Shown here: in pieces, positions 1 through 64,000 of the stretch
How positions within the stretch are numbered: position 1 is the first letter of the stretch
Layout of the letters: each line of letters begins with the position of its first letter
Source: Patescibacteria group bacterium
GTDB taxonomy: Bacteria > Patescibacteriota > Patescibacteriia > UBA9934 > GWF2-40-263
Assembly (NCBI GenBank): GCA_038065075.1
Contig: JBBTRQ010000001.1
Span: forward strand, 2,823-66,822
Length of the DNA: 64,000 nucleotides
Reading direction: 5' to 3'
Translations under genes and position numbers: made by a program
The notes under the pieces: generated by a model
The model's database searches: none
Told to the model about the DNA's origin: nothing
Seen by the model: the letters and a program-made list of their open reading frames with translations, nothing else

Positions 1-3000
1 GTTGAAATCTCCACACAGACCCGAGTCGCAGGACGTACTGCTCGTACACACGTCACTGGCATCCGAAGCGCTCGCGCAGACTCCGCTGGCGTTACACGCG
101 CCCGAGCCATACGACGGAGTGACAAAGTACGCATCACATTGCGTATCGACAATACAGGTCTCGCCCGCATCATCGAAATCCGTACAAATATCCCCTACAC
201 CGCAGGCCGCGCCACCGCCGCCGCAGGTTCCCGTGTCGCAATCTGCATCAGTCGTACAGATTGTTCCGTCCGAGCACAGCGCTCCCTCCCAATCTTCATA
301 ATCGCCATCACATTCCTCCGAGCCGTTCACGCGACCATCGCCGCAAATAAGTCCTGGGGATGTGCAATTATAGGCACAAGCATCCGTCGCGTTGTACTGG
401 CCATTGGAAACCGCGCACTCGGCGGCCAGATTGAGGTACGCCCAGCTTGCCGTGTCCGCGATCACACTCGAGTAGTTGGATGTCGTTCCGCAATCGCACT
501 GTTCACTGGAGGCCAAGTATCCGTCACCACAGTAGATGGCATCACCCGCGCCACACTCATCATCGCAATGACCGTAGGTTCCATTGAGCGAACCGTCGTC
601 GCAGGTCTCACCCGTTTCGACAACGCCGTTGCCACACTCATAGGCGCTGCATGATGATGTGTTGGTCGTATCCCAGTAACACTGATTCGACGAATTGATC
701 GCACAGGCGTACGTCGTTGTGCCGCTCGCACACGTTCCACCCGTTCCGCACTGGGCATCACTCTCGCACCCTTCATCGCCGTCATACGTATCGTCATCTG
801 GATTTACGCACACCGTACACGTTGCGCCGGTCGTAGTATCACCAAGTTCACAGGTTTCACTCGCTCCTTGTGTTCCGTCACCGCACAACGAGGAGTCTCC
901 CCATGTGCTTCCGTCACAGAATACCGGCGTGGCCGAGAATCCTGAAAGGGCGGAAGCCGGCGCATAGTCTGTCGGATACTCTACGTACACCGTCACCTCA
1001 TCGGAAAGCTCTGTATCAAGCGCGTAGCCCCATGTGTACTCGCCCCCGTCAGACTCGAGCACCGCGTACAGTTTGTATGCCTCCCCTCCCACGCTCTGGT
1101 ATCCATAGAGGTGCGAGTTCTCTGGACAGATAAACGACCCCTCTTCTCCGTTCCAGCAAGAAGCAGAGTCGTATCCGTCTTCCGAACAGTCATAAAACTC
1201 GTTCACCGGATCGCTCGGAAGCGCCGTGCCTAAGTCGTTCCCTAACGACGCACTCCAGGAACTCCAGATAGAGTTAGACAACGCGGGCACAAATGTTCCA
1301 GACTGCACCTCGGGGAATCCCGCCATGCACTCCTCCTCCCCTGGACAATTATAATCTGTATCACAGGACTGTCCCTTTGTGACCGAGCAGTGACCGTTGG
1401 CGTCGCCATACTCGTCAATCGTCGTCGCTATATCGACCACGTCCAAGAGACGCGTCATGTCACGCGTGAGCTTTCCCTTCTGGGCGTCACACATGATCGA
1501 GCTGTCCTCGAATGCCTCATAGCAATCCCCATCCCACTCGCATGTCACGTATTCTCCCGAGGTGTCATCATCACTCTCGTAATACAGTTCATAACTCAAC
1601 GTCGTTTCATCCTGGCACAAGTTGATATCCGTCACCTCGTCCGTGTTGCCGTTGAAGCGCCAGTTCGCGAGAAGCTGATTAAAAATTTCCTGCGCGTCAT
1701 CGCTGGCGTCCTCGTTGTAAGAGACGATGTAGATGTTGGGATAGATGGTTGTCCCACTCACATTCGCGGCCGCGGCATACAGCGTGTTGCCGGCTGAGAC
1801 GGCTGGATATCCGTCGAGTTCTGTTTCCGAAAAGGTGCCGGTAAACTCCTGTCCCTCAACCCAGGCACTGGGAGTTAAATACGATCCATTTCCTAAACAC
1901 GATTCGCCTGATGGACAATCTGAGTCGGCGCTACAAGAGGTGGAAGTTGTCGTCGAACAGAAGGAAACGTTGGGGATGACGCGTACACCGATCGCATCAC
2001 TGGAATCTTCCACTTTAAAAATGAGTTCCTGAAGAATGCCAGAAGATGCGAGAGATGTGACATCGATCGGATCCTCGAGTGCTGGCAGGTCATCCTCGGT
2101 TCCTGTCTCACCGGCATCGCGGCAGTAATAGAATGAAAAGTTACTCGGCAAAACATCTTCCAGATACGGGAAATCAAGCGTCGTCGATTCAAGCGACGGC
2201 CACGGGTTCTCACAAACGAGGGCGGTCACCTCGAGGAGCCCCGTGACGGTGCGCGCGGCGATCGCGGGGATGGCGGCGCTCGTGGCAGTCGCGGGGATCG
2301 CGGCAACGGCGACGGTTGTCGGTTCAAAGAGTTCATCAGTCGTGATGGTCGCGGTCGCAAAGACTTGCTCTCGGCCGGAGGCACCGCTTGCGGTGTAATT
2401 GCGTGTCGTGTCCTGCGGCGTCTCAGGCGCGGAGGCGACCACGTCTGTTTCTCCCGCGTCCGTCAACGAGGATGCCCACCCCCACTCCCACGCGTAGAGC
2501 TCTGGCAACGGCGCGATCTCTTCATACCCTCCCGCGCGGTAACTCTGGGGGGTGGCGATGAAGGCGTGCTCCTCGCCGGTTGCGCTAAACAGCCCCACGC
2601 TTGCACCCTCGTTGACGCTCACGTCAACATTCCCGAGATCCTCCAGGGTGACTCGATCCAGATCGCAAACCTCCGAACCCACGGCAAACGTGCGGACGAA
2701 TTGCGCGCTACCGCACGCGTCTCCCAGGCACAGGGTCACGTCCGAAGGCGTAAGCATGCCATCCTTATTTTCATCGTGGCCAACGTTGTCCGCGACGACC
2801 ACCAAGCGATAGACGGCGTTCTCCTCCAGAAGCTGGCCGTAGGCAAGTGCCACGCGCGCGGTTCCGGCTTGCGCGTCGACAATCGTCTGGGAATACGTCA
2901 CCGGCACATGGCAAGCAAACGTCGAGGAAGCCGACGCGTCGTTTCCAAACAGACCCATCACGAACCGCTTGAACCAATGCCATAGGCGCATGGCCGAACT

Positions 3001-6000
3001 GGACTCGGGCGGGAGCGCCGCGCCGACGTAGCCTGTGGGACAGTCGGTGATCTCGTCCACCGCTTCCTGCGCCCCGTCGCCGTTCCCGTCCACGCTCACC
3101 AAGTCCAAATAGAGATTCGCGTGAAATTCGTTTTGCTGGATGATGCCATCGCCGTCGGTGAGCTCGACCACGCCGTCCTGATCGTTGTCCTGCGTTGAGT
3201 CAAACGTGGCGGCGTCCATGAACTCGCTGAACTCCACCCAGACGGCCGTGTTACGGCACAAGCCGTTGGCCGTGTCTGTCTCAAACGCCGCGAGGTTGTC
3301 CGTCGGACTGACGGTTCCCAGCGTGGGGCGCGCAAAACAGCAAGACTCCGCGCCGCAACCCAGTGCGGCTCCGCCACAAGAGTCATTGGTGGTACAAGCG
3401 CATTGCAGGCGCAGCGTGGCATCGTCGGTCACGTCTTCGTCGACCGTGACGGATATGGTGGAGACCGCGTAGCCGGTTGTCTCGTTGACTTCCCTGGGAG
3501 CGCCCGGCGCCACTTGGGCGACGGAATACGAGCCCGCAGAGAACACTGAGGAAGCGGGCGCGTCACATTCCTCGCCCACGCCTTGTGCGTTGCCGTCTCC
3601 GCAAAAGGACGGAATCGAGTATAGGTAGGAGGAGCCCGACCACAAACAGCGGTTGCCACAGCCTTCCTCCCCGTCGCACTCCTCGCCCAGATCAAGGTCA
3701 GTGTTGCCGCAACAGTTGGGCGACGCGGAAGTGGGGCACGAGGGCGTTCCCTCCCACAGGCAGGAGCTTGAACAACCGTCAGGCGCCACGAGCGTGGAAG
3801 AAGCCAGCGCCGTGGGAATGGGATCGCAATCCTCTCCCGGCTCAACGACCTGGTTGCCGCAGATGGCGTAGACGTTCTCTTCCGACTCCGACCCTTCCAA
3901 CAGACATCGGTTCGAACAGCCGTCGCCGGAAATCGCGTTGCCGTCGTCGCAGTCCTCGCCGCCGGTATTGCTCGCCCAGTCACGCGGGCCCGCGTCCCCG
4001 CACGTCGCCCCCACCAAGAGCGATCCTTCGTTCTTGCAGATGGAAGAACAGCCGTCGCCGCTGGCGAGATTTCCGTCGTCGCAGTCCTCGCCGCCGGTCT
4101 CGATCGTCCACTGGCGAATCCCGTCCCCGCAGCAGCCGATTCCCGTCAGTTCGCACGTGTCGCCCACCGCGTAGGTACAATCCGAATCCTGACCGTTGCA
4201 AGAGTCGCCCGTGATCGAACACGACCCAACGCAGGAAAGGGAGTCGCATTGGGTGAAGCTCCCGCAGGCCTCATCGGCATCGGCAAAATCTTCGCATTGA
4301 CCCGACGTCGAACAGGCTCCGCTGTCACATTCGCTGTCAAGCGCGCAGGCCTGGTTCACATCCGCGGCGGAAGCGCACACCGCTTCCGCGCAGACTTCCT
4401 CGCACGAGGCATCATTCACGCACGGCGCGTCGGATTCTTCGCAGGCCAAGGGGCATTGGGCATGCTCCTCAAACACGCCTTCATTCAAACAGTTCTGCGA
4501 ACAGCCGTCGCCTGGCAATGTGGCGCCGTCATCGCACTCCTCCGGCGCCTCCACGCTTCCGTTACCGCACACGCCGTCTTCCACGCTCACCGTCGAGCCG
4601 GCGTTGAGACAGGCCGCCGTGCAGTACGCCGGGAGCGTGCCGGCAAGCTCAATGGCGCCGCCCAAAATCATGTAGGCGACGACCTCGTCGTTATTGAGAG
4701 CCAAGCTGGCGGCCGCGCCAACGGCGTTGGGCGTATCCGTGGCCGTCCAGGCTTCCCATGCGTAATCGCCCGCCTGAAGCGTCTGGCCTTGTGCGGAACA
4801 CTCATCAGGCTCGCCCAAAGCCGTGGCCGCAAACTCGGCGCGCGCGCCGACATAGCCCAGGGTGGCAAGGGCGGGATCGATCTCCACCGAGTCAATCGAA
4901 CAGCTGACCGCATCGTTCTTGGTGCGGAAGATCCAAGAAAAGTCTCCGGGGAAGTACCGGTTCTCATCCGTGCCATAATTGGAGCCCGACTGTGCAAGCG
5001 CGATGCCCGTTTGGGAGACAACGGCGTCGCCGTCCACGACCACGCGGTACCACGTGTTGGGATCCATCGTCAGCGGGGGGGCAAACAGAATCGAGAACCG
5101 GCGCGTGGTCGCGCTATACCCGATGGCGCTCACTAAATCCACATCGTCAAGACCGGACGTCTCGCACAGCGAATTCAAACACTCGTACAGCGTGATACTG
5201 TTCTCCCCGATCGTGGCCTCGTCCATGACCGTGTTGAACTCGCCCCATGGCAAGGCGTTGACGCAGGCCGCGGTACACCGCGGGAAGTAATCGTCGATTT
5301 TCGGGTCGAGGAAATTGATCGTGAGATCGCCCGTGCCGGACGGATCGTTCACCGCGTTGGTGACCGTAGCGGTAATGAGAGCCGGATCGTTCGCGGGCGT
5401 CTCCGCTTGGGCGTTCACGACGTTCGCGCAGATCCCGATCCCGGGCGCGGACACGGGGATCAACGCGCCGTCAAAATCCGATTCCCAGTCAAGCGCGTAG
5501 CCGGCGCAGGAAAGCGCCACGCACCGGTCGTTTTGGGCGGTGAGCTGGGCGGAGTAGTCCACGTCCGCTTGTTGGGTCTGCGTGTACTCATTTGGCCGGA
5601 CGTTCACGTCCCCCACCTCGCAGGGAGTGTTCACGGCGCTGGTGGTAAAGTCCCATTCGTAATCCTCTTCCAAATAGCCGCCCGCGGCGCTCCGGATTTG
5701 ATCCGCGCCCTGCAGACTCACGCGGTACCAAGTGTCGGTTGCGAGGCTACCGACAATGGGCGTCCATGAAAACCCGGTCACGTCCGGGACGACGCTACCG
5801 GGCACCAAGACCCAATTTTTGCATGCGCCTTCTTGCGCGAGCAGACACGTTTCATCGGGATTCTCACAATCGAAATCGCTCGAGCACTCCGCGGCCGCGA
5901 ACGAACAGACTTCCAGCGCGCTCGTTTCCTCTGCGAGCGTGAAGGTCTGCGCGCACGCGCGCACCAACACGGTGGAAGCGTTCATGGTCGGTTTCACCAT

Positions 6001-8961
6001 CGTCATGTTGAACTCGGCCTCCACCGCGGCGTTCACGCATACGTCCTGCGGATCGCTCCACCCCTCCCAGGGGCTGGGTGAGACACCCGTTCCCGTGCAC
6101 TGGACGAGCACGTGCGGGGTGTTGGGTGTGATTCCCGTGGTGATCATGAAGGCGTAGTGGGCCTCAACCTCAGTCACGTCCTCACATGACGTCGAACACG
6201 CTCCGTTGGAACAACAGCTCTCTCCTTCGGCACACAAATCCGCATCCTCCCGACAGTCGCCGACGGTAAAGGTGATCGAATTGGAGGAGTATCCGTTTTC
6301 CGCTTCCTCAACGTACACAGGACCGGTCACGGCCTCGTCGGGCACGACAACGGAAGAAATCTCGTCATTCTCCCACAACGTGAAGCCGGCTTCTTGAATA
6401 CGATAAAACGTCACGGTTCCGTCGTCGGTTCCAAAATTTTCACCGTAAATTGTCACCTCAACTTCCGCCGGCGCGCTCGATGGATCAATGTCACAGATGG
6501 CCGGTCCCGGGGTGTCGTCCAAAACGACGAAATCTGTCGCGTCCGATTCCTGCCCGTCCGCGCGCTCAAGCGTGAGCGCGTGGGTTACGGCTTCGATCGC
6601 GTCCAAGCTTTCTGTTTGATAGACCTCCGGAACCTTCACGGTTACGTACGTGTCATGCCAGAAATCGTCCCCACACGCGTCCGGAAAATCGGTGTCGCCC
6701 AGGGCGGTATAGCCCAAGGACTCATTCTCAAAAAAGATTGATCCGGTTGTCGTTCCAAATCCTGTTCCGTACACGGTGATGTATTGTCCAGCTGGCCCCC
6801 AGTTCAGCGCGTCCTCACACGTCGCTCCCTCGCCACAGTCATCGTCATCGCCACAGTGCACATTGTCGTCGGAACACGCCTTCCAACCGGAATCGACCGA
6901 GGAGATGACTGGACTCGAGGAACTCGAAACATCGACTGCCGTGAACGTGACCTTATTTGATCCCACACGCACAGACTCGCAACTTCCGCCCTCGTCGCCA
7001 CAATCATCGTCGTCGCCGCAATACTTGAGCGTCTCGGAACACCACGACGTCGCGCAACTCTCACCTGTCTCGGTGTCACAATCCTCATCGTCTGAGCAGG
7101 TCGTCGCCGTTGCCTCGCCATCGGAGGTGATACAAACGTAGTCGCCTGTAAACACCTGCGTAAGATACGTTCCCGAGTTTACGTTGGGAACAACGACATC
7201 GAGTTGGTCGTCAGACCAAGAAATGTACGAGCTCGCTTCGTAGTTTGTAAAATAGAACGTCGACGAACCTTGGGTCTCGCCGAAACTGTTGCCGTACACA
7301 TCGATCGAAGAGCCGTAATCATCTTCATCAGGGTCAAGCAAACACACGCCCGGACGTTCAATCGCGTTGACATCGAAGTCTGCAATCGACGGGCCATAGT
7401 CGTCGTCGGTGCGCTCGGTCTCGTCGTCCGATGTTGTGACAGAAACAGGGCCATCCACGGCGGCGCTTGGAACCTGAACAATGATCTGCGAATCCGACCA
7501 CTGCGTGGAAGCGTTACATTCGTACGCACTCAGTTCAACTTCATCTCCCGATTCCGTTCCTAGGAACGCAATAACACCTTCGTCTTCTCCAAAGCCCTCA
7601 CCGGAAATCGTGATCAGATTTCCCCCAGCGCCGTCTCCTGGCGACACGCCTTCAATCTTCGGAGTCGTCACGCAGGAACCGTCCACACATTGGCCGCTGG
7701 CGCACTCCGCGTCTTCCGTACACTCATCGCCGTCACAGGAGCCGCAGTAGTACGCGCTCGTGGAGTCGCCACCGCAGTCGATTTCCTCCTCACCCAAATC
7801 TTCGTCGAGGACTTCGTTGTTACAGTTGGCGGCACGCAAAACGATGCTTACGCGGGAGGCGGTATCCGTATTCCCCGCGCAATCGTATCCGGTCGCCCAC
7901 ACGTCATATTCCTCGTTGGTGGTGTAGCCTTCCGTATCCCATTCTTCTGCCGAGTCGGTGAAAAATGCATTCTCGACGCTCGCGCCTGTCACGGCTCCCG
8001 TGGATGAGAAGTCTACTCCCGAGGAGTAGATCGCCTCGTCATCATCGATCACATAAAAATCGACGGTCGAAACACCACTGTCATCTGTCGTAAGTACCTG
8101 AAGCATTTCGATCGATCCCGCGTAGAGACTCTCCCCGTCTTCTGGCGCGTCCATCGTGACGCTTGGATCGTCGATATCGACCTCGGTCCCGGTTGTGAAA
8201 CCAAAGGTGCAGGGATAGGTCGTCGTGCACGTCAGGGATGAGCCGGCTGAGGACTCGACCACGCTCGAATCTACATCAATCGTGTACTCCGACGACGCAT
8301 CGAAACAAAACTCTGTCTCGTACGGGCTGTCACAGGCCTGGGATGGTGTGAATGTCACGGTGCGGCCGGACGTCGAAAACGTTCCGACCACGGGACTGCC
8401 ACCAGAGTCGGCAACCACGATTCCCTCCTCCACGCTGTCAGAATCGACACTCTTGGAAAAAACAAATTGAAGCTGGAGGTTTTGGAGAGACTCGGCACAT
8501 TCTGTATTGACTGAGCTCAGATAAAACACCGAACTGCTACTGCTATCCGAGTAGGAACTCGAGTTTGAACTGCTTCCAGAAATATCCGTCCCGGTCGCGT
8601 CCACGAGCGCCCCCAGCACAAACGACACAATGGCGAAGCTCGCAAACACCAACAGCAGACCGATGATGGCGTTTGTGATGATACCCTTGGCTTTCTTCAA
8701 CCGCTCTGGATTCCCTCCGGCGGTCATGTACACAAATCCTCCGTAAACCATGAACGCAACAGTCACGACTCCCACGAACGTAATGGCCGTGCGGATGAGT
8801 CGGGCAATAATGACCGTGATGGTGGCGTCGGTCGAAAACCCGGCCGTTTCCGCAAACGACTCCATGTCCACATCCTGTGCAAACGCCGGCACGGCGACAA
8901 AAACCCCGGCACTGAGGATCAGTGCAAGTAGGAAGCTGTGGATGTAACGATTCATCTTCAT
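1..8961 (-). CDS. giant secreted/cell-surface protein, 5' end complete and 3' end beyond window start (>=2987 aa in window); N-terminal signal peptide plus TrbC/VirB2-like (T4SS pilin-like) two-helix module, then Cys/Asp/Gly-rich adhesin-like region with myxo-type cysteine-rich repeats (CGDG..GEDCDDGN..SGDGCS..C), IPT/TIG-like repeats (xYGxxFG) and Ser/Thr-rich linkers
   Basis: Manual translation of the minus strand from ATG at 8959-8961 gives MKMNRYIHSFLLALILSAGVFVAVPAFAQD... Frame checked stop-free at several sampled places down to nt 1 (no TTA/CTA/TCA in + triplets starting at 3k+1). It is absent from the ORF track because it has no in-window stop. All other-frame ORFs in 1-8900 are short and are interpreted as spurious high-GC antisense/out-of-frame ORFs. 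Confidence 0.6.
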   Translation of the reverse strand, partial: MKMNRYIHSFLLALILSAGVFVAVPAFAQDVDMESFAETAGFSTDATITVIIARLIRTAITFVGVVTVAFMVYGGFVYMTAGGNPERLKKAKGIITNAIIGLLLVFASFAIVSFVLGALVDATGTDISGSSSNSSSYSDSSSSSVFYLSSVNTECAESLQNLQLQFVFSKSVDSDSVEEGIVVADSGGSPVVGTFSTSGRTVTFTPSQACDSPYETEFCFDASSEYTIDVDSSVVESSAGSSLTCTTTYPCTFGFTTGTEVDIDDPSVTMDAPEDGESLYAGSIEMLQVLTTDDSGVSTVDFYVIDDDEAIYSSGVDFSSTGAVTGASVENAFFTDSAEEWDTEGYTTNEEYDVWATGYDCAGNTDTASRVSIVLRAANCNNEVLDEDLGEEEIDCGGDSTSAYYCGSCDGDECTEDAECASGQCVDGSCVTTPKIEGVSPGDGAGGNLITISGEGFGEDEGVIAFLGTESGDEVELSAYECNASTQWSDSQIIVQVPSAAVDGPVSVTTSDDETERTDDDYGPSIADFDVNAIERPGVCLLDPDEDDYGSSIDVYGNSFGETQGSSTFYFTNYEASSYISWSDDQLDVVVPNVNSGTYLTQVFTGDYVCITSDGEATATTCSDDEDCDTETGESCATSWCSETLKYCGDDDDCGDEGGSCESVRVGSNKVTFTAVDVSSSSSPVISSVDSGWKACSDDNVHCGDDDDCGEGATCEDALNWGPAGQYITVYGTGFGTTTGSIFFENESLGYTALGDTDFPDACGDDFWHDTYVTVKVPEVYQTESLDAIEAVTHALTLERADGQESDATDFVVLDDTPGPAICDIDPSSAPAEVEVTIYGENFGTDDGTVTFYRIQEAGFTLWENDEISSVVVPDEAVTGPVYVEEAENGYSSNSITFTVGDCREDADLCAEGESCCSNGACSTSCEDVTEVEAHYAFMITTGITPNTPHVLVQCTGTGVSPSPWEGWSDPQDVCVNAAVEAEFNMTMVKPTMNASTVLVRACAQTFTLAEETSALEVCSFAAAECSSDFDCENPDETCLLAQEGACKNWVLVPGSVVPDVTGFSWTPIVGSLATDTWYRVSLQGADQIRSAAGGYLEEDYEWDFTTSAVNTPCEVGDVNVRPNEYTQTQQADVDYSAQLTAQNDRCVALSCAGYALDWESDFDGALIPVSAPGIGICANVVNAQAETPANDPALITATVTNAVNDPSGTGDLTINFLDPKIDDYFPRCTAACVNALPWGEFNTVMDEATIGENSITLYECLNSLCETSGLDDVDLVSAIGYSATTRRFSILFAPPLTMDPNTWYRVVVDGDAVVSQTGIALAQSGSNYGTDENRYFPGDFSWIFRTKNDAVSCSIDSVEIDPALATLGYVGARAEFAATALGEPDECSAQGQTLQAGDYAWEAWTATDTPNAVGAAASLALNNDEVVAYMILGGAIELAGTLPAYCTAACLNAGSTVSVEDGVCGNGSVEAPEECDDGATLPGDGCSQNCLNEGVFEEHAQCPLACEESDAPCVNDASCEEVCAEAVCASAADVNQACALDSECDSGACSTSGQCEDFADADEACGSFTQCDSLSCVGSCSITGDSCNGQDSDCTYAVGDTCELTGIGCCGDGIRQWTIETGGEDCDDGNLASGDGCSSICKNEGSLLVGATCGDAGPRDWASNTGGEDCDDGNAISGDGCSNRCLLEGSESEENVYAICGNQVVEPGEDCDPIPTALASSTLVAPDGCSSSCLWEGTPSCPTSASPNCCGNTDLDLGEECDGEEGCGNRCLWSGSSYLYSIPSFCGDGNAQGVGEECDAPASSVFSAGSYSVAQVAPGAPREVNETTGYAVSTISVTVDEDVTDDATLRLQCACTTNDSCGGAALGCGAESCCFARPTLGTVSPTDNLAAFETDTANGLCRNTAVWVEFSEFMDAATFDSTQDNDQDGVVELTDGDGIIQQNEFHANLYLDLVSVDGNGDGAQEAVDEITDCPTGYVGAALPPESSSAMRLWHWFKRFVMGLFGNDASASSTFACHVPVTYSQTIVDAQAGTARVALAYGQLLEENAVYRLVVVADNVGHDENKDGMLTPSDVTLCLGDACGSAQFVRTFAVGSEVCDLDRVTLEDLGNVDVSVNEGASVGLFSATGEEHAFIATPQSYRAGGYEEIAPLPELYAWEWGWASSLTDAGETDVVASAPETPQDTTRNYTASGASGREQVFATATITTDELFEPTTVAVAAIPATATSAAIPAIAARTVTGLLEVTALVCENPWPSLESTTLDFPYLEDVLPSNFSFYYCRDAGETGTEDDLPALEDPIDVTSLASSGILQELIFKVEDSSDAIGVRVIPNVSFCSTTTSTSCSADSDCPSGESCLGNGSYLTPSAWVEGQEFTGTFSETELDGYPAVSAGNTLYAAAANVSGTTIYPNIYIVSYNEDASDDAQEIFNQLLANWRFNGNTDEVTDINLCQDETTLSYELYYESDDDTSGEYVTCEWDGDCYEAFEDSSIMCDAQKGKLTRDMTRLLDVVDIATTIDEYGDANGHCSVTKGQSCDTDYNCPGEEECMAGFPEVQSGTFVPALSNSIWSSWSASLGNDLGTALPSDPVNEFYDCSEDGYDSASCWNGEEGSFICPENSHLYGYQSVGGEAYKLYAVLESDGGEYTWGYALDTELSDEVTVYVEYPTDYAPASALSGFSATPVFCDGSTWGDSSLCGDGTQGASETCELGDTTTGATCTVCVNPDDDTYDGDEGCESDAQCGTGGTCASGTTTYACAINSSNQCYWDTTNTSSCSAYECGNGVVETGETCDDGSLNGTYGHCDDECGAGDAIYCGDGYLASSEQCDCGTTSNYSSVIADTASWAYLNLAAECAVSNGQYNATDACAYNCTSPGLICGDGRVNGSEECDGDYEDWEGALCSDGTICTTDADCDTGTCGGGGAACGVGDICTDFDDAGETCIVDTQCDAYFVTPSYGSGACNASGVCASASDASDVCTSSTSCDSGLCGDFN

Positions 8962-8966
8962 GTTTT

Positions 8967-8994
8967 GGTAGCCGCAAGCTTTAGCTTGCGTGCG
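8967..8994. repeat. palindromic repeat family 2 copy (GGTAGCC-GCAAGC-TTTA-GCTTGC-GTGCG), intergenic between the two pilin-like genes
   Basis: Same architecture as copies at 13467-13524 and 24991-25018. Confidence 0.6.
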
Positions 8995-8996
8995 TT

Positions 8997-10904
8997 CTAC
9001 AGTTCCGTCTCCGTGTTATCTGGGAGCGTCTCATCTTCCGCCGCCGCTTCTTGTTCCTCTGTCTGACATGCGCTTGCGGAAGAAATCCCGTTACAGCAGT
9101 AAGGTTGGTCTTCGTCTCTTCCTTCCGTGCAGTTCGATCCCGGGCCGATCGCCGGGTACATGCAGATCTGGTACGCGCTCTTGATCCCCTCGCTCAAGAC
9201 CGGCCAGTAGTCCCAGCCGCCAAGGTCTGTACTTACGAGCGTCGGATGCTCGATCAGTACGGTCGTGCGCTCTTCCACATCGTCATTGGACTTGCGGATC
9301 GCGAACCAAAATTCGTAATACGGATCAGGCCACAGGGACACACTGCTCGTATTCACCGTCGAAGACTTCAGATAGCTGTTGAACGTGACCTCCACGTCGG
9401 CGCTGGTACTGATCTCATCCTCCTCTATCTCGGGGTCGAGACCACCCGTAATAATCTGCGGCACGGTGTCTTCAATCTCGTCGTTGGTCGTGAAGCTCCA
9501 CTCGTAATTATCGTTGTCGCCAGCATCTTCACACTCGATGGTGTCTGACTCAGATCCACAAATGGTTCCCGCGACTTCCGGATCATAATCATTGTCGCCA
9601 TCCAGCGAATTGGCGGCCGCGTCCACGACTCCATCAAACGTGTATCCCGTTGGCTCTGCTTGAGGAATCTCTTCCTCGTTCAATGTTGCCGCTTTGGCCA
9701 TGGCCGAGATGAGCTGGTTGGTCGGGAGACAGTAAATGGTGTCCCCACACGGGTCTTCTCCACACGCGTCGGTCGTCGTGAAACTGATCGTGCGATACGC
9801 ATTGCTGATCTCAAACGTGCCTTCAACGTTGGCGAGTGCCGCATCGAGAACTTCAATGTTCGTGAATAGAGGCTCCTCGCCGATGATGTAGGAACCTGTA
9901 GTCGCAACTGGATCCATGGCCTCGCTGAAATTGATCTCGACGGTCACGTTGCGTGGCTCGTCCGCATCCGCCGCCGGAACAATGCTGGTCACATACGGTG
10001 GTGTCAGGTCGATTTCTGTAGAAACTTCAAACGTCCAGGAGTACCCACTCGCGTACGCACCGGAAAACGCGGCCGTGCCAGATGCCCGCTCAATGTCGGT
10101 TGTGAGCGACACGGTGTAATTTGTGTCTTGTTCGGATGAGCCGAGATACTCGACGGGATCAAAGACGAAAATCTCAAAGCCCTCATCGTGGGTCACGACC
10201 ACCTCATCGGAGGCAAGAGCCGATCCCGGACCCTCATCCGTTGGATAGATAACAACGGAATCGGTATTGAGATCCGTGGAGTCAGGATCCTCATCGTATC
10301 CGGAAATCATGGACGCAGGATTGATCGCCTCCTTGAACGTCACGAAGATTCTGGTGTTGCGAGGGATCTCGGTAGCGTCACGCTCGGGATAGTGGTCGTC
10401 GAGAATACCGCCGCCCAGTGAACCGGAAAGCGGCTCCGAATACGCGTCGGCCACGGCGGCGGACGAGCCGGTGAATGCCGCGTCCAACAGACGGTTCAAA
10501 ATGAACGTGGCGATCGAATAGGCGGAAAAAATGATAATGAGGCCGATGATGGACTGCTGGAAAATCTTCTTAGCTTTCTTGATCGGCTCTGGTTCCCCAC
10601 GAGCCAGCAAGTAGAGAAACCCCGCATAGATGATGACGCAGACAAAGATGATGCCGACCAAGGTCAGAGCCACGCGAATGACGCGCGCGATGATGATGGC
10701 GATCGAATCTTGTGAAAGGGTAGAGGCGTCCGCAAACTGTTCGAAGGAGGTGTCTTGCGCGAGGGCAGGAAACGCCACCGCGAAGAATCCAACAACGCAA
10801 AACGCCACGATCAAAACAATGAGCGCGCGTGCAAAAGGTCTAAATGGGTGCGCGAGAGGTCGATGCATGTTGGGACGCCTGCGCGTGCCTCTATTGTATC
10901 GCAT
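8997..10904 (-). CDS. secreted surface protein, 635 aa: signal peptide (..AFPALAQD) plus TrbC/VirB2-like pilin module paralogous to the giant gene N-terminus, followed by bacterial Ig-like/Big-type extracellular domains and an acidic C-terminus
   Basis: ORF track. The N-terminal 150 aa align motif by motif with the giant gene N-terminus (..IIAR.IR.A.T.VG....V..Y.GF.Y...G.PE..KKAK.I....IIGL...F). Possible alternative start at Met13. Confidence 0.6.
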   Translation of the reverse strand: MRYNRGTRRRPNMHRPLAHPFRPFARALIVLIVAFCVVGFFAVAFPALAQDTSFEQFADASTLSQDSIAIIIARVIRVALTLVGIIFVCVIIYAGFLYLLARGEPEPIKKAKKIFQQSIIGLIIIFSAYSIATFILNRLLDAAFTGSSAAVADAYSEPLSGSLGGGILDDHYPERDATEIPRNTRIFVTFKEAINPASMISGYDEDPDSTDLNTDSVVIYPTDEGPGSALASDEVVVTHDEGFEIFVFDPVEYLGSSEQDTNYTVSLTTDIERASGTAAFSGAYASGYSWTFEVSTEIDLTPPYVTSIVPAADADEPRNVTVEINFSEAMDPVATTGSYIIGEEPLFTNIEVLDAALANVEGTFEISNAYRTISFTTTDACGEDPCGDTIYCLPTNQLISAMAKAATLNEEEIPQAEPTGYTFDGVVDAAANSLDGDNDYDPEVAGTICGSESDTIECEDAGDNDNYEWSFTTNDEIEDTVPQIITGGLDPEIEEDEISTSADVEVTFNSYLKSSTVNTSSVSLWPDPYYEFWFAIRKSNDDVEERTTVLIEHPTLVSTDLGGWDYWPVLSEGIKSAYQICMYPAIGPGSNCTEGRDEDQPYCCNGISSASACQTEEQEAAAEDETLPDNTETEL

Positions 10905-10981
10905 TTCTCTTCAATGGTCGCTCAAAATATGTGGACAAAACAAAAAGAGCGAGCCTTGCGCCCGCTCTTTCTCTTGAATGA

Positions 10982-11734
10982 TTATCCGATCTCCTGCAGA
11001 ACAAGCGTGCTGATGCCAAAGAGGCCGGCAACGATCAGGGTGGCGAAGATGCCGTACGTCATCTTGGTGAGGGCGTCCGTATGCAAGTCATCGCGATTGG
11101 AGGCGATCATGTAAGCAAACCCGCCTTGTAGGATCAACGTAATCGCCGCAACGCCCAGCCAAAGCATAAGCACACGAACGATCCTCAACATAAACTCCGC
11201 GTAGGCAGGACCGCTTGAAAATGTCTCGATAAGCGGAACCGCGGCAAGAGCCTCGTGCGAGAAACTCAGTCCTACAACCACGAGCACGAACCCAGCCAAG
11301 AGCGATCCCACAATGTCCTTCACGCGAGATCCATCCGCGCGCCCGGCGACGGCGGCCATGGCCGCTCCCATCACCTTGCCCATATCGGCCTTGCTGGTCG
11401 CGCCGCTTTTTTCCACGACCTCCTTCACGATCCGCGCAAGCTCTTCGTCGCTCATCTGAGTGGGAAGATACTGTTCCAAGACGCCGATCTCCACCTGGAC
11501 ACTCACAGCCAAATCTTCTCTCCCGCCAGCCTTAAAGGACTCAATGGAATCCTTGAGCTGTTTGACCTGCGTCTTCACCACGTCCTGGACTTCCGCGTCC
11601 GAGAGTTCGTGTTGCACGTCGATCTTTTTATTCTTCATGGCAGAAAGCAACAAACGCAACGTGGAAAGCGTTGCGCTGTCTTTGGCTTTCATGGCAGCCT
11701 TCATGTTTTCTGTAATCTTCTCTGCCAGGGACAT
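10982..11734 (-). CDS. yqeY: GatB/YqeY-domain protein (aa 1-150, full-length match to YqeY) fused to a C-terminal TM segment plus TrbC/VirB2-like pilin module (aa 150-250)
   Basis: N-terminal half matches the YqeY consensus through ..SKADMGKVMGA...G.ADG; the C-terminal 100 aa match the paralogous pilin module (..RIVRVLMLWLGVAAITLILQGGFAYMIASNRDD..YGIFATLIVAGLF). Conserved rpsU-yqeY gene order. Confidence 0.65.
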   Translation of the reverse strand: MSLAEKITENMKAAMKAKDSATLSTLRLLLSAMKNKKIDVQHELSDAEVQDVVKTQVKQLKDSIESFKAGGREDLAVSVQVEIGVLEQYLPTQMSDEELARIVKEVVEKSGATSKADMGKVMGAAMAAVAGRADGSRVKDIVGSLLAGFVLVVVGLSFSHEALAAVPLIETFSSGPAYAEFMLRIVRVLMLWLGVAAITLILQGGFAYMIASNRDDLHTDALTKMTYGIFATLIVAGLFGISTLVLQEIG

Positions 11735-11743
11735 AGTCGAGGA

Positions 11744-11992
11744 TTAACGACGAGGGCCGCCCTGTGGACGTACAGTCTCTTCAAGCTGACCCACGCGAAT
11801 GAGATACTCGCGTCGGGCTCGGGCGACGATACGTCGCAGAGCGCTCTTTTTGACCTTCGTCTTATTAGGCTCCTCTACACGGAAACGTGTCTTCCTTACT
11901 TGAAGCATGCTTCCGCTTTGTTGGACGCGTCGAGAGAAGCGTCGGTAGAGGCTTTCAAAACTCTCGCCTTTTTTACGTTTAACGTTCACCAC
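11744..11992 (-). CDS. rpsU: 30S ribosomal protein S21
   Basis: 82 aa, basic, ..ESLYRRFSRRVQQSG...ARRE.. bS21-like. Confidence 0.75.
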   Translation of the reverse strand: MVNVKRKKGESFESLYRRFSRRVQQSGSMLQVRKTRFRVEEPNKTKVKKSALRRIVARARREYLIRVGQLEETVRPQGGPRR

Positions 11993-12022
11993 AGGATTTC
12001 CTTATCTATTATTTGGGAAGAA

Positions 12023-13456
12023 TTAAGCGATTGGATTTTGCGGAATGTTAGGGATTTTGTCAAGTTCTTCGTGCAGAAGCTTGCGCTTTACCAATCCCAC
12101 CACCTTTTTGACATCGACAATTTCCTGAGCCCCTGATTCCATGTCTCGAATGATGATGGTCCCATCAAGCACCTCTTTTTGACCCAAGATGAGGGTGAGT
12201 TCGACACCCATCTTGTTGGCAGCCTCGAGTTGGCCTTTCAGGGCATTCTTTCCAAACGCCTCCGCAACGGGTATGCCAGACTGGCGAAACTCCTCAAACA
12301 GTTTAAGGCCTACGCGTCGTGACGCATCCCCGAGCTGGGCGAAAAACACTTTTGCTGGTGGACGCTCCGGGGGGTTGATCCCCTTTGCTTCAAGCGCGCG
12401 AGCGATGCGCTCGATCCCCAGAGCAAACCCACAGGCGGGCGTAGGTCGGCCGCCAAGAAGTTCAACCAGACCGTCATATCGTCCACCCCCGCCCAAGGCA
12501 CTTTGTGAAAAATCTCCCACGTCTTCTTGAAGCGTGTACTCAAATACGGTGTGCGTGTAGTAGTCGAGTCCGCGAACGAGGTAAGGGTTAAGCTGATAAG
12601 GCACTTCAACCTCTTCGAGGAATTCCAAGACTTTCATGAAGTGTTCCTTACTCTTCTCGTCGAGCCAATCCAGAATCTGCGGCGCGCCCTGCAAGAGTTC
12701 GCGTGTCACTTCTTCTTTACTATCTAGGATGCGCAGAGGGTTCTTCTGCAAGCGACGTTTGTCGTCCTCGGAAAGTTTACTGCGATGTTGACGGAAGTAG
12801 GCCACCAGCTCGGTCAAGTACGCCACACGGCACTCAGACGTACCAATCGAGTTGATCTCGACCTTCACGTCCAGTCCAAGCTGTTTAAAAATCTGGTACC
12901 CGATGACGATAAGCTGGGCGTCCACAATAGACTCGTCCACGCCAAAGCTCTCAAATCCCGCCTGATAAAACTGACGATAGCGTCCAGCTTGCGGGCGATC
13001 GTGACGGAACATGGGTCCTAAGTACCACATCTTTACCGGCTGAGGACGATCGAGCATCCCGTGGCTGATGTAGGCACGCGCGGCACTGGCCGTCGCTTCG
13101 GGACGCAAAGCCACGGAGCGGTTTGAAGGATCGGTAAACACATACATCTCTTTCTCGACGATATCAGTCCCTTTCCCGATCGTGCGCTGGAACAAATCCG
13201 AGCGCTCCAGAATCGGAAGATCGATACGGTCAAAACTGTAGGACTCAGCAATGGACCGAATGGTGTCGCGCACTAAATTCCATCTTCCCTGCTCCTCTGG
13301 AAGGATGTCTCGAAATCCGCGTAAAAGCTCAAACGTCTTCCCGGATTTTCCTTCGCCTTCCTCCTCAACGCCCTCTTTCTTTGGCTCCTCCTTTGGTGGC
13401 GTCATTTTTTTCGAGGCTATCTCCTTTGCTGGAGCTTTTGATTTTTTCGGGAACAT
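12023..13456 (-). CDS. hisS: histidine--tRNA ligase with Lys/Glu-rich N-terminal extension
   Basis: Class II HisRS motifs (FELLRGFRDILPEE, GGGRYDGLVELLGG, CGFALGIERI). Confidence 0.9.
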   Translation of the reverse strand: MFPKKSKAPAKEIASKKMTPPKEEPKKEGVEEEGEGKSGKTFELLRGFRDILPEEQGRWNLVRDTIRSIAESYSFDRIDLPILERSDLFQRTIGKGTDIVEKEMYVFTDPSNRSVALRPEATASAARAYISHGMLDRPQPVKMWYLGPMFRHDRPQAGRYRQFYQAGFESFGVDESIVDAQLIVIGYQIFKQLGLDVKVEINSIGTSECRVAYLTELVAYFRQHRSKLSEDDKRRLQKNPLRILDSKEEVTRELLQGAPQILDWLDEKSKEHFMKVLEFLEEVEVPYQLNPYLVRGLDYYTHTVFEYTLQEDVGDFSQSALGGGGRYDGLVELLGGRPTPACGFALGIERIARALEAKGINPPERPPAKVFFAQLGDASRRVGLKLFEEFRQSGIPVAEAFGKNALKGQLEAANKMGVELTLILGQKEVLDGTIIIRDMESGAQEIVDVKKVVGLVKRKLLHEELDKIPNIPQNPIA

Positions 13457-13466
13457 ATGTTTCTTG

Positions 13467-13524
13467 GTAGCCCCAGGCTTTAGCCTGGGTGCAGCCGCAG
13501 CCCAGGCTAAAGCCTGGGACTACC
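13467..13524. repeat. palindromic repeat family 2, two inverted copies (GGTAGCC-CCAGGC-TTTA-GCCTGG-GTGCAGC / mirror) in the lepB-hisS spacer, 11 nt upstream of the hisS start
   Basis: Perfect nested hairpins seen in sequence. Confidence 0.65.
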
Positions 13525-13552
13525 TCATCGGGTGCAGTCGCAACCCGGTTGA

Positions 13553-14158
13553 CTACAAATTATAACTGGGAAGATCGAACGTGCCGATGCGAGAGAACGG
13601 AAGGCCGCGAACCCAGACGCGTCCGATGACGTCATCGCGGGTGATGGCGCCGAAACTGCGGGAGTCCAGGCTGGAGTCGCGGTTGTCACCAAACATGTAG
13701 TACTCATTATCCCCGAGGGTCACCCGAACCTTGCCGGTCGTCGACTCCTCTAGGTATGCCTCTTCGAGCACCAAACCGTTTGGATGCTCTGTGTTATAGA
13801 CCATGACGTTCCCGCCGGTCACTTCTATCGTCTCGCCAGGGAGTCCCACCACACGCTTGATGAAATACTGGCTGCGATCGCGTGGATATTTGAAGACGAC
13901 GATCTCTCCACGAAATGGATTACGGAAACGATAGGTGAGCTCGTCGATGATGAGATACTCTTGATCGTAGAAATTTGGTTCCATGCTTGCCCCTTTAACG
14001 TAGAACGGCTGGATGAGGAAGTATCGGATGGGAATGATGATGGCGCTGGAGATGATCACGATCTGGACGATCTCGAACAAAAAGGACAGCACAGCGCCCC
14101 CCACAGGCCCAAACCGATCGTAGAGTTTATCTTCAAAAGCCGAAAAACGTGAGGACAT
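13553..14158 (-). CDS. lepB: signal peptidase I
   Basis: S26 motifs GASMEPNF, YFIKRVVGLPGE, GDNRDSSLDSR. Confidence 0.85.
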   Translation of the reverse strand: MSSRFSAFEDKLYDRFGPVGGAVLSFLFEIVQIVIISSAIIIPIRYFLIQPFYVKGASMEPNFYDQEYLIIDELTYRFRNPFRGEIVVFKYPRDRSQYFIKRVVGLPGETIEVTGGNVMVYNTEHPNGLVLEEAYLEESTTGKVRVTLGDNEYYMFGDNRDSSLDSRSFGAITRDDVIGRVWVRGLPFSRIGTFDLPSYNL

Positions 14159-14255
14159 AAAGATGTGTACAGCGTATCAAGAAAATCAGACCGGGGCAAT
14201 AGATCACCACGAAAAAACAAAACGGATGCTTAGTCCGTTTTGATCTTGCGAATAT

Positions 14256-14570
14256 CTATTTATTTATCCACTCAAGCATTCGATTGAGTGCCGACTTGGG
14301 AGCCAGTTGCAAATACCCTTGCGGAAGATTATAGCCAGGTACTGTGTAACCTGGTGGTGATGTATAGCCGCCCGGGGTGGTGTATCCAGGTGTTCCATAA
14401 CCGGGAACGAGGCTTCCACCAAACAAACTTCCACCTGAGCGGTTCTTGAGTGAAACAGCTCCCGCGGCTGCCGCGGCCGCTAAGACAACCACCAGACCAA
14501 CGGCTACGGCCGTCCGTGTCGAACTAGTTACCTGCGTCTTCGTCATAGATATCAAATGAAGTGAATTCAT
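14256..14570 (-). CDS. small secreted/membrane protein with PGY/TPGG tyrosine-glycine-proline repeats
   Basis: ORF track; N-terminal hydrophobic segment plus GYTTPGGYTSPPGYTVPGYNLPQGY low-complexity. Overlaps the start of the upstream gene, so start uncertain. Confidence 0.35.
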   Translation of the reverse strand: MNSLHLISMTKTQVTSSTRTAVAVGLVVVLAAAAAAGAVSLKNRSGGSLFGGSLVPGYGTPGYTTPGGYTSPPGYTVPGYNLPQGYLQLAPKSALNRMLEWINK

Positions 14571-16614
14571 AAATGGTCATGCCCTCCTGATTCAATAGAC
14601 GATCAGCTCCTTCCTCCAGCTCCGCAAGAAGCTCCGGCGTCCACGCCCAATAGGCTGGCGCGGCAAAGTAGATGCGACGAACACCTGTCTCTTGAGCCAT
14701 TCGCAAGTAGGCTTCCTGAGAGGGCCCTTCATAGATCGTCGAGGTGTAGAGCCCGTAGAGTGATCCCCCTGTAGGGATAGCATACCAGAGAATCTCTTGA
14801 CCTTCATACCGATAGGTGTGGGCAAAACCAAACTCCTGAATAGCCGCCGCGCTCATGAGTTGGTGAGAAAGCACCAGATAAGGTTCGCCCTGACTCGCTT
14901 CCTCAATCAAATGGACTCCTTCGACATCGACAGCACTAACACCTGGAGAGAAGAACGGATACTTCAGGTTGTACTGCGGATAGGAAAAAAACCAAACGAC
15001 CACGACCAGAAGCGCCAGGAGAAACACCCTCCCAAACTCGAATCGGTGCAGACGTGCGAACACAACGACAAGGGGTGGAAGTGCAAACGTATAAAGAGCC
15101 TGCAGGAGACGAAGAGCGAACTCGAGCTGTTCATGCTGGATGATCCCTTCAAACGTGAACAGCGTCGACGCTCCCCAAATCGTCAGGAGGAGTCCAAGGG
15201 AAAACGTCAGGTGCCCTCGTGCGTTCGCGCGAACCGACGTACATGCGCATACAACGACCAACGATGTGAGGAACACCACGATGGGCAACCAATATCGGAA
15301 GTCATACAGGAAATCGAGTGCCCAGGGAATATACGGATACGGACCCCAGTAGGGACTCGCGAACAATCGGAAGAAGTCTGGAAGTTTTGTGACGAGCAGA
15401 CGGAGGCTACCACCGAGGTTCGTGTGCGATGCAATGGCTAGCATCGCGGGAACGGTGAGACCGACGAGCAGGACAGCGGCGGCGATGAACGCTATCCTCG
15501 CCAAAAAACTCTGCCGACCGACCACGAGGCGCTCGAAGAACAAAAAGACGAGAAGCGGCACAGCCAAGAGCGGATGGAACAGGACAGCGGCGACGAGTGC
15601 GAGCATGACCGACGCAAAACAAACTCGTGGTGCGCGAGCAACCCACGGATATGCCACCATAAAACCCAGGAATAGAACATACGTGACCGTGAACGGAACG
15701 GTGAATGTCGCCAGCATGAAGGGAATCGCAAGGATCCCGATCCACCACATGCGGGCCTGGCGTCGTGTAAGTCCCCACCCATGCTCGAACCCAAGGGTAG
15801 CCATGATTGGCAACCAAAGGCTCTCCACAACCGGCACGAGCCAGATGTCGATGAGCTTCACACTCAAGCCAGTCAGATGATGCAACGCGGCGACGATGAC
15901 GTACTGGCCGCTGTAGAGGAGTCGAACGGGCTCGACGACTCCTGTCTGCACGAGTGCCTCCTCAGCCGCGCGGTGCAGGAAGGGATCAAAGCCAAAGCCG
16001 ATGGCATACACGATCGCGGAAACGCTCAATGCGCTGAATGTCACAAACATCCATCCAATGAGCGGAACATCATCATCCCGCTCGCGTGCCGCAAGGATAG
16101 CCGAAACGATCGCGACGAACAGCAGAACAAAAGGCTCAGGACCAAACAGATTCCACGGGCTCACCAGAGGGATGTCTGTGCGCGCCAAGACCATGAGGCT
16201 AATGAGTAGCAGGCTTGCCAGAAGGCTGATGGCGCTGAAGAGCCAGGGTTGATTGCGTTCAATGCTCGGACACGGAAAAAAGCACATAACCCGACCTGAC
16301 CCCACGAGCAAACATCCGATGGTCACGAGCCAGAGGGTGAGCAGAATCATCCTCTCGTCCAAACGACCAACCGAGAGGTAAAGCCCGACCAAAAAAATCG
16401 TCGAGGTACCAAACACGGCCAGGGAACCAACAACAAGGCGCTCCCAAACATCCCTCCCAAAAACGGCCACGCGGCCAATCAAGACGACAACGCAACCAAA
16501 AAAGAGGAGGCTTCCAACCACCCCTATCCACCACATTCCAACACCCACGTTCATGCTCAAAATCACGCTGGCAACCAAAAGCACGATCCGTGGAGGATCC
16601 CAACGCATACTCAC
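14524..16614 (-). CDS. polytopic membrane protein (>=14 TM helices) with C-terminal extracytoplasmic domain; function unknown (glycosyltransferase-C-like topology)
   Basis: ORF track, hydrophobicity pattern. Confidence 0.5.
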   Translation of the reverse strand: MSMRWDPPRIVLLVASVILSMNVGVGMWWIGVVGSLLFFGCVVVLIGRVAVFGRDVWERLVVGSLAVFGTSTIFLVGLYLSVGRLDERMILLTLWLVTIGCLLVGSGRVMCFFPCPSIERNQPWLFSAISLLASLLLISLMVLARTDIPLVSPWNLFGPEPFVLLFVAIVSAILAARERDDDVPLIGWMFVTFSALSVSAIVYAIGFGFDPFLHRAAEEALVQTGVVEPVRLLYSGQYVIVAALHHLTGLSVKLIDIWLVPVVESLWLPIMATLGFEHGWGLTRRQARMWWIGILAIPFMLATFTVPFTVTYVLFLGFMVAYPWVARAPRVCFASVMLALVAAVLFHPLLAVPLLVFLFFERLVVGRQSFLARIAFIAAAVLLVGLTVPAMLAIASHTNLGGSLRLLVTKLPDFFRLFASPYWGPYPYIPWALDFLYDFRYWLPIVVFLTSLVVVCACTSVRANARGHLTFSLGLLLTIWGASTLFTFEGIIQHEQLEFALRLLQALYTFALPPLVVVFARLHRFEFGRVFLLALLVVVVWFFSYPQYNLKYPFFSPGVSAVDVEGVHLIEEASQGEPYLVLSHQLMSAAAIQEFGFAHTYRYEGQEILWYAIPTGGSLYGLYTSTIYEGPSQEAYLRMAQETGVRRIYFAAPAYWAWTPELLAELEEGADRLLNQEGMTIYEFTSFDIYDEDAGN

Positions 16615-17570
16615 GACTGTTTATCCCCCACCCAATCGTCAACAACCTCCTGAATGTCTCTGGCGGTCACACAGTCCTCGCATGTCTTAGCCGCGGCGTG
16701 CACGAGTCCTAGCGGGACACCGTGCCCGCGTCGTGAAAATTCAATCGCCACCTTGGCAGACGCCTCATCCATTACATCGATTGCCTTATCCGGAAGGAAT
16801 CGATTTTTGATTCGTTCATTCGAAAGCCGCACCGCTTCTTCAAGTGCTTCATCTTCAATCTTCACCTTATGGAACGTCTCATAGGCTGGGCGAATATGCT
16901 TGAGCATAGCCAACGCTTCCTGCGGGGTCGGTTCATCAACCGTCACGGGCTGGAATCGACGATCGAGCGGTTGGTCTTTTTGAATTGTACGCTCGTACTC
17001 CGCCCAGGTTGTCGCACCAATAACTTGAACCTCCCCACGAGCCAGCACAGGCTTGAAAACATCAGACACGTTGAGCGATCCCTCGGCACCCGAAAGCTGA
17101 TCGAGCATATGCACTTCGTCGATGAACAAGATCGCGCGACCTTGCATGCCTTGAAGTTCTGCTAACATCCGACGAAGCCGCGACTCCATCTCACCGCGAT
17201 ACTTGGTATCAGAAACAATCGAAGTCAAATCCAATGAGAGCAGCTGCTTATCCTTGAGTCCCTCGGGAACATCCCCGCTTGCTATACGACCGGCGAGCCC
17301 TTCGACAATGGCGGACTTCCCAACACCGGGCTGTCCGATAAGCAAAGGATTGTTCTTGGTTTTGCGCATGAGGATGTGGATCATGCGTTCAATCTCTTCC
17401 TCACGGCCAAAGAACAACTCCAGCTTATGCTCGCGAGCGAGCTGAGTAAGATCCTTTGAAAACGATCCAAACGAAGCTGGCTTTTTGGACGAAGGCCGGC
17501 GAAAGAAGACGAAGAATCCTCCCGCCGCAACCAAGATGAGAACCAGAACAAACAAGAGAGAGTCAGACAT
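16611..17570 (-). CDS. membrane-anchored AAA+ ATPase resembling the first nucleotide-binding domain of ClpA/ClpB/ClpC
   Basis: N-terminal TM helix; Walker A GQPGVGKSAIVEGLA, ..YRGEMESRLRRML.., ILFIDEVH. Confidence 0.7.
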   Translation of the reverse strand: MSDSLLFVLVLILVAAGGFFVFFRRPSSKKPASFGSFSKDLTQLAREHKLELFFGREEEIERMIHILMRKTKNNPLLIGQPGVGKSAIVEGLAGRIASGDVPEGLKDKQLLSLDLTSIVSDTKYRGEMESRLRRMLAELQGMQGRAILFIDEVHMLDQLSGAEGSLNVSDVFKPVLARGEVQVIGATTWAEYERTIQKDQPLDRRFQPVTVDEPTPQEALAMLKHIRPAYETFHKVKIEDEALEEAVRLSNERIKNRFLPDKAIDVMDEASAKVAIEFSRRGHGVPLGLVHAAAKTCEDCVTARDIQEVVDDWVGDKQS

Positions 17571-17575
17571 ATGAA

Positions 17576-20269
17576 TTACCAGTTACCCAATGATCCACCA
17601 TAGGCTCCAGCGTCAGCCGGAGATCCGTCGACATCGGTTTCAGAAGAATCGATGTCGACACCCGGTGAACCCGGTTGGAGATGGAAGTCGAAGTTAAGAA
17701 TGTCGGTGCTGAGCGTCGGGTCGGTTGTCGTGCCGTCACCGATGTAGAGAGGTTCTGCGTCGATATTTCCGACCCCGCTATCGAAGAGATCCCACGCACC
17801 GTTTGCAGACACGCCCGGAGGAACAGCCCAGAGCAACGAGTAGTCCAAGCTGGAGCTCGCGTATCCCTGCATTTGCAAGTCGTTGTTGTGTGAAGCAATC
17901 AGATGCTCAAAGGATGAGTCCGGCCCAGTGATCGCCGCGATGGTACCGCTGTTGTCGGCAAACGTGAGGTAGTCGACTTCGACTGTTCCGGCTTCCAGCG
18001 GATCGACATTGAGCGCGCTTGGCAGGGTTGGATGATTGGTTCCAACCACGTTGCGAGCAAACACGGCGTTGTGGATGATGCCCTTCTGCGGTTGAAGCGA
18101 AATGCCGGCCGGGGCGTAATGGGAGCTATTGTCGCGTACGTCCATCGCTTCACCTTCGAACTCCCCGCCGAGAATCGACCCAACGCCGTGAGTGATGGCC
18201 GAATTCCCCGTCGCGGTCACCCCAACCATGCTTGTTGATGTGTCCGCCACACCCATCCAGTTGAACTGAAATGCTCCGTGCGCGCCGTGTGAAAGATTGT
18301 TTATAAAGGAAACTTCTTTGAGGCCGGAATCGGTAGCGAGCGAAAGCATCGCACCACCCTCAGCGGAGATATTCCCTTCAAACAAGACATCAACAAACGA
18401 CTGTGTAAGAGAAGCTGTTCGTACAGCGCCGCCCTGCATGGTCGCCTCGTTCCCGATGAAGGATGCCGAGGCAATGTCAAGAACCACTTCCTGCACCGGC
18501 AAATTATTGGACGATCCCCAGATCGCCCCGCCAGCGTTTCCCGCGACGTTATTCGTGAAGGTCGTATGATCCTCAACAGAAAGGTCGCACCCATCAACGG
18601 AAATCGCGCCACCGAAGCCCCAATTGGCGCTCGCGGCCATGTTTCCGTCGAAACTCGATGTGCCCACATCAAACGCGGAAATACCTTGATTATCTACGCA
18701 AGAGAGCGCGCCGCCGTATCCATACCCCGTCGTGCCCGCTTGATTGCCGTTGAATGTGGATCCATCTATGACGACGCTTGTGTCACTCGCATTGACGGCA
18801 ATGGCTCCGCCGTTCGCACGGGCGGAATTGTCTGTGAATACGTTCACCTCAACCAGCACATCAGAATTATCCAAAACGTATATCGCACCGCCATCTTGCC
18901 CAGCGCTATTTTGCGTGAACGTCGACTCGACAACATCTACATTCCCACCGGAGACAAACAACGCTCCGCCTATGCCGGCTTCGTTGCTCTGGAACTGCGA
19001 TGATTCGATGAGCACGTCGGTAATGTTGACGGCGGAAAGAGCGCCGGCGGTGGCGGCCGCATTGTCCGTAAACTGTGCGCGAGCCACGCGAACCACTGTC
19101 TCACCTGAAACCCAAACACCTCCACCGGTTCCAGATGGAGCGGAGTTTTGCGAAAATGTCGAATCTTGAACTTTCAAACTTCCAGATCCCAAGTAATTTG
19201 TATTGTGAAAGATGGCTCCTCCGCCACCGGTCGCGGCCTGGTTGTTTTCAAATATCGCATTCGCGAGGTCTATCGAAATGTCACTACCGTCCGCGTATAT
19301 GGCTCCTCCGGCCTGTTGAGAAATGTTGCCTGTGAAAACGACATTGCGGCCGCTATAGTCCGCCTCTTCCGAGAGATAGATCGCCCCTCCACCCTCTCCA
19401 TATGGCGCGGTCGATGCTTCATTCCCGCTATAGGTCGATCCGACGTCGCTAACCACCGCGGAACCGGCCAAGGAAATGGCCGATCCTCGATTGGCCTCAT
19501 TGGAATCGAACGTATTGTTTTCAAAGGTTGCCTGCACCTCGCCCGTAAGCAGAAAAGCTTTTCCAAGAAGATTGGAAAATGTGGAGTTACGAACAATAAG
19601 TTGGCTTGAGTAGGCGGCAAGCACCCCGACCGCTTCACTGCTCACTGAAGAAAGCCCATCCATGAGTACTCCCACAAGAGTAAGGTTCACCGATGTGTTG
19701 CTCGCGGCAATCGCAAGCGGACCTGAGGTGAATCCGATCCGCTGAATCGTAAGCATGCGCAACGACGTGGGCGCGGCTGACGAATCGTACGGATGCAACA
19801 GAGTAGCGCTTGGATTTTCCCAATGAGTCAATTGGGAACCCGCATCCGAGAAAATCAACACGGGTTCTGTGCCCGTGCCATATGACGTCGACCATGGGGC
19901 AAGATCCAGGTCGATCGTTGTTCCTGTCTGCGTGTACGTAATCGCCCCGCCGCTCGACGATCCTCCACGCAAACAAATCTTGATCACTCCATCCCCATCG
20001 CGGTCGCCGTAGACTTGCGCGTCCGCAAACGCCAAAGACGGGAGCGCGTATTCAAACGGATTCACGGGCGTGGGTCGCACGATATAGTCTGCGGTGAGTA
20101 AGCCCAGGCCACAGACTATGGGCACAGGAGCCACCTTCACTTTCGTTTGCTTTTTCAAAAGGGCGGCACCTGACACGGCCGCAAATCCGCTCACCACCGC
20201 CAAAAAAAAGATAACGGCTGTGGCAACGAATACTTTTGCAAATGTAACGGAACGTGTTTGTGTCGTCAT
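17576..20269 (-). CDS. secreted parallel beta-helix protein with Pmp-like GGA[I/L/V]..FxxN repeats (897 aa)
   Basis: N-terminal signal/TM; about 15 repeats of GGAIY/GGALF followed by F..N(S/Q)A. Confidence 0.6.
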   Translation of the reverse strand: MTTQTRSVTFAKVFVATAVIFFLAVVSGFAAVSGAALLKKQTKVKVAPVPIVCGLGLLTADYIVRPTPVNPFEYALPSLAFADAQVYGDRDGDGVIKICLRGGSSSGGAITYTQTGTTIDLDLAPWSTSYGTGTEPVLIFSDAGSQLTHWENPSATLLHPYDSSAAPTSLRMLTIQRIGFTSGPLAIAASNTSVNLTLVGVLMDGLSSVSSEAVGVLAAYSSQLIVRNSTFSNLLGKAFLLTGEVQATFENNTFDSNEANRGSAISLAGSAVVSDVGSTYSGNEASTAPYGEGGGAIYLSEEADYSGRNVVFTGNISQQAGGAIYADGSDISIDLANAIFENNQAATGGGGAIFHNTNYLGSGSLKVQDSTFSQNSAPSGTGGGVWVSGETVVRVARAQFTDNAAATAGALSAVNITDVLIESSQFQSNEAGIGGALFVSGGNVDVVESTFTQNSAGQDGGAIYVLDNSDVLVEVNVFTDNSARANGGAIAVNASDTSVVIDGSTFNGNQAGTTGYGYGGALSCVDNQGISAFDVGTSSFDGNMAASANWGFGGAISVDGCDLSVEDHTTFTNNVAGNAGGAIWGSSNNLPVQEVVLDIASASFIGNEATMQGGAVRTASLTQSFVDVLFEGNISAEGGAMLSLATDSGLKEVSFINNLSHGAHGAFQFNWMGVADTSTSMVGVTATGNSAITHGVGSILGGEFEGEAMDVRDNSSHYAPAGISLQPQKGIIHNAVFARNVVGTNHPTLPSALNVDPLEAGTVEVDYLTFADNSGTIAAITGPDSSFEHLIASHNNDLQMQGYASSSLDYSLLWAVPPGVSANGAWDLFDSGVGNIDAEPLYIGDGTTTDPTLSTDILNFDFHLQPGSPGVDIDSSETDVDGSPADAGAYGGSLGNW

Positions 20270-20318
20270 AGGATAAAATCAGTATATCAAAAATCCCCAA
20301 GACTAGCTTGGAGATTTT

Positions 20319-20395
20319 TGGTGGGCGTGAGAGGGCTCGAACCTCTGACCTCTGTCGTGTGAGGACAGCGCTCTAACCAACTGAGCTACACGCCC
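20319..20395 (-). tRNA. tRNA-Val (anticodon CAC), CCA encoded
   Basis: Cloverleaf folded by eye from the reverse complement GGGCGTGTAGCTCAGTTGGTTAGAGCGCTGTCCTCACACGACAGAGGTCAGAGGTTCGAGCCCTCTCACGCCCACCA. Confidence 0.85.
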
Positions 20396-20402
20396 GTGAG
20401 GT

Positions 20403-20427
20403 CGAGCGACAGAGTAACACGGTGTGC
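20403..20427 (-). promoter_or_regulatory. conserved 25-nt block 7 nt upstream of tRNA-Val, identical to the block at 24213-24237
   Basis: cgagcgacagagtaacacggtgtgc present at the same spacing upstream of both tRNA-Val genes. Confidence 0.4.
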
Positions 20428-20470
20428 GCCCCCAGTCCTTGAAGTTTCCGGATGATCTGATAAGCTCCGG

Positions 20471-21154
20471 ATGGGTACTCGAACACTGGAGGTTCTCATG
20501 ACCGACAATCGGACATCGGTGGCTCGATTGCTGGACCAGATGTCCAGGGAACGCCTGCAAGCCTTGGATGAACGCCTGGCCAAGCTCGAACGGCCATGGA
20601 TCGAGCGGACGCACGATGCGTTCAAGGCTATCCCTGGTGCGCTTCGGGAGCTTGCGTCCGCGCCGGGCCCGTGGGGAGCCATGGTACTGATAATGCTGGC
20701 TCTGGTGGTCGGCATGCCTCTCATGGATCCAAACACCCGAAGCGCCATTGCCGAAGACTGGGTCATGGTCATGCTGCAACTGGGAGAGATCTTCCTGGCA
20801 CTGATCCTTGCCCTGCTGGTCTTCATGGGTCTGGTACAAGCAATCGATCGCTGGTCTGCGCTGCGCGGCATGGTACGCCGTGGCGAGATCGATCTGGTAC
20901 GAGCGTTTCGCCGCCGACCGGAGGTCTTCCTGCGCGCGCATAATCTGACGCTGCAACGACAGGGTCTGGAGTGGGTGTTGGAGGCGCTGGAGTTCCTTCA
21001 GAGACACCCGGACGCGACCGGCTTCGACGCGGCCGACTTGGACGCGGCCAAGACGCGCACCACGCTCGCGCTCATCCAGATCATCGAACAGATCGACCAT
21101 AACGCAGCGGAGCTTGGCGATCCGCTGCAAAGACGATCTCGACGGCCAGCTTGA
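20471..21154 (+). CDS. hypothetical membrane protein (227 aa), high GC3
   Basis: ORF track; the + frame has TM segments and a coding-like composition, whereas the overlapping minus ORF 20303..21295 is Arg-rich and judged spurious. Confidence 0.4.
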   Translation: MGTRTLEVLMTDNRTSVARLLDQMSRERLQALDERLAKLERPWIERTHDAFKAIPGALRELASAPGPWGAMVLIMLALVVGMPLMDPNTRSAIAEDWVMVMLQLGEIFLALILALLVFMGLVQAIDRWSALRGMVRRGEIDLVRAFRRRPEVFLRAHNLTLQRQGLEWVLEALEFLQRHPDATGFDAADLDAAKTRTTLALIQIIEQIDHNAAELGDPLQRRSRRPA

Positions 21155-21363
21155 TCCCGCCGCTATCGACTGACGCCACGCGACGCCATACGCAAGGCGA
21201 GCTAGCCATCGCCACCTTCCCACCCGGGGAGGTTTTTTATACAAGGCATTTTCAAATTCAATATCGCTGCACGGTATCCGGACGAACAGCAACAATTCGC
21301 GAAACGATACGACAACAAAAAAACGGCTAAGGCGTATCTGGACAACACCAACTCCATACTTCT

Positions 21364-21693
21364 ATGGCTACAAAAAAAGTTCCGAAACAGATAAAAGAGC
21401 TCGTACTGGGATATACCAACCGTGTGGAAAAAGAGATGAGGCTACCTGTCGGCAGTGTCTATGTCTACGGATCCCATGCGAAAGGCACTGCGACAAAGCA
21501 CTCTGATATTGACGTATGTGTTATCTCTCCGACATTCCGTGATCCACTCAAGGCGCTCCAACAGCTACTTGGGTACCGCACCGTCGACGAGGTCATGGCG
21601 GGGATTGAGCCGGTTGGTTTTTCTGCCAAACAATTCAAGCGCGGTGGAATCCTCATTGACGAAATCAAACGGACAGGGATACAGGTTCGATAA
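21364..21693 (+). CDS. nucleotidyltransferase-domain protein (Pol-beta superfamily, MNT antitoxin-like), no adjacent HEPN partner
   Basis: GSHAKGTATKHSDIDVCV motif. Confidence 0.75.
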   Translation: MATKKVPKQIKELVLGYTNRVEKEMRLPVGSVYVYGSHAKGTATKHSDIDVCVISPTFRDPLKALQQLLGYRTVDEVMAGIEPVGFSAKQFKRGGILIDEIKRTGIQVR

Positions 21694-21737
21694 AAAACCC
21701 TCGAACGAAAAACACTCCATGCTAGGTGGAGTGTTTT

Positions 21738-21797
21738 TGGTGGGCGTGAGAGGGCTCGAACCTCTGACCTCTGTCGTGTGAGGACGGCGCTCTAACT
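21738..21797 (-). pseudogene. 3' fragment of tRNA-Val (positions about 17-76 plus CCA), 63/64 identical to the 20319-20378 part of the intact tRNA-Val
   Basis: Direct repeat tttttggtgggcgtgagagggctcgaacctctgacctctgtcgtgtgaggacGgcgctctaac; lacks the 5' acceptor/D-arm strand. Confidence 0.6.
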
Positions 21798-21823
21798 GAT
21801 AAAAAAAGACGCTCAAGTGAGCG

Positions 21824-22927
21824 TCAGCGCGTCGTCCTGGGTCTGCGCGGCGGGAGGACGTTGCCGCCAGGAGCCTGGGTCGTCGCCTCAATTTCATGGT
21901 CGGCGGCATTCGCGGCGACGTTGTGAGTCACGTCGCGCCGAAGTTCGCGTAGCTTCCTATCCAAGTCGTCGCACTGGGGAACGCTCATGAGCAGGCCCAT
22001 CGCGATGGGCTCGATGTCCTTGGGGAAGAATGCATCGAGTTCACCGGCCTGCAGCCGAGCCGTCGAAGTCTGTTCGATGAGCGCAAACGCGCGTTGGCGA
22101 TCCTCATGCGTCTGGCACTCGATGAGACGCGTGGCAAGACGATCACGCAACCCCTGTGCACGCTCCCGGAGCGTCTGCAGATGCATCTGCGCCTCGCTGG
22201 ACGCTCCGGACAGTACTGCCGCCATCTGCTCTTCATTCCTCTTCATCGACACAAGCGCCGCGTCGATGACCCTCAGAGCTTCTCCGGTTTCCCTTAGCGC
22301 CTGGGTGATACTGTCGGGCTTCTTGGGCCGCAAGTTCTCTATGCCGTCGGGGTAGTCCTCAAACAGCGCGCCCCCAAGCCAGGGCGACACGGAGCGCAGA
22401 GCGCTCTGAAGCACCGCCTGGATTTTGAGCACGGCATGCCGTTCGTGCCACAAGCGTATATGTTCTTCCGCGGATTCGATTCCCTCCTGCACCGCCGCCA
22501 GCGTCTTCTGGTGTTCGCCGAGTTGGAGCGTAGGCATCGGAGCTGTGTATCGCTGCTGCAGCTCCGTAAGGAGCGAGCGCAGATCCTTGCACTGCCGCTC
22601 CAGCCGCCGCGCGTTCTGCACTGCCTCTTCCATTGCGCCGTCCACGGGCGAACCATGTCGCCAATCACGGTATCTCTTATCACGCGCCTCTTTCCAGCTC
22701 TCGTACGCGGTGAGGATTCCGAAGAAACACATCCGCAAGACGAAAGCGATCAGGAAGGCGCCTCCAAGACACACGGCCAGCACAACCAAGATCTGAACGG
22801 CCACGATAAGGATGTGGACAAGCGCGCGAACCGCTTCGACCACGAAAATGCCCACGGCCACAACGCACAAGACGGCGAGGAGGCCAATGCACCCATAGAT
22901 GGTGTCGTCTCCCTGGTTGTTGCTCAT
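21824..22927 (-). CDS. membrane-anchored (2 TM) coiled-coil protein, 367 aa, unknown function
   Basis: ORF track; high GC3. Confidence 0.5.
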   Translation of the reverse strand: MSNNQGDDTIYGCIGLLAVLCVVAVGIFVVEAVRALVHILIVAVQILVVLAVCLGGAFLIAFVLRMCFFGILTAYESWKEARDKRYRDWRHGSPVDGAMEEAVQNARRLERQCKDLRSLLTELQQRYTAPMPTLQLGEHQKTLAAVQEGIESAEEHIRLWHERHAVLKIQAVLQSALRSVSPWLGGALFEDYPDGIENLRPKKPDSITQALRETGEALRVIDAALVSMKRNEEQMAAVLSGASSEAQMHLQTLRERAQGLRDRLATRLIECQTHEDRQRAFALIEQTSTARLQAGELDAFFPKDIEPIAMGLLMSVPQCDDLDRKLRELRRDVTHNVAANAADHEIEATTQAPGGNVLPPRRPRTTR

Positions 22928-22962
22928 GGTGAGCTCCTTACGGGAACAATTCCGTATCTTGT

Positions 22963-24003
22963 CTACCGGTTACCGCTCTCGTTGGAACCTCGACGTCGCC
23001 CTCCGATCGCATCGGCAATCGTCTTGCCTAGGAATGCAAGCGTCGGATCCACTCCGGCTCCCGAAAGCTCTTTGACGGCGCAGTGTCCTTCCGCCACGGT
23101 TGAACGGACGCTCTGCCAGGCCACGGATCGAGCAACGAACCCGATCTGCCGAATGTGCTCATTCAGGAGACCTCCGCCGTCCTGCGCCATAAGCCTGTTG
23201 AGCTCTCCAAATCGCGCCGGGGTGAGCTCCACCGACCGGGTAATGCCGGCAGCGCCCAACGCCAGCTGCGCGACGGTCTGCACCCGCCCGCGAATGGCGG
23301 CCTCGGCCTCCATGTTGAGCTCGGTGAGCACAAGCCGTGCCGTCTGCGGCGTCACGTGCCGCTGGTCATCCACCATGACTCCCGCCACCACGCGCAACTG
23401 CGCCTCCATCCTTTCCCCGCCCGGGTTGAGATGCACCGTCACATCGAACTCTTGATCCGATGTATTGATGATAGCCACAGGCTCGCCCAAGTAGGGAAAC
23501 CCTGTGCTGAATCTCCCGCGCTGGAGCGCAGAATCGTTGCTGGCCGTAATCCAGCCGCGATCGCTACCCCTGCGAGCCATGAAACGGTTTATACACACGA
23601 GCTCCTCATTGGGCTGTAGGAGCCTCACCCATGTGAAGTCCGCCGGGCGAACGAACTTGCCGGTGTGGATCTTGAATCCGTGCAGCTTTTCGAAGTCGAC
23701 TGGCTCGGATTTCGAACGGCTCTTCTCGGACAGCTTGAAAGCCGCCAAGCCCACAACGACAACCGCGATGAGCATGCCCGCCAGAATCGGAAGGATCACT
23801 TTCATGAGCATCAACGCAAGCGGGATGCCCAGAACCACCGCGAGCACCCGAACCCAGGGCTTCTTCATCGCCGCGGCCATCGGAGGTGGGAGCTTGATGC
23901 GCTTGGGCGAGTTCACCGGCGCCGCCGTCTTCACAGGAAGATCGCTCTGATCCCGAAGAACCGGGAGCGCTCCTTTGCGTCCTTCTTCATTGTTTCCAGT
24001 CAT
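22963..24003 (-). CDS. single-pass membrane protein with a C-terminal domain weakly resembling SPFH/band-7 (346 aa)
   Basis: ORF track; TM at aa 50-90. Confidence 0.45.
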   Translation of the reverse strand: MTGNNEEGRKGALPVLRDQSDLPVKTAAPVNSPKRIKLPPPMAAAMKKPWVRVLAVVLGIPLALMLMKVILPILAGMLIAVVVVGLAAFKLSEKSRSKSEPVDFEKLHGFKIHTGKFVRPADFTWVRLLQPNEELVCINRFMARRGSDRGWITASNDSALQRGRFSTGFPYLGEPVAIINTSDQEFDVTVHLNPGGERMEAQLRVVAGVMVDDQRHVTPQTARLVLTELNMEAEAAIRGRVQTVAQLALGAAGITRSVELTPARFGELNRLMAQDGGGLLNEHIRQIGFVARSVAWQSVRSTVAEGHCAVKELSGAGVDPTLAFLGKTIADAIGGRRRGSNESGNR

Positions 24004-24128
24004 GATGCACTCTCCTTATGTAAGGAACTTTCCGATCACACATTCACATAAATTCTCGCGTACGTCAATGCATCGTGCATAGCAAAAACCGAACAAGGGA
24101 TCTGTCCGGTTTTGTTGAGTCGATCAGA

Positions 24129-24205
24129 TGGTGGATGTTGGAGGACTCGAACCTCCGACCTCTGTCGTGTGAGGACAGCGCTCTAACCAGCTGAGCTAAA
24201 CATCC
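24129..24205 (-). tRNA. tRNA-Val (anticodon CAC), second copy with a different acceptor/T stem
   Basis: Reverse complement GGATGTTTAGCTCAGCTGGTTAGAGCGCTGTCCTCACACGACAGAGGTCGGAGGTTCGAGTCCTCCAACATCCACCA. Confidence 0.85.
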
Positions 24206-24283
24206 ATATATGCGAGCGACAGAGTAACACGGTGTGCACCCCTTTTCAAGAGCGGGTAGAATCGTTAGAATGAACCAGGAACT

Positions 24284-25978
24284 ATGGTCGAGAAGCCACG
24301 CGTCAATTTACTCAAACGGCATCACACCCCGCGAGCGACGAAACGATCGCCCGCGCTTTTTTTTGGTCGCCGGTTGTTTATCACGTTAGCGGTGTTAGCG
24401 GCGGTCGGCATCATCTTCTCCTCTCAAGTAAGCTCGACCTCCGAAAGCTCCGGCTCCTTCCCTGACTTTTCTCTTTTCTCAGCCATCAAGCATCTTGTAT
24501 CTTCGGGAGACCGGGACCTTGAAGGTGAGGAAGAAGACCGCGTGAATTTCCTTCTCCTGGGCATCGGAGGTGAGGGACACGACGGTCCGCAACTGACTGA
24601 CACCATTATCTTTACGAGTTTTCGTCCTTCCGACGGCGCGGTCGCGATGATGTCGCTCCCCCGCGACATGACGGTTCCCATCCCTAATTATGGGTATCGC
24701 AAAGTGAACCATGCCAATGCCTACGGCGAGATGGACAATCCGGGTTCGGGGCCTGAACTCGCCTCGCAAGTCATCGGGGACGTCTTGGACGAAGAGATCA
24801 ACTATTACCTCCGCATAGACTTTAAGGGCTTTGAAGAATTTGTGGACGCCATCGGCGGCGTGGATGTGTACATCGAAAACGGATTCACCGATTCAAACTA
24901 TCCGATTGAAGGAAAAGAATACGACGAGTGCGGTGACGAACCGTCCGAAACATCCGACCTCTTGGTCGAATCTGACCCAGAAACGACAGAGGTAGCCGCA
25001 GGCTTTAGCCTGCGCGAGTCGCAGGAAGAACCCACCGAGCTCGCGCAGATTCTCGCGATCGACGAAGAGGAAGAAATCCTCGAAGAAGCCCTCGATGAAG
25101 AAAATCTCCCCGAGGTAGTGCCGGACTATTCCTGCCGCTTTGAGTCCATCACCTTTTATGAGGGCTGGACGCACATGGATGGAAGAACCGCGCTCAAGTT
25201 CGCCCGCTCACGACATGGGAACAGCGGTGATGGCTCGGACTTTGCTCGCAGTAAGCGCCAACAAAAAATCATCCTCGCCGTAAAAGACAAAGTGCTGTCG
25301 GCCTCGACCTTTTTGAACCCCTCACGCATCTCCAAGATGATGGACACGCTGAAAGCCAACATCTCGACCAACCTGGACGTGTGGGAGATTGTTCGACTGG
25401 CGGGTGAGTTCAAAAACGTGAGCGCTTCGGAAATCACCAACCATGTCATCGACGCGTCCGACGCTTCCCCGTTGTACGCGACGGTTCTCAACGGCGCGTA
25501 TGTGCTCCTCCCCAAGAACGACGATTGGGAACCGATTCAAAACATCGCTGAACATATTTTCACGCCGGACTCAGAACTCAACACCCAGTTTGCTGATGCC
25601 CCTGAACAGAAACCGAAATTCGTGAAAGTAGAAATCCAAAACGGCACAAACATCACGGGACTGGCGTTCACCACCTCGCAACTGTTGGACGGCCAGGGAT
25701 TTGACGTGGTGAAGGTCGGCAACGCCGTGAGCCGCGACTATGCCCATACGGTCATCTACGATCTCACCAACGGCCAGCGCTCAGATGAACTCAAGGCCTT
25801 GCGTGACTACCTGCAGGCGGACGTGACCTTGTCGGCAACCGGTTGGATGCTTTCCGGCGACGTCGTGCCACAGGAAATTGCATTCTCTTCGGACGATTAC
25901 GAACGATTAGCCACCCAAGAAAACATTGACTTTTTGGTCATTCTGGGAGAGTCTGCGAGCGGCCTGGCACGATACTAA
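24284..25978 (+). CDS. LytR-CpsA-Psr (LCP) family cell-wall polymer ligase with an acidic insertion and a C-terminal LytR_C domain
   Basis: N-terminal TM; LCP motifs (DTIIFTS.., MSLPRDM, YLRIDF.GF, ..KFARSRH.., RQQ); insert aa about 205-275 is Glu/Asp-rich and contains a repeat family 2 copy. Confidence 0.85.
   Translation: MVEKPRVNLLKRHHTPRATKRSPALFFGRRLFITLAVLAAVGIIFSSQVSSTSESSGSFPDFSLFSAIKHLVSSGDRDLEGEEEDRVNFLLLGIGGEGHDGPQLTDTIIFTSFRPSDGAVAMMSLPRDMTVPIPNYGYRKVNHANAYGEMDNPGSGPELASQVIGDVLDEEINYYLRIDFKGFEEFVDAIGGVDVYIENGFTDSNYPIEGKEYDECGDEPSETSDLLVESDPETTEVAAGFSLRESQEEPTELAQILAIDEEEEILEEALDEENLPEVVPDYSCRFESITFYEGWTHMDGRTALKFARSRHGNSGDGSDFARSKRQQKIILAVKDKVLSASTFLNPSRISKMMDTLKANISTNLDVWEIVRLAGEFKNVSASEITNHVIDASDASPLYATVLNGAYVLLPKNDDWEPIQNIAEHIFTPDSELNTQFADAPEQKPKFVKVEIQNGTNITGLAFTTSQLLDGQGFDVVKVGNAVSRDYAHTVIYDLTNGQRSDELKALRDYLQADVTLSATGWMLSGDVVPQEIAFSSDDYERLATQENIDFLVILGESASGLARY
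24991..25018. repeat. palindromic repeat family 2 copy (GGTAGCC-GCAGGC-TTTA-GCCTGC-GCGAG) in-frame inside the LCP gene (encodes ..EVAAGFSLRE..)
   Basis: Sequence identity of architecture with 8967-8994 and 13467-13524. Confidence 0.6.
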
Positions 25979-25987
25979 CCTTTTTTC

Positions 25988-27352
25988 ATGAATACCCATC
26001 CTCCCGTCGTCGCGCTCGTTGGAAGAACGAACGTCGGAAAATCCACCTTGTTCAACCGACTCCTTGAAACCCAAAAGGCGCTGGTTTCGCCTGTCGCCGG
26101 CACCACCCGCGACCGCAATGAGGGCGATTGTCTCTGGCGTGGGCGTGTGATTCGGCTTGTCGACACGGGTGGAATGGACGTGAACATGGGCGACGAGATC
26201 GAAGCCAACATTTTGAAGCAGGCACAATATGCGATCGAACGCGCGGATCTCCTCTTGTTTATTGTCGATGCAAAAGTTGGCGCGATGCCCCAGGAAAAAA
26301 TGCTCGCCTCCACCCTTCGAAAATCCGGTAAACCTGTGATCGTTGTCGCCAACAAGGCCGAGAAGGTCGCGGATCGGTTGAGCGTGGAAAACGCTGAGTG
26401 GAGATTCCAGGGACTCTCTGAACCTATGGCTATTTCCGCCATCCGCGGAATGGGGATTGGGGACTTACTCGATCAGGTGTACGAAAAACTCGAAGCGATG
26501 GGAAAACCCGCCACAGATCCTCGCGAAACCGAAGGGATCAAGGTGGCCGTCATCGGCAAACCAAACGTCGGTAAGTCCACACTCCTCAATGCGATCATTG
26601 GCGAGGAACGTTTTATCACCAGCTCGGTTGCCCACACCACACGCGAACCAAACGACATGTTGCTCACGCGCGGGGACAAGCGCTACATCTTCATCGACAC
26701 CGCCGGCATGCGCAAGCAAGGTAAGGTCAACAAGTCGGGTGGACTGGAGCGTGAAGCGGTGCGTCGCAATGAGTACATCGTCAAAATTGCCGATGTGACC
26801 ATCCTCGTGGTCGACGCGAGCCAACCGCTTGGGGCGCAAGAAAAAACGCTCGCAGGGTTTTTGAAAACTTCAGGTTCAGCGGTGATCGTCGTCGTCAACA
26901 AATGGGACTTGGTGGAAGACAAAAAGACGAACACGATGAATGAGTACCGCGAGTATATCGCCGGCACCATCCCCTTCCTCGCGTGGGCACCGGTCTTATT
27001 CGTCTCCGCGCTCACCAAGCAACGCGTGCAAACGTTGTTCGACGAGATCGACCGCGTCGTCGGTAATCGCTCGATGAAGATTTCAGACCAAGACCTCGCG
27101 GGCTTTCTCAAGGAAGCGCAGACGCGACACGCGCCAATGAAAGGCGCGGGGCAAAGCGTCCCCAAACTTCTGGGATTCAAGCAGACCCGAAGCGAGCCGC
27201 CGGAGTTTGATCTCATCATGAAAGCCAAGCGCACGGACGCCTTGTCTGTGGCCTACATCCGATTTCTGGAGAACCGTCTGCGCGAGAGGTTCAACCTCGT
27301 GGGAACTCCACTACGCATCAACATCCGCATCGCGACATCGGTATCGAAGTAA
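25988..27352 (+). CDS. der: ribosome-associated GTPase Der/EngA (two GTPase domains plus KH-like)
   Basis: GRTNVGKST and GKPNVGKST P-loops, DTGG/DTAG. Confidence 0.9.
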   Translation: MNTHPPVVALVGRTNVGKSTLFNRLLETQKALVSPVAGTTRDRNEGDCLWRGRVIRLVDTGGMDVNMGDEIEANILKQAQYAIERADLLLFIVDAKVGAMPQEKMLASTLRKSGKPVIVVANKAEKVADRLSVENAEWRFQGLSEPMAISAIRGMGIGDLLDQVYEKLEAMGKPATDPRETEGIKVAVIGKPNVGKSTLLNAIIGEERFITSSVAHTTREPNDMLLTRGDKRYIFIDTAGMRKQGKVNKSGGLEREAVRRNEYIVKIADVTILVVDASQPLGAQEKTLAGFLKTSGSAVIVVVNKWDLVEDKKTNTMNEYREYIAGTIPFLAWAPVLFVSALTKQRVQTLFDEIDRVVGNRSMKISDQDLAGFLKEAQTRHAPMKGAGQSVPKLLGFKQTRSEPPEFDLIMKAKRTDALSVAYIRFLENRLRERFNLVGTPLRINIRIATSVSK

Positions 27353-27392
27353 CAAGCAAACTCAAAAGTAGCCACGCACGGCTACTTTTGAT

Positions 27393-27611
27393 TTAGGCTC
27401 GAACCGAAATAGGCAACTCGTTTCGTTTCAAGGACGCACACACAGAGGAAGTGAGACGTCGGGAGGCATCGAGAATCTCGATGCCGACCAATTTCTTTTT
27501 GCTGTTGTAATCAAAGACAATCCCCTCTTCGACCTCATCGCTTTCCTTGTAGACACTCTCGTCGAAGCGGATATAGAGAGCATCTTTCTTGTCGTCGTAG
27601 TGGAATCTCAT
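27393..27611 (-). CDS. DUF2283-family protein (putative antitoxin)
   Basis: M.F.YD...DALYIRF..., ..LVGIEILDAS. Confidence 0.6.
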   Translation of the reverse strand: MRFHYDDKKDALYIRFDESVYKESDEVEEGIVFDYNSKKKLVGIEILDASRRLTSSVCASLKRNELPISVRA

Positions 27612-27859
27612 AAGTATTTTTTTACTTTAGAAGAGACAAAGGCCGTCACAACTTCCATTCGTCTGCCCGATATGACATCATAGACGACGATCAACACGTA
27701 GCGGTTTCTCGTTTCTGGGAGATACCCGATGGCACGGAACCGATCTTTGCTCTGCCGGTGAAGAACCTCTGGCTGTCGGATGACGAGTCGTATCGACGCC
27801 TCAGATAAGCAACGCTCCTTCATCTGTTGCTTCGCATGATCGGAAAATACGATCCTCAT
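27608..27859 (-). CDS. DUF4258-family protein (putative toxin), 4-nt overlap with the downstream DUF2283 gene
   Basis: MRIVFSDHAKQQMKER.. motif. Confidence 0.6.
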   Translation of the reverse strand: MRIVFSDHAKQQMKERCLSEASIRLVIRQPEVLHRQSKDRFRAIGYLPETRNRYVLIVVYDVISGRRMEVVTAFVSSKVKKYL

Positions 27860-27983
27860 ATATGATAGTTTACCAACAAGAGGCGTTGTGTCAATCTGTA
27901 AATAAAAATAAAAGAGCCCCCGGTACGGACGTATCCGTACAAGGGTCTCTTTCGTGGTGATAGCTTAAAGATAAACGATCATA

Positions 27984-28526
27984 GTGAAAAAGTCAAACCA
28001 CTCTATGAAAGCCATCTTCGGCCTTGGCAACCCGGGAAAAGAATACGTTGGGACACGACACAACGTCGGGTTCTTGGTTGTCGATGAGTTGGCTCGCCGA
28101 TATGGTGGCGAATTTGCGAACAAGCGTTCGCTCGAGGCAGAGATCGCGGAAGTCCTGATCGACGAACAACGTGTTCTCCTCGTGAAGCCCCAAACCTTTA
28201 TGAACGTCAGCGGCCGGTCGCTGTCGGCCGTTCTCTCGAAGTATCCGGTGAAACTGGAGGAAGTGGTCGTGGTCTACGATGATGCCGACCTCCCCTTTGG
28301 CGATGTGCGCGAGAAGGCGAGCGGGAGTAGCGCCGGACATCGGGGCATGGAATCAATTCTCTCAACCCTTCCCAAAGGCTCGAGTGTTTCTCGCGTTCGT
28401 GTCGGCATTGGCCGGCCCACGCATCCAGATATCCCACTGGACGAATTCGTTCTCGCAAAATGGACCGCAGACGAACAAAAGCAGATCCCATCCGCCATCG
28501 ACTCGGCGATTGAAAAACTTGTATGA
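27984..28526 (+). CDS. pth: peptidyl-tRNA hydrolase
   Basis: FGLGNPG..Y..TRHNVGF. Confidence 0.9.
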   Translation: MKKSNHSMKAIFGLGNPGKEYVGTRHNVGFLVVDELARRYGGEFANKRSLEAEIAEVLIDEQRVLLVKPQTFMNVSGRSLSAVLSKYPVKLEEVVVVYDDADLPFGDVREKASGSSAGHRGMESILSTLPKGSSVSRVRVGIGRPTHPDIPLDEFVLAKWTADEQKQIPSAIDSAIEKLV

Positions 28527-29605
28527 CCGAGGCCGACCGACCATATTGGGTCGCACTTGCCCAGTTCCGGCCCTTCGGAGCTGTGCGGCTCTCACGGCTT
28601 GCACGTCGCTTTCCAACGATGGAGCGCGCATTTGGGGCGAGCGCGGTGGAGCTTGTCGAAGCCGGGATCGAACCGGAGATCGCCAGCCGTTTTTTACAAG
28701 AACGTATCCACATCAATCCGGAGGAACTCTCTCGCGAGCTTGAGGTCCATGGGGTTCGGCTGGTCACCATTCAAGACGCCATCTATCCACCGCTCCTCAA
28801 AGAAATTTACGATCCACCGGCGGTCCTGTTTGTGCGCGGTGTCCTGCCAGACCCCAACCGCAAACATCTCGCCGTGGTGGGTTCGCGCAAAGCGTCCAAG
28901 TACGGCCTGCGCGTCGTCGACGAACTGATCGAGCCGGTGGCGCGCGCGGGTGTGGTCATCGTGAGTGGCTTGGCGTACGGCATCGACGCGACCGCGCACG
29001 ACGCGGCTCTGCGCGCGGACGGGACGACGATCGCCGTCTTGGGAAGCGGTGTGGATCCTGAGAGTATCTACCCCTCCCATAACCGGGCACTGGCCTCGCG
29101 GATTCTTGCACAGGGTGGCGCTCTGATCTCTGAGTTTCCTCTGCATACCGCCCCGCTCACACAACACTTTCCGATTCGCAACCGTATCATCGCGGGACTC
29201 TGTCACGGCACGCTGGTCGTAGAAGCCGCAATCAAGTCGGGTTCGCTCATCACCGCCCGTTCAGCCATGGACTCCAACCGGGATGTGTACGCGGTTCCAG
29301 GATCCATCCATTCTCTGCTTTCAGAAGGCCCTCACGAGCTCATCAAAAATGGCGCCACGCCCGTGACCAAACCCGAGGACATCTTTGGCATTGAACCGAT
29401 GCCCGAACCTGTCGCGTCCTACCAACCGGTCAACGAAGAAGAAACACTCATCTGGTCGCGCCTGTCGCGCACGCCACTTCACGTCGACGAGCTGATCCGC
29501 TCCACACATCTGCCCACGCCCAAACTCTTGAGCACGCTCACGCTCATGGAAATGAAAGGCGGAATCCGTCACGAGGGAGGACAATTTTATACGCGTCACG
29601 CTTGA
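28523..29605 (+). CDS. dprA: DNA processing protein DprA/Smf
   Basis: VVGSRKAS.YG..V, SGLAYGIDA, Rossmann-like DprA core plus C-terminal wHTH. Confidence 0.85.
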   Translation: MTEADRPYWVALAQFRPFGAVRLSRLARRFPTMERAFGASAVELVEAGIEPEIASRFLQERIHINPEELSRELEVHGVRLVTIQDAIYPPLLKEIYDPPAVLFVRGVLPDPNRKHLAVVGSRKASKYGLRVVDELIEPVARAGVVIVSGLAYGIDATAHDAALRADGTTIAVLGSGVDPESIYPSHNRALASRILAQGGALISEFPLHTAPLTQHFPIRNRIIAGLCHGTLVVEAAIKSGSLITARSAMDSNRDVYAVPGSIHSLLSEGPHELIKNGATPVTKPEDIFGIEPMPEPVASYQPVNEEETLIWSRLSRTPLHVDELIRSTHLPTPKLLSTLTLMEMKGGIRHEGGQFYTRHA

Positions 29606-29629
29606 CGGATTTTCTACAAACCCTTACTA

Positions 29630-31969
29630 ATGGAAGCCATGTCGCACCATCTACTCATCGTCGAGTCACCGACGAAGGCAAAAACCATTTCAAAATACCT
29701 CGGGCAGGACTACAAAGTCCTTTCCTCTTTTGGTCACATCCGCGATCTGCCCAAGAGCAAACTTGGCGTGGATTTGGAGAACCATTTCGCCCCCACGTAC
29801 ACGATTCCCACCAAGAGCAAGAAAGCCGTGACAGAACTCAAAGCCGCGGCAAAGAACGCGGACATGATCTACCTAGCGACGGACGAAGACCGTGAAGGAG
29901 AGGCGATCGCCTGGCACATTCAGGAGGCGCTCAAGCTCAAACCAGAAAACACCCGCCGCATTACGTTTCATGAAATTACCCGCGCGGCCGTTGAGGACGC
30001 TGTGGCACACCCACGCGACATCGACCAGAATCTGGTGAACGCCCAGCAGGCGCGCCGCATTCTGGATCGTTTGGTCGGCTATGAGCTCTCTCCGTTCCTG
30101 TGGCAAAAAATCCGCTATGGTCTCTCGGCGGGACGTGTGCAGTCAGTCGCCATGCGGCTCATTGTCGAGCGCGAACGCGAGCGCCGGGCGTTCAACATCG
30201 AGGAGTACTGGACCGTCGACGCCGAATTCGAAAAATCCAACGTGACCTTCCCTGCGAAGCTTATTGAGGCTGACGGGAAAAAAGTCGACAAGCTCGAAAT
30301 CAAGACACAGGGCGATGCGAAGAGGCTCGTCGAAAAACTCGAGGGTGCTCCAGCAACGGTCATGGCCGTCGAGAAAAAGCTCGTGAAGAAAGCGCCGCCG
30401 ACACCGCTCACCACGTCGACCCTCCAGATCGACGGCAACACCAAATTGGGATTCAGTTCCAAACAAACGATGCGACTCGCGCAGGAGCTCTACGAAACCG
30501 GCCGCATCACCTACATGCGTACCGACTCGATGAACCTGGCGGAGAAATTCCTCGACGAAGCGCAGGCCTACATTCGCACGACCTTCGGCGAAAAGTATGC
30601 CGAAGGCGCACGACGATTCAAGACAAACAAAAAAGGCGCGCAGGAGGCGCACGAAGCGATCCGCCCAACAGAGGTCACGGCGACTCCGGATTCGTTGCGC
30701 TCCACCCTGGAGCCACGCGCCTGGAAACTCTACAATCTCATCTGGAGCCGCACCGTCGCCTCCCAGCTCCCAAGCGCGCAACTCAACCGCACCACGGTGG
30801 ACATTGAGGTCTCCCCCCCTGCCCGAGGGGGGGCTAGGGGGGGTGGGAGGGAGGTTGCTGTATTCCGTGCATCCGGCTCCTCGGTCGCGTTCCCGGGCTT
30901 CATGAAAGTCTACCAGTCGGCGAAAGAAAAAATTCTTCCCGAGCTCGCCAAGGGAGACACCGTCGATACCAAATCAATCATCCCCAACCAACATTTTACT
31001 GAGCCACCCGCACGCTATTCAGACGCAACTCTGGTCAAAGCCCTCGAGGAATTCGGCATCGGTCGCCCATCCACCTACGCCCCGACAATCTCCACGATCA
31101 TCGATCGCGGCTATGTGGAGCGTGACGAGAACAAGAAACTCGCGCCCACGGACATCGCTCTTATTGTCAACGACGTCCTGGTGAACCACTTCCCGCAGAT
31201 CGTCGGCTATGAGTTCACCGCGACGATGGAGAATACGCTCGATGAGATCGCGGAAGGAAAAGTCGAATGGGTTCCGACGCTGGAGGCATTCTACGGCCCG
31301 TTCCATCAAAATTTGGAAGCCAAGACAAAGGAACTCGATCGAGCCGACATCATGCCCGACCGAGTGCTGGGCACGGATCCAGAGAGCGGACTCCCCATCA
31401 CTCTCAAAACGGGTCGCTTCGGCGGATTCGTCCAGGTGGGTGAGTACACAAAGGAGGACAAAAAAGCCGGCAAACCAAAACCTAAGAGCGCCTCACTCCT
31501 CAAAGGCATGAACGTCGAGTCCGTGACGCTTGAGCAGGCCCTCGCCTGTCTCTCCCTTCCCCGCGACGTCGGCGTCAGCGAGAACGGCGAAAAAATCGTC
31601 GCGGCCGTCGGACGGTTTGGTCCGTATGTGAAAGTCGGCGACGTGTACGCGAGCATCAAGGAGCCACTGGATCCCCTGACCATCGATGAGGCAACGGCGC
31701 GAACACTTCTGAAGGAATCTGCCGAGCTCAAAAAGAAAATGGCCACACCCATTGCCGAATTCGGCAATGATCCGGTGAGCGGCGGAGCGATCCTGCTCAA
31801 ACATGGCCGCTTCGGTCCCTACCTCACCGACGGAACCACAAATGCGTCGCTTGGGAAGAAACGCGACCCGGCCGAAGTCACTCGCGAATCTGCCATCGAG
31901 ATCCTGGGAAAAAAACGGGCGATGGAAGCAAAGAACGGAAAGTCAAAATTCAGATCCAAGAAAAAGTAA
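29630..31969 (+). CDS. topA: DNA topoisomerase I with an in-frame Gly/Arg/Pro-rich insertion (SPPARGGARGGGR) derived from a palindromic repeat
   Basis: TOPRIM (SPTKAKTISKYLG), active-site region (TYMRTDS), C-terminal Zn-ribbon-like/GFG repeats. Confidence 0.9.
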   Translation: MEAMSHHLLIVESPTKAKTISKYLGQDYKVLSSFGHIRDLPKSKLGVDLENHFAPTYTIPTKSKKAVTELKAAAKNADMIYLATDEDREGEAIAWHIQEALKLKPENTRRITFHEITRAAVEDAVAHPRDIDQNLVNAQQARRILDRLVGYELSPFLWQKIRYGLSAGRVQSVAMRLIVERERERRAFNIEEYWTVDAEFEKSNVTFPAKLIEADGKKVDKLEIKTQGDAKRLVEKLEGAPATVMAVEKKLVKKAPPTPLTTSTLQIDGNTKLGFSSKQTMRLAQELYETGRITYMRTDSMNLAEKFLDEAQAYIRTTFGEKYAEGARRFKTNKKGAQEAHEAIRPTEVTATPDSLRSTLEPRAWKLYNLIWSRTVASQLPSAQLNRTTVDIEVSPPARGGARGGGREVAVFRASGSSVAFPGFMKVYQSAKEKILPELAKGDTVDTKSIIPNQHFTEPPARYSDATLVKALEEFGIGRPSTYAPTISTIIDRGYVERDENKKLAPTDIALIVNDVLVNHFPQIVGYEFTATMENTLDEIAEGKVEWVPTLEAFYGPFHQNLEAKTKELDRADIMPDRVLGTDPESGLPITLKTGRFGGFVQVGEYTKEDKKAGKPKPKSASLLKGMNVESVTLEQALACLSLPRDVGVSENGEKIVAAVGRFGPYVKVGDVYASIKEPLDPLTIDEATARTLLKESAELKKKMATPIAEFGNDPVSGGAILLKHGRFGPYLTDGTTNASLGKKRDPAEVTRESAIEILGKKRAMEAKNGKSKFRSKKK
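30811..30850. repeat. C7-N7-G7-CTA-G7 palindromic element inserted in-frame in topA
   Basis: ctccccccctgcccgagggggggctagggggggtgggaggg; near-identical architecture to 46659-46692 in asnS. Confidence 0.6.
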
Positions 31970-32002
31970 AACGCCCTGAGCTTGTCGAAGGGCGTTTTAT
32001 TT
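31970..32002. terminator. bidirectional intrinsic terminator between topA(+) and the 32003..32764(-) gene
   Basis: aaaacgccct-gagcttgtcgaa-gggcgtttt-atttttat. Confidence 0.7.
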
Positions 32003-32764
32003 TTATGCGGCCTTAGCCGCTTCGGCCGGTGCCGCGGCTGGAGCTGGTTCTGCTTTTGCCGCTTCTGCGTTTTCTAAATCTTCGAACTCCCCTTCAAGCG
32101 CCGCGGCTACATCCTCGCCCAACACCTCCTTGAGTTTCTTTTGTCGAGTCTTCTTCTTCGCCGCATCGTCCACTTTCTTCTCGGCAGCTTTCTGTGCTTT
32201 GTTATAATCCTCAAATACCTTCTTCGCGAGCTTCTTCCGATCCTCCGCGTTCTTCTTCAAATGCTCGACGAGCGTCTTGTCGATCCCGAGCGACTTGGCG
32301 GACTTATCAATCAACGACACTAATGGGTTCACAAGCCAACGGAGAATCGGGAATTTCTTGTCGATGAGCTTATCAGCCCAGCTGTTCATCTTTTGTCCGA
32401 TCCAGTCCAACGCATGCGCCGCGGTGAATAACACAGGACGACTGGTTTGATATCCAAGATACGTAAAAGCAACCAGAGATCCGCCCATGACCTGAAGCCC
32501 TCCTTTTCCAACCCCCACAGCTATATCTTTGGCTCGAGTCGCAAAGCTGAAAACGGGTTTTTCTTCCTCCTTCTTCTCTTCTCGTGCTGTCACACCCGCC
32601 GCAAGAGCGCGAGCACGAGCCGCCTCGATGGCCGCTGTGTCCGTTGTGGCGATACCTCTGTCTACGGGTGGCGCGACTTCTCTTAATCGATCGCGGCGTC
32701 CTCGTCGCTCGCGACGACCTTCACGCGATCCTTCTGTTCCCCGTTCTCGTGATTCTGTTGCCAT
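32003..32764 (-). CDS. hypothetical protein with Arg/Glu-rich N-terminus and Lys/Ala-rich C-terminus
   Basis: ORF track only. Confidence 0.4.
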   Translation of the reverse strand: MATESRERGTEGSREGRRERRGRRDRLREVAPPVDRGIATTDTAAIEAARARALAAGVTAREEKKEEEKPVFSFATRAKDIAVGVGKGGLQVMGGSLVAFTYLGYQTSRPVLFTAAHALDWIGQKMNSWADKLIDKKFPILRWLVNPLVSLIDKSAKSLGIDKTLVEHLKKNAEDRKKLAKKVFEDYNKAQKAAEKKVDDAAKKKTRQKKLKEVLGEDVAAALEGEFEDLENAEAAKAEPAPAAAPAEAAKAA

Positions 32765-32855
32765 AGTTGATGATTGAATTGCTCAAAATGTAGCACGAAA
32801 ATCCGCTTTCGTCAACGCGATTCTCCCTTTACGGCGGCCCGGTCTGTGAGGTATC

Positions 32856-34364
32856 GTGCATCTCATGAGTGAACTCCCACGCACCTACGACGAGCTCGAA
32901 CGGCTCGTCCAAAAGACGTACAAGAACCCGGATCTCGAAACGTTACGGCGGGCTTTTGCGTTGGCAGATCAGGCACACGCAGGCGAGGTGCGGCTCACGG
33001 GGCATCCCGTCATCAGCCATCCCCTTGCGGTTGCGTATCGCCTGGCAGACATGGGTCTCCACCTCAACGTCGTGACAGCCGGGCTCCTTCATGACGTCGT
33101 CGAGGACTCTCCCGTGACGATCGAAGACCTCAAGGCACAATTTGGAGAAGACATTGCGGGGCTGGTCGAAGCGGTGACCAAGCTCAAGCATGGGATCAAG
33201 TATCGAGGAGCCGAACGCTACGCCGAGAATATGCGCAAGATGTTTTTGGCGATGGCCAGCGACGTGCGCGTCGTCTTCATGAAATTTGCCGACCGACTCC
33301 ACAACCTGGAAACTCTCTACGGTCAGCCTAAACACAAACAGGAACGCATCGCTCGCGAGTCGTTGGAGATTTACGCGCCGATCGCTGGACGATTAGGCAT
33401 GAGCGAATTCAAGGGGGAACTCGAAGATGGGTCGTTCGCCTATCTCCAACCAAAAGAGTTTGAGCGCATGAAAAGTATCATGAACGTGAAAGTCCGCGAG
33501 AAGGGCGCCTATGTCAGCCGCATCATCGATTCGGTCGAGAAGCTCCTCGCTGGAACATCGATTGAAGACTTCCAGGTGCACGGCCGCATCAAACGTCTCT
33601 ACAGTCTCTACAAAAAACTCAACAAGTACCAGGGCGACCTGAGTAAAATTTACGACCTCATCGCCGTGCGTATCATCGTCAGCGACGTTGAGGAGTGCTA
33701 CATGGCCTTGGGACTTCTGCATCAACACTGGCGTCCTGTCCCTGGTCGTATCAAGGACTACATCGCCCAACCCAAACCAAACGGCTACCAGTCGCTCCAC
33801 ACGACCGTATTCACCGAAAACGGCGAGATTGTCGAGTTTCAAATCCGAACGCTCGAGATGCACGAGCTGGCCGAATACGGTATCGCCTCCCACTGGCGCT
33901 ACAAGGAAGGTTCCAACAAACCTGTGCGCAACACGCGCTGGATGGAAGAACTCGCGCAGATCCAAAAAGAACTGCAGAGTAAGAAAGACTTCATGGAGCA
34001 ACTCGAGGTCATGAAGATCGATGTCTTCAAGGACCGGATCTTTGTCTTCACGCCGCAGGGCGATGTCATTGATCTCCCCGAAGGAGCCACGCCCGTTGAC
34101 TTTGCCTACGCCATCCACACCGAGGTCGGCAACAAGTGCACGGCCGCGCGCGTCAATGAGGTCATGCGCAACCTGGATACCACATTGCTGTCTGGCGATA
34201 TCGTCGAGGTCATCACCGACAAAAATCGCCGCGGCCCCAACCCTGACTGGCTCAAGTTCGCCAAGACCCGCCATGCGCGCAATAAAATCAAAGACTCAAC
34301 CCGTCACACGGTGAAAGGCTGGTTCGCGGAAGTGTTGAAAGGAAGGGAGAAGGCGAAGAAATGA
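32856..34364 (+). CDS. rel: short RelA/SpoT-family (p)ppGpp synthetase/hydrolase (HD + synthetase + TGS, no ACT)
   Basis: HD motif HPLAVA...LHDVVED; synthetase RIKRLYSLYKK; TGS VFTPQGDVIDLP. Confidence 0.85.
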   Translation: MHLMSELPRTYDELERLVQKTYKNPDLETLRRAFALADQAHAGEVRLTGHPVISHPLAVAYRLADMGLHLNVVTAGLLHDVVEDSPVTIEDLKAQFGEDIAGLVEAVTKLKHGIKYRGAERYAENMRKMFLAMASDVRVVFMKFADRLHNLETLYGQPKHKQERIARESLEIYAPIAGRLGMSEFKGELEDGSFAYLQPKEFERMKSIMNVKVREKGAYVSRIIDSVEKLLAGTSIEDFQVHGRIKRLYSLYKKLNKYQGDLSKIYDLIAVRIIVSDVEECYMALGLLHQHWRPVPGRIKDYIAQPKPNGYQSLHTTVFTENGEIVEFQIRTLEMHELAEYGIASHWRYKEGSNKPVRNTRWMEELAQIQKELQSKKDFMEQLEVMKIDVFKDRIFVFTPQGDVIDLPEGATPVDFAYAIHTEVGNKCTAARVNEVMRNLDTTLLSGDIVEVITDKNRRGPNPDWLKFAKTRHARNKIKDSTRHTVKGWFAEVLKGREKAKK

Positions 34365-34403
34365 CACGACCACGTCGCGTCATCCCGAGCTTGTCGAGGG
34401 ATC

Positions 34404-35084
34404 TCAAAAAAGAAGCACGTATCCAATCGTCAGGATCGTCGCGTCGACAAGAATGTGACTCAACCAACTCGTGACAAGCGAGTTGGTTTTTTGATACAAT
34501 AGGCACCAACAGGCACCAGCGATCGCAATCGTGAGCCCAAAGAGCAGGGCGATCACGGGCGGAAAAAACTGCCACAAGATCACAACATGATGAGCCGAAA
34601 ATGCCAGTGACCCAAGCGCGATCGCGGTGTTCGTCTTCATGAGCAACCTCAAGCCACCAAAGACAAACCATCGCCAATAGAGCTCCTCAAAAAGAGAATG
34701 AAAGACTGAGAGAAAAATGGCGAATGGGATGTACCAACTCAAGATACCGAATGTCTCTGCAACCCCCTGGAGCGCTGGAACGAAAGAGCGGAAGAAAGGC
34801 TCGAACAGAAAGAACGTGAGAATAATGATCGTGGAGAAAAGAATTCCCGAACAAAGACCAAAAAGAACCCAATTCTTTTTTGAACCTTTATAAACGGCAG
34901 GGCGAAATCCTGCGAGATACCATCCAAGCGGCCAGGCAAGCATGAGAATTTTCGTCGCCGGATAGAGAAACGAGGAATATCCTGGAAGCGCAACGAAGTA
35001 CAGACTCGCACCGGTCAACTGAAACAACAGCATGGGTACGAGGATGAACATGAGAACCGATCTTGATGAAAAGCGCGTCGTCAT
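34404..35084 (-). CDS. CPBP-family intramembrane metalloprotease (CAAX protease/Abi)
   Basis: EELYWRWF.. and ..FSAHHV motifs, 6+ TM. Confidence 0.7.
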   Translation of the reverse strand: MTTRFSSRSVLMFILVPMLLFQLTGASLYFVALPGYSSFLYPATKILMLAWPLGWYLAGFRPAVYKGSKKNWVLFGLCSGILFSTIIILTFFLFEPFFRSFVPALQGVAETFGILSWYIPFAIFLSVFHSLFEELYWRWFVFGGLRLLMKTNTAIALGSLAFSAHHVVILWQFFPPVIALLFGLTIAIAGACWCLLYQKTNSLVTSWLSHILVDATILTIGYVLLF

Positions 35085-35108
35085 AGGAAAAACAGGCTGA
35101 GCCTGTTT

Positions 35109-35969
35109 TTAAAATCCTGATAATCGATCCAGGAGGTCGAGGAGTTCATCCCTCGAGTAAAATGCGATCGAGATATTTCCCTTTCCGCCGGACTCTTTGA
35201 TCTCGACTTTTGTGCCGAGAATCTCGCGTAAACGTTTTTCGTGTGCAAGAAGATTGGGATCTTTCTTTGATGAGGCCTTCGAGGAAGACTTCCGTGGAGC
35301 GGTGACCACCCGAGCTTCTGCCTCGCGCACACTCACGCCACCATTCAACATTGCCTCAAAGAGCGCTTCCCGTTTCACGTCGTTGGACTCGGCCAGGAGC
35401 GTGCGGGCGTGTGACTTCGTGATCTTTCCGTCGCGTAGGGCGTAAAGCATCTCTTCCGGGAGTTCAAGCAGACGCAGGATGTTGGCGACGTTGGAGCGGC
35501 TCTTCCCTACCCGCTTGCCAACTTCCTCTTGCGTGAGGTTGAACTCGTCCACCAACGCCTTGTAGGCGAGCGCCTCTTCAAACGCGTTGAGGTCCTGACG
35601 CTGGATGTTCTCAATGAGCGCGAGCTCGAGTTTTTGTTGCTCGTTGGCGTCACGGACGATCACGGGAACCGTCTTCAGACCCAGCGTGCGAGAAGCTCGC
35701 AGTCGACGCTCTCCGGCGATCAGCTCGTACTTGTTGCCGGCTCGAGTCGCCACGAGCGGCTGCAAAATGCCATGCTCTTTTATCGACGCAATAAGATCCT
35801 CGAGCTCTGCCGGCGAAAAGTGGTGACGCGGCTGACGTGGGTTTTCCACAATGTCACCGACCGGGACTTCAAGAACCTGTGTGCGCGCCTGCGGGATCAC
35901 CTGCTCGGTGATGCTTTGTTTTTGCGGAATCAGGGAACCAAGCCCTCTTCCTAGTGCTGAATGTACCAT
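35109..35969 (-). CDS. parB: chromosome partitioning protein ParB/Spo0J
   Basis: LVATRAGNKYELIAGERRLRAS.., HTH. Confidence 0.85.
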   Translation of the reverse strand: MVHSALGRGLGSLIPQKQSITEQVIPQARTQVLEVPVGDIVENPRQPRHHFSPAELEDLIASIKEHGILQPLVATRAGNKYELIAGERRLRASRTLGLKTVPVIVRDANEQQKLELALIENIQRQDLNAFEEALAYKALVDEFNLTQEEVGKRVGKSRSNVANILRLLELPEEMLYALRDGKITKSHARTLLAESNDVKREALFEAMLNGGVSVREAEARVVTAPRKSSSKASSKKDPNLLAHEKRLREILGTKVEIKESGGKGNISIAFYSRDELLDLLDRLSGF

Positions 35970-35972
35970 ACG

Positions 35973-36746
35973 TTAAATACGTCCCTCCTCGCGGAGTAAA
36001 AATTCGCGTGCCAGACGTTCGTACGCCTTGGCCGCCTTGGATGCCGGGTCATAGCCCAAAATCGTTTTCCCAAAACTCGGTGCCTCCGCCAACCGAATAG
36101 AGCGTGGAATGACTGAACGAAAAATCTTGTCCGGGAAGTAGCGATAGAGTTCCTCGAGGACTTCTTTGGAGAGTCGCGTGCGACCGTCGTACATCGTGAT
36201 GACCGCTCCCATCACCTCCAGGTCTGGTTTGAGATTGTCGCGCACGAGGTTCACGGTGTTGAGAAGCTGTGAGAGACCTTCGAGGGCGAAGTACTCAGCC
36301 TGCACTGGAATCAACACGGAGTCGGCCGCCACAAGGCCGTTGATCGTGAGCATGCCTAGGGAGGGCGGGTTATCGATGAAGATGTAATCGTAATCGTTGC
36401 GGACTTCCAGAAGCGCCTTGCGTAGAAAATGCTCTCGTTCCTCTGCATTGACCAACTCGACGCTGGCGCCAGCAAGGGCTTGCGTTGCCGGCAAGATGCT
36501 TAAGCCCTCATGATCGGTGGGGTGAATGAGGTTGCGCATGGAGTGAGTGCCCACGAGTCCCTCGTACACGCCAGCCGGTAGCGTCTTGTGGTCGATACCC
36601 ACTCCGGAAGTCGCGTTGGCTTGTGGATCCAAGTCGACGAGCAGAATGAACTTTCCGGCAGAAGCTAAAAACGCGGCCAAATTCAAAGCCGTCGTTGTTT
36701 TCCCCACACCTCCTTTTTGATTAACCACGGAAATAATGTGCGCCAT
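35973..36746 (-). CDS. soj: chromosome partitioning ATPase ParA/Soj (likely start at MAHIISV; the ORF-track start at 36854 adds a 36-aa extension)
   Basis: KGGVGKTTTALNLAAFLA deviant Walker A. Confidence 0.85.
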   Translation of the reverse strand: MAHIISVVNQKGGVGKTTTALNLAAFLASAGKFILLVDLDPQANATSGVGIDHKTLPAGVYEGLVGTHSMRNLIHPTDHEGLSILPATQALAGASVELVNAEEREHFLRKALLEVRNDYDYIFIDNPPSLGMLTINGLVAADSVLIPVQAEYFALEGLSQLLNTVNLVRDNLKPDLEVMGAVITMYDGRTRLSKEVLEELYRYFPDKIFRSVIPRSIRLAEAPSFGKTILGYDPASKAAKAYERLAREFLLREEGRI

Positions 36747-36844
36747 AAGGAGTGAGACTATTATACCGCAGACATCTGAGTGCGCATAGGAATTTATTGA
36801 CAAGAGACCTCTCATCGTGTGAACTGGGCCACGGAGAAGCACGC

Positions 36845-37255
36845 ATGAATTCACACGAGCAGTTGAGAACGATCACGGCGGACGCTCGCCACGAGAACGT
36901 CGAGGGCATCGTCCTCACGGTCAACTACCGTCGCGCTTGCTTCATTCACTTCGTCGTCCACGGCGAACTGCGTGAACAGGCTCGCCTCACCTTCCGCAAC
37001 GCCCGAGACCTCCTCATCACGATCCGACAGGAGGCTCATGTCGGCAAGACGGGAACGAACGGCGAGAGCGAAGGTCTGCTCGTCTACCGTCGCACGGCCG
37101 AGTACTGGAAGGTCTTCGTGATCGCCGGTGACGACAGGACGGAAGTGGTTCTGCGCTACATCCCCGGCGATCTGGAGGAAGCCGTCGCCAGGCTGAAGCT
37201 CCCGCGCACGCCTCCCACGCTCAAGGCCTTCGCCAAGATCGACGAAGTCGCTTGA
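36845..37255 (+). CDS. hypothetical protein (136 aa), very high GC3
   Basis: GC3 near 90% in the + frame; the antisense ORF 36851..37258 is judged spurious. Confidence 0.4.
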   Translation: MNSHEQLRTITADARHENVEGIVLTVNYRRACFIHFVVHGELREQARLTFRNARDLLITIRQEAHVGKTGTNGESEGLLVYRRTAEYWKVFVIAGDDRTEVVLRYIPGDLEEAVARLKLPRTPPTLKAFAKIDEVA

Positions 37256-37374
37256 CATCTCACCACGACCGCCCCAGGCGGCCTGTCCCCCGAAGCTTCA
37301 CGCGAAGGGGGATTTTCTCTTTGTGGAAAATTATTGTTTCACTCTTCGACAAAAAAGAAGTATCCTATCTGTGT

Positions 37375-37602
37375 ATGACAAAATCATCATCGCTCCTTAA
37401 CGTGCTTCGCGACGCCGTGGGCGGCGCGGTCGCAGGACTGATCGCGGGTCTGATCCTTGGACTCGCCATTAAGTTCATCAGCATCATCCTTCTTCCGTTT
37501 GATGGAGAAGGACCAGACATGCTCGCCCCGTTCATGGGGATGGGGTTTGGCACCCTCGTGGGCGCGATCCTCGGCGGATTGGCGGGTCTGAAAAACGAAT
37601 AA
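37375..37602 (+). CDS. small glycine-zipper membrane protein
   Basis: GGAVAGLIAGLILGLA...GAILGGLAGL. Confidence 0.35.
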   Translation: MTKSSSLLNVLRDAVGGAVAGLIAGLILGLAIKFISIILLPFDGEGPDMLAPFMGMGFGTLVGAILGGLAGLKNE

Positions 37603-37677
37603 GCAGTACCAAACTCATGCTAGACAGTCGGAATTCTTTTTGATATTCTTTCGTCGCCCATTGATCGAAAGGTGTTT

Positions 37678-37764
37678 GCCGCGGTGGCGGAATTGGTAGA
37701 CGCGCAGGACTCAAAATCCTGTATGGGCAACCATGTGAGGGTTCGATTCCCTCCCGCGGCACCA
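37678..37764 (+). tRNA. tRNA-Leu (anticodon CAA), class II long variable arm
   Basis: GCCGCGGTGGCGGAATTGGTAGACGCGCAGGACTCAAAATCCTG..GAGGGTTCGATTCCCTCCCGCGGCACCA. Confidence 0.85.
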
Positions 37765-37901
37765 AGAAGCCTCAAAAAAGCGATCTGCTCGTGCTTCGGT
37801 CGGAAACTCGTTCGTCGTAGGATTACCTACGTCTCGCGAGCTTTCCTCCCTACAGCACATCGCATCTCATCTTTTTTGAATCTTCTTGTCAGGTACCAGA
37901 T

Positions 37902-37978
37902 GGCTGGGTAGCTCAGTTGGTTAGAGCGTGGGACTCATAAGCCCGAGGTCGTGGGTTCAACTCCCACCCCAGCTACCA
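37902..37978 (+). tRNA. tRNA-Met elongator type (anticodon CAT; could be a lysidine-modified tRNA-Ile2)
   Basis: GGCTGGGTAGCTCAGTTGGTTAGAGC...CTCATAA...GGTTCAACTCCCACCCCAGCTACCA; G1-C72 paired. Confidence 0.8.
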
Positions 37979-37980
37979 AC

Positions 37981-38015
37981 AAAAACACTCGTGAGTGATC
38001 ACGAGTGTTTTTGGT
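37981..38015. terminator. bidirectional intrinsic terminator shared by convergent tRNA-Met(+) and tRNA-fMet(-)
   Basis: aaaaa-CACTCGTG-agtgat-CACGAGTG-ttttt. Confidence 0.7.
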
Positions 38016-38351
38016 TGCGGGGACCGGATTTGAACCGGTGACCTCTTGGTTATGCTTACCACTACAGTTTTCACTGCCTCTGAATTTCATCAGAGTTTGT
38101 AGTCTGGACTTTCCCTTGTCCGTCTTCATTGTGAAGGACGGACCCTACCATCAAGTCTCTACACTTTCCTCTCTTATGTAAGAAAGGCTTAGCTCGGGAT
38201 TACCACCATAGGAGGCTTCCCCGAATTTGATAGGATTCATCCGACCGTTTCTGGTCGGACAGCCCATTGCGATATCAGATGCCATCTACGTTGGTTTCGT
38301 TGCATCCGATCGAATCGAGCCAAGCGAGCTGCCAGGCTGCTCTACCCCGCG
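38012..38351 (-). tRNA. initiator tRNA-fMet (CAT) interrupted in the anticodon loop (after U33) by a 263-nt intron; exons 38318-38351 (34 nt) and 38012-38054 (43 nt incl. CCA)
   Basis: Exons concatenate to CGCGGGGTAGAGCAGCCTGGCAGCTCGCTTGGCT|CATAACCAAGAGGTCACCGGTTCAAATCCGGTCCCCGCAACCA, near-identical to E. coli tRNA-fMet; C1:A72 mismatch and A11:U24 initiator identity elements. Confidence 0.75.
38055..38317 (-). ncRNA. group I-like self-splicing intron (no ORF) within tRNA-fMet
   Basis: 5' exon ends in U, intron ends in G; P/Q/R-like elements (AAATTCGGGGAAGCC, AATCCCGAGC, GTCCAGACTACAAAC); P9-like hairpin ACTACAAACTCTGATGAAATTCAGAGG..CTGTAGTGG. Confidence 0.6.
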
Positions 38352-38411
38352 AGCGCTAGGATAGAGGAGTTTGTCGGATGAGTCAAGAAAATGCTACACT
38401 TCTAGTACGTT

Positions 38412-38876
38412 ATGACTCTCACGACCCACGCGACCCTTGGGGCAGTCATTGGACACGCAACAGGTAGCCCGTTGCTTGCTTTTATTTTCGGGTTCATTTC
38501 ACATTTCTTGATCGACATGATCCCCCACGGAGATACGGGAATTGCGGACAACTACAAAATCCACAAACGCCGACGCAAGCAGGCCTTGGCCTATGTGATG
38601 GTTGATGCGGTCTTCGCGATCTTCTTCGTCCTGCTCTTGGCAAACACGCGCGATATCGAATCCATGCGGGCGTACTCGTGGGGGATCGCCGGAGGCGTCC
38701 TGCCAGATTTACTCGTCGGCATCTACGAGGTCACCAAGACTCGGCTTCTGCGCTGGTTCAACACGCTTCACTTTCTCTTCCACGACTACTTTGTTAAACG
38801 CAAAGGTGATGTGCCGCTCTACTACGCCATCATGGCGCAGATCGTCCTCATCGCGTACTTGCAAACGAAACTCTAA
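38412..38876 (+). CDS. membrane-bound metal-dependent hydrolase (DUF457/YdjM-like)
   Basis: SHFLIDMIPHGD motif, 3-4 TM. Confidence 0.5.
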   Translation: MTLTTHATLGAVIGHATGSPLLAFIFGFISHFLIDMIPHGDTGIADNYKIHKRRRKQALAYVMVDAVFAIFFVLLLANTRDIESMRAYSWGIAGGVLPDLLVGIYEVTKTRLLRWFNTLHFLFHDYFVKRKGDVPLYYAIMAQIVLIAYLQTKL

Positions 38877-38885
38877 ACACACATT

Positions 38886-39278
38886 ATGAAACTCTTTTCC
38901 CGACCGTCAACGACCGCCGAGTGGGTTCTGCGCATAGCGGTGGCTGGCGAATTTATCGGCCACGGCGCGTTTGCTCTGCAAGGCAAAGAAGGTTGGTTTA
39001 AATACTTCACGCCGTTTGGTATCACCGATGAACAGACGATGGTGAACATCCTGTTGGTCGTGGGGATCGTCGATCTCCTCTTGGCGATTCACGTCTTGTT
39101 GCGTCCGGTGCGAGCGCTCGTACTGTGGATGGCGATCTGGGGATTGTGGACGGCCCTCCTGCGCTGGCCGATCGGACCTGATCCGTTCTGGGACTTCGTC
39201 GAACGCTGGGCCAACTGGGGCGCACCACTTGCCTTGCTCCTCTTGATAGGCTGGCCAAAAAAAGGGAAAAACCGGTAA
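38886..39278 (+). CDS. hypothetical 4-TM membrane protein
   Basis: ORF track. Confidence 0.4.
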   Translation: MKLFSRPSTTAEWVLRIAVAGEFIGHGAFALQGKEGWFKYFTPFGITDEQTMVNILLVVGIVDLLLAIHVLLRPVRALVLWMAIWGLWTALLRWPIGPDPFWDFVERWANWGAPLALLLLIGWPKKGKNR

Positions 39279-39308
39279 ACATAAAAACAAAAAAGCTGAT
39301 CGGAGTGA

Positions 39309-40484
39309 TCAGCTTTTTGGTTGCTTCCCAACCTCCTCGAGTATCTTCATCGTCTCCCGCCCCGCGCGTTCCCAGCTAAACTCTGCGGCACGTTTAATCC
39401 CCAGCTCACGGATCTCGCGTACGCCCTCAGGGATAAGCAGACACTGCGTGAGCGCAAAGCTCATCGCTTCAACATCATCAGGATCCACATACACGGCCGC
39501 GTCGCCACCGACTTCTGGGAGCGCGCCGCGATTAGACGCGATCACCGGTGTGCCTACGGCCATCGCCTCCAACAAAGGCAAACCAAACCCTTCATCCCAG
39601 GAGGGATAGAAAAGACACGACGCTCTCGCAAGCAAATTCCACTTTTCTTCCTCGGTCACGGGCCCCAAAAACTGAATCACCCCATTTGGCTCAGCCTCAC
39701 GCCACGCGTGATTGACTGCCACCAGTTCCTCTTCGATCTCTCGCGTATGCCAGCCTTTTTTCCCCGCGACGATAAAGCGCACCAAACCCGCTTGCTCCGG
39801 TCGACCCTCCAAAAATGCATGAAACGCGCGCAAGGCATGGAGCAAATTCTTCCGCGGCTCGATCGTGCCCAAGAACAACACGAAGTCACGGTCGAACGGG
39901 AAACGCGTGCTCGCGTCCGCGCCCTTGAGCGCCTCGTAGGCTTCTGCTAGATCAACTCCTTCATGCACGACATGGACACGCCCAGCCGTCGTAGGAAGAC
40001 GCTCATGGATTTTTTGCTGTGTCGCGCTCGAGACCGCGATCAACTGTGTCGCGTGTTCAAGACTCCGAGGAACAACGACGCGTGTGGAAAAGCTCTGCTC
40101 CGATGGAAACCATTCTGGGTGTTCGTAGATCGCCAGGTCGTGCACGGTCACCACGCTCTTCCCTCGCCACCCTAATGGCAGTTGACCAAACGGCGAGAAC
40201 AGGACGTCGGGACGGTACAGCCAAAAGCGCAGAGGAAGAATCGCGTGCCGCGACACAAAAGACAATTTGGGTCCCCAAGATGGAAGGAGCTTCACGCGAG
40301 CCTCCGTGTGCAAAAGCTCCTGACGACGGACACGACTCATGGCTGGCGGCGTCGAAATAAAAAACTCGTGCGACGAACCGGATCGCAGGAGGGCCATTGC
40401 GATCGACCAGGAGTAATGCTCGATGCCGGCGCCGCGCGAGCCATCCGGCGCGCACAGGGTTGTTCCGTCGATGGCGATTCTCAT
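39309..40484 (-). CDS. glycosyltransferase family 4 (GT1-fold, GT-B)
   Basis: FLGTIEPRKN, E..G..L.EAMA.G.PVIAS. Confidence 0.8.
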   Translation of the reverse strand: MRIAIDGTTLCAPDGSRGAGIEHYSWSIAMALLRSGSSHEFFISTPPAMSRVRRQELLHTEARVKLLPSWGPKLSFVSRHAILPLRFWLYRPDVLFSPFGQLPLGWRGKSVVTVHDLAIYEHPEWFPSEQSFSTRVVVPRSLEHATQLIAVSSATQQKIHERLPTTAGRVHVVHEGVDLAEAYEALKGADASTRFPFDRDFVLFLGTIEPRKNLLHALRAFHAFLEGRPEQAGLVRFIVAGKKGWHTREIEEELVAVNHAWREAEPNGVIQFLGPVTEEEKWNLLARASCLFYPSWDEGFGLPLLEAMAVGTPVIASNRGALPEVGGDAAVYVDPDDVEAMSFALTQCLLIPEGVREIRELGIKRAAEFSWERAGRETMKILEEVGKQPKS

Positions 40485-40993
40485 AGGAGTTGGATGCCGG
40501 AAAACACTCCCAGGCTCACCCCCAAGACTGCGAGTCCGGAAATGAACACACCGGCAATAATCGATGGGACAGCAAGACGCGCGTCAATCTTTAAGAGCAC
40601 TCCCAACAGGCTTGCGCCCCACGCCCCGGTTCCGATCCCTGGGATCACGACGAAAAAGAAAAGAAAGAACGCGCCCCACTTCGAGTAACTCTCGCCGTAG
40701 CGTGTTCTCATGTTTTCAAACCAAGAAACGAGCCAACGATCGATCCAGCGTACATGACGACGCAAAAACTCGAGGCACGCGGGCAGAATCCAAAACAAGA
40801 TGAAAACAGGAAGGCTGTTACCGATGAACGTGTAGATAAATGTCGGGGTCGCGGCCAGATCAAAAACAAACAGCGCCACCGGAATCGCAACACGAGACTC
40901 CGCCACGGGTACGCTCGCCAACAACAGACTCGCGAGCTCGGGCGGAATGCCTGAAAGGGCGTTCACGAGTACATCGATCATAGGGTGTCCCAA
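40481..40993 (-). CDS. small multi-TM membrane protein (possibly small multidrug export-like)
   Basis: ORF track. Confidence 0.4.
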   Translation of the reverse strand: MGHPMIDVLVNALSGIPPELASLLLASVPVAESRVAIPVALFVFDLAATPTFIYTFIGNSLPVFILFWILPACLEFLRRHVRWIDRWLVSWFENMRTRYGESYSKWGAFFLFFFVVIPGIGTGAWGASLLGVLLKIDARLAVPSIIAGVFISGLAVLGVSLGVFSGIQLL

Positions 40994-41955
40994 CCAAAGG
41001 TTTTATACGCCCAGACCGCCAACGACTTCACATCTTGAAAGCGGCCTTCTTTTGTTTCAGCCCCCAGCACGATGACGATAATCTCCCCGCCCTGCTCGTG
41101 CGAGAACATCGTCCCCAGCCCATACCCAGCCTCGGGAAGATACCCGGTCTTACCGCCAAGAATATCGTAGGGAGACTGATCGACGAATGTGCCAAGCAAC
41201 TCGTCCGTGGACTCGATCATGTACGTCCGTCCAGAACTTCCTGTCATCGTGACGCGGGACTGTTGCGTGATCTGCGCAATGGTCTCGTCGCTTAAGATCT
41301 TGTCGAACATGATCGCAAGATCACTCACGACGGAAACATTCTTAGATGAAAGACCTGTCGTATCATCAAACGTCGTGCCCTGCATCCCGAACTCCGCGGC
41401 CGCCTCGTTCATCGAAGCAACAAAGTCGCCATGCGTCATGCCGCTCAAGCGCGCCAGCGCGGCCGTGGAGCTGTTATCACTCCCCACGAGACTCGCCTGC
41501 AAGAGATCACGCACCGTCACCGTCTCCCCAATCGCCAAGTGGAACTGAGCGCCATAACGGATATCCTCTGAGGTTAGCGTTGCGGGAGCGTTGAGGTCGG
41601 GGTTCCCTTGCAAGAACACATAGGCCGTCATGAGCTTCGTGATGGAACCAATCGCTCGCGGCGCGTTTACATTTTTTTCAAACAACACTTCCTTGGAGGC
41701 ACGATCAACGACGATCGCGCTTTGCGCGCTTGTCACGACTCCCATGCTCGCGCTCACCAACTTCACCGGCGCGAGAGACCGATCCGGCGCTTGAGGAAGG
41801 CGATGCGAAATAACGTCGTACGCCTCAAACAGATCAAACGCCCGTGAGGGCGCCTCTGGAAGCACCGCGCGCGTCTGCAGTTCTCCGGCGTCCGCGGGAA
41901 AAAACTGCAGGACGGTCGAGGCAAGGATGAGTTGTGTGAAGAGCTTCACGATCAT
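40978..41955 (-). CDS. D-alanyl-D-alanine carboxypeptidase (serine peptidase S11, PBP5/6-like)
   Basis: SITKLMT (SxxK), SGD, KTG-like motifs. Confidence 0.8.
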   Translation of the reverse strand: MIVKLFTQLILASTVLQFFPADAGELQTRAVLPEAPSRAFDLFEAYDVISHRLPQAPDRSLAPVKLVSASMGVVTSAQSAIVVDRASKEVLFEKNVNAPRAIGSITKLMTAYVFLQGNPDLNAPATLTSEDIRYGAQFHLAIGETVTVRDLLQASLVGSDNSSTAALARLSGMTHGDFVASMNEAAAEFGMQGTTFDDTTGLSSKNVSVVSDLAIMFDKILSDETIAQITQQSRVTMTGSSGRTYMIESTDELLGTFVDQSPYDILGGKTGYLPEAGYGLGTMFSHEQGGEIIVIVLGAETKEGRFQDVKSLAVWAYKTFGWDTL

Positions 41956-42503
41956 ATCTCCTGCGTGTCAGGCTCGCGGCTCAGGAGTTCCGTGACTTTT
42001 TCGTTTGTGCGGAAGGCTTCGTAGTCTGGGAGGGCATCAAGACGGTTCACGCCGATCGCCTGGAGGAACTCGTGGCTGACGCTGTAGACCGGCTGAAGAC
42101 GCTCCTTGTCCTGCTCCTCGAGGATGAAGCCACGGATAAGCAGGTTGCGCAGGATCAGCGAGCAATTCACGCCACGGATCATTTCGATCTCTGGCTTGGT
42201 GATGGGACCACGGTACGCGATGATCGTGAGCGTCTCGAGGCTCGGCCGCGTGAGGGGTCCCGAGGCTTCCTTCTTGAGAAACTTCGCCACTGCCTCCCCC
42301 ACTCCGGCATTGGAGACAAATTGCACGGCGCCGTTTTGTTCCATTAGGTGAATCCCCGACGCTTCAACGTTAAACCGTGCGGCGATATCATCGACGGCTT
42401 CACGGATGACTTCTTCTGAGACGTCCAGATATTTGCGCAAGTCGGAAAGTTTGATCGGCTTTGCCGCGGCAAAAAGCACCGCTTCAATCGTTGTCGTCAC
42501 CAT
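41952..42503 (-). CDS. scpB: segregation and condensation protein B
   Basis: IEAVLFAA..P, two wHTH. Confidence 0.85.
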   Translation of the reverse strand: MVTTTIEAVLFAAAKPIKLSDLRKYLDVSEEVIREAVDDIAARFNVEASGIHLMEQNGAVQFVSNAGVGEAVAKFLKKEASGPLTRPSLETLTIIAYRGPITKPEIEMIRGVNCSLILRNLLIRGFILEEQDKERLQPVYSVSHEFLQAIGVNRLDALPDYEAFRTNEKVTELLSREPDTQEI

Positions 42504-42505
42504 AG

Positions 42506-43225
42506 CTAATCCACACGTGTTATTTCGATTTCATCAAATACTCCCGACTGCACCACCTGTACCGCCCGTTGTTTCACCAGCTCGAGGAGTGCAAGGAAAC
42601 TCACGACCACATCTACTTTCGATTTTCCCGCTTGTGCAATCTGCCGGAAGGTCATCTTGGTGCGCGAGAGGATCGCGTCATGGATTTCACGCAAGCGTTC
42701 CTTCACGGAGATCACTCGCTCCAGCGCCGCGGTCTGAAGTCTGAAGAACGGCTCCAGACGTTTGAGCAGTCCCGCGAAGGCGTCATGTAAATCGTTCTTG
42801 GAAAGATTCGTCACGACCTCGGCGAGTTCAAGCCGCACGATGTCCGGTGTCGCTCGCGCAAGCGACCAAGCCCCACTGTCGAATCGCTCCTCGAGAGTAC
42901 GTGAGGCGTCGACGAATTCTTTGTAGAGTCGGAGCTGGAGCGCGAGGGTCGATGGATCTTCTTCTGGTTCTACTTCGATGGGCAGGATGGCCTGAGATTT
43001 GAGAAGCAACAATTTCGTCGCCACCACCAGAAAATCCGCAAGCTCCTCCGCAGGGACGTCCTGGCTGTTCATGTACTCGAGATACTTCTCGGTCACAGCC
43101 CCAAGCGACACTTCCGTAATCGGGAGATGAGAGGCCTGAATCAACTCCAAAAGCACATGCAGTGGACCATCAAATGTTTCCAGTTTTACCTCAAAGGCCA
43201 TACGTCTATCTATTGTATCAAACAA
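42506..43225 (-). CDS. scpA: segregation and condensation protein A
   Basis: F.V.L..F.GPL.LLL.LI. Confidence 0.8.
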   Translation of the reverse strand: MFDTIDRRMAFEVKLETFDGPLHVLLELIQASHLPITEVSLGAVTEKYLEYMNSQDVPAEELADFLVVATKLLLLKSQAILPIEVEPEEDPSTLALQLRLYKEFVDASRTLEERFDSGAWSLARATPDIVRLELAEVVTNLSKNDLHDAFAGLLKRLEPFFRLQTAALERVISVKERLREIHDAILSRTKMTFRQIAQAGKSKVDVVVSFLALLELVKQRAVQVVQSGVFDEIEITRVD

Positions 43226-43288
43226 ATAGAAAAATAAATGTGGCGCCCCTAAAGGGGCTGTGAAAATTTCATAGGGCCTTTAGGCCCG

Positions 43289-44599
43289 TTACGGTCGTAG
43301 CCGCTGGACATCGCGAGGGAAAATCGTTGCCTCCTTGATGTTCTCCAGACCCAGAATGTTTTGTGTGAGACGTTGCAGGCCCAGTCCCCATCCGCCTTCC
43401 GGAGGAATCCCATACTTGTGCATCATGAGGTAGTCCTCAAACTGAGCGGGGTCGAGACCCTTGTCCTTGATCGCCTGAAGCTGGTCGTCATATTTGTTCA
43501 CGCGCATGCCGCCAGAAATAATCTCGCTGCCAAACCCGATGAGGTCAAAGGTGATCGTGTTGGTCGGATCATTTGGATCGCGAAGCGCGTAGAACGGACG
43601 CTTGCTTGTCGGATAATCGGTGACGATAACAAAGCCACAGTTGTGGTGCTTGGGTCCCCACTCGCGCGAAATCCATTTCTCGGCGCCCGGCGAAAGGTCG
43701 GGCTCGCTGGTTTCATCGACTCCCGTTTCGTCTTTGTATGCTTTGAGCGCGTCCTTAAGTTTGATGCGTGGGAATCGATCTCCCAGCGGTGGAAGCGTTA
43801 CGCCCAGGAGCTCGAGCTCCGACTTACACTCTTCTTCGACGGCCTTGAGCATCTGACGAATCGCGGCCTCGGAGTAAGCAAGCACCTCGTCAAAATCCAC
43901 GAATCCTACCTCGAACTCCAACTGGTTGAACTCCGTGAGGTGACGCGAGGTGGCAAACTTCTCGGCGCGGAAGGAATACGAGACACCATACACACCCTCG
44001 TACACTCCCATCGTAATTTGTTTGTAGAGCTGGGCGGATTGCGTGAGCGTTGCCTCGCGACCGTAATACTCGACACGGAAAAATTCCGCGCCACCTTCGG
44101 AAGCCGCGCCGGCAAGCACGGGGAAGAAAATCTCGGTGAAGCCTTGAGACTCCATGTACTGACGGAAGCCATGCACGATCGCCGCTTGTACGCGAAAGAT
44201 CGCGCGCTGTTTGGGATTGCGCAGGGTGATCACGCGGTTATCCAGAAGCGTGTCGAGTTGAACGTCGACGTCGTCTTTGTTGATCTCGACAGGAACCACG
44301 TCACGCACGGGCGAAAGAACCTCGACCGTTGTCGCCTGGATCTCGACCTCATTCGCGTTTGGATCCTTCGATTGTTTCTTGACGACAGAGCCAGTCACTT
44401 TCAAAACGGTCTCGACCTGGAGGCCTCTGAGACTCTCGAGTTGCTCAGCGCTCAGCACCACTTGTACGAGGCCGGTTCGATCGCGCAAAATCGCGAATCC
44501 GAACTTGGCCATGTCGCGTAGACGATGAAGCCATCCGGCCACGACCACCGTCTCGCCCATTTTTTCTTGTAAGTCACGAACCAATATTCTGTGTTGCAT
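43289..44599 (-). CDS. aspS: aspartate--tRNA ligase, archaeal/eukaryal type (436 aa; likely non-discriminating)
   Basis: QSAQLYKQ motif 2 region, ..FPRDVQRLRP C-terminus typical of archaeal-type AspRS. Confidence 0.8.
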   Translation of the reverse strand: MQHRILVRDLQEKMGETVVVAGWLHRLRDMAKFGFAILRDRTGLVQVVLSAEQLESLRGLQVETVLKVTGSVVKKQSKDPNANEVEIQATTVEVLSPVRDVVPVEINKDDVDVQLDTLLDNRVITLRNPKQRAIFRVQAAIVHGFRQYMESQGFTEIFFPVLAGAASEGGAEFFRVEYYGREATLTQSAQLYKQITMGVYEGVYGVSYSFRAEKFATSRHLTEFNQLEFEVGFVDFDEVLAYSEAAIRQMLKAVEEECKSELELLGVTLPPLGDRFPRIKLKDALKAYKDETGVDETSEPDLSPGAEKWISREWGPKHHNCGFVIVTDYPTSKRPFYALRDPNDPTNTITFDLIGFGSEIISGGMRVNKYDDQLQAIKDKGLDPAQFEDYLMMHKYGIPPEGGWGLGLQRLTQNILGLENIKEATIFPRDVQRLRP

Positions 44600-44612
44600 A
44601 CGCTTTTTAAAT

Positions 44613-45212
44613 TCACTCTACTGGGTAAGGCTGACCGATGAATAAGGTAACCGACTCTGTATCTCCACTGACGGTAAAATAGAAGGTCCCATACTCGCTC
44701 GTTATCGGACTCAAATCAAACTTGAGTGTTTGGGGGCCGATGCCCGCTTCACAAAAATCGTCGTTGGCGTCATGGATCAGTCGAACTCCCGTTTGAGGAG
44801 GAGCCGATTCGGCCCAAAGGCCGTTCCAGTACATGGTGAACTCATGTTCCTGACATCCTCCGCTATATCCTACATTCACGAAAAGCGTGTTCCCTTCGAC
44901 CCAGACAGACTGACCGGTTTCTTCATCGACCATAAAACCAAACGAGTCCATGTGCGAGGGGAGGTCTTCCGTTACGACAACGATTGGCAAAATGGCTGAT
45001 GGTGTTGGTGTATCAACTATCGGCTCGATCGGCACATCTTGACCTGACGGTTCCTCGACGGGCTCATCGACAGCGTTAGCGGGCACAGTGAAATCATCGA
45101 CGACCTCAACCGGCGCCGTCGCGTCCTCAACAGTCTTCCCCCAATACAACGCGGCCATGCCGCCGATGAGGATGATAACGGCGAGGAACAGAAGAGTTTG
45201 AAAGACTTTCAT
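44613..45212 (-). CDS. secreted hypothetical protein
   Basis: Signal peptide, Pro/Glu/Val-rich linker. Confidence 0.45.
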   Translation of the reverse strand: MKVFQTLLFLAVIILIGGMAALYWGKTVEDATAPVEVVDDFTVPANAVDEPVEEPSGQDVPIEPIVDTPTPSAILPIVVVTEDLPSHMDSFGFMVDEETGQSVWVEGNTLFVNVGYSGGCQEHEFTMYWNGLWAESAPPQTGVRLIHDANDDFCEAGIGPQTLKFDLSPITSEYGTFYFTVSGDTESVTLFIGQPYPVE

Positions 45213-45634
45213 AAATTTTTGATGGAAGAAATAGGAATGATCTTTATCGTTTCGCCTGCGCGAGCAATGATCTCTTTGTCCAAGGTGACCAAGGGAAGTT
45301 GAAACTCTACGGCTGTTCCAACGACAATCGCATCCATACCAGCAAGTTTGAGATCTGCGGTTGCATCCAAATATTGAAGGGTTCGGAACGTCGTCAGGTC
45401 TATGAGGCTCAAACCTGAAAATGAAACAAGGCGCATTCCAACGCGCCTTGCCAAACCGGCATCAGATGTTCGACGACTGACAGCGGCAACAACTTCCAAC
45501 AACACCGTAGTCGGAATGACCGCGCTCACCTCACCTGTCTCAATCTTCTCTATAAGGTCAAGGCAGGCCTCAGAATATTTCTCCTGCTCTCGAAACGCAG
45601 CCACAAAAATAGAGCTGTCAACAACCAGTTGCAT
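45209..45634 (-). CDS. vapC: PIN-domain ribonuclease (VapC-like toxin)
   Basis: MQLVVDSSIFVA.. D-x4-S, conserved acidic residues. Confidence 0.75.
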   Translation of the reverse strand: MQLVVDSSIFVAAFREQEKYSEACLDLIEKIETGEVSAVIPTTVLLEVVAAVSRRTSDAGLARRVGMRLVSFSGLSLIDLTTFRTLQYLDATADLKLAGMDAIVVGTAVEFQLPLVTLDKEIIARAGETIKIIPISSIKNL

Positions 45635-45637
45635 ACG

Positions 45638-45796
45638 TTAGGCGTTTCTCTTTCGTTGAGAACGAATCTCGGTTACAGCCGATGCTCCCTTCCAGGCACG
45701 ACTCACTGCCCGACGAAGCGCTTGTAGGCTTTCTTCAGGCTTTTTCAAAGCCTTTTTCTCACGAGGAACGACTCTATAAGCCGTGGAAGTTTTCAT
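45638..45796 (-). CDS. small (52 aa) putative VapB-like antitoxin, not in the ORF track (<60 aa)
   Basis: Manual translation MKTSTAYRVVPREKKALKKPEESLQALRRAVSRAWKGASAVTEIRSQRKRNA; stop lies 4 nt before the vapC start. Confidence 0.45.
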   Translation of the reverse strand: MKTSTAYRVVPREKKALKKPEESLQALRRAVSRAWKGASAVTEIRSQRKRNA

Positions 45797-45894
45797 ACGA
45801 GCATTCGCGTTGATAATATTACCTTCATGCTATAATAATTCGATCCATACGAAAAGGGATCCGAACGGCTAACTACCTAAGGAACCCTTTTCTT

Positions 45895-47259
45895 TTACGG
45901 AGTAATCCGATTAATCATCCTCGGGAACGGAATCGTCTCGCGCACGTGGTGCAATCCGCAGGTCCAGGCGACGATGCGCTCGAGTCCATAGCCGAAGCCG
46001 GAATGTGGAACCGAGCCGTAGCGGCGCAGGTCGAGGTACCAGTCAAAAGGTTTTGGATCGAGATTGTGTTCCGCAATGCGCTTCATAAGGGTCTCGTAGT
46101 CGTCCTCGCGCTGTGAGCCGCCGATGATCTCACCGTAGCCCTCTGGCGCGAGCAAATCGTTATTGAGTACGCGTGTGGGATCAGCTGGATCGCGCTTCAT
46201 GTAGAACGCCTTCACGGCCGCCGGATATTTCTCGACGAAGATCGGTGTCTCGTACTGCTGCGTGAGCCAGGTCTCGTCGTCGGCGCCCAAGTCGTCCATG
46301 TCCCCAATGTCACTTCCGTTGGCACGCAATTTCGCAATCGCCTCGGCGTGCGTGAGATGGACAAATGGCGCTTGGACTTTTTTGAGCGGCTCAACGTCGC
46401 GCTCCAGAACCTTCAGTTCGTACGCACAGTGCTCGAGAACGTCCGCGACGATGCGGCAGATGAGCGCCTCTTGAATCGCCATATTTCCTTCGTGCTCCAC
46501 AAACGCCGCTTCCGCGTCCATCATCCAGAACTCCGTGAGGTGACGACGTGTCTTAGATTTCTCCGCTCGGAACACCGGTCCAAAATCAAACGCTCGACCC
46601 AGACTCATGATCCCCGCCTCCAGATACAGCTGCCCTGACTGCGCGAGGTACGCCTTTCGGCCCCCCTCCTTTTCAAGGAGGGGCTGGGGGTGGTTATCAT
46701 CATCGACGAAGTAATCCATCTCAAACAGCTCGGTCGTGCCCTCACATGAGGTCGGTGTCAAAATCGGTGTGTCGAATTTTACAAATCCGTTTTCGTGGAA
46801 CCACTCGTAGGTGCTGGTGATAATTCGATCGCGGACACGCATCACCGCCCACTGGCTCTCGGCGCGCAACCAGAGGTGACGATTGTCGAGTAAGAAATCT
46901 GGGCCGTGCTCTTTCTTGCCCAATGGGTAATCTTCTTTTGGAATCTGGATCGGCTGAAAAAACGTGCCGGTCAGTTCAAACCCAGACGGTGAACGAGGCT
47001 CGGCTTTCACCACACCGCGCACCGTGACGGACGATTCAAGTTTCAATAAGTCCAATTGGTCCCATTGGTCCGATGGAATCTCGCTCTTGGAGAAAACCAC
47101 CTGCACGCGTCCACTCCCGTCGCGGAACTGTAAAAAGAAAATTTTTCCGCTGGAGCGGAAGTTGTAGCACCAGCCTTTAAGCTCGATCTCTTGACCGACG
47201 TGCTGACTGATTTCAGAAATCATTTTGTTGTGCATAGATTGCTTCGCTGTCGCTCGCAA
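45895..47259 (-). CDS. asnS: asparagine--tRNA ligase (class IIb) with an in-frame repeat-derived insertion (..DDDNHPQPLLEKEGG..)
   Basis: OB-fold N-terminus, KAYLAQSGQLYLE, RHLTEFWMMDAE, FPR C-terminus; the Asn versus Asp call rests on the SGQL/EFWM motifs. Confidence 0.75.
   Translation of the reverse strand: MRATAKQSMHNKMISEISQHVGQEIELKGWCYNFRSSGKIFFLQFRDGSGRVQVVFSKSEIPSDQWDQLDLLKLESSVTVRGVVKAEPRSPSGFELTGTFFQPIQIPKEDYPLGKKEHGPDFLLDNRHLWLRAESQWAVMRVRDRIITSTYEWFHENGFVKFDTPILTPTSCEGTTELFEMDYFVDDDNHPQPLLEKEGGRKAYLAQSGQLYLEAGIMSLGRAFDFGPVFRAEKSKTRRHLTEFWMMDAEAAFVEHEGNMAIQEALICRIVADVLEHCAYELKVLERDVEPLKKVQAPFVHLTHAEAIAKLRANGSDIGDMDDLGADDETWLTQQYETPIFVEKYPAAVKAFYMKRDPADPTRVLNNDLLAPEGYGEIIGGSQREDDYETLMKRIAEHNLDPKPFDWYLDLRRYGSVPHSGFGYGLERIVAWTCGLHHVRETIPFPRMINRITP
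46659..46692. repeat. C-run/N7/G-run/CTG/G5 palindromic element inserted in-frame in asnS
   Basis: ggcccccctccttttcaaggaggggctgggggtgg. Confidence 0.6.
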
Positions 47260-47278
47260 TGACGAGGACTAAAGAAGT

Positions 47279-48055
47279 CTAGCACACGCTACAGGCCGCC
47301 CTCAATGAGCTTGCGGGGATGACCGGAAAATGCGAAATCATGAGGGATTCGACAGCCTCGTGGTAGCCGGCAAGATCCTCGGCCCTGAGATGAGGGCGCA
47401 GATGTGACGCAAACCCTTCTTCGAGTCCAAAACGAACGAGTTTGAGGGCCTCGTCGGTCATAGGGCGAGCCGCGAACCACGTCTCTTGATCGACTCGCGT
47501 ACAGTTCGTGCAGACCACTCCCCCCTTGAGCCCATGCCACTGGTAGGAGCCGGGCGCGATCGTCTGTCGACAACCAAGACAGCGGTTCAGTTGCGGTCGG
47601 TACCCCACGAGCGACAACAGCTTGAGCGAAAACGCGCCGAGCAAAAATCCGGCACGCTCTCGCGAGATGCTTGTGTCTGAATCGAGAAATCCGAGCCAGT
47701 GTTCGATGAGCTCGTAAATGTGCGGATCGGTTTCGTCCGCGCGGGTGCCGATGTCGACTAGGTGCAGAGCGTTTTGTGCCAGGACGAGTCGCGAGAGATC
47801 GTCGTACACTCGACGGAAGCCTCGTCGCCGCTCCACCCCTGCCACGGTCTGGTACGCCCGCCCATGCACCAACAGGAGATCCACTACCGCCACCATCTCC
47901 AGATGCGGCGTGAGTTTTGCCAGCGGCTTATGCCCGCCGCGCGCAAGAAACTCCACCTTGCCATGCTCAGCGGTATAAACCGAATACCACCGGTCGACCT
48001 CTCTATGGTCACGTCGTGAGAGCACGATGCCGGTGGTATGGTAGAGCGAAGCCAT
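47279..48055 (-). CDS. recO: DNA repair protein RecO
   Basis: OB-fold N-terminus plus CLGC....C.NC zinc motif. Confidence 0.8.
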   Translation of the reverse strand: MASLYHTTGIVLSRRDHREVDRWYSVYTAEHGKVEFLARGGHKPLAKLTPHLEMVAVVDLLLVHGRAYQTVAGVERRRGFRRVYDDLSRLVLAQNALHLVDIGTRADETDPHIYELIEHWLGFLDSDTSISRERAGFLLGAFSLKLLSLVGYRPQLNRCLGCRQTIAPGSYQWHGLKGGVVCTNCTRVDQETWFAARPMTDEALKLVRFGLEEGFASHLRPHLRAEDLAGYHEAVESLMISHFPVIPASSLRAACSVC

Positions 48056-49011
48056 TAGTAAGGATACTGATCCTTCAACCGATCAGGGTCGATGGTGCGG
48101 TCAAAGCACACGCGCCCCATGCCGTGTGACCAGACGTCAAAGTTTTCACCCATGTATCCAAAGTCGTACATCATCGGGGTCGCGTAGATATTCTTGTCAG
48201 AGCCATCGGACTCCGTCATGAAGGTCGCACACAACTGGAAGGTTAACTCGCCTGTCACGGTGTACTCATAGGCCTCTGAGGACTCAGGGTCAGCCGGGTT
48301 GCGATAGCCGATGATGTCGTCTTCCATGGCCGCGAGATTCTCAGGCAGAGCCTCTTTATCGCGCCAATAGTCGATGAGGCTGGATTGAATGGTCTGCAGA
48401 TCGGAAACACGAGTCTGATCCAGACGTGCATCCCGTTGCTTTGCTGGACTGCCGACGACAAAGAGGCTGGCGGCAATCGCCACGACAATCACGATGGAAC
48501 TTGCAATGGCCGCCCACATGGTGACTTTCGTCATCTTGGCTGGTTCACGCTTGAGCTCCCAAAGGTAATACCAGAACACCGCGATGGAAACGAGGAGGAC
48601 GGCCAGAACCTTGAGACCAAAGCGAATGCTGATCTCCCCATCAAGATAAGTGTTGATGAGTGTGATGAGGTCGATGATGATCGCGAGCGCGGCCACGAAG
48701 ATCATAAGATGTAAGAGCCACTTGCGGATCCAGATATTTTGCTTGCCCTCATCTGCCCGCAGATCCTTGCCAATAAAAATCGACATGAGAATCATCACCG
48801 GCCAAGAAACGACAAGCGCAGAAATCGCGCCGCGAATCGCTTGGAGCGATCCCTCACGCCACCAGTAGTCCAGCTGATCTGGAAACTGGATGTTGATGTA
48901 CTGGAACAGAAGGGTCAAAAAACTCACCACGCCCACAATGAACATGGCGATGAGCAGAAGGTACGAAAAAACATCTCGGGCGGAGCTTTTTACAGAATGT
49001 TGTGTGGACAT
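48055..49011 (-). CDS. membrane protein (N-terminal multi-TM region, C-terminal extracytoplasmic domain; DUF5671-like)
   Basis: ORF track. Confidence 0.45.
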   Translation of the reverse strand: MSTQHSVKSSARDVFSYLLLIAMFIVGVVSFLTLLFQYINIQFPDQLDYWWREGSLQAIRGAISALVVSWPVMILMSIFIGKDLRADEGKQNIWIRKWLLHLMIFVAALAIIIDLITLINTYLDGEISIRFGLKVLAVLLVSIAVFWYYLWELKREPAKMTKVTMWAAIASSIVIVVAIAASLFVVGSPAKQRDARLDQTRVSDLQTIQSSLIDYWRDKEALPENLAAMEDDIIGYRNPADPESSEAYEYTVTGELTFQLCATFMTESDGSDKNIYATPMMYDFGYMGENFDVWSHGMGRVCFDRTIDPDRLKDQYPY

Positions 49012-49043
49012 ATATATATCTATCAGTATAGCAAAAAACGTCG

Positions 49044-49685
49044 TTACACGTGAGAGAGAATCTCCTCAACCAGACTCTCGTCGAGATCGGTCATATGAGT
49101 GCCATGACCCAGACCGTGACGTTCGATGAGGACGGTCGATGGGTTGAGACGATGAAGTTCGTGCACGCTATCCCACGACGGGCGATCATCGTCGTCACTG
49201 GCAACGAGCACGACTTTCTGGTTCGGTTTGATCGACGTGACCACGTCGTCGGTTTTCACACCGCGATAATCAAGACCTGGCGAGAGGGCAATGGCGAGTG
49301 GAAGACTCGAGTGTTCAGCAAGCGCGCGGATCGCCAGGTTGGCGCCGATCGACGCGCCGATAAGAATCGTGTGCGCGTCGTCGAAGCCGTGTTCTCGAGT
49401 CCATGCGAGCGCCGCCTCAAGGTCAAGTCGCTTCTGTTGCTGCTGCTCTGGCGTAAACGTCTTATAGCCGAGCGTACCACCCATCGTGCTCTCCCCGTGG
49501 CCTCTCATGTCTATCGCCAACGACGCATAACCATGCTCGAGAAGTTTTTTCGCGATCGAATCCCAGCTCTCCTTCGTCGAGGGCATCATGTGCAACAAGA
49601 TGGCGATCTTCTCCTGACCGTCGTGACGATAGATTCCAGCAAGCTCGATGTGGTCTTGGGTCGTGAGTGTGACAGACGAAGTCAT
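49044..49685 (-). CDS. alpha/beta hydrolase (dienelactone hydrolase-like)
   Basis: HG(GES) and IGASIGANLA nucleophile elbow. Confidence 0.7.
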   Translation of the reverse strand: MTSSVTLTTQDHIELAGIYRHDGQEKIAILLHMMPSTKESWDSIAKKLLEHGYASLAIDMRGHGESTMGGTLGYKTFTPEQQQQKRLDLEAALAWTREHGFDDAHTILIGASIGANLAIRALAEHSSLPLAIALSPGLDYRGVKTDDVVTSIKPNQKVVLVASDDDDRPSWDSVHELHRLNPSTVLIERHGLGHGTHMTDLDESLVEEILSHV

Positions 49686-49701
49686 ACAGAAGTTTCAGCA
49701 A

Positions 49702-49980
49702 CTAACGTTTTCGTGGCCCACGCAAGTCACCGAAACGACCTTGTTGGACTCGAATCTCACGGTTAAGAGCGCGCATTTGCTCCCGTAGTTCAAACAGGCG
49801 CGCCTGTAGGATTTCAAGCTCTTCGGGATCCTGTTCGTTTTTGATCTGTATCCCGAGCGAGTCAATTTCTTCGCTCATCGCCTTGAATTGCTCCTCCATC
49901 TTGAGAACTTCGGTTTCTCCAAACATAGCGGAAATCTCTTCCCCGCTCATTGGTGGCTTGTTTTTGTGTTCGTATTCCAT
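49702..49980 (-). CDS. hypothetical coiled-coil protein
   Basis: ORF track. Confidence 0.35.
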   Translation of the reverse strand: MEYEHKNKPPMSGEEISAMFGETEVLKMEEQFKAMSEEIDSLGIQIKNEQDPEELEILQARLFELREQMRALNREIRVQQGRFGDLRGPRKR

Positions 49981-50075
49981 ACGCAGCTATTCTACCAAAT
50001 CCCACGCTTGACGCCCCCCTGTTCTACGATAGCCTCTACGCGGCCACTCCCTTATTTTCTTCCCTCGGAGGTTCC

Positions 50076-50801
50076 GTGTCACTCCACATCAATGCTGACC
50101 CTGGTCAGATCGCTGGCACTGTCCTGTTCCCCGGCGACCCCCTGCGCGCCAAGCGCATCGCCGACGAGGTCCTGCGCGACGTCGTGCAGTACAACACCGT
50201 GCGCGGCATACTCGGATTCACGGGCGTGACCACCATCCCGAACTTCGGCGAAGTCCGCGTGTCGGTACAGGGATCGGGCATGGGAATGCCGTCCTTGTCG
50301 ATCTACGCCAACGAGCTCTTCAACGAGTTCGACGTGGAGACGATCATCCGCGTGGGCACCTGCGGAGGACTGCGGGACGACATGAAGCCGGGAGACCTGG
50401 TCATCGCCCAGGGCGCTTGCTCGGACTCCAACCTCAACCGCCGGCGGTTCAAGGGTCTCGACTTCGCGCCCCTGGCGGACGCCGACCTGTTCATCGCCGC
50501 GGTTCTCGCGGCCCGCGCGCGCGACTGGAAGATCCGCGCCGGCAACATCCTGAGCACCGACCTCTTCTACGCAGACCACGACCCGAACGAGTGGAAGATG
50601 TGGGCGGCCTCGGGCGTGATCGCGGTCGAAATGGAGACGGCGGAGCTGTACACGCTCGCCGCCCGCAAGGGTCGCCGCGCGCTGTCCGTCCTCACGGTCA
50701 GCGACGTCCTCCCCACCCACGAGGCCATGAACGCGCACGAACGCGAGACGAGCTTCCACCGCACGGTGGAGCTCGCCTTGGCCGCCGCCTTCGCGAAGTG
50801 A
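50076..50801 (+). CDS. deoD: purine nucleoside phosphorylase DeoD-type, GTG start with GGAGG RBS, GC3 > 90%
   Basis: Collinear with E. coli DeoD (HINA..G, GDPLRAK.IA, GMGMPS.SIY, IIRVGTCGG, VEMETA). Confidence 0.85.
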   Translation: MSLHINADPGQIAGTVLFPGDPLRAKRIADEVLRDVVQYNTVRGILGFTGVTTIPNFGEVRVSVQGSGMGMPSLSIYANELFNEFDVETIIRVGTCGGLRDDMKPGDLVIAQGACSDSNLNRRRFKGLDFAPLADADLFIAAVLAARARDWKIRAGNILSTDLFYADHDPNEWKMWAASGVIAVEMETAELYTLAARKGRRALSVLTVSDVLPTHEAMNAHERETSFHRTVELALAAAFAK

Positions 50802-50880
50802 TCGACGATCTCCACTGCTGCCCCGATCCTTCACGGACGGGGCGTTTAATTTTGGATAAAATCCAACAAGAATCCCTTCT

Positions 50881-51783
50881 GTGGTAACATACGCGTATAT
50901 GTTTACATCATTTGTTCGTCCGCTTGAGATCGGACTTTTTGCTCTCGTGTTTCTGGGAGTCGGTTGCTCAAGTACCCCGGTCCCTCTGCCGGGAACATGG
51001 AATTTCAATATGGAGGCATCTGCCACCAATCTCTCCGGGAGCGAGTGTGCCACGTCTGGTGGCTTTTCTTCCGGAGGTGAGGCTTCGGTGAACGTGAACG
51101 CACTTGGCGATATCGTAACTATGAATCTCAGCGGACAGACGATTGTCTTTTACGACCACCTTGCTCCTGGAGCTCAGTACAAAACCTATACGCGCACATT
51201 CCCGGTCTTAAACCCGGACGGAACGTCCGGAACAGGAAACGTCTGGTTTGATTTTACGGCCAACGATGAGGAAACACTCTCGGGAACATTGCATTGGAAC
51301 AACTTACGAGGATGTCGCGGAGATTATCCGTTTACCATGACTCTCTTGGAGCTTGAGCTCCCGGATCCTGGCCTGTACGTTCTCTCCGAGGGAACATGGG
51401 ACGTGAACATTGACAGTGTGGCCGACGACTGCGGCGCGGGAGCCGCGGGTATGACCGGCATCCCTGATCAGATCGATCTGAGTAATCCCGTTGATTTGGA
51501 TACCGGCGAGTCCATCACCGATGAACTCCTGCTCGATCCTTGGGGAGTCATCCTTGGTCGAGTGGCGAATACGAATGTCTTCACTCTAGGATCAGGGCCA
51601 AGTTTTGATCCTGGCTTACCACAGGATGCCGATGGGGATGTGAACCTCGACTTTGAAGATGTGACGTTCGATGCCACCATGGAAATGTGGGCCGATGGCC
51701 CTGACTCCGCCCTGGGAACCATCTATGCCTCCGGCGGGGGGTGCAACATCACGATGATGGTCAACATGAGCTTCAGCCCCTAA
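50881..51783 (+). CDS. secreted hypothetical protein
   Basis: N-terminal hydrophobic signal, Gly/Asp/Thr-rich. Confidence 0.45.
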   Translation: MVTYAYMFTSFVRPLEIGLFALVFLGVGCSSTPVPLPGTWNFNMEASATNLSGSECATSGGFSSGGEASVNVNALGDIVTMNLSGQTIVFYDHLAPGAQYKTYTRTFPVLNPDGTSGTGNVWFDFTANDEETLSGTLHWNNLRGCRGDYPFTMTLLELELPDPGLYVLSEGTWDVNIDSVADDCGAGAAGMTGIPDQIDLSNPVDLDTGESITDELLLDPWGVILGRVANTNVFTLGSGPSFDPGLPQDADGDVNLDFEDVTFDATMEMWADGPDSALGTIYASGGGCNITMMVNMSFSP

Positions 51784-51804
51784 AATCCCCCATGAGGGGG
51801 ACTT
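51782..51804. terminator. palindromic repeat family 1 hairpin (aaaaTCCCCCatgaGGGGGActt) between convergent genes
   Basis: Seen in sequence. Confidence 0.55.
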
Positions 51805-51806
51805 GG

Positions 51807-53264
51807 CTACTTGAGAAGCGTGGAGAGATCCAGGGTTTGATCGAAACGAATTTGTCGGACAAATTCCTCGGCGTGACTCACCACCAGCATACATCCTTGG
51901 TAGTCATTGAGTGCCTTGGCGATCACGGGAAGATGCCGAAAGTTAATGTGATTGGTCGGCTCGTCAAAGATAAGCAGTCCGGGTGCTTGAAGCACGAAGC
52001 GCGCAAAACACAGCAAGCCCTTTTGCCCCTCTGAAAGCGCCCCCACGGGAGTCGCCAGCGCGTCCCCGTCCAGCAAGAACTGCGCGCCTGTTCGACGAAT
52101 GGTTTCGTTATCCGGTTGCTCCATGACTTCAGAGAGTGAAGCGTAAGCGGTCTGGGAAAAATTCAATCCAGAAAAATCTTGTCGATAATACCCCACCTTC
52201 ACCCCCGGCGCAATCATCGCTCCCGGTGAATCTCCCTGTGCCAACGATCGCAACAGCGTGCTCTTTCCAATGCCGTTGGGACCCGCAACCAATAGATGCG
52301 TTCCACGACGCAACGACAGATCCACCTCCACATCATGCGCCTCATGGTCGCGGATTACTTTAATGGAACTCAGTCGCACGACCTCTTCGGTAAACGGTTG
52401 CGCGGGAATAGTGAAGTCCTTGATCGTTCGATCATCACGTCGCACATCCACCATGTTCTCTTCTGCTTCCGCGACCTCTTCGCGGAGCTTGCTGGCGAGC
52501 TTGCGCATCTTGCCTCCTTTGTGCGCAAAAAAGTTTACCTTGTCTTTGCGATCTTGAATGGTCTTCAAGAGCTGGGCGTTCTTTGCGCGATCGCGCTCCA
52601 CGCGCGCGGCGATCTCCTCCACCACGTCCGTATAATTTCCGTCGTACTTCTCGACCTTCCCTGTGTAGACATCCAAGTGCAGGACGCCCTCCGTGAAACT
52701 GTTCAAGAAATCGGCATCGTGTGAAATGACCAAGACCGTTTTGGGATACATGATGAGGAACATCGTGAGGTGATCGATCCCCTCGCGGTCAAGATTGTTG
52801 GTCGGCTCGTCGAGCAACAGAATGTCGGGCTCTTGAATGAGCGCGTAGGCCAGGAGAAGTCGCGCCTGCTGACCGCCCGAAAACGATCCCACCAGCTTCT
52901 CCAAGGGCGCGGTCAGATTCACCACCTCCAAAATGTCGGCAATCCGCTTATCAAGATTGTAGGGGACGTCGAGAAACGCTTGTGCAAAGTACTCGCGCAC
53001 GTTCAGAGTCAAACACTCACGCGCCATCACCTGCTTTGCCGTGGCAATGGTCGCGCCCGAAGAAAGATGCACCTGACCATAATCGGGTTTCACCTCGCCC
53101 GTGATGAGTTTAAAGATCGTGCTCTTGCCCGCGCCATTTTGACCCATGAGGGTCAGCTTCGCGTCTTCGCGAACAGAAAAACTCGCCTCATCCAAAATGG
53201 GGCTCTCTGAAATGTATCCGAAGGACACGGTTTCAAAGCGCAAGACGATATTTCCTGATGCCAT
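51807..53264 (-). CDS. ABC-F family ATPase (two ABC domains, no TMD)
   Basis: Two Walker A (GQNGAGKST, GPNGIGKST), two LSGGQ signatures, inter-domain linker. Confidence 0.85.
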   Translation of the reverse strand: MASGNIVLRFETVSFGYISESPILDEASFSVREDAKLTLMGQNGAGKSTIFKLITGEVKPDYGQVHLSSGATIATAKQVMARECLTLNVREYFAQAFLDVPYNLDKRIADILEVVNLTAPLEKLVGSFSGGQQARLLLAYALIQEPDILLLDEPTNNLDREGIDHLTMFLIMYPKTVLVISHDADFLNSFTEGVLHLDVYTGKVEKYDGNYTDVVEEIAARVERDRAKNAQLLKTIQDRKDKVNFFAHKGGKMRKLASKLREEVAEAEENMVDVRRDDRTIKDFTIPAQPFTEEVVRLSSIKVIRDHEAHDVEVDLSLRRGTHLLVAGPNGIGKSTLLRSLAQGDSPGAMIAPGVKVGYYRQDFSGLNFSQTAYASLSEVMEQPDNETIRRTGAQFLLDGDALATPVGALSEGQKGLLCFARFVLQAPGLLIFDEPTNHINFRHLPVIAKALNDYQGCMLVVSHAEEFVRQIRFDQTLDLSTLLK

Positions 53265-53325
53265 AGGCGGACACGATAGCGGATATTTCTCAAAACCTCA
53301 AGAATACGGCATGATAGAGAGAAAT

Positions 53326-54492
53326 ACACATCCTATGAGTCAACGCGCCTCCTTCATCGTTTCCCTGCTTGAATCCGCCGACATTCGTGTAAACGGCTCG
53401 CGGCCGTGGGATCTTCTCGTCCATGACGAGCGGGTGTTTGATCGCACGCTTGCAGAGGGGTCGCTGGGGTTTGGGGAGAGCTACATGGACGGCTGGTGGG
53501 ACTGCGAGGCATTGGATGAAATGCTCACGCGGGTATTTCGGTCCGACATCGACCGTCGCGTTCGAAACTGGCGCACGGCTCTGCGCGTTCTGGGCGCCCG
53601 CGCGCGAAACGCTCAGCGCAAGTCCAAAGCGTTTGAGATCGGTGAACGCCATTACGACGTCGGCAACGATCTCTACAAACAGATGCTCGACCCACGCATG
53701 ACCTACACGTGCGGATACTGGAAGAATGCGAGCGACCTCGCGAGCGCGCAGGAAGCAAAGCTCGACCTCGTGTGTCGCAAGATCGGACTGAAGCCGGGGA
53801 TGCGCGTCCTGGACATCGGATGTGGATGGGGATCGTTCGCCATCTATGCCGCGCAGAAGTACGGCGTGGAAGTCGTGGGTGTCACCGTCTCGAAAGAACA
53901 AGTCGCGCTGGCAACCGAGCGCGGCCGAGGACTGCCGATCGAATTTCGATTGCAGGATTACCGCGACGTGACCGGAACGTTCGATCGTATTGTGTCGCTG
54001 GGAATGTTCGAACACGTCGGCTACAAAAACTATCGAACGTACATGGAAGTGGCTCATCGACTGCTCCCTATCGAAGGACTCTTCTTGCTCCACACCATCG
54101 GCGGTAATCGTTCCGTGCACACCACAGACGCCTGGATCGAAAAGTACATCTTCCCAAACTCGATGCTACCGTCGATCGCGCAGATCGGAAGTTCCACCGA
54201 AGGCCTGTTCGTGATGGAAGACTGGCACAACTTCGGCACCGACTACGACAAGACCCTTCAGTGCTGGTACAAAAACTTTGAGGCCGCCTGGCCGGGACTC
54301 GCCGATCACTACGGCGACCCTTCGACGGAGCTCAGGGTCGGCCTGAGCCAGTCGAAGGCCGAACGCTTCCACCGCATGTGGCGTTTCTATCTTCTCTCCA
54401 GCGCCGCCACCTTCCGCGCGCGAAACAATCAGCTGTGGCAAGTGGTGTTAAGTAAGGACGGGCTCAAGAATAGCTATCAGTCGATACGTTGA
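53326..54492 (+). CDS. cfa: cyclopropane-fatty-acyl-phospholipid synthase (start 53326 or 53301; the track ORF start at 53146 overlaps the ABC-F gene)
   Basis: Collinear with E. coli Cfa: GESYMDGWW, VLDIGCGWG SAM motif, LL..GL..L.H. Confidence 0.8.
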   Translation, partial: THPMSQRASFIVSLLESADIRVNGSRPWDLLVHDERVFDRTLAEGSLGFGESYMDGWWDCEALDEMLTRVFRSDIDRRVRNWRTALRVLGARARNAQRKSKAFEIGERHYDVGNDLYKQMLDPRMTYTCGYWKNASDLASAQEAKLDLVCRKIGLKPGMRVLDIGCGWGSFAIYAAQKYGVEVVGVTVSKEQVALATERGRGLPIEFRLQDYRDVTGTFDRIVSLGMFEHVGYKNYRTYMEVAHRLLPIEGLFLLHTIGGNRSVHTTDAWIEKYIFPNSMLPSIAQIGSSTEGLFVMEDWHNFGTDYDKTLQCWYKNFEAAWPGLADHYGDPSTELRVGLSQSKAERFHRMWRFYLLSSAATFRARNNQLWQVVLSKDGLKNSYQSIR

Positions 54493-54522
54493 CGGCCGTG
54501 AGGGATCCCTTGCGCGGCCGTA

Positions 54523-54551
54523 TTGACATCACTGAGAGATTCGTGAATGAT
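54523..54551 (+). promoter_or_regulatory. sigma70-like promoter (TTGACA-17-AATGAT) and GGGAGG RBS upstream of the tandem-HTH gene
   Basis: Seen in sequence. Confidence 0.4.
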
Positions 54552-54583
54552 CGCTTGGGACAACACTGGCAAACGTCAGGGAG

Positions 54584-55645
54584 GTGATGATGGCCAAACA
54601 CATCAACTGGACACCCGGGATGGATGAGCGGCTCATCGTGCTCAACCGCGAACGCGTGTTCTTCCGTCTCATCGCGGAGGCCCTCGTGGTTCCGCTCGCC
54701 AGCGTGCACCGTCGCGTAAAGGTTCTTGACGCGCGGGGGCTCATCTCCGCGAACGAGGTCAGTCGATACTTCCCTCGCACCAAGCAGACTGTCTTCAAGT
54801 CCAGGGGACCCACCAAGTGGACGCCGGATCGGCTCGCGCGCGTTTCCGAACTCTACCGGAACGGGCACAGCAATGAGCAGATCACGACATTGCTCGGTGA
54901 GACCTGCTCGGCCATTCGAGGCCAGGTGCGCCTGCTGCGCAAACGCGGGGAGCTGCCAAGCGGGCCGCGACCGAGTCGGCACAGTGCACGCCCAAACCGG
55001 CGGATCTTCACCACACAGATGGATGAAACGCTCATCCAACTCCACCCAAGCAAGAGCCGGAATGAAATCGCGCAGGCTCTGGGCGTAACGCCCCGCCAAG
55101 TGACTACGCGTGCCAGCCAACTGCGCAAGCTGGGACATCTAGAGCCCTCGAAGATCGGAGTGGCACAACGCCGCGAAACGATCATCCGCCTGTACCGCGA
55201 TGGCCAGTCCATCGTGCAGATCGCGAAGGCGATCGGATCTACCCCCGGCGCGATTGGTGTCTCCTTGGTCAGATACCGCAAGCAGGGGTGCGTTGGAACC
55301 CGGCCGCGGCCATACACCGCCAACCGTAGCCACAAGGTCGACATGGAAACGGTTGTTGAGATGACATTGAACCACGTCTCCACCGCACAGATAGCGCAGT
55401 ACTTCGGGGCCTCCGAGCACACGATCCTCAAGCACGTCCAGCGGCTCCGCCGCGATGGAACGCTCCCGCGCCCAACGCGCGTCTGGACGAAGGAGCGCAC
55501 GCGACGACTGGTAACGCTCTACGGGAGACGCACGAAGATCCGCGTGATCGCACGCCTGCTGAACGTGAGCGAACGCGCCGTCGCTCACAAGCTCACGCGA
55601 CTGCGGAAGAAAAACCAACTCCCGAGCCGCAACGTCCGCCCGTAA
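54584..55645 (+). CDS. protein of five tandem about 60-aa GcrA-like HTH repeats (353 aa), GTG start
   Basis: Repeats W(T)..R...L..LY..G.S...IA..LG.T..AV..K..RLR..G.LP; high GC3. Confidence 0.5.
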   Translation: MMMAKHINWTPGMDERLIVLNRERVFFRLIAEALVVPLASVHRRVKVLDARGLISANEVSRYFPRTKQTVFKSRGPTKWTPDRLARVSELYRNGHSNEQITTLLGETCSAIRGQVRLLRKRGELPSGPRPSRHSARPNRRIFTTQMDETLIQLHPSKSRNEIAQALGVTPRQVTTRASQLRKLGHLEPSKIGVAQRRETIIRLYRDGQSIVQIAKAIGSTPGAIGVSLVRYRKQGCVGTRPRPYTANRSHKVDMETVVEMTLNHVSTAQIAQYFGASEHTILKHVQRLRRDGTLPRPTRVWTKERTRRLVTLYGRRTKIRVIARLLNVSERAVAHKLTRLRKKNQLPSRNVRP

Positions 55646-55666
55646 CAAGGGCGGTTTTTTGTTGGA
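55635..55666 (+). terminator. intrinsic terminator CCGCCC-gtaacaa-GGGCGG-TTTTTT after the tandem-HTH gene
   Basis: Seen in sequence. Confidence 0.7.
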
Positions 55667-55673
55667 CGTAATC

Positions 55674-55713
55674 CAAACAAACATCCCCCTCGTGTGAGGG
55701 GGATGTTTGTTTG
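55674..55713. repeat. palindromic repeat family 1 copy with a 16-bp perfect stem (caaacaaacaTCCCCCtcgtgtgaGGGGGAtgtttgtttg)
   Basis: Seen in sequence. Confidence 0.6.
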
Positions 55714-55719
55714 TCTTTT

Positions 55720-57342
55720 CTATTTAGCACCGCTGATTAATGTCTTTTCATCTAAAACGGAATCGATAACTCCTTCCTGAAAATAGAACGCCTGAATCTT
55801 TTTAAGCGCGGACAAAAATTCCCGCGTGTACGATTTGAGAAACCGTATTTTTTGCATAGCCATCTCAACTTCCTTTTGTGAAATTCCCATCATTGAGGCA
55901 ACGGAAGTGTTTGTCTTAAATCGCGCCCCGTGAAGAAGAGCCTCCCCCCAAATAGCGTTGAGTTTTTGAATCACGTCTTTGTGGTCTCTGATATATGACT
56001 TCTTGGTGATCAGAACATCGTACAAAATCTGATTTTCTTTTTCTTTGGTTGAGGCCACAATTTTTGCCCCTGAAAGTTCAATAGCTTTTGAAAGCCAGGG
56101 ATCCCATAATACCGCTGCGTCCACATCACCCCGGATCAAAGCTGACCCGATGTCACCCCCAAGCAGAGAAACCTCTTGAACGTCATCCGGAGAAAGGTGG
56201 TGAGCGTGCAAAAGATACCGTAAAAAGAAGTGACTCACGGCCTCACGTTCAATCCCCACTTTTCGTCCTTTCAAGTCCTGCACTCTCTCAATCCCGGGCT
56301 GAGCAATGATGGCGTCTCCCCCGTGTGAGTAGTTGAGTGGAAGAACGATCTGAAGTTCTGGATGTTCGTGAACGGCGCGAACGGCGTAATCCAATGTCAC
56401 GTTCAAGACATCTACCTCATCTCCCAAGAGCATTTCAAGATTCCCAACATTTGAGTCTGTCGAAACTAAGTGCGTTTCCAATCCCTTTTTTTCAAAGATA
56501 CCCTGATCGTGGGCATAGTACCAAGGAGCATTCCCCGACCAAATGAAGAGCCCTAGGTTACAGACCTCGGCCTTGGTTTTTTCCTTGCGCAACGAGGCCT
56601 TTATCGATTCAGCTCGGATCGTATAGACAATGCTCTTCTTCAGTCGGACAAACGCCGGAGAGAAGACCATCTCTGTTGTTCGAGGCCGTGGAAGGTTCAC
56701 GACTATTTCTTGCTGGAGTGCCCCTGTGTCCGCACTGAGAATCAATACCCGATCGGCCAAAAAAATCGCTTCATCGATATCGTGCGTCACAAAGATGATC
56801 GTTTTTTGTTGCTGTCTCCAAAGATCCAGAAGCTGTTCTTGAATTTGAGCTCGTGTTTGAACATCAAGAGCGCCAAATGGTTCATCGAAAAAGATCACCT
56901 CGGTGTTCTGCAACAAGACCCTAGCGATAGCCACTCTCTGACGCATTCCGCCTGACAGCTGACCTGGAAAATAATCCCGGACAGAAAATAGCCCAAGCTG
57001 CTTGAGTGTACTACTGATCAGCCCTTCATCAGCTTGAAGGTTCCCCAGTTGAACATTTTGCCAAACCGTTAACCAAGGAAAATTGGAATACTCTTGCGAA
57101 ACGAATCCAGCTGATTTTTGTGAGAAATACCTGTCTCGAGTCTCTCCGTCGATACGCACCTCTCCTTCACAGTCTGTATCCATTCCAGAAAGACAGCGCA
57201 AAAGCGTGCTCTTCCCTGAACCACTCGAACCCACAATGCAAACGAACTCTCCTTTTTTTACACGAAAAGAAATGTCGTTCAATACGACGCGCCTCCCCGA
57301 TTCTGAATCATACGTTTTTTTGAGTCCAGTCACCTCAATCAT
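55720..57342 (-). CDS. ABC transporter ATP-binding protein (SsuB/TauB/ThiZ-like) fused to a C-terminal NMT1/THI5-like substrate-binding-fold domain
   Basis: Walker A GSSGSGKST, LSGGMRQR, FDEPFGALD; C-terminal 280 aa NMT1-like. Confidence 0.8.
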   Translation of the reverse strand: MIEVTGLKKTYDSESGRRVVLNDISFRVKKGEFVCIVGSSGSGKSTLLRCLSGMDTDCEGEVRIDGETRDRYFSQKSAGFVSQEYSNFPWLTVWQNVQLGNLQADEGLISSTLKQLGLFSVRDYFPGQLSGGMRQRVAIARVLLQNTEVIFFDEPFGALDVQTRAQIQEQLLDLWRQQQKTIIFVTHDIDEAIFLADRVLILSADTGALQQEIVVNLPRPRTTEMVFSPAFVRLKKSIVYTIRAESIKASLRKEKTKAEVCNLGLFIWSGNAPWYYAHDQGIFEKKGLETHLVSTDSNVGNLEMLLGDEVDVLNVTLDYAVRAVHEHPELQIVLPLNYSHGGDAIIAQPGIERVQDLKGRKVGIEREAVSHFFLRYLLHAHHLSPDDVQEVSLLGGDIGSALIRGDVDAAVLWDPWLSKAIELSGAKIVASTKEKENQILYDVLITKKSYIRDHKDVIQKLNAIWGEALLHGARFKTNTSVASMMGISQKEVEMAMQKIRFLKSYTREFLSALKKIQAFYFQEGVIDSVLDEKTLISGAK

Positions 57343-58093
57343 ACTTTCTGTAAGGAAAGAATACGGGATACAACCTCTTAAACACCTGGTCGATCACAAG
57401 TCCAATGATTCCCAGTGTCAGAATCGCAACGTAAACTTTTTCTGTGTTGGAAAACCGTTGTGCCTCTTTGATCACATGTCCGATTCCTGCCTGGGCCGCA
57501 ACAAGTTCCGCGATCACGAGGTAGGTCCAGGCCCATCCCAACGTAATGCGGGCATTGTTGTACAGCTCAGGCAAAATGGCACGCAGCCTAAGAACTCTCA
57601 CTCGCATTCGTGAGAACCCCAATGAAAAAGAGAGGTCGAAGTATCTCGATGGAATGGTGTAGATGTCATCAATAACAAGAAGAATGAGTTGAAAAAATGT
57701 TCCGATAAACAGCAAAGCAATTTTCGATCCTTCTCCTAAACCAAAGAATAAAATCGTTAATGGAATCAACGCGGGAACAGGGAGGTAGCGAATGAAATCG
57801 ATGTACGGTTCAAGTAATCGTTTGACGAATGCAAACTCGGTCATGAGAAGCGCTAGTGGAATCGCGATAACGAACGCTAAAATGAAAGCAGAAAAAACAC
57901 GAAAGACAGAAATCCCAATATCTGATAAAAATTCTTTTTGAACAAACAAATCTAGTGTCGCCAACCAAATTTGCGACGGAGATGGAAGAAAGAGCGAATC
58001 GATCAGTCCCGCTCGCGTCACCCACCACCACACACAAATGAAAAAAAGCAGAGAGACAAGAAACGGCCAGTTCGCTCTCTGCTTTTTATTCAT
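57335..58093 (-). CDS. ABC transporter permease (SsuC/TauC/ThiX-like)
   Basis: 6 TM, EAA-like loop. Confidence 0.8.
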   Translation of the reverse strand: MNKKQRANWPFLVSLLFFICVWWWVTRAGLIDSLFLPSPSQIWLATLDLFVQKEFLSDIGISVFRVFSAFILAFVIAIPLALLMTEFAFVKRLLEPYIDFIRYLPVPALIPLTILFFGLGEGSKIALLFIGTFFQLILLVIDDIYTIPSRYFDLSFSLGFSRMRVRVLRLRAILPELYNNARITLGWAWTYLVIAELVAAQAGIGHVIKEAQRFSNTEKVYVAILTLGIIGLVIDQVFKRLYPVFFPYRKYD

Positions 58094-58110
58094 ACCCCTC
58101 CTTCTATCGT

Positions 58111-59094
58111 TTAGAATGATCGGATGATGGTATCTGTGAGGTGATCCTCAGCACGAATGCGAAGCGTTGCTCCTCCATTAGCTTCAAGGATGTCTCCAAC
58201 GAGCTCGAATGTATCGTAGGCATTGAATTCTGACGATGGATCAAAAAGAACCTTGTTCTCTTCAAGATCTAACCAACTGACACCCGTCTTAAAGTCAGCC
58301 ATTTCTTGTGCGCTCACCTCGAATGCGGTGCCCATAATCTCGTTCGCCTCATCAGGGTTTGACTTCCAGTATTCAACCGCATCAAACCACCCTTGAGCAA
58401 TAGTCCGAAGAACCTCTGGACGTGATTCAACCAGATCTTCAGAGGCGAAGAGAAAGTCCACAATAAGCTTTGGCGTATCCGCACTCGAGACAAGAACTTT
58501 TGCACCGGCAACCTTGCTTGCACTTTCAGAAAGGTAGGGCTCGTAGGTGGCGGCCACATCAAGCTGGCCCGCGACGAAGGCGTTTCCTGCGTCCTGAGAA
58601 GTCACATCTCGAAATTCGACATCATCCAGAGTCATACCCTCTTTATTGAGGAGATACTGCAAAATGAAATGCGGTGGAAATCCAGGTTCCGCACCAACGG
58701 TTTTACCTCGCAGATCCGAAAGCGAGTTAATGCCTTCTCGAACAACGACCCCATCTCCCCCATGGGACTCGTCGACGGCTAAGAAGGCAACCCCAGGTGG
58801 CTCAACCCCTTCCGTGGCTTCAAAAATATCATAGGTTGCTGCGTACATATCGATGTCTCCCGTCTTCATCGCCGCACGAAGATCTCCGATAGATTCAATG
58901 CGAACCAACTCAACAGTGAGATCTGACCCCCATAGCTCCTTTTCTTGTGCGAGATACAAAGGGGCATAGCCCGGGAATGTCACCATTCCAATCTTCACAG
59001 AATCCTTAGATGTTTCTGGGTTCTGAAAGGCAACGACCCCTAACACAACGACGATAACGATTACTAATAAACCGACGAAAAAGTTCTTGTTCAT
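58111..59094 (-). CDS. NMT1/THI5-like periplasmic substrate-binding protein (SsuA/ThiY-like)
   Basis: Signal anchor; NMT1-fold motifs. Confidence 0.75.
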   Translation of the reverse strand: MNKNFFVGLLVIVIVVVLGVVAFQNPETSKDSVKIGMVTFPGYAPLYLAQEKELWGSDLTVELVRIESIGDLRAAMKTGDIDMYAATYDIFEATEGVEPPGVAFLAVDESHGGDGVVVREGINSLSDLRGKTVGAEPGFPPHFILQYLLNKEGMTLDDVEFRDVTSQDAGNAFVAGQLDVAATYEPYLSESASKVAGAKVLVSSADTPKLIVDFLFASEDLVESRPEVLRTIAQGWFDAVEYWKSNPDEANEIMGTAFEVSAQEMADFKTGVSWLDLEENKVLFDPSSEFNAYDTFELVGDILEANGGATLRIRAEDHLTDTIIRSF

Positions 59095-59156
59095 ATTTTT
59101 GTTAGGTGAATTGATTAAATGATAGCATAAGCTTTAATGATTACACATATTTTGTG

Positions 59157-59924
59157 TTACTCTCCCTCGCTCAACGCGAACCACCAACGATCCATCGCAC
59201 CAAGCACCTGGCGAAACCCTCGAGCGAACTCCTCCTGTTTCGCTTCGTTGGTAAGTACGCCCGTCGCGCGCTCACGCAAGAAATCACGGTGACCGACTTC
59301 TAAGTCAACAATGTGGAGAGCAAACCAAGAGCTCATATCCATGGCGTAGGCTTCCTGTGCCGTCTTGATGGTAGGAAGGGCAAACGTTCCATCTTCCTGA
59401 AGGGCGACCTTCTTGATTGGTTCAGGCTTCCCTACCTTTGATGCATAAAGATTGATCGCCGGTCCCACGAGAATCGCAAGTTCAGGAACGGCTGACGCCT
59501 CGAGGGCAAAAGCCTGCCCCAGGGCGAACCAAGGGTTTTCTTTCATCCCATCAAGGACGGTGGCGATGAACTGTTCCGTTGCCCCAGAGCCTTTCACATG
59601 ATCAATATTGAGACTCAGATCTCGCTTCAGACCGTGCTTTAGAATCTGGACGTGGGCAATTCCACCCGTTTCTGAACCGCTCTCCTGTCCCCAGTTCCTC
59701 TCCAATTCCTGATGCACGGGGTGATTCTTTGGAAAATGAGCTGCTGCTCCACGAAGCATCTTCACAATCTCCTCAGGGAAACGCACATACTGACGGATCA
59801 CTTCCCCCAGCACCTCTGTTGGAAGAGAGCCGCTCTTTGCCTTCACAAACACAGGGTTGTTCTTCAAAAAAGTACGGTCAATCATCTCCGTGTTGAGTTG
59901 CTGAAAGAAGAGGCTGTTGGTCAT
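59157..59924 (-). CDS. TenA/PqqC-like heme-oxygenase-fold protein (possible thiaminase II)
   Basis: All-alpha composition, length about 255 aa, operon context with the THI5-like ABC system. Confidence 0.45.
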   Translation of the reverse strand: MTNSLFFQQLNTEMIDRTFLKNNPVFVKAKSGSLPTEVLGEVIRQYVRFPEEIVKMLRGAAAHFPKNHPVHQELERNWGQESGSETGGIAHVQILKHGLKRDLSLNIDHVKGSGATEQFIATVLDGMKENPWFALGQAFALEASAVPELAILVGPAINLYASKVGKPEPIKKVALQEDGTFALPTIKTAQEAYAMDMSSWFALHIVDLEVGHRDFLRERATGVLTNEAKQEEFARGFRQVLGAMDRWWFALSEGE

Positions 59925-60085
59925 ACAAATAATCCCGATGGGTCATGACTTATCCTCATCATCGAGGCAACATTGTAACGCCTTTTCGTATATTTTTCAA
60001 TGTACTTTCATGGTATTCCTATACGGAAACTTGATTATTTAGGTATTTGTTGCTATAATTGTGTATATAGAATCTATACACTTTA

Positions 60086-60840
60086 TGTCTATAAACGACC
60101 GGCTTGGACAAATTGGACTCAATCAGAGCGAGACAAAGGCATACTTGTTTCTTTTGGAACACGGCCTTTCCTCCCCCACGGCCATTGCCAAAGGAGTCGG
60201 GATACAACGGCCAAACGCCTATCAAGTTATCCATTCATTGTTACAACGTGGGCTCATCCTTGAGCAGAAGCAAGGCGGGCGAAGAGCCTACCTCACAGGT
60301 GACCCCGAGGCTCTCCTGATTGGTCTGGAACAAAAAAAGGCGCTGATCGACTCCCTACTACCCGATCTGCGCGGACTTCGGAATTTGCAGAAAAACAAAC
60401 CCACGGTTCAGTACTTCGACGGGCTGTCGCAAATTCAGGACATTTACCTGATGGCGTTGGAATCAGATGAACTCCTCGCTCTGGGATCGACCGACCGGCT
60501 CTATCAGATCATGCCATCCTTCGTTGAGGGTTGGTTGTCAAAGCTCAAAAAGAAAGGCATCGTCCTACACGATATTGTGACGCATGTCTCGAGTAGTGAG
60601 GCGGCGCACAAGATGATCGCCTCGCTTAAGGGGTACTACGATGCGAAGGTTCTGCCCAAGACGAGCGGTGAACTAACAACCGACATCCTTATTTGGGATA
60701 ACCATCTCGCCCTCATTACGCTTGAGGAGCCCTACTTTGGAACAGTGATCACAAACTCATCGCTTGTAAACACCTTCCGTCAGATTCTTAGCATTTTGCG
60801 CAGTGCTCTAGATAAAGTAGAGACATCTGTCCAAACCTAA
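60086..60840 (+). CDS. TrmB-family transcriptional regulator (start at MSINDRLGQ..)
   Basis: N-terminal wHTH ..SETKAYLFLLEHGLSSPTAIAKGVGIQRPNAYQVIHSLLQRGLI. Confidence 0.65.
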
Positions 60841-61122
60841 ATCCCCCTCGTGTGTGAGGTGTGCGCCACATGAGGCGCAAGTGATCTCCGTTCTCACACC
60901 GTCTGCATCCAGTGTGCGTTTCACAGCGCCGGGAATCTCGTCATCAAAACTTGGCCACCCGCAGTGGGCGTCGAATTTATCTGCAGAGCGATACAACGGC
61001 GCGCCGCATTGTCGACACACATACGTCCCTGCCGCTGTTGTGTCGACATACTCACCGCTAAACGGCGCCTCGGTACCTTTGTCGAGGATGACGTACTGTT
61101 CTTCTGGGGTGAGTTCGATCAT
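60808..61122 (-). CDS. msrB: peptide-methionine (R)-S-oxide reductase MsrB with a divergent C-terminus (repeat-derived)
   Basis: Two CxxC zinc pairs, CGWPSF; C-terminal ..HLTHEGDLGLDRCLYFI encoded across a family 1 repeat copy. Confidence 0.75.
   Translation of the reverse strand: MIELTPEEQYVILDKGTEAPFSGEYVDTTAAGTYVCRQCGAPLYRSADKFDAHCGWPSFDDEIPGAVKRTLDADGVRTEITCASCGAHLTHEGDLGLDRCLYFI
60841..60862. repeat. half-degenerate palindromic repeat family 1 copy (aaaTCCCCCtcgtgtgtgagg) embedded in the msrB 3' end / trmB-like stop overlap
   Basis: Compare with 55684-55707. Confidence 0.5.
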
Positions 61123-61240
61123 ATCGATTCAACGTTTTAGAGTGGCTATCACGAAATGTACCAAAGATCACGGGGAACAGGGATCATCTCTCACGTTATC
61201 CCCAGCCTTTCTTATTCTTGCTTGACAGGTCTATCTTGCT

Positions 61241-61258
61241 GTACTAGCGTACTAGTAC
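61241..61258. promoter_or_regulatory. TrpR-type operator GTACTAG-CG-TACTAGTAC (CTAG boxes 8 bp apart) overlapping the promoter (TTGACA at 61223-61228) of the TrpR-like gene
   Basis: Seen in sequence; mirrors the E. coli trp operator ACTAGTTAACTAGT architecture. Confidence 0.55.
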
Positions 61259-61269
61259 ATTGATACTCT

Positions 61270-61605
61270 ATGATTGAAGACTCCTCCTGGCGCCGAGAAC
61301 TTTACGCCCTTCTGAAAATCGCGGGGAAAGACGCCGACCTCTTGAAAGACGTCCTGAATGACCTGCTCACTCCTGAAGAAATCTCCGTTCTGGCACAGCG
61401 GTGGCAGATCGTGAAAGGACTCGCCCAAAACAGGCCACAGCGCGAAATCGCTGAAGAACTCGGAGTCGGTATTGCGACAGTCACACGTGGAGCACGATTA
61501 CTCAAAAAACCTCAAGGCGGCCTACGCCGCATGATCGATATGATCCATTCAACCAAAACCTTCCGAGGACTTCCCAAGTCCTGGCGCGACCAACTCATGG
61601 AATAG
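61270..61605 (+). CDS. TrpR-like YerC/YecD-family DNA-binding protein
   Basis: LLTPEEISVLAQRWQIVKGL..QREIAEELGVGIATVTRG. Confidence 0.75.
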   Translation: MIEDSSWRRELYALLKIAGKDADLLKDVLNDLLTPEEISVLAQRWQIVKGLAQNRPQREIAEELGVGIATVTRGARLLKKPQGGLRRMIDMIHSTKTFRGLPKSWRDQLME

Positions 61606-61680
61606 TCCTTGAGCTAAGGTTTGCGTTTCTAGAACGATCGCCTGACTCATGGGCGGTCGTTTTCTGTTCACGAGGTTCCC

Positions 61681-62265
61681 ATGCACGTTCGTCTTCTCAC
61701 CTCCATCCCCTCCCTCCATGACGCCATCCTCTCCGCCTCGGAGGGGTTCGGCCAGCCCATCGACCAGGCATTGAGTCTGGACGTGGCACAACACCTGGAC
61801 GCCTGCGGCTTCGGCTTCCAGTTCCTGACCGACGAGAACGAGATCGCCGGCTTCACTCTGTTCAAGCACTACGGCTCACTGCTGTACGGCGGCGGCATGA
61901 TGATCCGCCCCGCCTTCCAGAAGTCGGGTCTCGTCCGGCAGGGCATCCTGCTCGCGCAGGAACACACCCACGCCCGCCACTTCGCCTTCCGCACCCAGTC
62001 GCCGCGGATGTGGTCCGCCGGCCGTCGCGTGACCCGGCTGTGGTCGCCCACGCCCGAGCAGGGATTCTTCCACCCCGAGCTCGACGAGGTGCGCTCCATC
62101 GCGGCTGACCTCCTGCACATCAAGCCGACGGTGACGCGCGCGGTGTTCGACCGCCCGCTCTACGGGCAGAAGCCCACGCACCTGAATCCCGCCATCCAGA
62201 CGTGGTGGGACTCGATGTGCGACTTCGACAAAGGCGACATGGTTCTGTGTGTCGGCGCGTTCTAA
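61681..62265 (+). CDS. hypothetical protein, possibly GNAT-fold acyltransferase; GC3 very high
   Basis: ORF track; weak GNAT motif A (RPAFQKSGL). Confidence 0.3.
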   Translation: MHVRLLTSIPSLHDAILSASEGFGQPIDQALSLDVAQHLDACGFGFQFLTDENEIAGFTLFKHYGSLLYGGGMMIRPAFQKSGLVRQGILLAQEHTHARHFAFRTQSPRMWSAGRRVTRLWSPTPEQGFFHPELDEVRSIAADLLHIKPTVTRAVFDRPLYGQKPTHLNPAIQTWWDSMCDFDKGDMVLCVGAF

Positions 62266-62312
62266 CGCCTGTGGGTCGAGGGCTCCGGCTCTCGACCCAC
62301 TCATCTTCTTCT

Positions 62313-63041
62313 ATGAAACTCTATCAATCATCTTCTCCTCGCAAACCGTTCCTCTCGATCGTTGCCTGCCAACACGGCAATGAACCGTTCGGCCGCGAGA
62401 TTATCGAAGCCCTTCGCCCACGACTCGAGGAATTCCCCGGCCTGCAACTCATCGTCGCCAACGAAGAAGCTCTCGCGATCGACCAACGAGGAGTCGAGGG
62501 AGATCTGAATCGTTCCTGTCCTGGTGAACCATTGGGAAATCATGAATCCCGTCTGGCGAATGAAATCCTCGGACACGTCCGAGAAACGCGATACCTTCTA
62601 GACATCCATACATCGGTTTCCTCCTGCGGGTTCCTCGTCCCCATTGTGGCCGAGCTCAATGACGAAACCCGCCAGCTGATCAATCTATTGGAGCCAACAC
62701 GCGTCGTCTGCATTGAGCGTCCACTCTCAGGCACATCACTCATCGGAAATGTGAAAGCAGGTCTCTCTCTCGAATTTCAAAAAAGCCTCGCTGACCAAAC
62801 CGCGATCAAATTGACGACGAAGCTTGTTGAGGATCTCTATGATTGCCGCCGAGCACCAACTCGAGCACGGGACGTCTTCATGGTCACAGGGATTCTGGAG
62901 GCTGACCTTGTGCTTCCCGACACCGCTCGAGACTTTGAGCTCGTCGAGAAACTCGGCCTCTATCCCGTCTTGCTCAAAGACCCAAGCTACATGGGAAACC
63001 AGGGTCTGAAAGCAACAAGAAAAGAGGTGATGAACCTTTGA
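62313..63041 (+). CDS. succinylglutamate desuccinylase/aspartoacylase (AstE/AspA) family zinc hydrolase (start at MKLYQSS; the track start at 62202 overlaps the previous gene)
   Basis: QHGNEPFG, DLNRSCPG, E..D.HT motifs. Confidence 0.7.
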   Translation: MKLYQSSSPRKPFLSIVACQHGNEPFGREIIEALRPRLEEFPGLQLIVANEEALAIDQRGVEGDLNRSCPGEPLGNHESRLANEILGHVRETRYLLDIHTSVSSCGFLVPIVAELNDETRQLINLLEPTRVVCIERPLSGTSLIGNVKAGLSLEFQKSLADQTAIKLTTKLVEDLYDCRRAPTRARDVFMVTGILEADLVLPDTARDFELVEKLGLYPVLLKDPSYMGNQGLKATRKEVMNL

Positions 63042-63046
63042 GTTTC

Positions 63047-63070
63047 AAAAATCCCCCGCGAGGGGGATCT
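63047..63070. terminator. palindromic repeat family 1 hairpin (aaaaaTCCCCCgcgaGGGGGAtct) between convergent genes
   Basis: Seen in sequence. Confidence 0.55.
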
Positions 63071-63359
63071 AGGAAACGGTCACCTTGAGTTTTGCTTCTA
63101 AAGCATCGGCGACTTTGTAAAGGAACCCGACGGTTGGGTTGTATGTCCCGGACTCGAATCGAGAGATTGCCGCCTGCTTGGTGCCGATCATCTGTGCGAG
63201 CTGACCTTGCGTCACACCCTTCTTGAGTCGTCTGTCGATTAACATCTGGATCACGGCAAACTCCGGACCCAGCTCGTCGTAGGCCTTCTTTACGATCTTG
63301 TCTGTCAGGAATTTCTTTTTGAGAGACGTATACGATTTCATACATTTTGAATATAACAC
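63069..63359 (-). CDS. XRE-family HTH protein (HigA-like antitoxin)
   Basis: ..LKKGVTQGQLAQMIGTKQAAISRFESG.. Confidence 0.7.
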   Translation of the reverse strand: MLYSKCMKSYTSLKKKFLTDKIVKKAYDELGPEFAVIQMLIDRRLKKGVTQGQLAQMIGTKQAAISRFESGTYNPTVGFLYKVADALEAKLKVTVS

Positions 63360-63369
63360 ATCTGTTATA

Positions 63370-63528
63370 TCACGTCACCTCGTCACCGACTTTCTTGCTA
63401 TGTGGCATCCCAAGACGGTGACCAAACATCTCAAGCAGATCAAACGTCCGCAACACTTTGGCAATGGTTGCCTTCTCAAGTGATGCGATGAATTGTTCGA
63501 TCTCTTGGTTGAAAAACCGAATCTCCAT
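63370..63528 (-). pseudogene. truncated Gp49/HigB-like RelE/ParE-superfamily toxin (N-terminal about 52 aa only)
   Basis: MEIRFFNQEIEQFIASLEKATIAKVLRTFDLLEMFGHRLGMPHSKKVGD matches the N-terminal half of Gp49-like toxins, then a stop; the ORF-track start at 63579 runs through a repeat hairpin. Confidence 0.5.
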
Positions 63529-63545
63529 AGTTCGTTCATGGTACC

Positions 63546-63574
63546 AAAAATCCCCCCGCGAGGGGGTTTTAAAA
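63546..63574. terminator. palindromic repeat family 1 hairpin (aaaaaTCCCCCCgcgaGGGGGtttt) immediately after the stop of the 63569..63832(-) gene
   Basis: Seen in sequence. Confidence 0.55.
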
Positions 63575-63832
63575 TTCACGATTCACGATCTGACCCTTGG
63601 GCCTTTCTTTCTTTGGAGGAGGCATGACTTGGACATCAATCTTTTCAATCGCCTTTGGACCGATGTTCGACGACTCCAACTCGCTGATCTGCTGAGAAAA
63701 TTCTTCGACGGTCATCTCTTGTGGATCACGACCTGGGATAGTGACCAAGACGCGGGTGTCAGGAGACAACGTATCAAGAAGTCCAAGGACACTTTCTCGT
63801 TTGTACGCAAATATTCCGTCGTGTGTTTCCAT
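63569..63832 (-). CDS. hypothetical protein (87 aa)
   Basis: ORF track only. Confidence 0.3.
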   Translation of the reverse strand: METHDGIFAYKRESVLGLLDTLSPDTRVLVTIPGRDPQEMTVEEFSQQISELESSNIGPKAIEKIDVQVMPPPKKERPKGQIVNREF

Positions 63833-64000
63833 AGGGATTCTTCTAGGCTACCACAAATCTCCTATGAGGGGATCATCGGCAACGGTCGATCTCCAGGAAG
63901 AAGGTAATCAGACGTCTTCCACTGACTCGTTCCGATCGTCACCATGACCGACAAGCGCCTCATGCTTCCGCTGTGTGTGCCAACAGGTCTCTCCCCAGCT

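Follow-up and report, generated by a model that had tools for sequence, protein, structure and literature searches.

How do Patescibacteria (CPR) grip their hosts? Their VirB2-like pilins are essential in the one genetically tractable species. The locus at the left end of the window (the whole 64-kb stretch of DNA that was analysed) raises this question in a particular form: three consecutive genes carry copies of a pilin-like module, and in two of them it forms the N-terminus of conserved proteins of great length and adhesin-like character, outside any type IV secretion system (T4SS) cluster. Are these proteins subunits of a pilus, or does the module serve another purpose? On balance, we think that the two long proteins are probably Sec-exported, signal-peptidase-processed surface adhesins of Candidatus Uhrbacteria (GTDB class ABY1), an uncultured, ultra-small group, with a VirB2-like hairpin as their membrane anchor. 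Such a role would recast a "pilin" family as one that serves more generally in surface anchoring or assembly, and makes the three genes concrete attachment candidates.

All features described below lie on the minus strand (-). The preliminary description had taken the left 9 kb as one open reading frame, and this proved correct: positions 1..8961 translate in a single frame into 2987 codons with zero stops, the first residues being MKMNRYIHSFLLALILSAGVFVAVPAFAQD. This frame is absent from the ORF list because it runs past the window edge. Over 20,753 nt, the window is identical to contig CAYHTY010000001.1 of a Patescibacteria MAG (GCA_964359885.1), on which the public gene call gives a giant protein of 3592 aa carrying PF18895, Big_5, TIG and VWA domains. 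About 605 C-terminal codons, those of the VWA domain included, fall to the left of the window, and the C-terminal features given here come from the public call and one orthologue. The identical 3592-aa protein was not among the matches of the giant homologue search, and an exact 60-mer of the gene had no occurrence in GTDB representative genomes. The homologues (n = 107, Uhrbacteria) are mostly 3100-3800 aa long. In one assembly (L003), the giant is in pieces, which we ascribe to assembly indels since hisS, lepB and an AAA gene are split there as well.

The second gene (8997..10904; translation, Pfam, homologues) encodes 635 aa. With this longest start, the protein has no exact database record because the public call begins at M13 (nt 10868), yielding 623 aa. 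Its homologues (n = 332) are nearly all about 600-650 aa long, with fewer of that length beyond rank 120. The third gene (10982..11734, 250 aa; Pfam, homologues) encodes a YqeY domain (aa 5-146), behind which come a transmembrane leader and a pilin-like hairpin of divergent sequence. Its homologues comprise at least 120 cluster representatives of 137-288 aa, most of them about 250 aa long and matched over the full length (244-258 aa in 101 of the 120 listed).

The three modules had been proposed to be paralogues, and both pairwise and profile comparisons support this. The giant (aa 1-130) and gene 2 (aa 1-150) are 42-44% identical (E 1e-26), and the YqeY tail shares 22-28% identity with their two modules, blastp giving an E value of 1.3e-7 with composition correction against the giant (28% identity over 75 aa) and of 1.5e-6 against gene 2. 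Family-versus-family hhalign comparisons of the three modules returned E values of 7e-49, 2.6e-15 and 1e-14. In the YqeY protein, the last 87-115 aa are thus recognized as a divergent copy of the module (hhalign probability 98.5%, E 2.6e-15), whose conserved motif is LR..RVL.LW.GI.AI..IL.GGF.YM.AS.RD. A search of the 686 stop-to-stop ORFs of the window with a module HMM produced no fourth copy.

Assignment of the modules to known pilin families succeeded in part. The giant and gene 2 belong to PF18895 (T4SS_pilin; gathering cut-off 26.6 bits), which matches aa 47-115 of the giant (8617-8823; 30.8 bits with the whole fragment, 36.3-36.4 with the N-terminus alone) and aa 65-135 of gene 2 (10500..10712; 35.5 bits), as well as every one of the 39 orthologues and paralogues of the module that were compared. 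The YqeY tail gave no pilin match: PF18895 was found neither with the whole protein at E<=1 nor with the isolated tail at E<=10, and none of the 120 listed YqeY-fusion orthologues has a precomputed PF18895 match. As for the TrbC/VirB2 pilins proper (PF04956; gathering cut-off 27.9 bits), to which the modules had been likened, neither long protein attains the cut-off: gene 2 reaches 23.4 bits (aa 30-135, E 7e-5) and the giant has no match at E<=1. Six of the 39 family members match PF04956 at E<=0.01 (best 2.1e-6), and one matches CagC. A sequence-profile search of the PDB with the module alignment returned zero matches.

In the AF2 model of the giant, a signal helix (residues 3-22) and a short helix (33-39) precede a two-helix hairpin (48-79 and 85-124), and in the AF2 models a disordered linker connects the hairpin to the beta-rich domains behind it (pLDDT 80.8 for gene 2). 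The giant module (aa 29-124, 8590..8877; Pfam, AF2, hydropathy) consists of an acidic N-terminal stretch, helix 1, a basic loop, GGNPERLKKAKG, and helix 2; together with the leader, this reproduces the TrbC/VirB2 layout, and the protein has no hydrophobic segments other than N-terminal ones. Fold searches speak neither for nor against a pilin fold here, since thousands of structures resemble a helical hairpin.

From homology, domains, hydrophobic pattern, charge and synteny, which were computed, we infer orientation, processing, membrane retention and adhesion as follows. The giant and gene 2 would each start with a Sec signal peptide, removed by signal peptidase I at A-x-A↓Q. The predicted signal peptide of the giant (aa 1-28, 8878..8961) ends at an A-F-A↓Q site, as suggested by the sequence, the alignment and the modelled signal helix; all 39 aligned module sequences share A28, with P-x-x-A-Q as the consensus there. 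Gene 2 has a longer putative leader (aa 1-49, 10758..10904) with an A-L-A↓Q site, A49 and Q50 being almost invariant in 61 orthologues. Cleavage would leave mature proteins of about 3560 aa and 585 aa. In these, an acidic outside segment, helix 1, the short basic loop on the cytoplasmic side and helix 2 would form a hairpin retained in the cytoplasmic membrane, its two ends lying on the outer side; the passenger, which helix 2 directly precedes, would therefore be displayed outside the cell.

The passengers had been described as adhesin-like repeat arrays with myxo-type, TIG and Ig-like modules, with which Pfam and NCBIfam matches agree. Pfam recognizes in the giant one Big_5 (aa 162-257, 8191..8478), one Big_7 (aa 266-308, 8038-8166), three TIG (the best at aa 434-511, 7429-7662) and DUF4215. 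The myxo-type cysteine-rich acidic repeat (DUF4215 / TIGR02232 myxo_disulf_rpt) has three matched stretches, the top-scoring one at aa 1464-1497 (4471..4572), and other CG[DN]G...CD.G motifs begin at aa 1611, 2776 and 2811; the translation of 3901-4020, already singled out as such a repeat, contains CGDAGPRDWASNTGGEDCDDGNAISGDGCSNRC. The passenger, about 3470 aa long, has a pI of 4.05 (D+E 17.6% versus K+R 2.2%) and 163 cysteines. A giant orthologue has a DxSxS MIDAS motif in its VWA domain, and the C-terminus of the orthologue P0127 (locus L008), ...NLTYCPYE, has neither an LPXTG sorting signal nor a TM segment. The passenger of gene 2 (about 490 aa; aa ~165-630, 9015..10410) is a tandem of beta-rich bacterial Ig-like domains with conserved cysteines (Big_5 x3; Pfam, alignment, AF2). 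Both passengers are acidic and cysteine-rich, and would be rich in disulfides and probably bind calcium; with Ig-like domains in gene 2 and with Big_5, Big_7, TIG, myxo-type repeats and a terminal MIDAS-bearing VWA in the giant, they may act as long adhesins towards a host cell or a surface.

The third gene is of a different kind. Its hydrophobic leader (aa 136-164, 11243-11329) precedes a predicted A-L-A↓A site, beyond which the tail (aa 165-250, 10985..11242; blastp, hhalign, conserved motif) spans 86 aa and would be the only pilin-sized product of the three genes. It would represent, in most Uhrbacteria, a passenger-less hairpin fused to the C-terminus of the cytoplasmic YqeY, and the hydrophobic segment ahead of it, with its A-L-A site, hints at the release of a short free hairpin by cleavage. 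A strong terminator-like hairpin (13 pairs and a T run, 10942..10972) separates the stop codon of the YqeY fusion from the gene 2 start. Given the passenger-less third copy and this terminator-like hairpin, the locus is a pair plus a separate fusion, and not the triplicated adhesin system initially reported.

Nor are these genes adjacent to lepB, although they lie near it: between the YqeY gene and lepB (signal peptidase I, Peptidase_S26; 13553..14158, Pfam), the candidate processing enzyme, come a bS21-like small ORF directly upstream of the YqeY gene (82 aa, 11744..11992; an orthologue has a weak PF01165 match) and the conserved neighbour hisS (histidyl-tRNA synthetase; 12023..13456, Pfam). 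lepB is the first gene of a co-directional lepB-hisS-rpsU-yqeY block, whose synteny is kept in three further loci (L007, L008, L009) and in a JGI locus. Across Uhrbacteria, the pair itself is conserved among the same housekeeping genes, lepB-hisS-rpsU-yqeY ... ybeY-ftsA-ftsZ, to which dgkA also belongs, and gene 2 adjoins the giant at every locus examined, at identities down to 33%.

The system had been thought uncharacterized, which holds for its function; the PF18895 family and its tandem VirB2-like arrays have already been described from Patescibacteria (Quinonero-Coronel et al. 2025, PMC12102498; Wang et al. 2023, PMC10633639). The arrays comprise 2-11 pilin genes, in tandem or with one non-pilin gene between, with a mean identity of 25% and a maximum of 54% (PMC12102498). 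They are defined by at least two adjacent genes of low mutual identity, and the present locus has three consecutive ones at 42-44% and 22-28%. It resembles them in Pfam family, phylum, divergent side-by-side copies, and the combination of a Sec signal peptide with a hairpin. By contrast, two copies here bear passengers, the third is fused behind YqeY and missed by Pfam, and the locus lies in a housekeeping block, away from virB4. A recent survey reported that it had detected no T4SS-type adhesins in the phylum, and the papers searched regard these proteins as small pilins (PMC12102498, PMC10633639). Neither the giant-passenger fusion nor the YqeY fusion is described in the literature searched, largely open-access papers; the hairpin-passenger fusion is widespread in public sequence data.

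Other systems offer partial likenesses. With TrbC/VirB2/TraA of diderm T4SS, the modules share a long leader (cut by signal peptidase I, as predicted for the present proteins), a pair of hydrophobic helices and a short basic loop; they differ in their sub-cut-off score, in their monoderm host and in that VirB3/VirB4 are not adjacent, and the mature giant and gene 2 products far exceed the ~70-120 aa of classical pilins. Both modules align across the whole 80-residue model NF045849 ("Mbov_0395 family pilin-like conjugal transfer protein" of Mycoplasma ICE), albeit with 25 bits (E 1e-5) versus a cut-off of 40, and the Mycoplasma protein is small and stand-alone, without a passenger. Its origin in a monoderm conjugation system fits the published MPF-FATA ancestry of Patescibacteria T4SS. 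Type IV pili have minor and initiator pilins with large extra domains, whereas VirB5, a tip adhesin, is a separate non-pilin protein. By analogy, the former may be compared with the present proteins, in which a pilin-type module is joined to a bulky binding domain, but they belong to an unrelated pilin superfamily with a class III signal peptide and a prepilin peptidase. Finally, length, acidity, Ig/TIG tandems and a terminal ligand-binding VWA recall RTX adhesins and LPXTG-anchored MSCRAMMs; the anchor is here an N-terminal pilin-like hairpin, not a sortase signal, a T1SS module or an autotransporter barrel.

The wider family bears on how the hairpin is used. By profile search, the module occurs in about 80,000 protein clusters. 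In 51 of the best 150 representatives, at least 400 aa follow a single N-terminal module (the longest protein having 4654 aa), and in 82 there are two or more modules; single polypeptides can contain 2-12 concatenated hairpins, with up to 17 matched stretches. The linkers between modules are mostly devoid of cleavage motifs (A.AQ in 4% of 171), so that the hairpin seems to be a membrane-embedded unit there; on this ground, we rejected as a general rule the idea that multi-module proteins are signal-peptidase-processed pilin polyproteins. An argument from small stand-alone pilins with scores equal to those of the fused modules was dropped, as the small top matches checked, P0379, P0395 and P0417, turned out to be giants cut at contig ends.

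Could the two long proteins nonetheless be borne by a pilus? Their hairpins would then co-polymerize with short pilins of the VirB2-like type, among which the processed YqeY tail might figure, through a T4SS encoded elsewhere in the genome, placing the adhesins at the tip or sparsely along the filament and thus at a distance from the cell. We regard this as a possible but minority explanation. Both termini face outward in VirB2-type pili, a topology that permits a C-terminal passenger; the modules are in the T4SS_pilin family, closely related ones also occur in tandem pilin gene arrays, and the locus has one short and two long forms. In S. epibionticum, the VirB2-like arrays are essential and lie within the T4SS cluster (PMC10633639), that of strain ML1 being SEML1_0006-0019. 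In addition, VirB4 is encoded elsewhere in 4 of the 6 orthologue-bearing Uhrbacteria assemblies, which leaves room for assembly into a pilus. However, VirB4 is not detectable in the other two, and a Pfam check for VirB3, VirB4, VirB6 and the coupling protein found none in 43 reading frames of the window (among them the three focal genes and every non-overlapped ORF of at least 283 aa) or within the +/-10 kb flanks of three relatives. Moreover, a 3500-aa passenger cannot ride on every subunit of a packed helical pilus, and we know of no pilus of this family seen in any Patescibacterium. The lack of T4SS genes nearby, the two assemblies without VirB4 and the concatenated hairpins favour a membrane anchor over an obligatory pilus. 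An unlikely variant would unite all three genes in one filament system, the hairpin released from YqeY by signal peptidase forming the shaft, and gene 2 and the giant the adaptor and tip of an adhesin-tipped, VirB2-like pilus with which a monoderm, ultra-small bacterium would seize host cells; shaft production would then be translationally tied to the lepB-hisS-rpsU-yqeY housekeeping operon.

We consider it quite improbable that gene 2 and the giant are instead tethered by the hairpin in an S-layer-like or wall coat tied to growth and division. The division neighbourhood (ybeY, dgkA, ftsA, ftsZ) and the universal presence and near-constant length of both proteins in Uhrbacteria speak for such a scaffold. 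So does a Foldseek search with the modelled gene 2 passenger, which retrieved two S-layer proteins, SbsC and Sap, together with the BIg domains of LdtMt2, a likeness that also fits a structural envelope role. Yet these are generic Ig-like matches with low TM-scores (SbsC and Sap: E 1e-8 to 5e-5, TM-scores 0.12-0.15), only the Ig-like arrays resemble S-layer proteins, Pfam finds no SLH or other wall-binding domain, and adhesins that bind ligands typically have VWA/MIDAS, TIG and cysteine-rich repeats.

Judging from the sequence, the passenger might also be cut off and not anchored, A122, a small residue just past helix 2 (V-D-A↓T in the giant), being almost invariant in the 39-sequence alignment. 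That the hairpin is a cleavable export leader in a two-product polyprotein, a second signal peptidase cut freeing the passenger and leaving a short pilin, is nevertheless very unlikely: helix 2 runs in-to-out like a signal peptide and A-H-A-Q occurs between modules in a few multi-module relatives (P0355, P0357), but A.AQ is as rare in linkers as stated above and the conserved ...L-x-x-A-T-G sits within the modelled helix.

In the relatives, the pair of putative membrane-anchored adhesins is followed by three single-pass membrane proteins. Two are TSP3_bac proteins with thrombospondin-type-3 calcium-binding repeats, and the third, which has no Pfam match, contains DSDSDG / DTDADG-type motifs.

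The left end of the window (1-8961, minus strand) holds the 5' part of a giant gene, which starts MKMNRYIHSF... and is missing from the ORF list because its reading frame runs off the window. The preliminary description had taken this stretch for a single minus-strand ORF, and translation bore this out (2987 codons without a stop); the extents described for gene 2 (8997-10904, minus strand; 635 aa, or 623 aa in a public call from M13) and for gene 3, the YqeY fusion gene (10982-11734, minus strand; 250 aa), likewise matched. Over 20,753 nt the window has exactly the sequence of contig CAYHTY010000001.1 of MAG GCA_964359885.1, annotated 'Patescibacteria group bacterium', where the giant is called as a 3592-aa protein with Pfam T4SS_pilin, Big_5, TIG and VWA assigned, so that about 605 C-terminal residues fall beyond the left edge of the window. 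For all three products, the closest homologues come from Candidatus Uhrbacteria, assigned to GTDB class ABY1 (Table S1, PMC12102498). In one other assembly (L003) the giant gene is fragmented, which we read as assembly indels and not pseudogenisation because hisS, lepB and an AAA gene are also split there.

The giant and gene 2 carry at their N-terminus, and gene 3 in its C-terminal tail, a two-helix module, and the three modules had been proposed to be paralogues, a proposal upheld by both pairwise and family comparisons. Indeed, residues 1-130 of the giant and 1-150 of gene 2 are 42-44% identical (E 1e-26 to 4e-34), and the last 111 aa of gene 3 match the giant with 28% identity over 75 aa (E 1.3e-7 with composition-based statistics) and gene 2 with an E-value of 1.5e-6. 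When family alignments of about 100 orthologues each were compared by hhalign, the giant family matched the gene 2 family (E 7e-49) and the gene 3 tail family (E 2.6e-15, probability 98.5%, 91 columns), and the latter two matched each other (E 1e-14). The motifs (I/L)R..R, G(I/V), (Y/Q)GGF.YM.A and A.(K/T) are common to the three modules, and a module HMM recovered just these three, and no fourth copy, among the 686 stop-to-stop ORFs of the window.

A match to Pfam pilin models was obtained for two of the three modules. T4SS_pilin (PF18895, cut-off 26.6 bits) matches the giant (30.8 bits for the whole fragment, 36.3-36.4 bits for the N-terminus alone) and gene 2 (35.5 bits) above its cut-off, but TrbC/VirB2 (PF04956, cut-off 27.9 bits), the family originally invoked, reaches only 23.4 bits with gene 2 (E 7e-5), and the gene 3 tail has no Pfam pilin match, even when isolated and searched at E<=10. 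Likewise, none of the 120 gene 3 orthologues listed has a precomputed PF18895 match. As judged from these comparisons, the tail is a divergent paralogue, recognised only through family-specific comparison with the other two modules. Among 39 diverse modules drawn from the giant and gene 2 orthologue families, PF18895 matched all 39, TrbC six (best E 2.1e-6) and CagC one. The modules also align, albeit below threshold (25 bits against a cut-off of 40; E 1e-5), with almost the entire NCBIfam model NF045849 (residues 7-79 of 80), which describes a pilin-like protein for conjugal transfer in Mycoplasma ICEs.

The strongly hydrophobic segments of the giant are all N-terminal and correspond to a signal peptide followed by helices 1 and 2 around a basic loop (GGNPERLKKAKG); a weaker 19-residue segment at residues 2217-2235 scores 1.72 against a threshold of 1.6. 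The predicted cleavage site, A-F-A|Q at 26-29, includes an alanine (A28) that is invariant in the module alignment, where the consensus at this site is P-x-x-A-Q. The leader of gene 2 is 49 residues long and closes with A-L-A|Q; across 61 orthologues A49 and Q50 hardly vary. The positive-inside rule predicts a cytoplasmic hairpin loop and both hairpin ends outside, which would place the C-terminal passenger outside the cell. In this predicted topology the giant and gene 2 resemble VirB2-type propilins, for which two ends outside and a cytoplasmic loop are the accepted arrangement.

The preliminary description of the giant passenger as an array of Ig-like, TIG and myxo-type repeats agrees with its Pfam and NCBIfam matches, which comprise Big_5, Big_7, three TIG matches and cysteine-rich acidic repeats of the myxo type (DUF4215/TIGR02232); the sequence reported for 3901-4020 was also recovered on translation. 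The passenger is strongly acidic (pI 4.05; D+E 17.6% against K+R 2.2%) and contains 163 cysteines. The full-length public call ends in a VWA domain, and an orthologue possesses the DxSxS MIDAS motif and has neither a sorting signal nor a transmembrane segment at its C-terminus. In the AF2 model of full-length gene 2 (pLDDT 80.8, pTM 0.73), the helices are joined by a disordered linker (143-162) to a beta-rich region predicted with confidence (165-630). Foldseek matched this region to the tandem bacterial Ig-like domains of LdtMt2 and to the S-layer proteins SbsC and Sap (E 2e-9 to 5e-5); the TM-scores are low, as is to be expected of rods made of several domains.

Gene 2 (332 homologues, the 120 listed being mostly 600-650 aa and nearly all PF18895 plus Big_5) and the giant (107 homologues, mostly 3100-3800 aa) are adjacent in every locus examined, even in a relative with 33% identity. 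The genes run in the conserved order lepB, hisS, a bS21-like gene, yqeY, zero to four inserted genes, gene 2 and the giant; in relatives, the giant is followed by two TSP3_bac proteins, a protein of about 350 aa, then ybeY, dgkA and ftsA, and in two closer relatives further by ftsZ, nrdR, htrA and pyk. A terminator-like hairpin with a 13-bp stem (10972-10942, minus strand) separates gene 3 from gene 2, so that the lepB-hisS-rpsU-yqeY block ends with gene 3 and the gene 2/giant pair is a separate unit. The three conserved proteins encoded directly 3' of the giant in relatives (L008 20534-23132; L007 19423-21972) are single-pass membrane proteins; the two TSP3_bac proteins have extracellular calcium-binding repeats of thrombospondin type 3 (DxDxDG), and in the third DSDSDG/DTDADG-type motifs occur without a Pfam match. 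The first begins 3 nt past the giant stop in L008, and in the present genome all three genes lie left of the window; they and the giant are likely partners in one surface complex. Between the gene 2 stop and the giant start, a gap of 35 nt (8962-8996, minus strand) contains a perfect 7-bp hairpin, CGCAAGC-TAAA-GCTTGCG, with no T run, which may be an mRNA stability or attenuation element setting the ratio of the two products.

The YqeY fusion is itself conserved: most of the 120 cluster representatives listed are about 250 aa with near-full coverage (101 of them 244-258 aa), with a mean identity of 41% in the tail against 64.5% in the YqeY domain. In two more distant lineages, YqeY is a plain protein of 150-152 aa and the third module is absent, so the fusion is younger than the gene 2/giant pair. 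In gene 3 the last YqeY helix leads without a break into a hydrophobic segment, and A-L-A|A-V-P comes next, so signal peptidase could, by inference, release an 86-aa hairpin. A separate tail precursor could also start at an in-frame ATG (M126) with GGGAG ahead of it, but this arrangement proves nothing, since the YqeY coding frame constrains the sequence there.

Searched against 1.84 billion cluster representatives, the module profile matched 80,272 proteins at E<=1e-3, 27,671 at E<=1e-10 and 969 at E<=1e-30. Among the best 150, a ranking biased towards relatives of the query and multi-module proteins (scores being additive), 51 have a single N-terminal module followed by at least 400 aa (proteins of up to 4654 aa), 82 have at least two modules per polypeptide (up to 12 at domain E<=1e-3, or 17 matched stretches by another count) and nine consist of the module alone; three of these nine were checked (P0379, P0395, P0417) and proved to be giants cut by contig ends. 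The multi-module proteins sit within tandem pilin gene arrays, and their linkers are short (median 17 aa) and seldom have an A.AQ motif (4%, compared with 0.8% in shuffled sequences); the proteins resemble polytopic membrane proteins more than polyproteins that undergo processing. Tandem modules in single polypeptides occur in P0348, P0354, P0393 and P0355 and in loci L012 (1759-5308) and L013 (194-3941); one such protein, of 552 aa, has six copies and a signal peptide on the first only, and the multi-module proteins of this set lie in arrays of five to six pilin genes. P0355 and P0357 have A-H-A-Q between modules, unlike most linkers, which mostly have no signal-peptidase motif.

What had been proposed from these features, a surface attachment system built on a pilin-like anchor, is partly supported, the underlying observation itself being confirmed. 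The most likely reading, towards which we lean slightly, is that gene 2 and the giant are membrane-anchored adhesins: they would be exported by Sec, cut by signal peptidase I and held in the membrane by the VirB2-like hairpin, with the adhesin-like passenger displayed outside the cell. The main rival places the hairpins in a VirB2-type pilus whose T4SS is encoded elsewhere; the bulky proteins would then sit at the tip, and the short hairpin derived from YqeY might serve as a shaft subunit. Pfam found no VirB4, VirB6 or VirD4 in 43 window reading frames, which comprised the three focal genes and every non-overlapped ORF of at least 283 aa (about 18 non-overlapped ORFs of 150-279 aa fell outside the scan); the scan found housekeeping genes (tRNA synthetases, EngA, Pth, DprA, TopA, RelA/SpoT, ParAB, ABC transporters and others). 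None of the T4SS genes sought was present in the flanks of three relatives either. When assembly names from the gene 2 and giant homologue lists were compared with Table S1 of PMC12102498, VirB4 was listed for four of six Uhrbacteria assemblies with an orthologue and not for two, one of them of 1.12 Mb, a comparison limited by MAG incompleteness. A membrane-embedded role is favoured by the lack of nearby T4SS genes, by these two assemblies and by the occurrence of concatenated hairpins, and we regard the pilus as possible but doubtful; anchor and pilus need not exclude each other, since pilins are membrane-resident until they are assembled. An S-layer-like structural role of gene 2 and the giant, which the Foldseek match to SbsC and Sap would also fit, seems unlikely, and a second cleavage releasing the passenger very unlikely.

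The module family is already known. In 3,035 Patescibacteria genomes screened with PF04956 and PF18895, Quinonero-Coronel et al. (2025) identified VirB2-like pilins in 1,948 assemblies, together with 441 arrays of 2-11 pilin genes, and stated that adhesins such as PrgB were not detected; no reference to long fusion proteins was found in the main text (PMC12102498). In S. epibionticum, the pilin array that lies in the T4SS cluster was shown to be essential (Wang et al. 2023, PMC10633639), and a 2025 review calls a pilus in these monoderms 'intriguing' but unproven (PMC12857230). Fusions of the module to giant adhesins or to YqeY, and their genomic context, are undescribed in the literature searched, which mostly lies outside subscription journals.

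Elsewhere in the window, about 10 kb (14256-24205) lies between lepB and the LytR gene that adjoins it in loci L008 and L009. This stretch encodes a 696-aa protein of no known type, a 319-aa AAA/ClpB-like fragment, an 897-aa PMP-repeat beta-helix protein, tRNA copies and further ORFs, and probably represents one or two strain-specific islands that integrated at tRNA-Val. A 114-nt unit, made up of tRNA-Val(CAC) and about 37 further nt, is present in three direct copies (20319-20432, 21738-21851 and 24129-24242; 100%, 72% and 85% identity) that bracket ORFs without Pfam matches. The 897-aa protein (17576-20269, minus strand), with Chlamydia-PMP repeats, a right-handed beta-helix and a weak AIDA-type adhesin match, is a putative second, unrelated surface adhesin within the inserted island. 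A group I catalytic intron reported by Rfam (38078-38281, minus strand; 56.1 bits against a gathering score of 50) lies just downstream of tRNA-Leu and tRNA-Met genes (37678-37978), and two class II tRNA-synthetase genes of the Asp/Lys/Asn type, both with tRNA-synt_2 and OB anticodon-binding domains, lie less than 3 kb apart (43289-44599 and 45895-47259, minus strand).

Follow-up and report, generated by a model that had tools for sequence, protein, structure and literature searches.

Repeat copies in the window

The stretch of DNA analysed here (the window) comprises 64 kb from a member of the lineage Candidatus Uhrbacteria, and it holds exactly four copies of a short palindromic repeat, none of them degenerate, at three loci of which two are intergenic (Table 1). 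A covariance model derived from 66 distinct members of the family was used to score every position of the window. The four copies reached 37-43 bits (E ~1e-9 to 1e-11), and the count of four follows from the next-best match, which scored only 10.7 bits (E ~0.5). A pattern search returned three copies with 0 mismatches and one with 1 mismatch; both searches thus bear out the four palindromic copies described in the first-pass annotation. The copies are spaced 4.5 and 11.5 kb apart and share the consensus GGTAGC-C(G/C)CA(A/G)GC-TTTA-GC(T/C)TG(C/G)G. This unit of 24 nt folds in every window copy into a perfect 7-bp stem with a 4-nt TTTA loop, and a GTAG head, present in 4/4 copies, stays unpaired at one end. 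A GTGC tail had also been proposed as a feature of the family; conservation there is in fact limited to the stem-closing G.

Table 1. Coordinates of the repeat copies, the LCP gene and the repeat-flanked RAYT genes (window positions, or positions in the named locus)
Feature	Position	Strand	Details
Single REP-type copy	8967..8990	+	GGTAGC-CGCAAGC-TTTA-GCTTGCG; 42.9 bits
REPIN-like dimer	13466..13524	.	two inverted copies, GTAG heads outside, 11-nt spacer
Left arm of inverted pair	13466..13489	+	GGTAGC-CCCAGGC-TTTA-GCCTGGG; 40.5 bits
Right arm of inverted pair	13501..13524	-	GGTAGT-CCCAGGC-TTTA-GCCTGGG; head GGTAGTC; 37.4 bits
LCP gene	24284-25978	+	contains REP-type copy 24991-25014
33-nt (11-codon) insertion	24990..25022	+	AGGTAGCCGCAGGCTTTAGCCTGCGCGAGTCGC; relative to the orthologous L126 gene, which has no repeat
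REP-type copy in LCP gene	24991..25014	+	GGTAGC-CGCAGGC-TTTA-GCCTGCG; 43.1 bits
RAYT, L063	4341-4826	-	between copies 4312-4335(+) and 4845-4868(-)
RAYT, L039			REP pairs on both sides
RAYT, L132	2001-2492		between perfect copies 1971-1994(+) and 2504-2527(-)
RAYT, L133			four copies upstream, five downstream
RAYT, L130/L131			diverged GTAG-headed copies on both sides

The single copy occupies a gap of 35 nt; the genes on either side are co-directional on the minus strand and encode secreted proteins with a T4SS-pilin domain. It lies 6 nt past the TAG stop of the upstream gene (8997-8999) and 5 nt ahead of the ATG of the downstream gene (8961). In the syntenic Uhrbacteria locus L129, this gap measures 3 nt and is repeat-free.

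The inverted pair lies between lepB and hisS, both on the minus strand, with its right arm 28 nt past the lepB stop (13553-13555) and the head of its left arm upstream of the hisS ATG (13456), as had been reported. The distance to this ATG is 9 nt and not 11, and the left arm starts at 13466 and not at 13467. The two arms are 96% complementary, and the pair can fold as one hairpin of ~27 bp. As RNA, the 121-nt spacer region holding the pair has a folding energy of -67.1 kcal/mol (z -8.3), and the dimer folded as DNA gives -30.3 kcal/mol (z -8.8). The identical dimer occurs in five further assemblies of this population; all six assemblies are >99.6% identical and carry it, so that there is no sign of recent movement. 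A specific hisS-leader function for the pair finds no support, since related Uhrbacteria have at the lepB-hisS site either a repeat-free 5-nt gap, as in L129, or an unrelated repeat; the orthologous hisS spacers of both L128 and L129 are without the present one.

The repeat in other genomes

A pattern with 20 fixed bases, in which two stem pairs were left free, was searched against 185,579 species genomes (1.2e12 positions) and yielded at least 131 exact matches, spread over at least 119 stretches, with ~1 expected by chance. These matches carry ~17 phylum labels, and the sequence is almost unchanged across many bacterial phyla. Further copies are therefore numerous, all of these in other genomes, and in some cases several contigs of a single MAG carry them, for example in Caldimicrobium and in Gammaproteobacteria RBG_16_37_9. 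Other Patescibacteria loci hold 1-2 strong copies (and three weaker model matches) per 3-20 kb, and the density in the window, 4 in 64 kb, is low for a REP family. In more than 100 genomes the repeat has unrelated genes as neighbours, with RAYT the only gene family that stands out nearby.

The stem co-variation noted earlier holds across these genomes. The unbiased check comes from the scan matches and covers the two pairs that the pattern left free, which are paired in 127/131 (97%) and 126/131 (96%) of matches, including exchanges from G-C to A-T and from G-C to C-G. Among the 66 distinct members, changes on both sides with the helix kept occur at 5/7 stem pairs, with G-C/A-U/C-G exchanges at three pairs; the percentage paired in this set is circular, because it was pre-selected for no more than one stem mismatch. 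In the same set, which was gathered with at most one head mismatch, A4 never varies, and G2, T3 and G5 reach a conservation of 90% or more. Adjacent pairs in other genomes have their heads outside in 48 cases and inside in 12, with spacers mostly of 4-30 nt, and the pair in the window, with heads outside and a spacer of 11 nt, fits the commoner arrangement.

RAYT genes beside the repeat

The association with RAYT genes is direct: in five unrelated genomes the repeat immediately flanks such a gene, in inverted orientation (Table 1); the loci L130-L133 were retrieved by protein identity and not by the DNA pattern. The RAYT proteins of L063, L024 and L039, whose genes are flanked by the repeat or lie next to it, scored 89.4, 96.8 and 98.8 bits (in no particular order) with the NCBIfam model NF047646, above its curated equivalog cut-off of 80, and only 21-27 bits with the IS200 model, whose cut-off is 55. 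Those of L063 and L024 also exceed the cut-off of Pfam Y1_Tnp; a 95-aa fragment of the L039 protein falls below it (17.9, cut-off 23). The L063 protein, tested for the HUH motif and the catalytic tyrosine, contains 'PDHLHAIL' and 'NYYDHLIR'. JGI and NCBI call homologues of these proteins RayT or REP-associated tyrosine transposase. A tblastn search for RAYT genes over the 64 kb of the window and ~97 kb of further Patescibacteria sequence found none (all E > 0.5).

An in-frame insertion in the LCP gene

The copy in the LCP gene, which encodes a cell-wall enzyme, had been described as part of an inserted segment, and it is a genuine insertion: the nucleotide alignment of the window with L126 shows a precise 33-nt indel, whose boundaries are ambiguous by 3 nt owing to an AGG at both junctions, and the closest orthologs (85-90% identity) are without the segment. 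The first-pass annotation had further asked whether the acidic insert is absent from the orthologs. This is true of the 11 codons, which are lineage-specific, but not of the surrounding acidic linker, which all Uhrbacteria orthologs possess. The copy is translated in frame as E-V-A-A-G-F-S-L-R (residues 236-244), within a segment (residues 218-277) whose pLDDT in the predicted structure is below 50.

Most orthologs lack such a segment, 79 of the 86 that could be parsed being free of any repeat-type peptide. The peptide occurs in five ortholog lineages at different positions, and in the four besides that of the window it lies elsewhere in the same low-confidence acidic linker. Perfect repeat-hairpin DNA is present in two of these four, one of which has a compensatory change in the stem (GGC to GAC, GCC to GTC). 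The survival of the insertion would be explained by three circumstances: the linker is variable, acidic and of low confidence; a length of 33 nt keeps the frame; and the frame that starts GTA-GCC is the sole stop-free one in this orientation, the other two containing TAG.

Nature of the element and alternative explanations

Taken together, these observations make it very probable that the four copies belong to the GTAG-tagged REP family, that the pair is a dimer of the REPIN type, and that they were spread by RAYT-type mobility. REPs and REPINs are a known kind of element, found here in a Patescibacterium with a tiny genome. All three loci would then be products of REP insertions in the Uhrbacteria lineage of the window, and the presence of the element does vary between orthologous sites in related Uhrbacteria. 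REPs are miniature mobile elements that are not autonomous. In the mechanism proposed, the 7-bp stem and the TTTA loop would form a hairpin in single-stranded DNA, and this hairpin with the adjoining unpaired GTAG would be recognised by a RAYT (TnpA-REP), a Y1 HUH enzyme related to the IS200/IS605 transposases. The enzyme would cut next to the hairpin, at a CT or CA dinucleotide, and join the released strand elsewhere. This chemistry of recognition and cleavage is taken by analogy from in-vitro work on other REP/RAYT pairs, binding and cleavage of single-stranded REPs having been described for the E. coli, Stenotrophomonas and Marinomonas systems only (PMC8266576).

A variant of the REP explanation, which concerns present activity only, regards the copies as relics, spread once by a RAYT that has since been lost from Uhrbacteria, and persisting as hairpins that are neutral or mildly useful, for example in the protection of mRNA 3' ends or in the spacing of co-transcribed genes. 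We consider this conceivable rather than likely. The low copy density and the lack of presence/absence variation among the six near-identical assemblies speak for it, as does the existence of REP-bearing genomes without RAYT, such as many E. coli strains (PMC3733652). The absence of RAYT from the Patescibacteria DNA examined also counts in its favour, but this DNA amounts to only ~160 kb. Moreover, the perfect stems of all four copies and the near-complete complementarity of the pair arms suggest little decay, and Uhrbacteria with 60-90% LCP identity to one another differ in their insertions, so that activity went on while the group diversified.

The first-pass annotation had left the choice between a structured mobile element and an RNA element; the evidence favours mobile DNA, that is REPs and REPINs served by RAYT, over a dedicated regulatory RNA, because the copies occur in both orientations relative to transcription, one of them is coding, Rfam gives no match and no T-run follows the stems. 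A cis-regulatory RNA, acting as an attenuator or leader of hisS and, between the pilin-like genes, as an intercistronic signal for processing or stabilisation, is accordingly very unlikely, even though 2/3 loci lie in short co-directional spacers, 5 and 9 nt before a start codon, and the hairpin of the pair is very stable (z -8.3, with -67 kcal/mol for the spacer region). With a sigma-70-like match at 13587-13559(-) as promoter, the pair would lie in the hisS 5' UTR; such matches number 3 in the region, with 2.3 expected. Against this role stand the LCP copy, oppositely oriented to transcription and inside a coding region, the occurrence beside unrelated genes in so many genomes, and the hisS spacers of L128 and L129. 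Rfam 15 gave no match at the repeat sites, its only matches in the window being four tRNAs and one group I intron. On the REP reading, any effects of the hairpins on mRNA, whether on stability or on access to the nearby hisS start, would be a by-product. An intrinsic (Rho-independent) terminator was rejected as well: no repeat site in 8800-13700 was called terminator-like by the scan, and the tails after the stems are AAAAC, AAGAAAC and CTCATCG, with no T-run. The LCP copy, outside the scanned interval, reads GCGAGTC (+) and TCTGTCG (minus) in its tails, likewise with no T-run.

A site recognised in duplex DNA, such as an operator or a nucleoid-protein site, or a DNA uptake sequence might be suggested by the palindromic motif, by the fact that uptake sequences often form inverted pairs, and by the competence protein DprA encoded in the genome neighbourhood of relatives. 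This is extremely unlikely, because the compensatory stem changes that keep the pairing imply a folded single strand and not base-specific duplex recognition. The element is also asymmetric, with its GTAG head on one side only; uptake sequences are far denser than its ~1 per 16 kb; it occurs under ~17 phylum labels and not in one lineage; and RAYT genes are bracketed by it. A CRISPR array was discarded, the window copies lying 4.5 and 11.5 kb apart and the pair being inverted and not direct, with no regular arrays among the at least 131 matches listed. Chance similarity of short GC-rich hairpins can practically be dismissed: a loose pattern with two mismatches is expected 2.15 times in the window, but the copies have 0 mismatches in three cases and 1 in the other, score 37-43 bits against 10.7, and have counterparts in more than 100 other genome stretches, so that the genome scan and the covariance-model scores refute it.

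Comparison with known systems

Among the closest kin of the repeat are the GTAG-tagged REP super-family (Di Nocera, De Gregorio & Rocco 2013, PMC3733652), the REPINs (Bertels & Rainey 2011, PMC3116915) and the REP/BIME elements of E. coli. Earlier work (PMC3733652) covers GTAG-tagged REPs and their dimers, REPtrons, in which REPs flank a RAYT gene, and intragenic REPs. The present family shares with them the short palindromic unit, whose 24 nt fall within the 20-40 bp expected of such a stem-loop; the unpaired GTAG end; the stem of 6-9 bp with compensatory variants and the short loop; the occurrence as singles and as inverted dimers, preferably with heads outside; the REPtrons around RAYT; and the location mostly between co-directional genes and occasionally inside genes. 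It differs in its low copy density, in its host, as the 2013 survey of 8 phyla did not include Patescibacteria (PMC3733652), and in its reach, since the unit is nearly identical under ~17 phylum labels whereas most described REP families are confined to one species or genus. The exact sequence does not appear in the accessible supplementary files of PMC3733652 or in the searchable literature.

Rickettsia palindromic elements (RPE) and other intragenic REPs lie in frame and add loop residues to the protein when translated, a given type of gene is sometimes targeted at different sites across species, and RPE-1 represents 'longer palindromic insertions' (PMC3733652). The LCP copy shares with RPE the in-frame palindromic insertion into a protein-coding gene, but its recurrent target, the acidic linker of an LCP enzyme, is different. 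RPE-1 is ~100-150 bp long and presumably unrelated in sequence to the present repeat. RPE-4 and RPE-6 form a CGTC-tagged class, unlike the GTAG-tagged insert of 33 nt described here.

With IS200/IS605 elements such as IS608 and ISDra2, the present system would share a Y1 HUH transposase that acts on single-stranded hairpins with a 5' guide tetranucleotide (PMC8266576). Their hairpins, however, are the subterminal ends of an autonomous, transposase-carrying element that moves as a whole, whereas those described here are dispersed alone, with no transposase in the window.

A likeness in the hairpin itself is offered by the REPtron Mb of Marinomonas sp. MWYL1 (group 3 TnpA-REP; Corneloup et al. 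2021, PMC8266576), which has the same T-T-T-A loop, likewise in a small perfect palindrome with unpaired bases between palindrome and GTAG. The stem has 5 bp in Marinomonas and 7 bp (or 6 bp and two unpaired C) in the present family, and the sequences are unrelated. In Marinomonas Mb, the single-stranded REP is cut in vitro at CT/CA beside the hairpin, with GTAG as the guide (PMC8266576). A candidate single-stranded substrate for a RAYT of this clade is GGTAGCCGCAGGCTTTAGCCTGCG.

The repeat in the window and its anatomy

The short palindromic repeat family reported in the first-pass annotation is present in the sequence in four copies, on which pattern search and covariance model agree (see the table for positions). 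A repeat finder returned the same family together with the inverted pair, whose arms are 96% complementary and separated by a spacer of 11 nt. The covariance model was built from 66 distinct family members, taken from other genomes and from the window; since this set was chosen for pairing, its pair-type counts are informative and its percentage of paired positions is not. Run position by position over the whole window, with filters off, the model gave the four copies 37.4–43.1 bits (E from about 1e-9 to 1e-11). The runner-up, at 10.7 bits (E about 0.5), was just the palindrome in its opposite-strand reading, from which it follows that the window holds exactly four copies, none of them decayed.

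Every copy carries the head GGTAGC (GGTAGT in the right arm of the pair), followed by a perfect 7-bp stem with a TTTA loop, while the GTGC tail that had been proposed as a family feature is not conserved in the family. The pair lies where it had been placed, with two corrections: its left arm starts at 13466, and the distances to the hisS ATG and the lepB stop are those of the table. The density of copies in the window is low for a family of REPs, the short GTAG-headed palindromes that occur as dispersed hairpin repeats. The GC skew of the plus strand is uniformly negative and GTAG lies on that strand in the singletons and in one pair arm (n = 4 copies); a replication-strand bias was considered and dropped, four copies being too few for interpretation.

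Repeat copies, transposase genes and other features (window coordinates unless a locus of another genome, L-number, is named)
Feature	Location	Strand	Details
Copy 1	8967-8990	+	0 mismatches; fills the 35 nt separating two minus-strand, co-directional genes that encode large secreted proteins with T4SS-pilin domain
REP pair, left arm	13466-13489	+	0 mismatches; pair in 96-nt lepB-hisS gap (both genes minus strand), 9 nt from hisS ATG, 28 nt from lepB stop
REP pair, right arm	13501-13524	-	1 mismatch (head GGTAGTC)
Copy 4	24991-25014	+	0 mismatches; within plus-strand LCP gene, PF03816 and PF13399 on its two sides
Sigma-70-like match	13559-13587	-	TCGGCA-17-TATAAT (10/12), lepB 3' end, just upstream of REP pair
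lepB-hisS spacer insert	L128:1824-1922		inverted heptamers, GGTAGTAGGGAATAGGTTGTAGG ... CCTACCACCTACCACCTACTTCCTACAACC, where the window has the REP pair
L063 RAYT	4341-4826	-	copies 4312-4335(+) and 4845-4868(-), 5 and 18 nt off its ends, inverted
L039 RAYT			REP pairs on either side
L132 RAYT (Desulfobaccales)	2001-2492		bracketed by perfect copies 1971-1994(+) and 2504-2527(-)
L133 RAYT (WOR-3)			four copies upstream, five downstream
L130/L131 RAYT (Ignavibacteria)			diverged GTAG-headed copies on both sides
tRNA-Val(CAC) 3' part, repeated	20310-20353; 21729-21851; 24120-24242		middle one a tRNA fragment, 1.4 kb from first intact gene
Intact tRNA-Val(CAC) genes	20319-20395; 24129-24205	-	
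Group I intron and adjoining stretch	38003-38281	-	Rfam RF00028, 56 bits, 38078-38281; tRNA 3'-half-like stretch 38003-38046
Other palindromic family	51781-51805; 63047-63071; 63547-63571		AAAATCCCCC-GCGA/ATGA-GGGGGAT

Distribution across genomes

The pattern GGTAGCCNCANGCTTTAGCNTGNG, which fixes 20 bases and leaves free the four that form two stem pairs, was searched in one genome per species over 185,579 species. At even base composition, chance would give about one match in 1.2e12 positions; at least 131 matches were found, in at least 119 stretches, so that further copies do exist, in other genomes. The record titles of the matches listed carry about 17 phylum-level labels, namely Nitrospirota, Thermodesulfobacteriota/Desulfobacterota, Omnitrophota, Planctomycetota, Verrucomicrobiota, Bacteroidota/Ignavibacteria, Elusimicrobiota, Acidobacteriota, Armatimonadota, Chloroflexota, Cloacimonadota, Nitrospinota, Aerophobetes, Firestonebacteria, Clostridia, Gammaproteobacteria, Alphaproteobacteria and Patescibacteria, the last including an Uhrbacterium. 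Matches on complete chromosomes and megabase contigs rule out mis-binning as the cause of this spread; CP113000.1 and OY969108.1 are complete genomes with the repeat.

The stems had been described as co-varying, and they are: among the matches listed, the two free pairs are paired in 127 and 126 of 131, one as G-C (118), C-G (5), T-A (2) or G-T (2), the other as G-C (109), A-T (16) or C-G (1). Partner copies beside exact matches carry the compensatory stems GCAACC/GGTTGC, GCACCC/GGGTGC, GCAAGT/ACTTGC and GCAGTC/GACTGC with head and loop unchanged. Adjacent inverted pairs among the matches listed have their GTAG heads outside in 48 cases and inside in 12, with spacers mostly of 4–30 nt, and the window pair fits the heads-outside, short-spacer arrangement.

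Several loci show further repeats beside the REP. Tandem heptamer arrays (CAGTGGC, CAGAAGA, CAGGGGT and similar) directly adjoin it in many loci of Desulfobacterota, Nitrospirota and Planctomycetota (L007, L008, L013, L025, L032, L068, L083, L110, L112 and L115); these arrays are similar to the STRR, the short tandem heptamer repeats of cyanobacteria. Four Caldimicrobium MAG loci (L020, L043, L046, L088) hold mosaic clusters, comparable to the BIMEs of E. coli, in which copies of the REP and of another GTAG-headed palindrome, GTAGGGGCACAGCATGCTGTGCCC, alternate, so that two REP families share one Caldimicrobium genome. In L030, L033, L047, L061, L066, L105 and L111, from several Deltaproteobacteria and Anaerolineae MAGs, the partner has a longer stem, GCACAGGC-GAGA/GGAAA-GCCTGTGC-TACC, and the pair sits in a conserved frame, ...GCAATCAAAAAG...[pair]...CAATTGA(C/T)TGCG, itself also an inverted repeat, which suggests a larger composite miniature element. 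Seven IMG/VR viral contigs (L134–L140) carry a perfect copy each, one as an overlapping inverted pair. Phages were considered as vectors; none of the seven contigs encodes a REP-associated tyrosine transposase (RAYT), and this is too little to make a case for viral spread.

Association with a transposase

When every ORF lying up to 2 kb from the motif at the 119 loci was clustered, the largest groups proved generic (sensor kinases, ABC ATPases) and the sole meaningful one comprised Y1 transposases of 150–160 aa at three loci. These three proteins scored 89–99 bits on the NCBIfam equivalog model for REP-associated tyrosine transposase (cut-off 80) and well below the IS200 model, and two of the three passed the Pfam Y1_Tnp cut-off. 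As an independent test, three homologous RAYTs were chosen by protein identity instead of DNA pattern, and these genes also have GTAG-headed copies on both sides (see the table). Such an arrangement of a RAYT gene with flanking REPs, the REPtron, is the defining mark of a REP/RAYT pair (PMC2817692; PMC3733652). The repeat is nearly unchanged among these loci, while the repeat-flanked RAYTs share 46–55% mutual identity, and the L024 protein 26–40%. Neither the window nor a further 97 kb or so of Patescibacteria DNA gave a tblastn match to a RAYT below E = 0.5, and no Patescibacteria label occurs among the best 120 homologues of the L063 RAYT.

Gene context and probable insertion history in Uhrbacteria

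Contig CAYHTY010000001.1 (389 kb; assembly GCA_964359885.1) matches the window at 100% identity, and near-identical contigs are present in several Hainich groundwater assemblies. Six assemblies of this population, more than 99.6% identical, all carry the REP pair, without presence/absence variation. An LCP homology search found entries at 100% identity and equal length, and the closest named LCP orthologs belong to Candidatus Uhrbacteria (Patescibacteria).

Gene callers start hisS later (460 aa); its first ATG (13456) is taken as the real start because orthologs begin MFPKK or MFKKN. In the syntenic Uhrbacteria locus L129, the lepB-hisS gap is 5 nt, that between the pilin-like genes is 3 nt, and the repeat is absent from both, and the related L128 has in its lepB-hisS gap a different repeat, an inverted heptamer array. 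This junction seems to be a recurrent landing site of repeats. The sigma-70-like match beside the window pair, if real, would place the pair within the hisS 5' UTR; such matches in the region are not more numerous than in shuffled sequence.

An atypical acidic insertion had been noted in the LCP protein. The variable acidic linker itself is found in all Uhrbacteria orthologs; what is absent from the orthologs nearest the window (85–90% identity) is a stretch of 11 residues, PETTEVAAGFS or an equivalent placement. Against the ortholog in locus L126, the LCP DNA of the window shows a precise 33-nt insertion, AGGTAGCCGCAGGCTTTAGCCTGCGCGAGTCGC, with alignable flanks and AGG at both junctions, and an empty LCP site would read ...ACGACAG and, beyond the junction, AGGAAGAAC.... 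The 3' junction can be read as C-A, a known RAYT cleavage dinucleotide; this reading was not used, as it concerns one event with a 3-nt ambiguity.

No repeat-type peptide occurs in 79 of the 86 LCP orthologs with a parsable linker. It is found at differing positions in five lineages: EVAAGFSLR in the window, and, in the orthologs, EVAPGFPAR (P0004), EVAPGFSLG (P0037/P0038), EGFSLP (P0062), and DGFSLK with EVAPDFSLG (P0072). In two cases the underlying DNA is a perfect family member, GGTAGCCCCAGGCTTTAGCCTGGG in L128 and GGTAGCCCCAGACTTTAGTCTGGG in L129, the latter with a compensatory change. All these peptides share one reading frame since, of the three frames counted from the head, two are interrupted by TAG and only GTA-GCC-... 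is open. An AlphaFold model of moderate quality (mean pLDDT 60.7) gives values below 50 for residues 218–277 and averages of 79–91 for the flanking blocks, consistent with the linker being a flexible loop tolerant of insertions.

Nature of the element and alternative readings

The window repeats are a GTAG-tagged REP/REPIN family (REPIN: inverted REP dimer), neither a hisS leader nor an RNA gene. Members of this super-family combine a terminal GTAG that stays unpaired with a short loop and a short stem, of which compensatory variants exist, and they are found singly and as inverted dimers, in the gaps separating co-directional or convergent genes and at times within genes (PMC3733652); the anatomy of the window family is exactly alike. 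In other REP/RAYT pairs, the RAYT binds the folded single-stranded REP and not its complement, requires both GTAG and stem-loop, cuts at CT or CA on either side (5' or 3') of the hairpin and is able to transfer the strand, and the Marinomonas REP resembles that of the window in its small perfect palindrome, the unpaired bases between this palindrome and GTAG, and the TTTA loop (PMC8266576). Every defining feature of a GTAG-tagged REP/REPIN with RAYT that was tested is present, genome-wide abundance and a RAYT in the own genome apart. The earlier view of a structured mobile element was right. The REP anatomy, the RAYT association in other genomes and the insertion polymorphism among Uhrbacteria are all observed. 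The three window loci would then represent RAYT-type REP insertions in the Uhrbacteria lineage, the LCP copy probably surviving thanks to its length, frame and location.

The hairpins are expected in transcripts too, where the REP pair would fold into a helix of about 27 bp that stops 9 nt short of the hisS start; by this prediction it could affect hisS mRNA stability or initiation. Nothing suggests that such a role is selected: the repeat sites have no Rfam match, the stems are not followed by a T-run, and orthologs do without the repeat. On the first two grounds, readings of the hairpins as regulatory RNA or as terminators were rejected. In annotation, the hairpins ahead of hisS and in the gap of the pilin-like genes should be given as REP/REPIN repeats, not as leaders or terminators, and the 11 extra LCP residues as transposon-derived rather than as a functional motif.

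Novelty and significance

To our knowledge, REP/RAYT systems have been studied nearly exclusively in Proteobacteria, and such systems in the Candidate Phyla Radiation are unreported in the searchable literature. The literal sequence, on both strands, was found in no paper of that literature and is absent from the supplementary files of PMC3733652 and the text of PMC2817692. As far as that literature goes, the sequence family, its presence in Patescibacteria and its near-identity across phyla despite RAYT divergence appear to be new; REPs within genes and repeated hits on like genes are already known for REPs and Rickettsia palindromic elements (PMC3733652).

A broader proposal, which we regard as rather doubtful, is that GGTAGCCGCAGGCTTTAGCCTGCG with its stem variants and one RAYT clade form a single system, kept near base-for-base in about 17 groups at phylum level, genome-reduced Patescibacteria among them, and repeatedly recruited in Uhrbacteria as coding sequence of the LCP surface loop. 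If true, a single system would imply either an unusually rigid, ancient protein-DNA recognition code or repeated REPtron transfer between phyla, and either outcome would fit poorly with the prevailing view, in which REPIN-RAYT systems are specific to a lineage and inherited vertically. A nearly unchanged REP in many uncultivated phyla, with RAYTs at about half identity, offers a natural experiment on hairpin recognition and on transfer between phyla; the recurrent in-frame copies in the LCP loop provide a clean, if small, example of mobile DNA turned protein sequence. The window genome, if without a RAYT, would indicate that REPs persist in streamlined genomes.

Other features of the window

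The repeated 3' part of tRNA-Val(CAC) looks like the attachment-site duplication of an integrated element, the tRNA fragment and an intact gene bracketing a small island in which one of the genes encodes a nucleotidyltransferase (NTP_transf_2/Polbeta). The group I intron probably splits a tRNA gene that ARAGORN did not call. The other palindromic family, which may be the first repeat family implied by the first-pass annotation, has A-rich and T-rich runs at its flanks, a terminator-like form.

Follow-up and report, generated by a model that had tools for sequence, protein, structure and literature searches.

Introduction

YqeY is widespread in bacteria, where it is usually encoded beside rpsU, and its structure has been solved since 2003. 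The protein has a GatB-like domain, related to tRNA binding, and we know of no function for it. The conjugative propilins F TraA, Ti VirB2 and RP4 TrbC carry unusually long leaders that are removed by signal peptidase I, after which a two-helix mature pilin remains. These leaders are tens of residues long and unstructured, and none is known to contain a folded domain of 145 aa.

Patescibacteria widely carry VirB2-like genes, often in several copies (PMC12102498, PMC12857230), and small stand-alone pilin genes occur in arrays in CPR (PMC12102498). In the literature searched we found neither YqeY discussed together with Patescibacteria nor a combination of YqeY with a pilin. Here we analysed a stretch of 64,000 nucleotides from a Patescibacteria group bacterium, referred to below as the window, in which a single gene joins the two. 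This domain architecture is new; the YqeY and pilin-like halves both belong to known families. Database records annotate such fusions only as "GatB/YqeY domain-containing protein", which hides the membrane half from anyone using these records.

Results

A complete YqeY domain that continues into hydrophobic helices

The fusion gene lies on the minus strand (10982..11734, −) and encodes a protein of 250 aa (26.7 kDa) followed by a stop codon, made up of a YqeY domain, a signal-peptide-like helix and a two-helix pilin-like module. It is a single open frame, with no stop and no frameshift. A first-pass annotation of this DNA had given the coordinates correctly, leaving the strand unstated, and had described the gene as a complete YqeY fused in frame to a pilin-like membrane module; the intact reading frame and the profile homology of the C-terminal part to PF18895 bear out this description.

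Residues 1-146 are a complete YqeY domain, as had been proposed. PF09424 matched residues 5-146 over positions 2-143 of its 143-position model (E 7.7e-48, 162.7 bits against a cut-off of 27), and the identity to B. subtilis YqeY (1NG6) was 43% over 143 columns. An AlphaFold model of the fusion protein, built on 39 homologues, had a mean pLDDT of 74, and Foldseek matched its YqeY half to 1NG6, 8XJG and 8XJE with E values of 2e-8 to 3e-6 and target-normalised TM-scores of 0.65-0.85. We assign aa 1-144 (11303..11734, −) to the domain proper, the last helix of which continues into a hydrophobic segment. The protein is not a soluble stand-alone YqeY of about 148 aa, since it is 250 aa long and the last 105 residues form three hydrophobic helices past the domain, with model helices that include residues 176-210 and 215-249.

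Genomic context of the fusion gene

The rpsU gene, encoding bS21 (11744..11992, −), lies 9 nt upstream of the fusion gene, in agreement with the rpsU-yqeY arrangement noted earlier. Its Ribosomal_S21 match (E 1e-4) is under the Pfam cut-off, and the orthologous neighbours were called Ribosomal_S21. In Francisella, rpsU and yqeY are co-regulated as a single unit (PMC13374519). Further upstream, hisS (12023..13456, −) is placed between rpsU and lepB (13553..14158, −; Peptidase_S26, E 3e-40), which lies three genes upstream of the fusion gene and encodes signal peptidase I, a candidate processing enzyme. The order lepB-hisS-rpsU-yqeY is kept in relatives, and in the fused relatives it is followed by a pilin-anchored gene of ~640 aa and a giant pilin-anchored gene.

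The next gene downstream (8997..10904, −) encodes 635 aa with a signal peptide, a T4SS_pilin module (PF18895, E 1.1e-8) and Big_5 (E 7e-15), and its family is kept after yqeY in relatives of the fused, split and unfused kinds alike. Beyond it is a giant surface-protein gene (1..8961, −) of more than 2950 aa, which has the same N-terminal module and runs off the window. Its frame is open across 1..9000, its N-terminus reads MKMNRYIH..., and its orthologues, of 3390-3528 aa, carry PF18895.

A terminator-like hairpin of 13 pairs followed by a T-run (10942..10972, −), seen in a pattern scan only, is located 10 nt past the stop codon of the fusion gene. Its position suggests that the rpsU-yqeY unit ends before the next gene, and that the fusion gene is part of the rpsU unit rather than of a surface-protein operon. 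Among the 20 large ORFs of the 64-kb window that were scanned we found no VirB4, VirB6 or other T4SS genes, so a true pilus role is unsupported.

Conservation and selection

The unusual architecture raises the question of whether the fusion is an artefact, either an assembly error, as the first-pass annotation had feared, or a yqeY that recently lost its stop codon and carries a decaying, non-functional read-through extension. Nothing but that architecture speaks for such an explanation, and we consider its probability practically nil. Other assemblies contain the same sequence: the protein (P0001) was found unchanged on 10 contigs, and the gene is present with 0-1 nt differences on at least five contigs of other assemblies. 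The exact gene occurs in groundwater samples, on contigs named Hain_H51 and Hain_H52. Full-length homologues, over a hundred of them and diverged, were also recovered. A homology search returned at least 110 protein clusters (90% identity) of 235-290 aa, which cover 94-100% of the query at 48-100% identity, and the fused members have diverged down to 43-48% identity. Among GTDB species representatives the fusion is present in 13 loci.

The extension also shows strong purifying selection and conserved motifs along its length. Against an 86%-identical relative, dN/dS was 0.038 for the YqeY part and 0.115 for the C-terminal 110 codons. In more distant pairs, where synonymous sites are saturated, pN was 0.23-0.38, and pN was far below pS in all seven pairs. 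The low dN/dS and low pN indicate that the extension is coding sequence selected in this frame. Together these observations establish that the fusion is a real, ancient and clade-specific domain architecture.

The named carriers are mostly Candidatus Uhrbacteria and otherwise Patescibacteria, and within the fused clade of Candidatus Uhrbacteria the only detectable yqeY encodes a complete YqeY domain. The carriers are ultrasmall groundwater bacteria of this one group. Two short proteins considered as truncated or split genes were rejected, as both are partial copies of the fused protein; P0036 (157 aa) is without the first 93 residues and P0120 (137 aa) stops at residue 137.

Translation might also start inside the gene, at M118, M122 or M126, giving a prepilin of 125-133 aa for which the C-terminus of YqeY doubles as the start of a charged leader. 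In the window a GGAG stands 5 nt before the ATG of M126, and MAAVAGRADGSRVKDIVGS would be plausible as a charged leader start. However, the codon of Gly-123 is GGA, GGT, GGC or GGG in 13 other fused loci, so the GGAG is not conserved, and two fused loci have GTG or GTC at codon 126. Unfused YqeY proteins moreover contain these same Met residues, and we consider internal initiation very unlikely.

The pilin-like module

Judged by profile comparison, residues 145-250 are a divergent T4SS_pilin (VirB2/TrbC-like) module, of the same superfamily as the N-termini of the next two genes. A direct Pfam scan at E values up to 10 gave no PF18895 match for the C-terminus of the window protein, and BLASTP of the C-terminal part against the N-terminus of the neighbour was marginal (21% identity, E 5e-4), so the homology of the module is visible only at the profile level. 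The sole Pfam match of the C-terminal 116 aa, to Cyt_bd_oxida_II, was weak and was judged spurious. PF18895 was matched directly by 8 of 31 homologous modules, weakly, with a best E of 3.8e-4. Using hhalign, we aligned a profile of the modules of these 31 relatives with the modules at the N-termini of the two gene families downstream, gathered by synteny from 21 and 18 loci, and obtained probabilities of 98.1% (E 1e-13) and 98.6% (E 1e-15), with the caveat that composition can inflate profile matches between hydrophobic helices. The earlier proposal that the fusion contains a third copy of the module, besides those at the start of the next two genes, thus holds at the profile level.

Searched against 1.84 billion representatives, the 31-module profile matched 2003 proteins at E values up to 1e-3. 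The top 150 matches comprised 20 YqeY fusions, 87 small proteins (up to 180 aa) with a single module, 32 proteins in which two or more stretches matched, six with a C-terminal module behind a different N-terminal part, and five in which the module heads a long protein (343-3260 aa). The small proteins among these 150 (72-180 aa) typically consist of a signal peptide and two helices. All ten of the profile matches that were tested are PF18895 proteins above the Pfam cut-off. A fold search of the PDB with the pilin-like hairpin returned no meaningful match, a two-helix hairpin not being discriminating.

Within the module, helix 2 of the extension (aa 184-210; 11105..11185, −) carries the motif RxxRV..LW.G....IL.GGF.YM, in which R187 and G194 are invariant and V188, L191, G204 and F206 are conserved at 90% or more, and it aligns with helix 1 of PF18895-type modules. 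A short charged loop follows (aa 211-222; 11069..11104, −), predicted to be cytoplasmic, with the pattern S.RD..H..A, which is specific to the YqeY-linked subfamily; the neighbours carry GG(N/D/E)....KAK where the YqeY-linked modules carry the RD..H loop. R214 and H218 are conserved at 90% or more in the homologue alignment, and R214, D215, H218 and A221 (R74, D75, H78 and A81 of the module) reach this level in the module-only alignment. Helix 3 and the C-terminus (aa 223-250; 10985..11068, −), modelled as a helix over residues 215-249, contain the invariant G228 and T243, which is conserved at 90% or more.

The joining helix

The helix that joins the two halves looks like a cleavable signal peptide. 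Its hydrophobic core, LLAGFVLVVVGLSF (aa 145-158; 11261..11302, −), resembles the h-region of a signal peptide or a signal anchor. Across relatives this core averages 14.3 aa with zero charged residues and a mean Kyte-Doolittle hydropathy of 2.47, and the 15-residue flank before it holds a mean of 3.15 K+R. The core is followed by a polar stretch of 6 aa, SHEALA (aa 159-164; 11243..11260, −), which ends in an invariant Ala and precedes the residues AVPLIE. This c-region contains a predicted signal peptidase I site, A164/A165. At this site the -1 residue is Ala in 39 of 39 relatives, and the -3 residue is A in 24, V in 11, T in two, S in one and H in one, hence A, V, T or S in 38 of the 39. At -2, 34 of the 39 have a bulky residue (H, L, F, Q or Y), and none of the 39 has Pro at +1. 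The AxA sites of the true N-terminal signal peptides of the neighbours align by hhalign with the invariant Ala of the fusion. In the remainder of the module region the family sequences are only ~48% identical.

In the model the pLDDT falls below 50 at residues 159-165, and residues 158-175, where the confidence is lowest, have no regular secondary structure. The following segment (aa 165-183; 11186..11242, −) is variable and acidic, and is the predicted extracytoplasmic N-terminus of the mature module; across relatives it averages 20 aa, with 0 K+R and a mean of 2.2 D+E, and the distance from the predicted site to the invariant R187 is 18-28 aa. The sequence features of a signal peptidase I substrate are all present: the residues at -1, -3 and +1, the short core and the charge distribution. 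The first-pass annotation had missed the conserved signal-peptidase motif on the connecting helix, as well as the split gene versions found in relatives.

Our best reading, to which we give an even chance, is that signal peptidase I may cut the fusion into a membrane-retained YqeY and a pilin-like protein of 86 aa. The last YqeY helix passes directly into the leader of a divergent propilin of the VirB2/TrbC type (PF18895-like), and YqeY thus takes the place of the N-terminal part of that leader. Some properties of the protein sit less easily with a cut. Substrates of signal peptidase I do not usually carry a folded domain of 145 aa before the signal sequence, and small residues at the membrane edge could be retained for other reasons in an uncleaved signal anchor.

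The main competitor is a permanent tether, in which three uncleaved helices of pilin origin would keep YqeY anchored to the membrane on its cytoplasmic side, possibly beside the pilin-anchored giant surface proteins encoded downstream. We regard it as a serious possibility, albeit the less probable outcome. In the model the first hydrophobic helix directly extends the last helix of YqeY, with no linker between them, as would suit an anchor, and the same module anchors large surface proteins in CPR. The conserved order of yqeY, the 640-aa gene and the giant gene would also suit a YqeY placed near such proteins. However, a tether leaves the invariant Ala at -1 and the small residue at -3 unexplained amid such low identity, a core of 14 residues is short for a stable span, and the terminator-like hairpin stands between the fusion gene and the surface-protein genes.

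Split and unfused relatives

Relatives in which the two halves are not joined bear on both readings. A normal yqeY of 146-150 aa directly precedes the 640-aa and giant genes in Magasanikbacteria L017 and in other Uhrbacteria (L018 and L063), and the same unfused arrangement was found in L029, L038, L043, L044 and L057. As these unfused lineages share the downstream gene order, the gene cluster is older than the fusion, and an argument for a tether from conserved gene order loses its force.

In four further loci the module is encoded by a separate gene. In L016 the stop codon of a 148-aa yqeY overlaps the ATG of a 75-aa ORF. L091 has a 148-aa yqeY and an 81-aa gene, separated by an in-frame TAG and then a G-rich ribosome-binding site, and in L092 a yqeY of 147 aa and an 81-aa gene are 2 nt apart. 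In L090 the start of yqeY is cut by the contig end and its end is normal; a 92-aa gene ~210 nt downstream starts MIEIVP.... The separate genes of all four contain the two-helix part only, without the hydrophobic core and without A-x-A. That of L090 starts exactly at the predicted +1 position, where fused relatives read A|AIEIVP....

The four split relatives imply that the covalent linkage of YqeY to the module is dispensable, and the loss of the first helix from their module genes implies that this helix is needed only where the parts are joined. In the fused form it would bring the start of the module to the outside. This speaks against a tether, as four lineages have separated the module from YqeY while dropping exactly the first helix, and hence any tether. 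The signal-peptidase motif and the split relatives together suggest that the fusion may not stay in one piece. A cut fusion would leave YqeY membrane-bound while the split forms are soluble, so the two states are not strictly equivalent.

In a first neighbour-joining tree of the YqeY domain the split L016 seemed nested inside the fused clade. The deep nodes of the YqeY-domain tree had bootstrap values of 1-54% (200 replicates), with 3-54% at the nodes that bear on the order of events, and L092 fell outside the fused clade, so we claim neither a single origin nor a direction between fusion and split. As the fused form keeps a pilin-type leader, a leader-bearing precursor is the probable starting point.

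The first-pass annotation had suggested a more specific origin, namely that the adjacent 635-aa gene was duplicated at its 5' end and that the copy came to lie in frame behind yqeY. The neighbours do open with the same signal peptide and two-helix module, with an AxA site that also aligns (hhalign 98%), and in the unfused sisters yqeY abuts the 640-aa gene, where a local tandem copy would fit. We nevertheless consider this origin doubtful. The fused modules scored 19-44 bits against the neighbour modules and 47-58 bits against unrelated stand-alone pilins, so they are no closer to the neighbours than to the latter, and they have their own loop motif (RD..H in place of GG....KAK). The fusion is old, and the unfused sisters share both downstream genes. 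Capture of a stand-alone pilin gene fits the data equally well, one such gene being present inside the cluster in L029. A recent duplication of the neighbour's 5' end was rejected, there being no extra similarity to the neighbours. Because the fusion event is ancient, the signal of its origin is largely lost; an ancient form of the duplication is possible, though not specifically supported.

Discussion

If signal peptidase I does process the fusion, the steps could be as follows. The YqeY domain would stay cytoplasmic while the 14-residue core inserts in an N-in/C-out orientation, which would place the A-x-A site at the outer face. Cleavage by signal peptidase I would then take place after A164, so that the predicted N-terminal peptide of the cut module is AVPLIETFSSGPAYAEFMLR. 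One product would be a two-helix pilin-like membrane protein of 86 aa (9.3 kDa) that has its two ends outside and its RD..H loop inside. The second would be a YqeY of 164 aa (17.4 kDa), bound to the inner face by the leftover hydrophobic tail, or freed if this tail is degraded. The two products would be made 1:1 and would probably cooperate, the candidate contact between them being the cytoplasmic loop specific to the subfamily.

We hypothesise further, though we think it unlikely, that the gene encodes a mini-polyprotein, in which a membrane-docked YqeY and its VirB2-like partner, paired via the RD..H loop, could hold part of the translation machinery at the membrane. This part might then lie close to where the downstream-encoded surface proteins (more than 3000 aa) are exported. 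A role in translation is suggested here by the co-regulation of YqeY with bS21 and by the relation of the domain to tRNA binding. If true, such an arrangement would be the first clue to what YqeY does.

A fusion that is conserved in a clade, and that repeatedly also occurs as two adjacent genes, is a classic sign of functional partnership. YqeY thereby gains a candidate partner, a small VirB2-like membrane protein, and with it a testable lead in organisms that are hard to study. The predicted cut, if confirmed, would widen the scope of signal peptidase I substrates and of pilin leaders.

The protein can be set against four groups of known systems. It has the same fold as the known YqeY proteins (PF09424; 1NG6 from B. 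subtilis, and 8XJE and 8XJG from C. jejuni and V. parahaemolyticus) and occupies the same position after rpsU. Those proteins are soluble and ~148 aa long, whereas the window protein runs on for 105 residues through three hydrophobic helices. With the VirB2-like pilins of CPR (PF18895; TrbC/VirB2, PF04956) it shares an A-x-A leader, an acidic mature N-terminus, two helices and a charged loop. It is unlike them in that a folded cytoplasmic domain of 145 aa precedes the leader, so that the leader is not the N-terminus of the precursor, and in that the loop reads RD..H; against PF18895 it falls under the Pfam threshold, with homology at the profile level. The pilin-anchored giant surface proteins of CPR (PF18895 with Big_5, TIG or VWA) have the same module and are encoded in the same gene cluster. 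In these the module is N-terminal and the passenger extracellular and C-terminal, whereas in the fusion the passenger is cytoplasmic and N-terminal.

Further precedents come from proteins that carry a YqeY-like domain as an addition. Deinococcus GlnRS bears a C-terminal YqeY paralogue (PMC1865053), GatB has a related C-terminal domain (PMC2811023), and a subunit of the GatB/YqeY superfamily bridges the two arms of Pichia complex I (PMC12487887). In all three cases the YqeY fold is reused as an appended module, in Pichia within a membrane complex. In none of them is it joined to a transmembrane or pilin segment, and in GlnRS and GatB the domain is tied to tRNA binding.

The yqeY neighbourhood and split forms of the fusion

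The yqeY fusion lies beside two surface-protein genes on the minus strand, one encoding 635 amino acids (window 8997-10904) and the other, which is cut by the window edge, more than 2950 (window 1-8961). Both products start with a signal peptide and a T4SS_pilin module, followed by Ig-like repeats, and the pair beside yqeY is conserved in Uhrbacteria, Magasanikbacteria and related CPR.

We also observed loci in which yqeY and the module are separate, adjacent genes (L016:5998-6668, L091:2548-3246, L092:2055-2746 and L090:1-750), the yqeY of the last being cut by the contig end. Where complete, yqeY in these split loci is 147-148 amino acids long, and it is followed directly by a gene of 75-92 amino acids whose sole content is the two-helix module, without a signal peptide. 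The ~210 nt between yqeY and the module gene in L090 form an open, non-hydrophobic frame. In the unfused relative L029 a stand-alone pilin-like gene of 125 amino acids (L029:7065-7439) sits between the 651-amino-acid and giant genes, showing that small pilin genes can reside inside the cluster. The module-profile matches also include proteins of 500-555 amino acids (P0129, P0153 and P0166), each made of six tandem T4SS_pilin modules with 12 hydrophobic helices, which we term 'poly-pilins'; P0129 matches PF18895 with 236 bits over six stretches.

Several contigs carrying typical Uhrbacteria-type loci, among them L005 (MHBF01000167.1), L007, L009 and L012, are deposited either as 'Lentisphaerae bacterium GWF2_44_16' or as 'uncultured Gammaproteobacteria bacterium', which likely reflects mis-binning or mislabelling. 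At another locus (L084:1-1211) hisS is called as two ORFs of 364 and 96 amino acids in an otherwise identical assembly, probably a frameshift error of that assembly; the adjoining yqeY fusion is intact.

Other genes in the window

Elsewhere in the window, an 897-amino-acid protein that combines Chlamydia-PMP repeats with a right-handed beta-helix (17576-20269, minus strand) is probably another surface protein, and its gene adjoins that of a 319-amino-acid AAA+ ATPase (16611-17570). A 696-amino-acid protein with many hydrophobic segments (14524-16614, minus strand) had no match in Pfam. Its gene overlaps the start of a further minus-strand gene (14256-14570), whose 104-amino-acid product has a single hydrophobic helix and a repeat rich in Gly, Tyr, Pro and Thr (GYGTPGYTTPGGYTSPPGYTVPGYN). 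The minus strand also encodes, at a short distance from each other (43289-44599 and 45895-47259), two paralogous class II tRNA synthetases of the Asp/Asn/Lys type, a pair that may be of interest given the relationship of YqeY to GatB's tRNA-binding tail.
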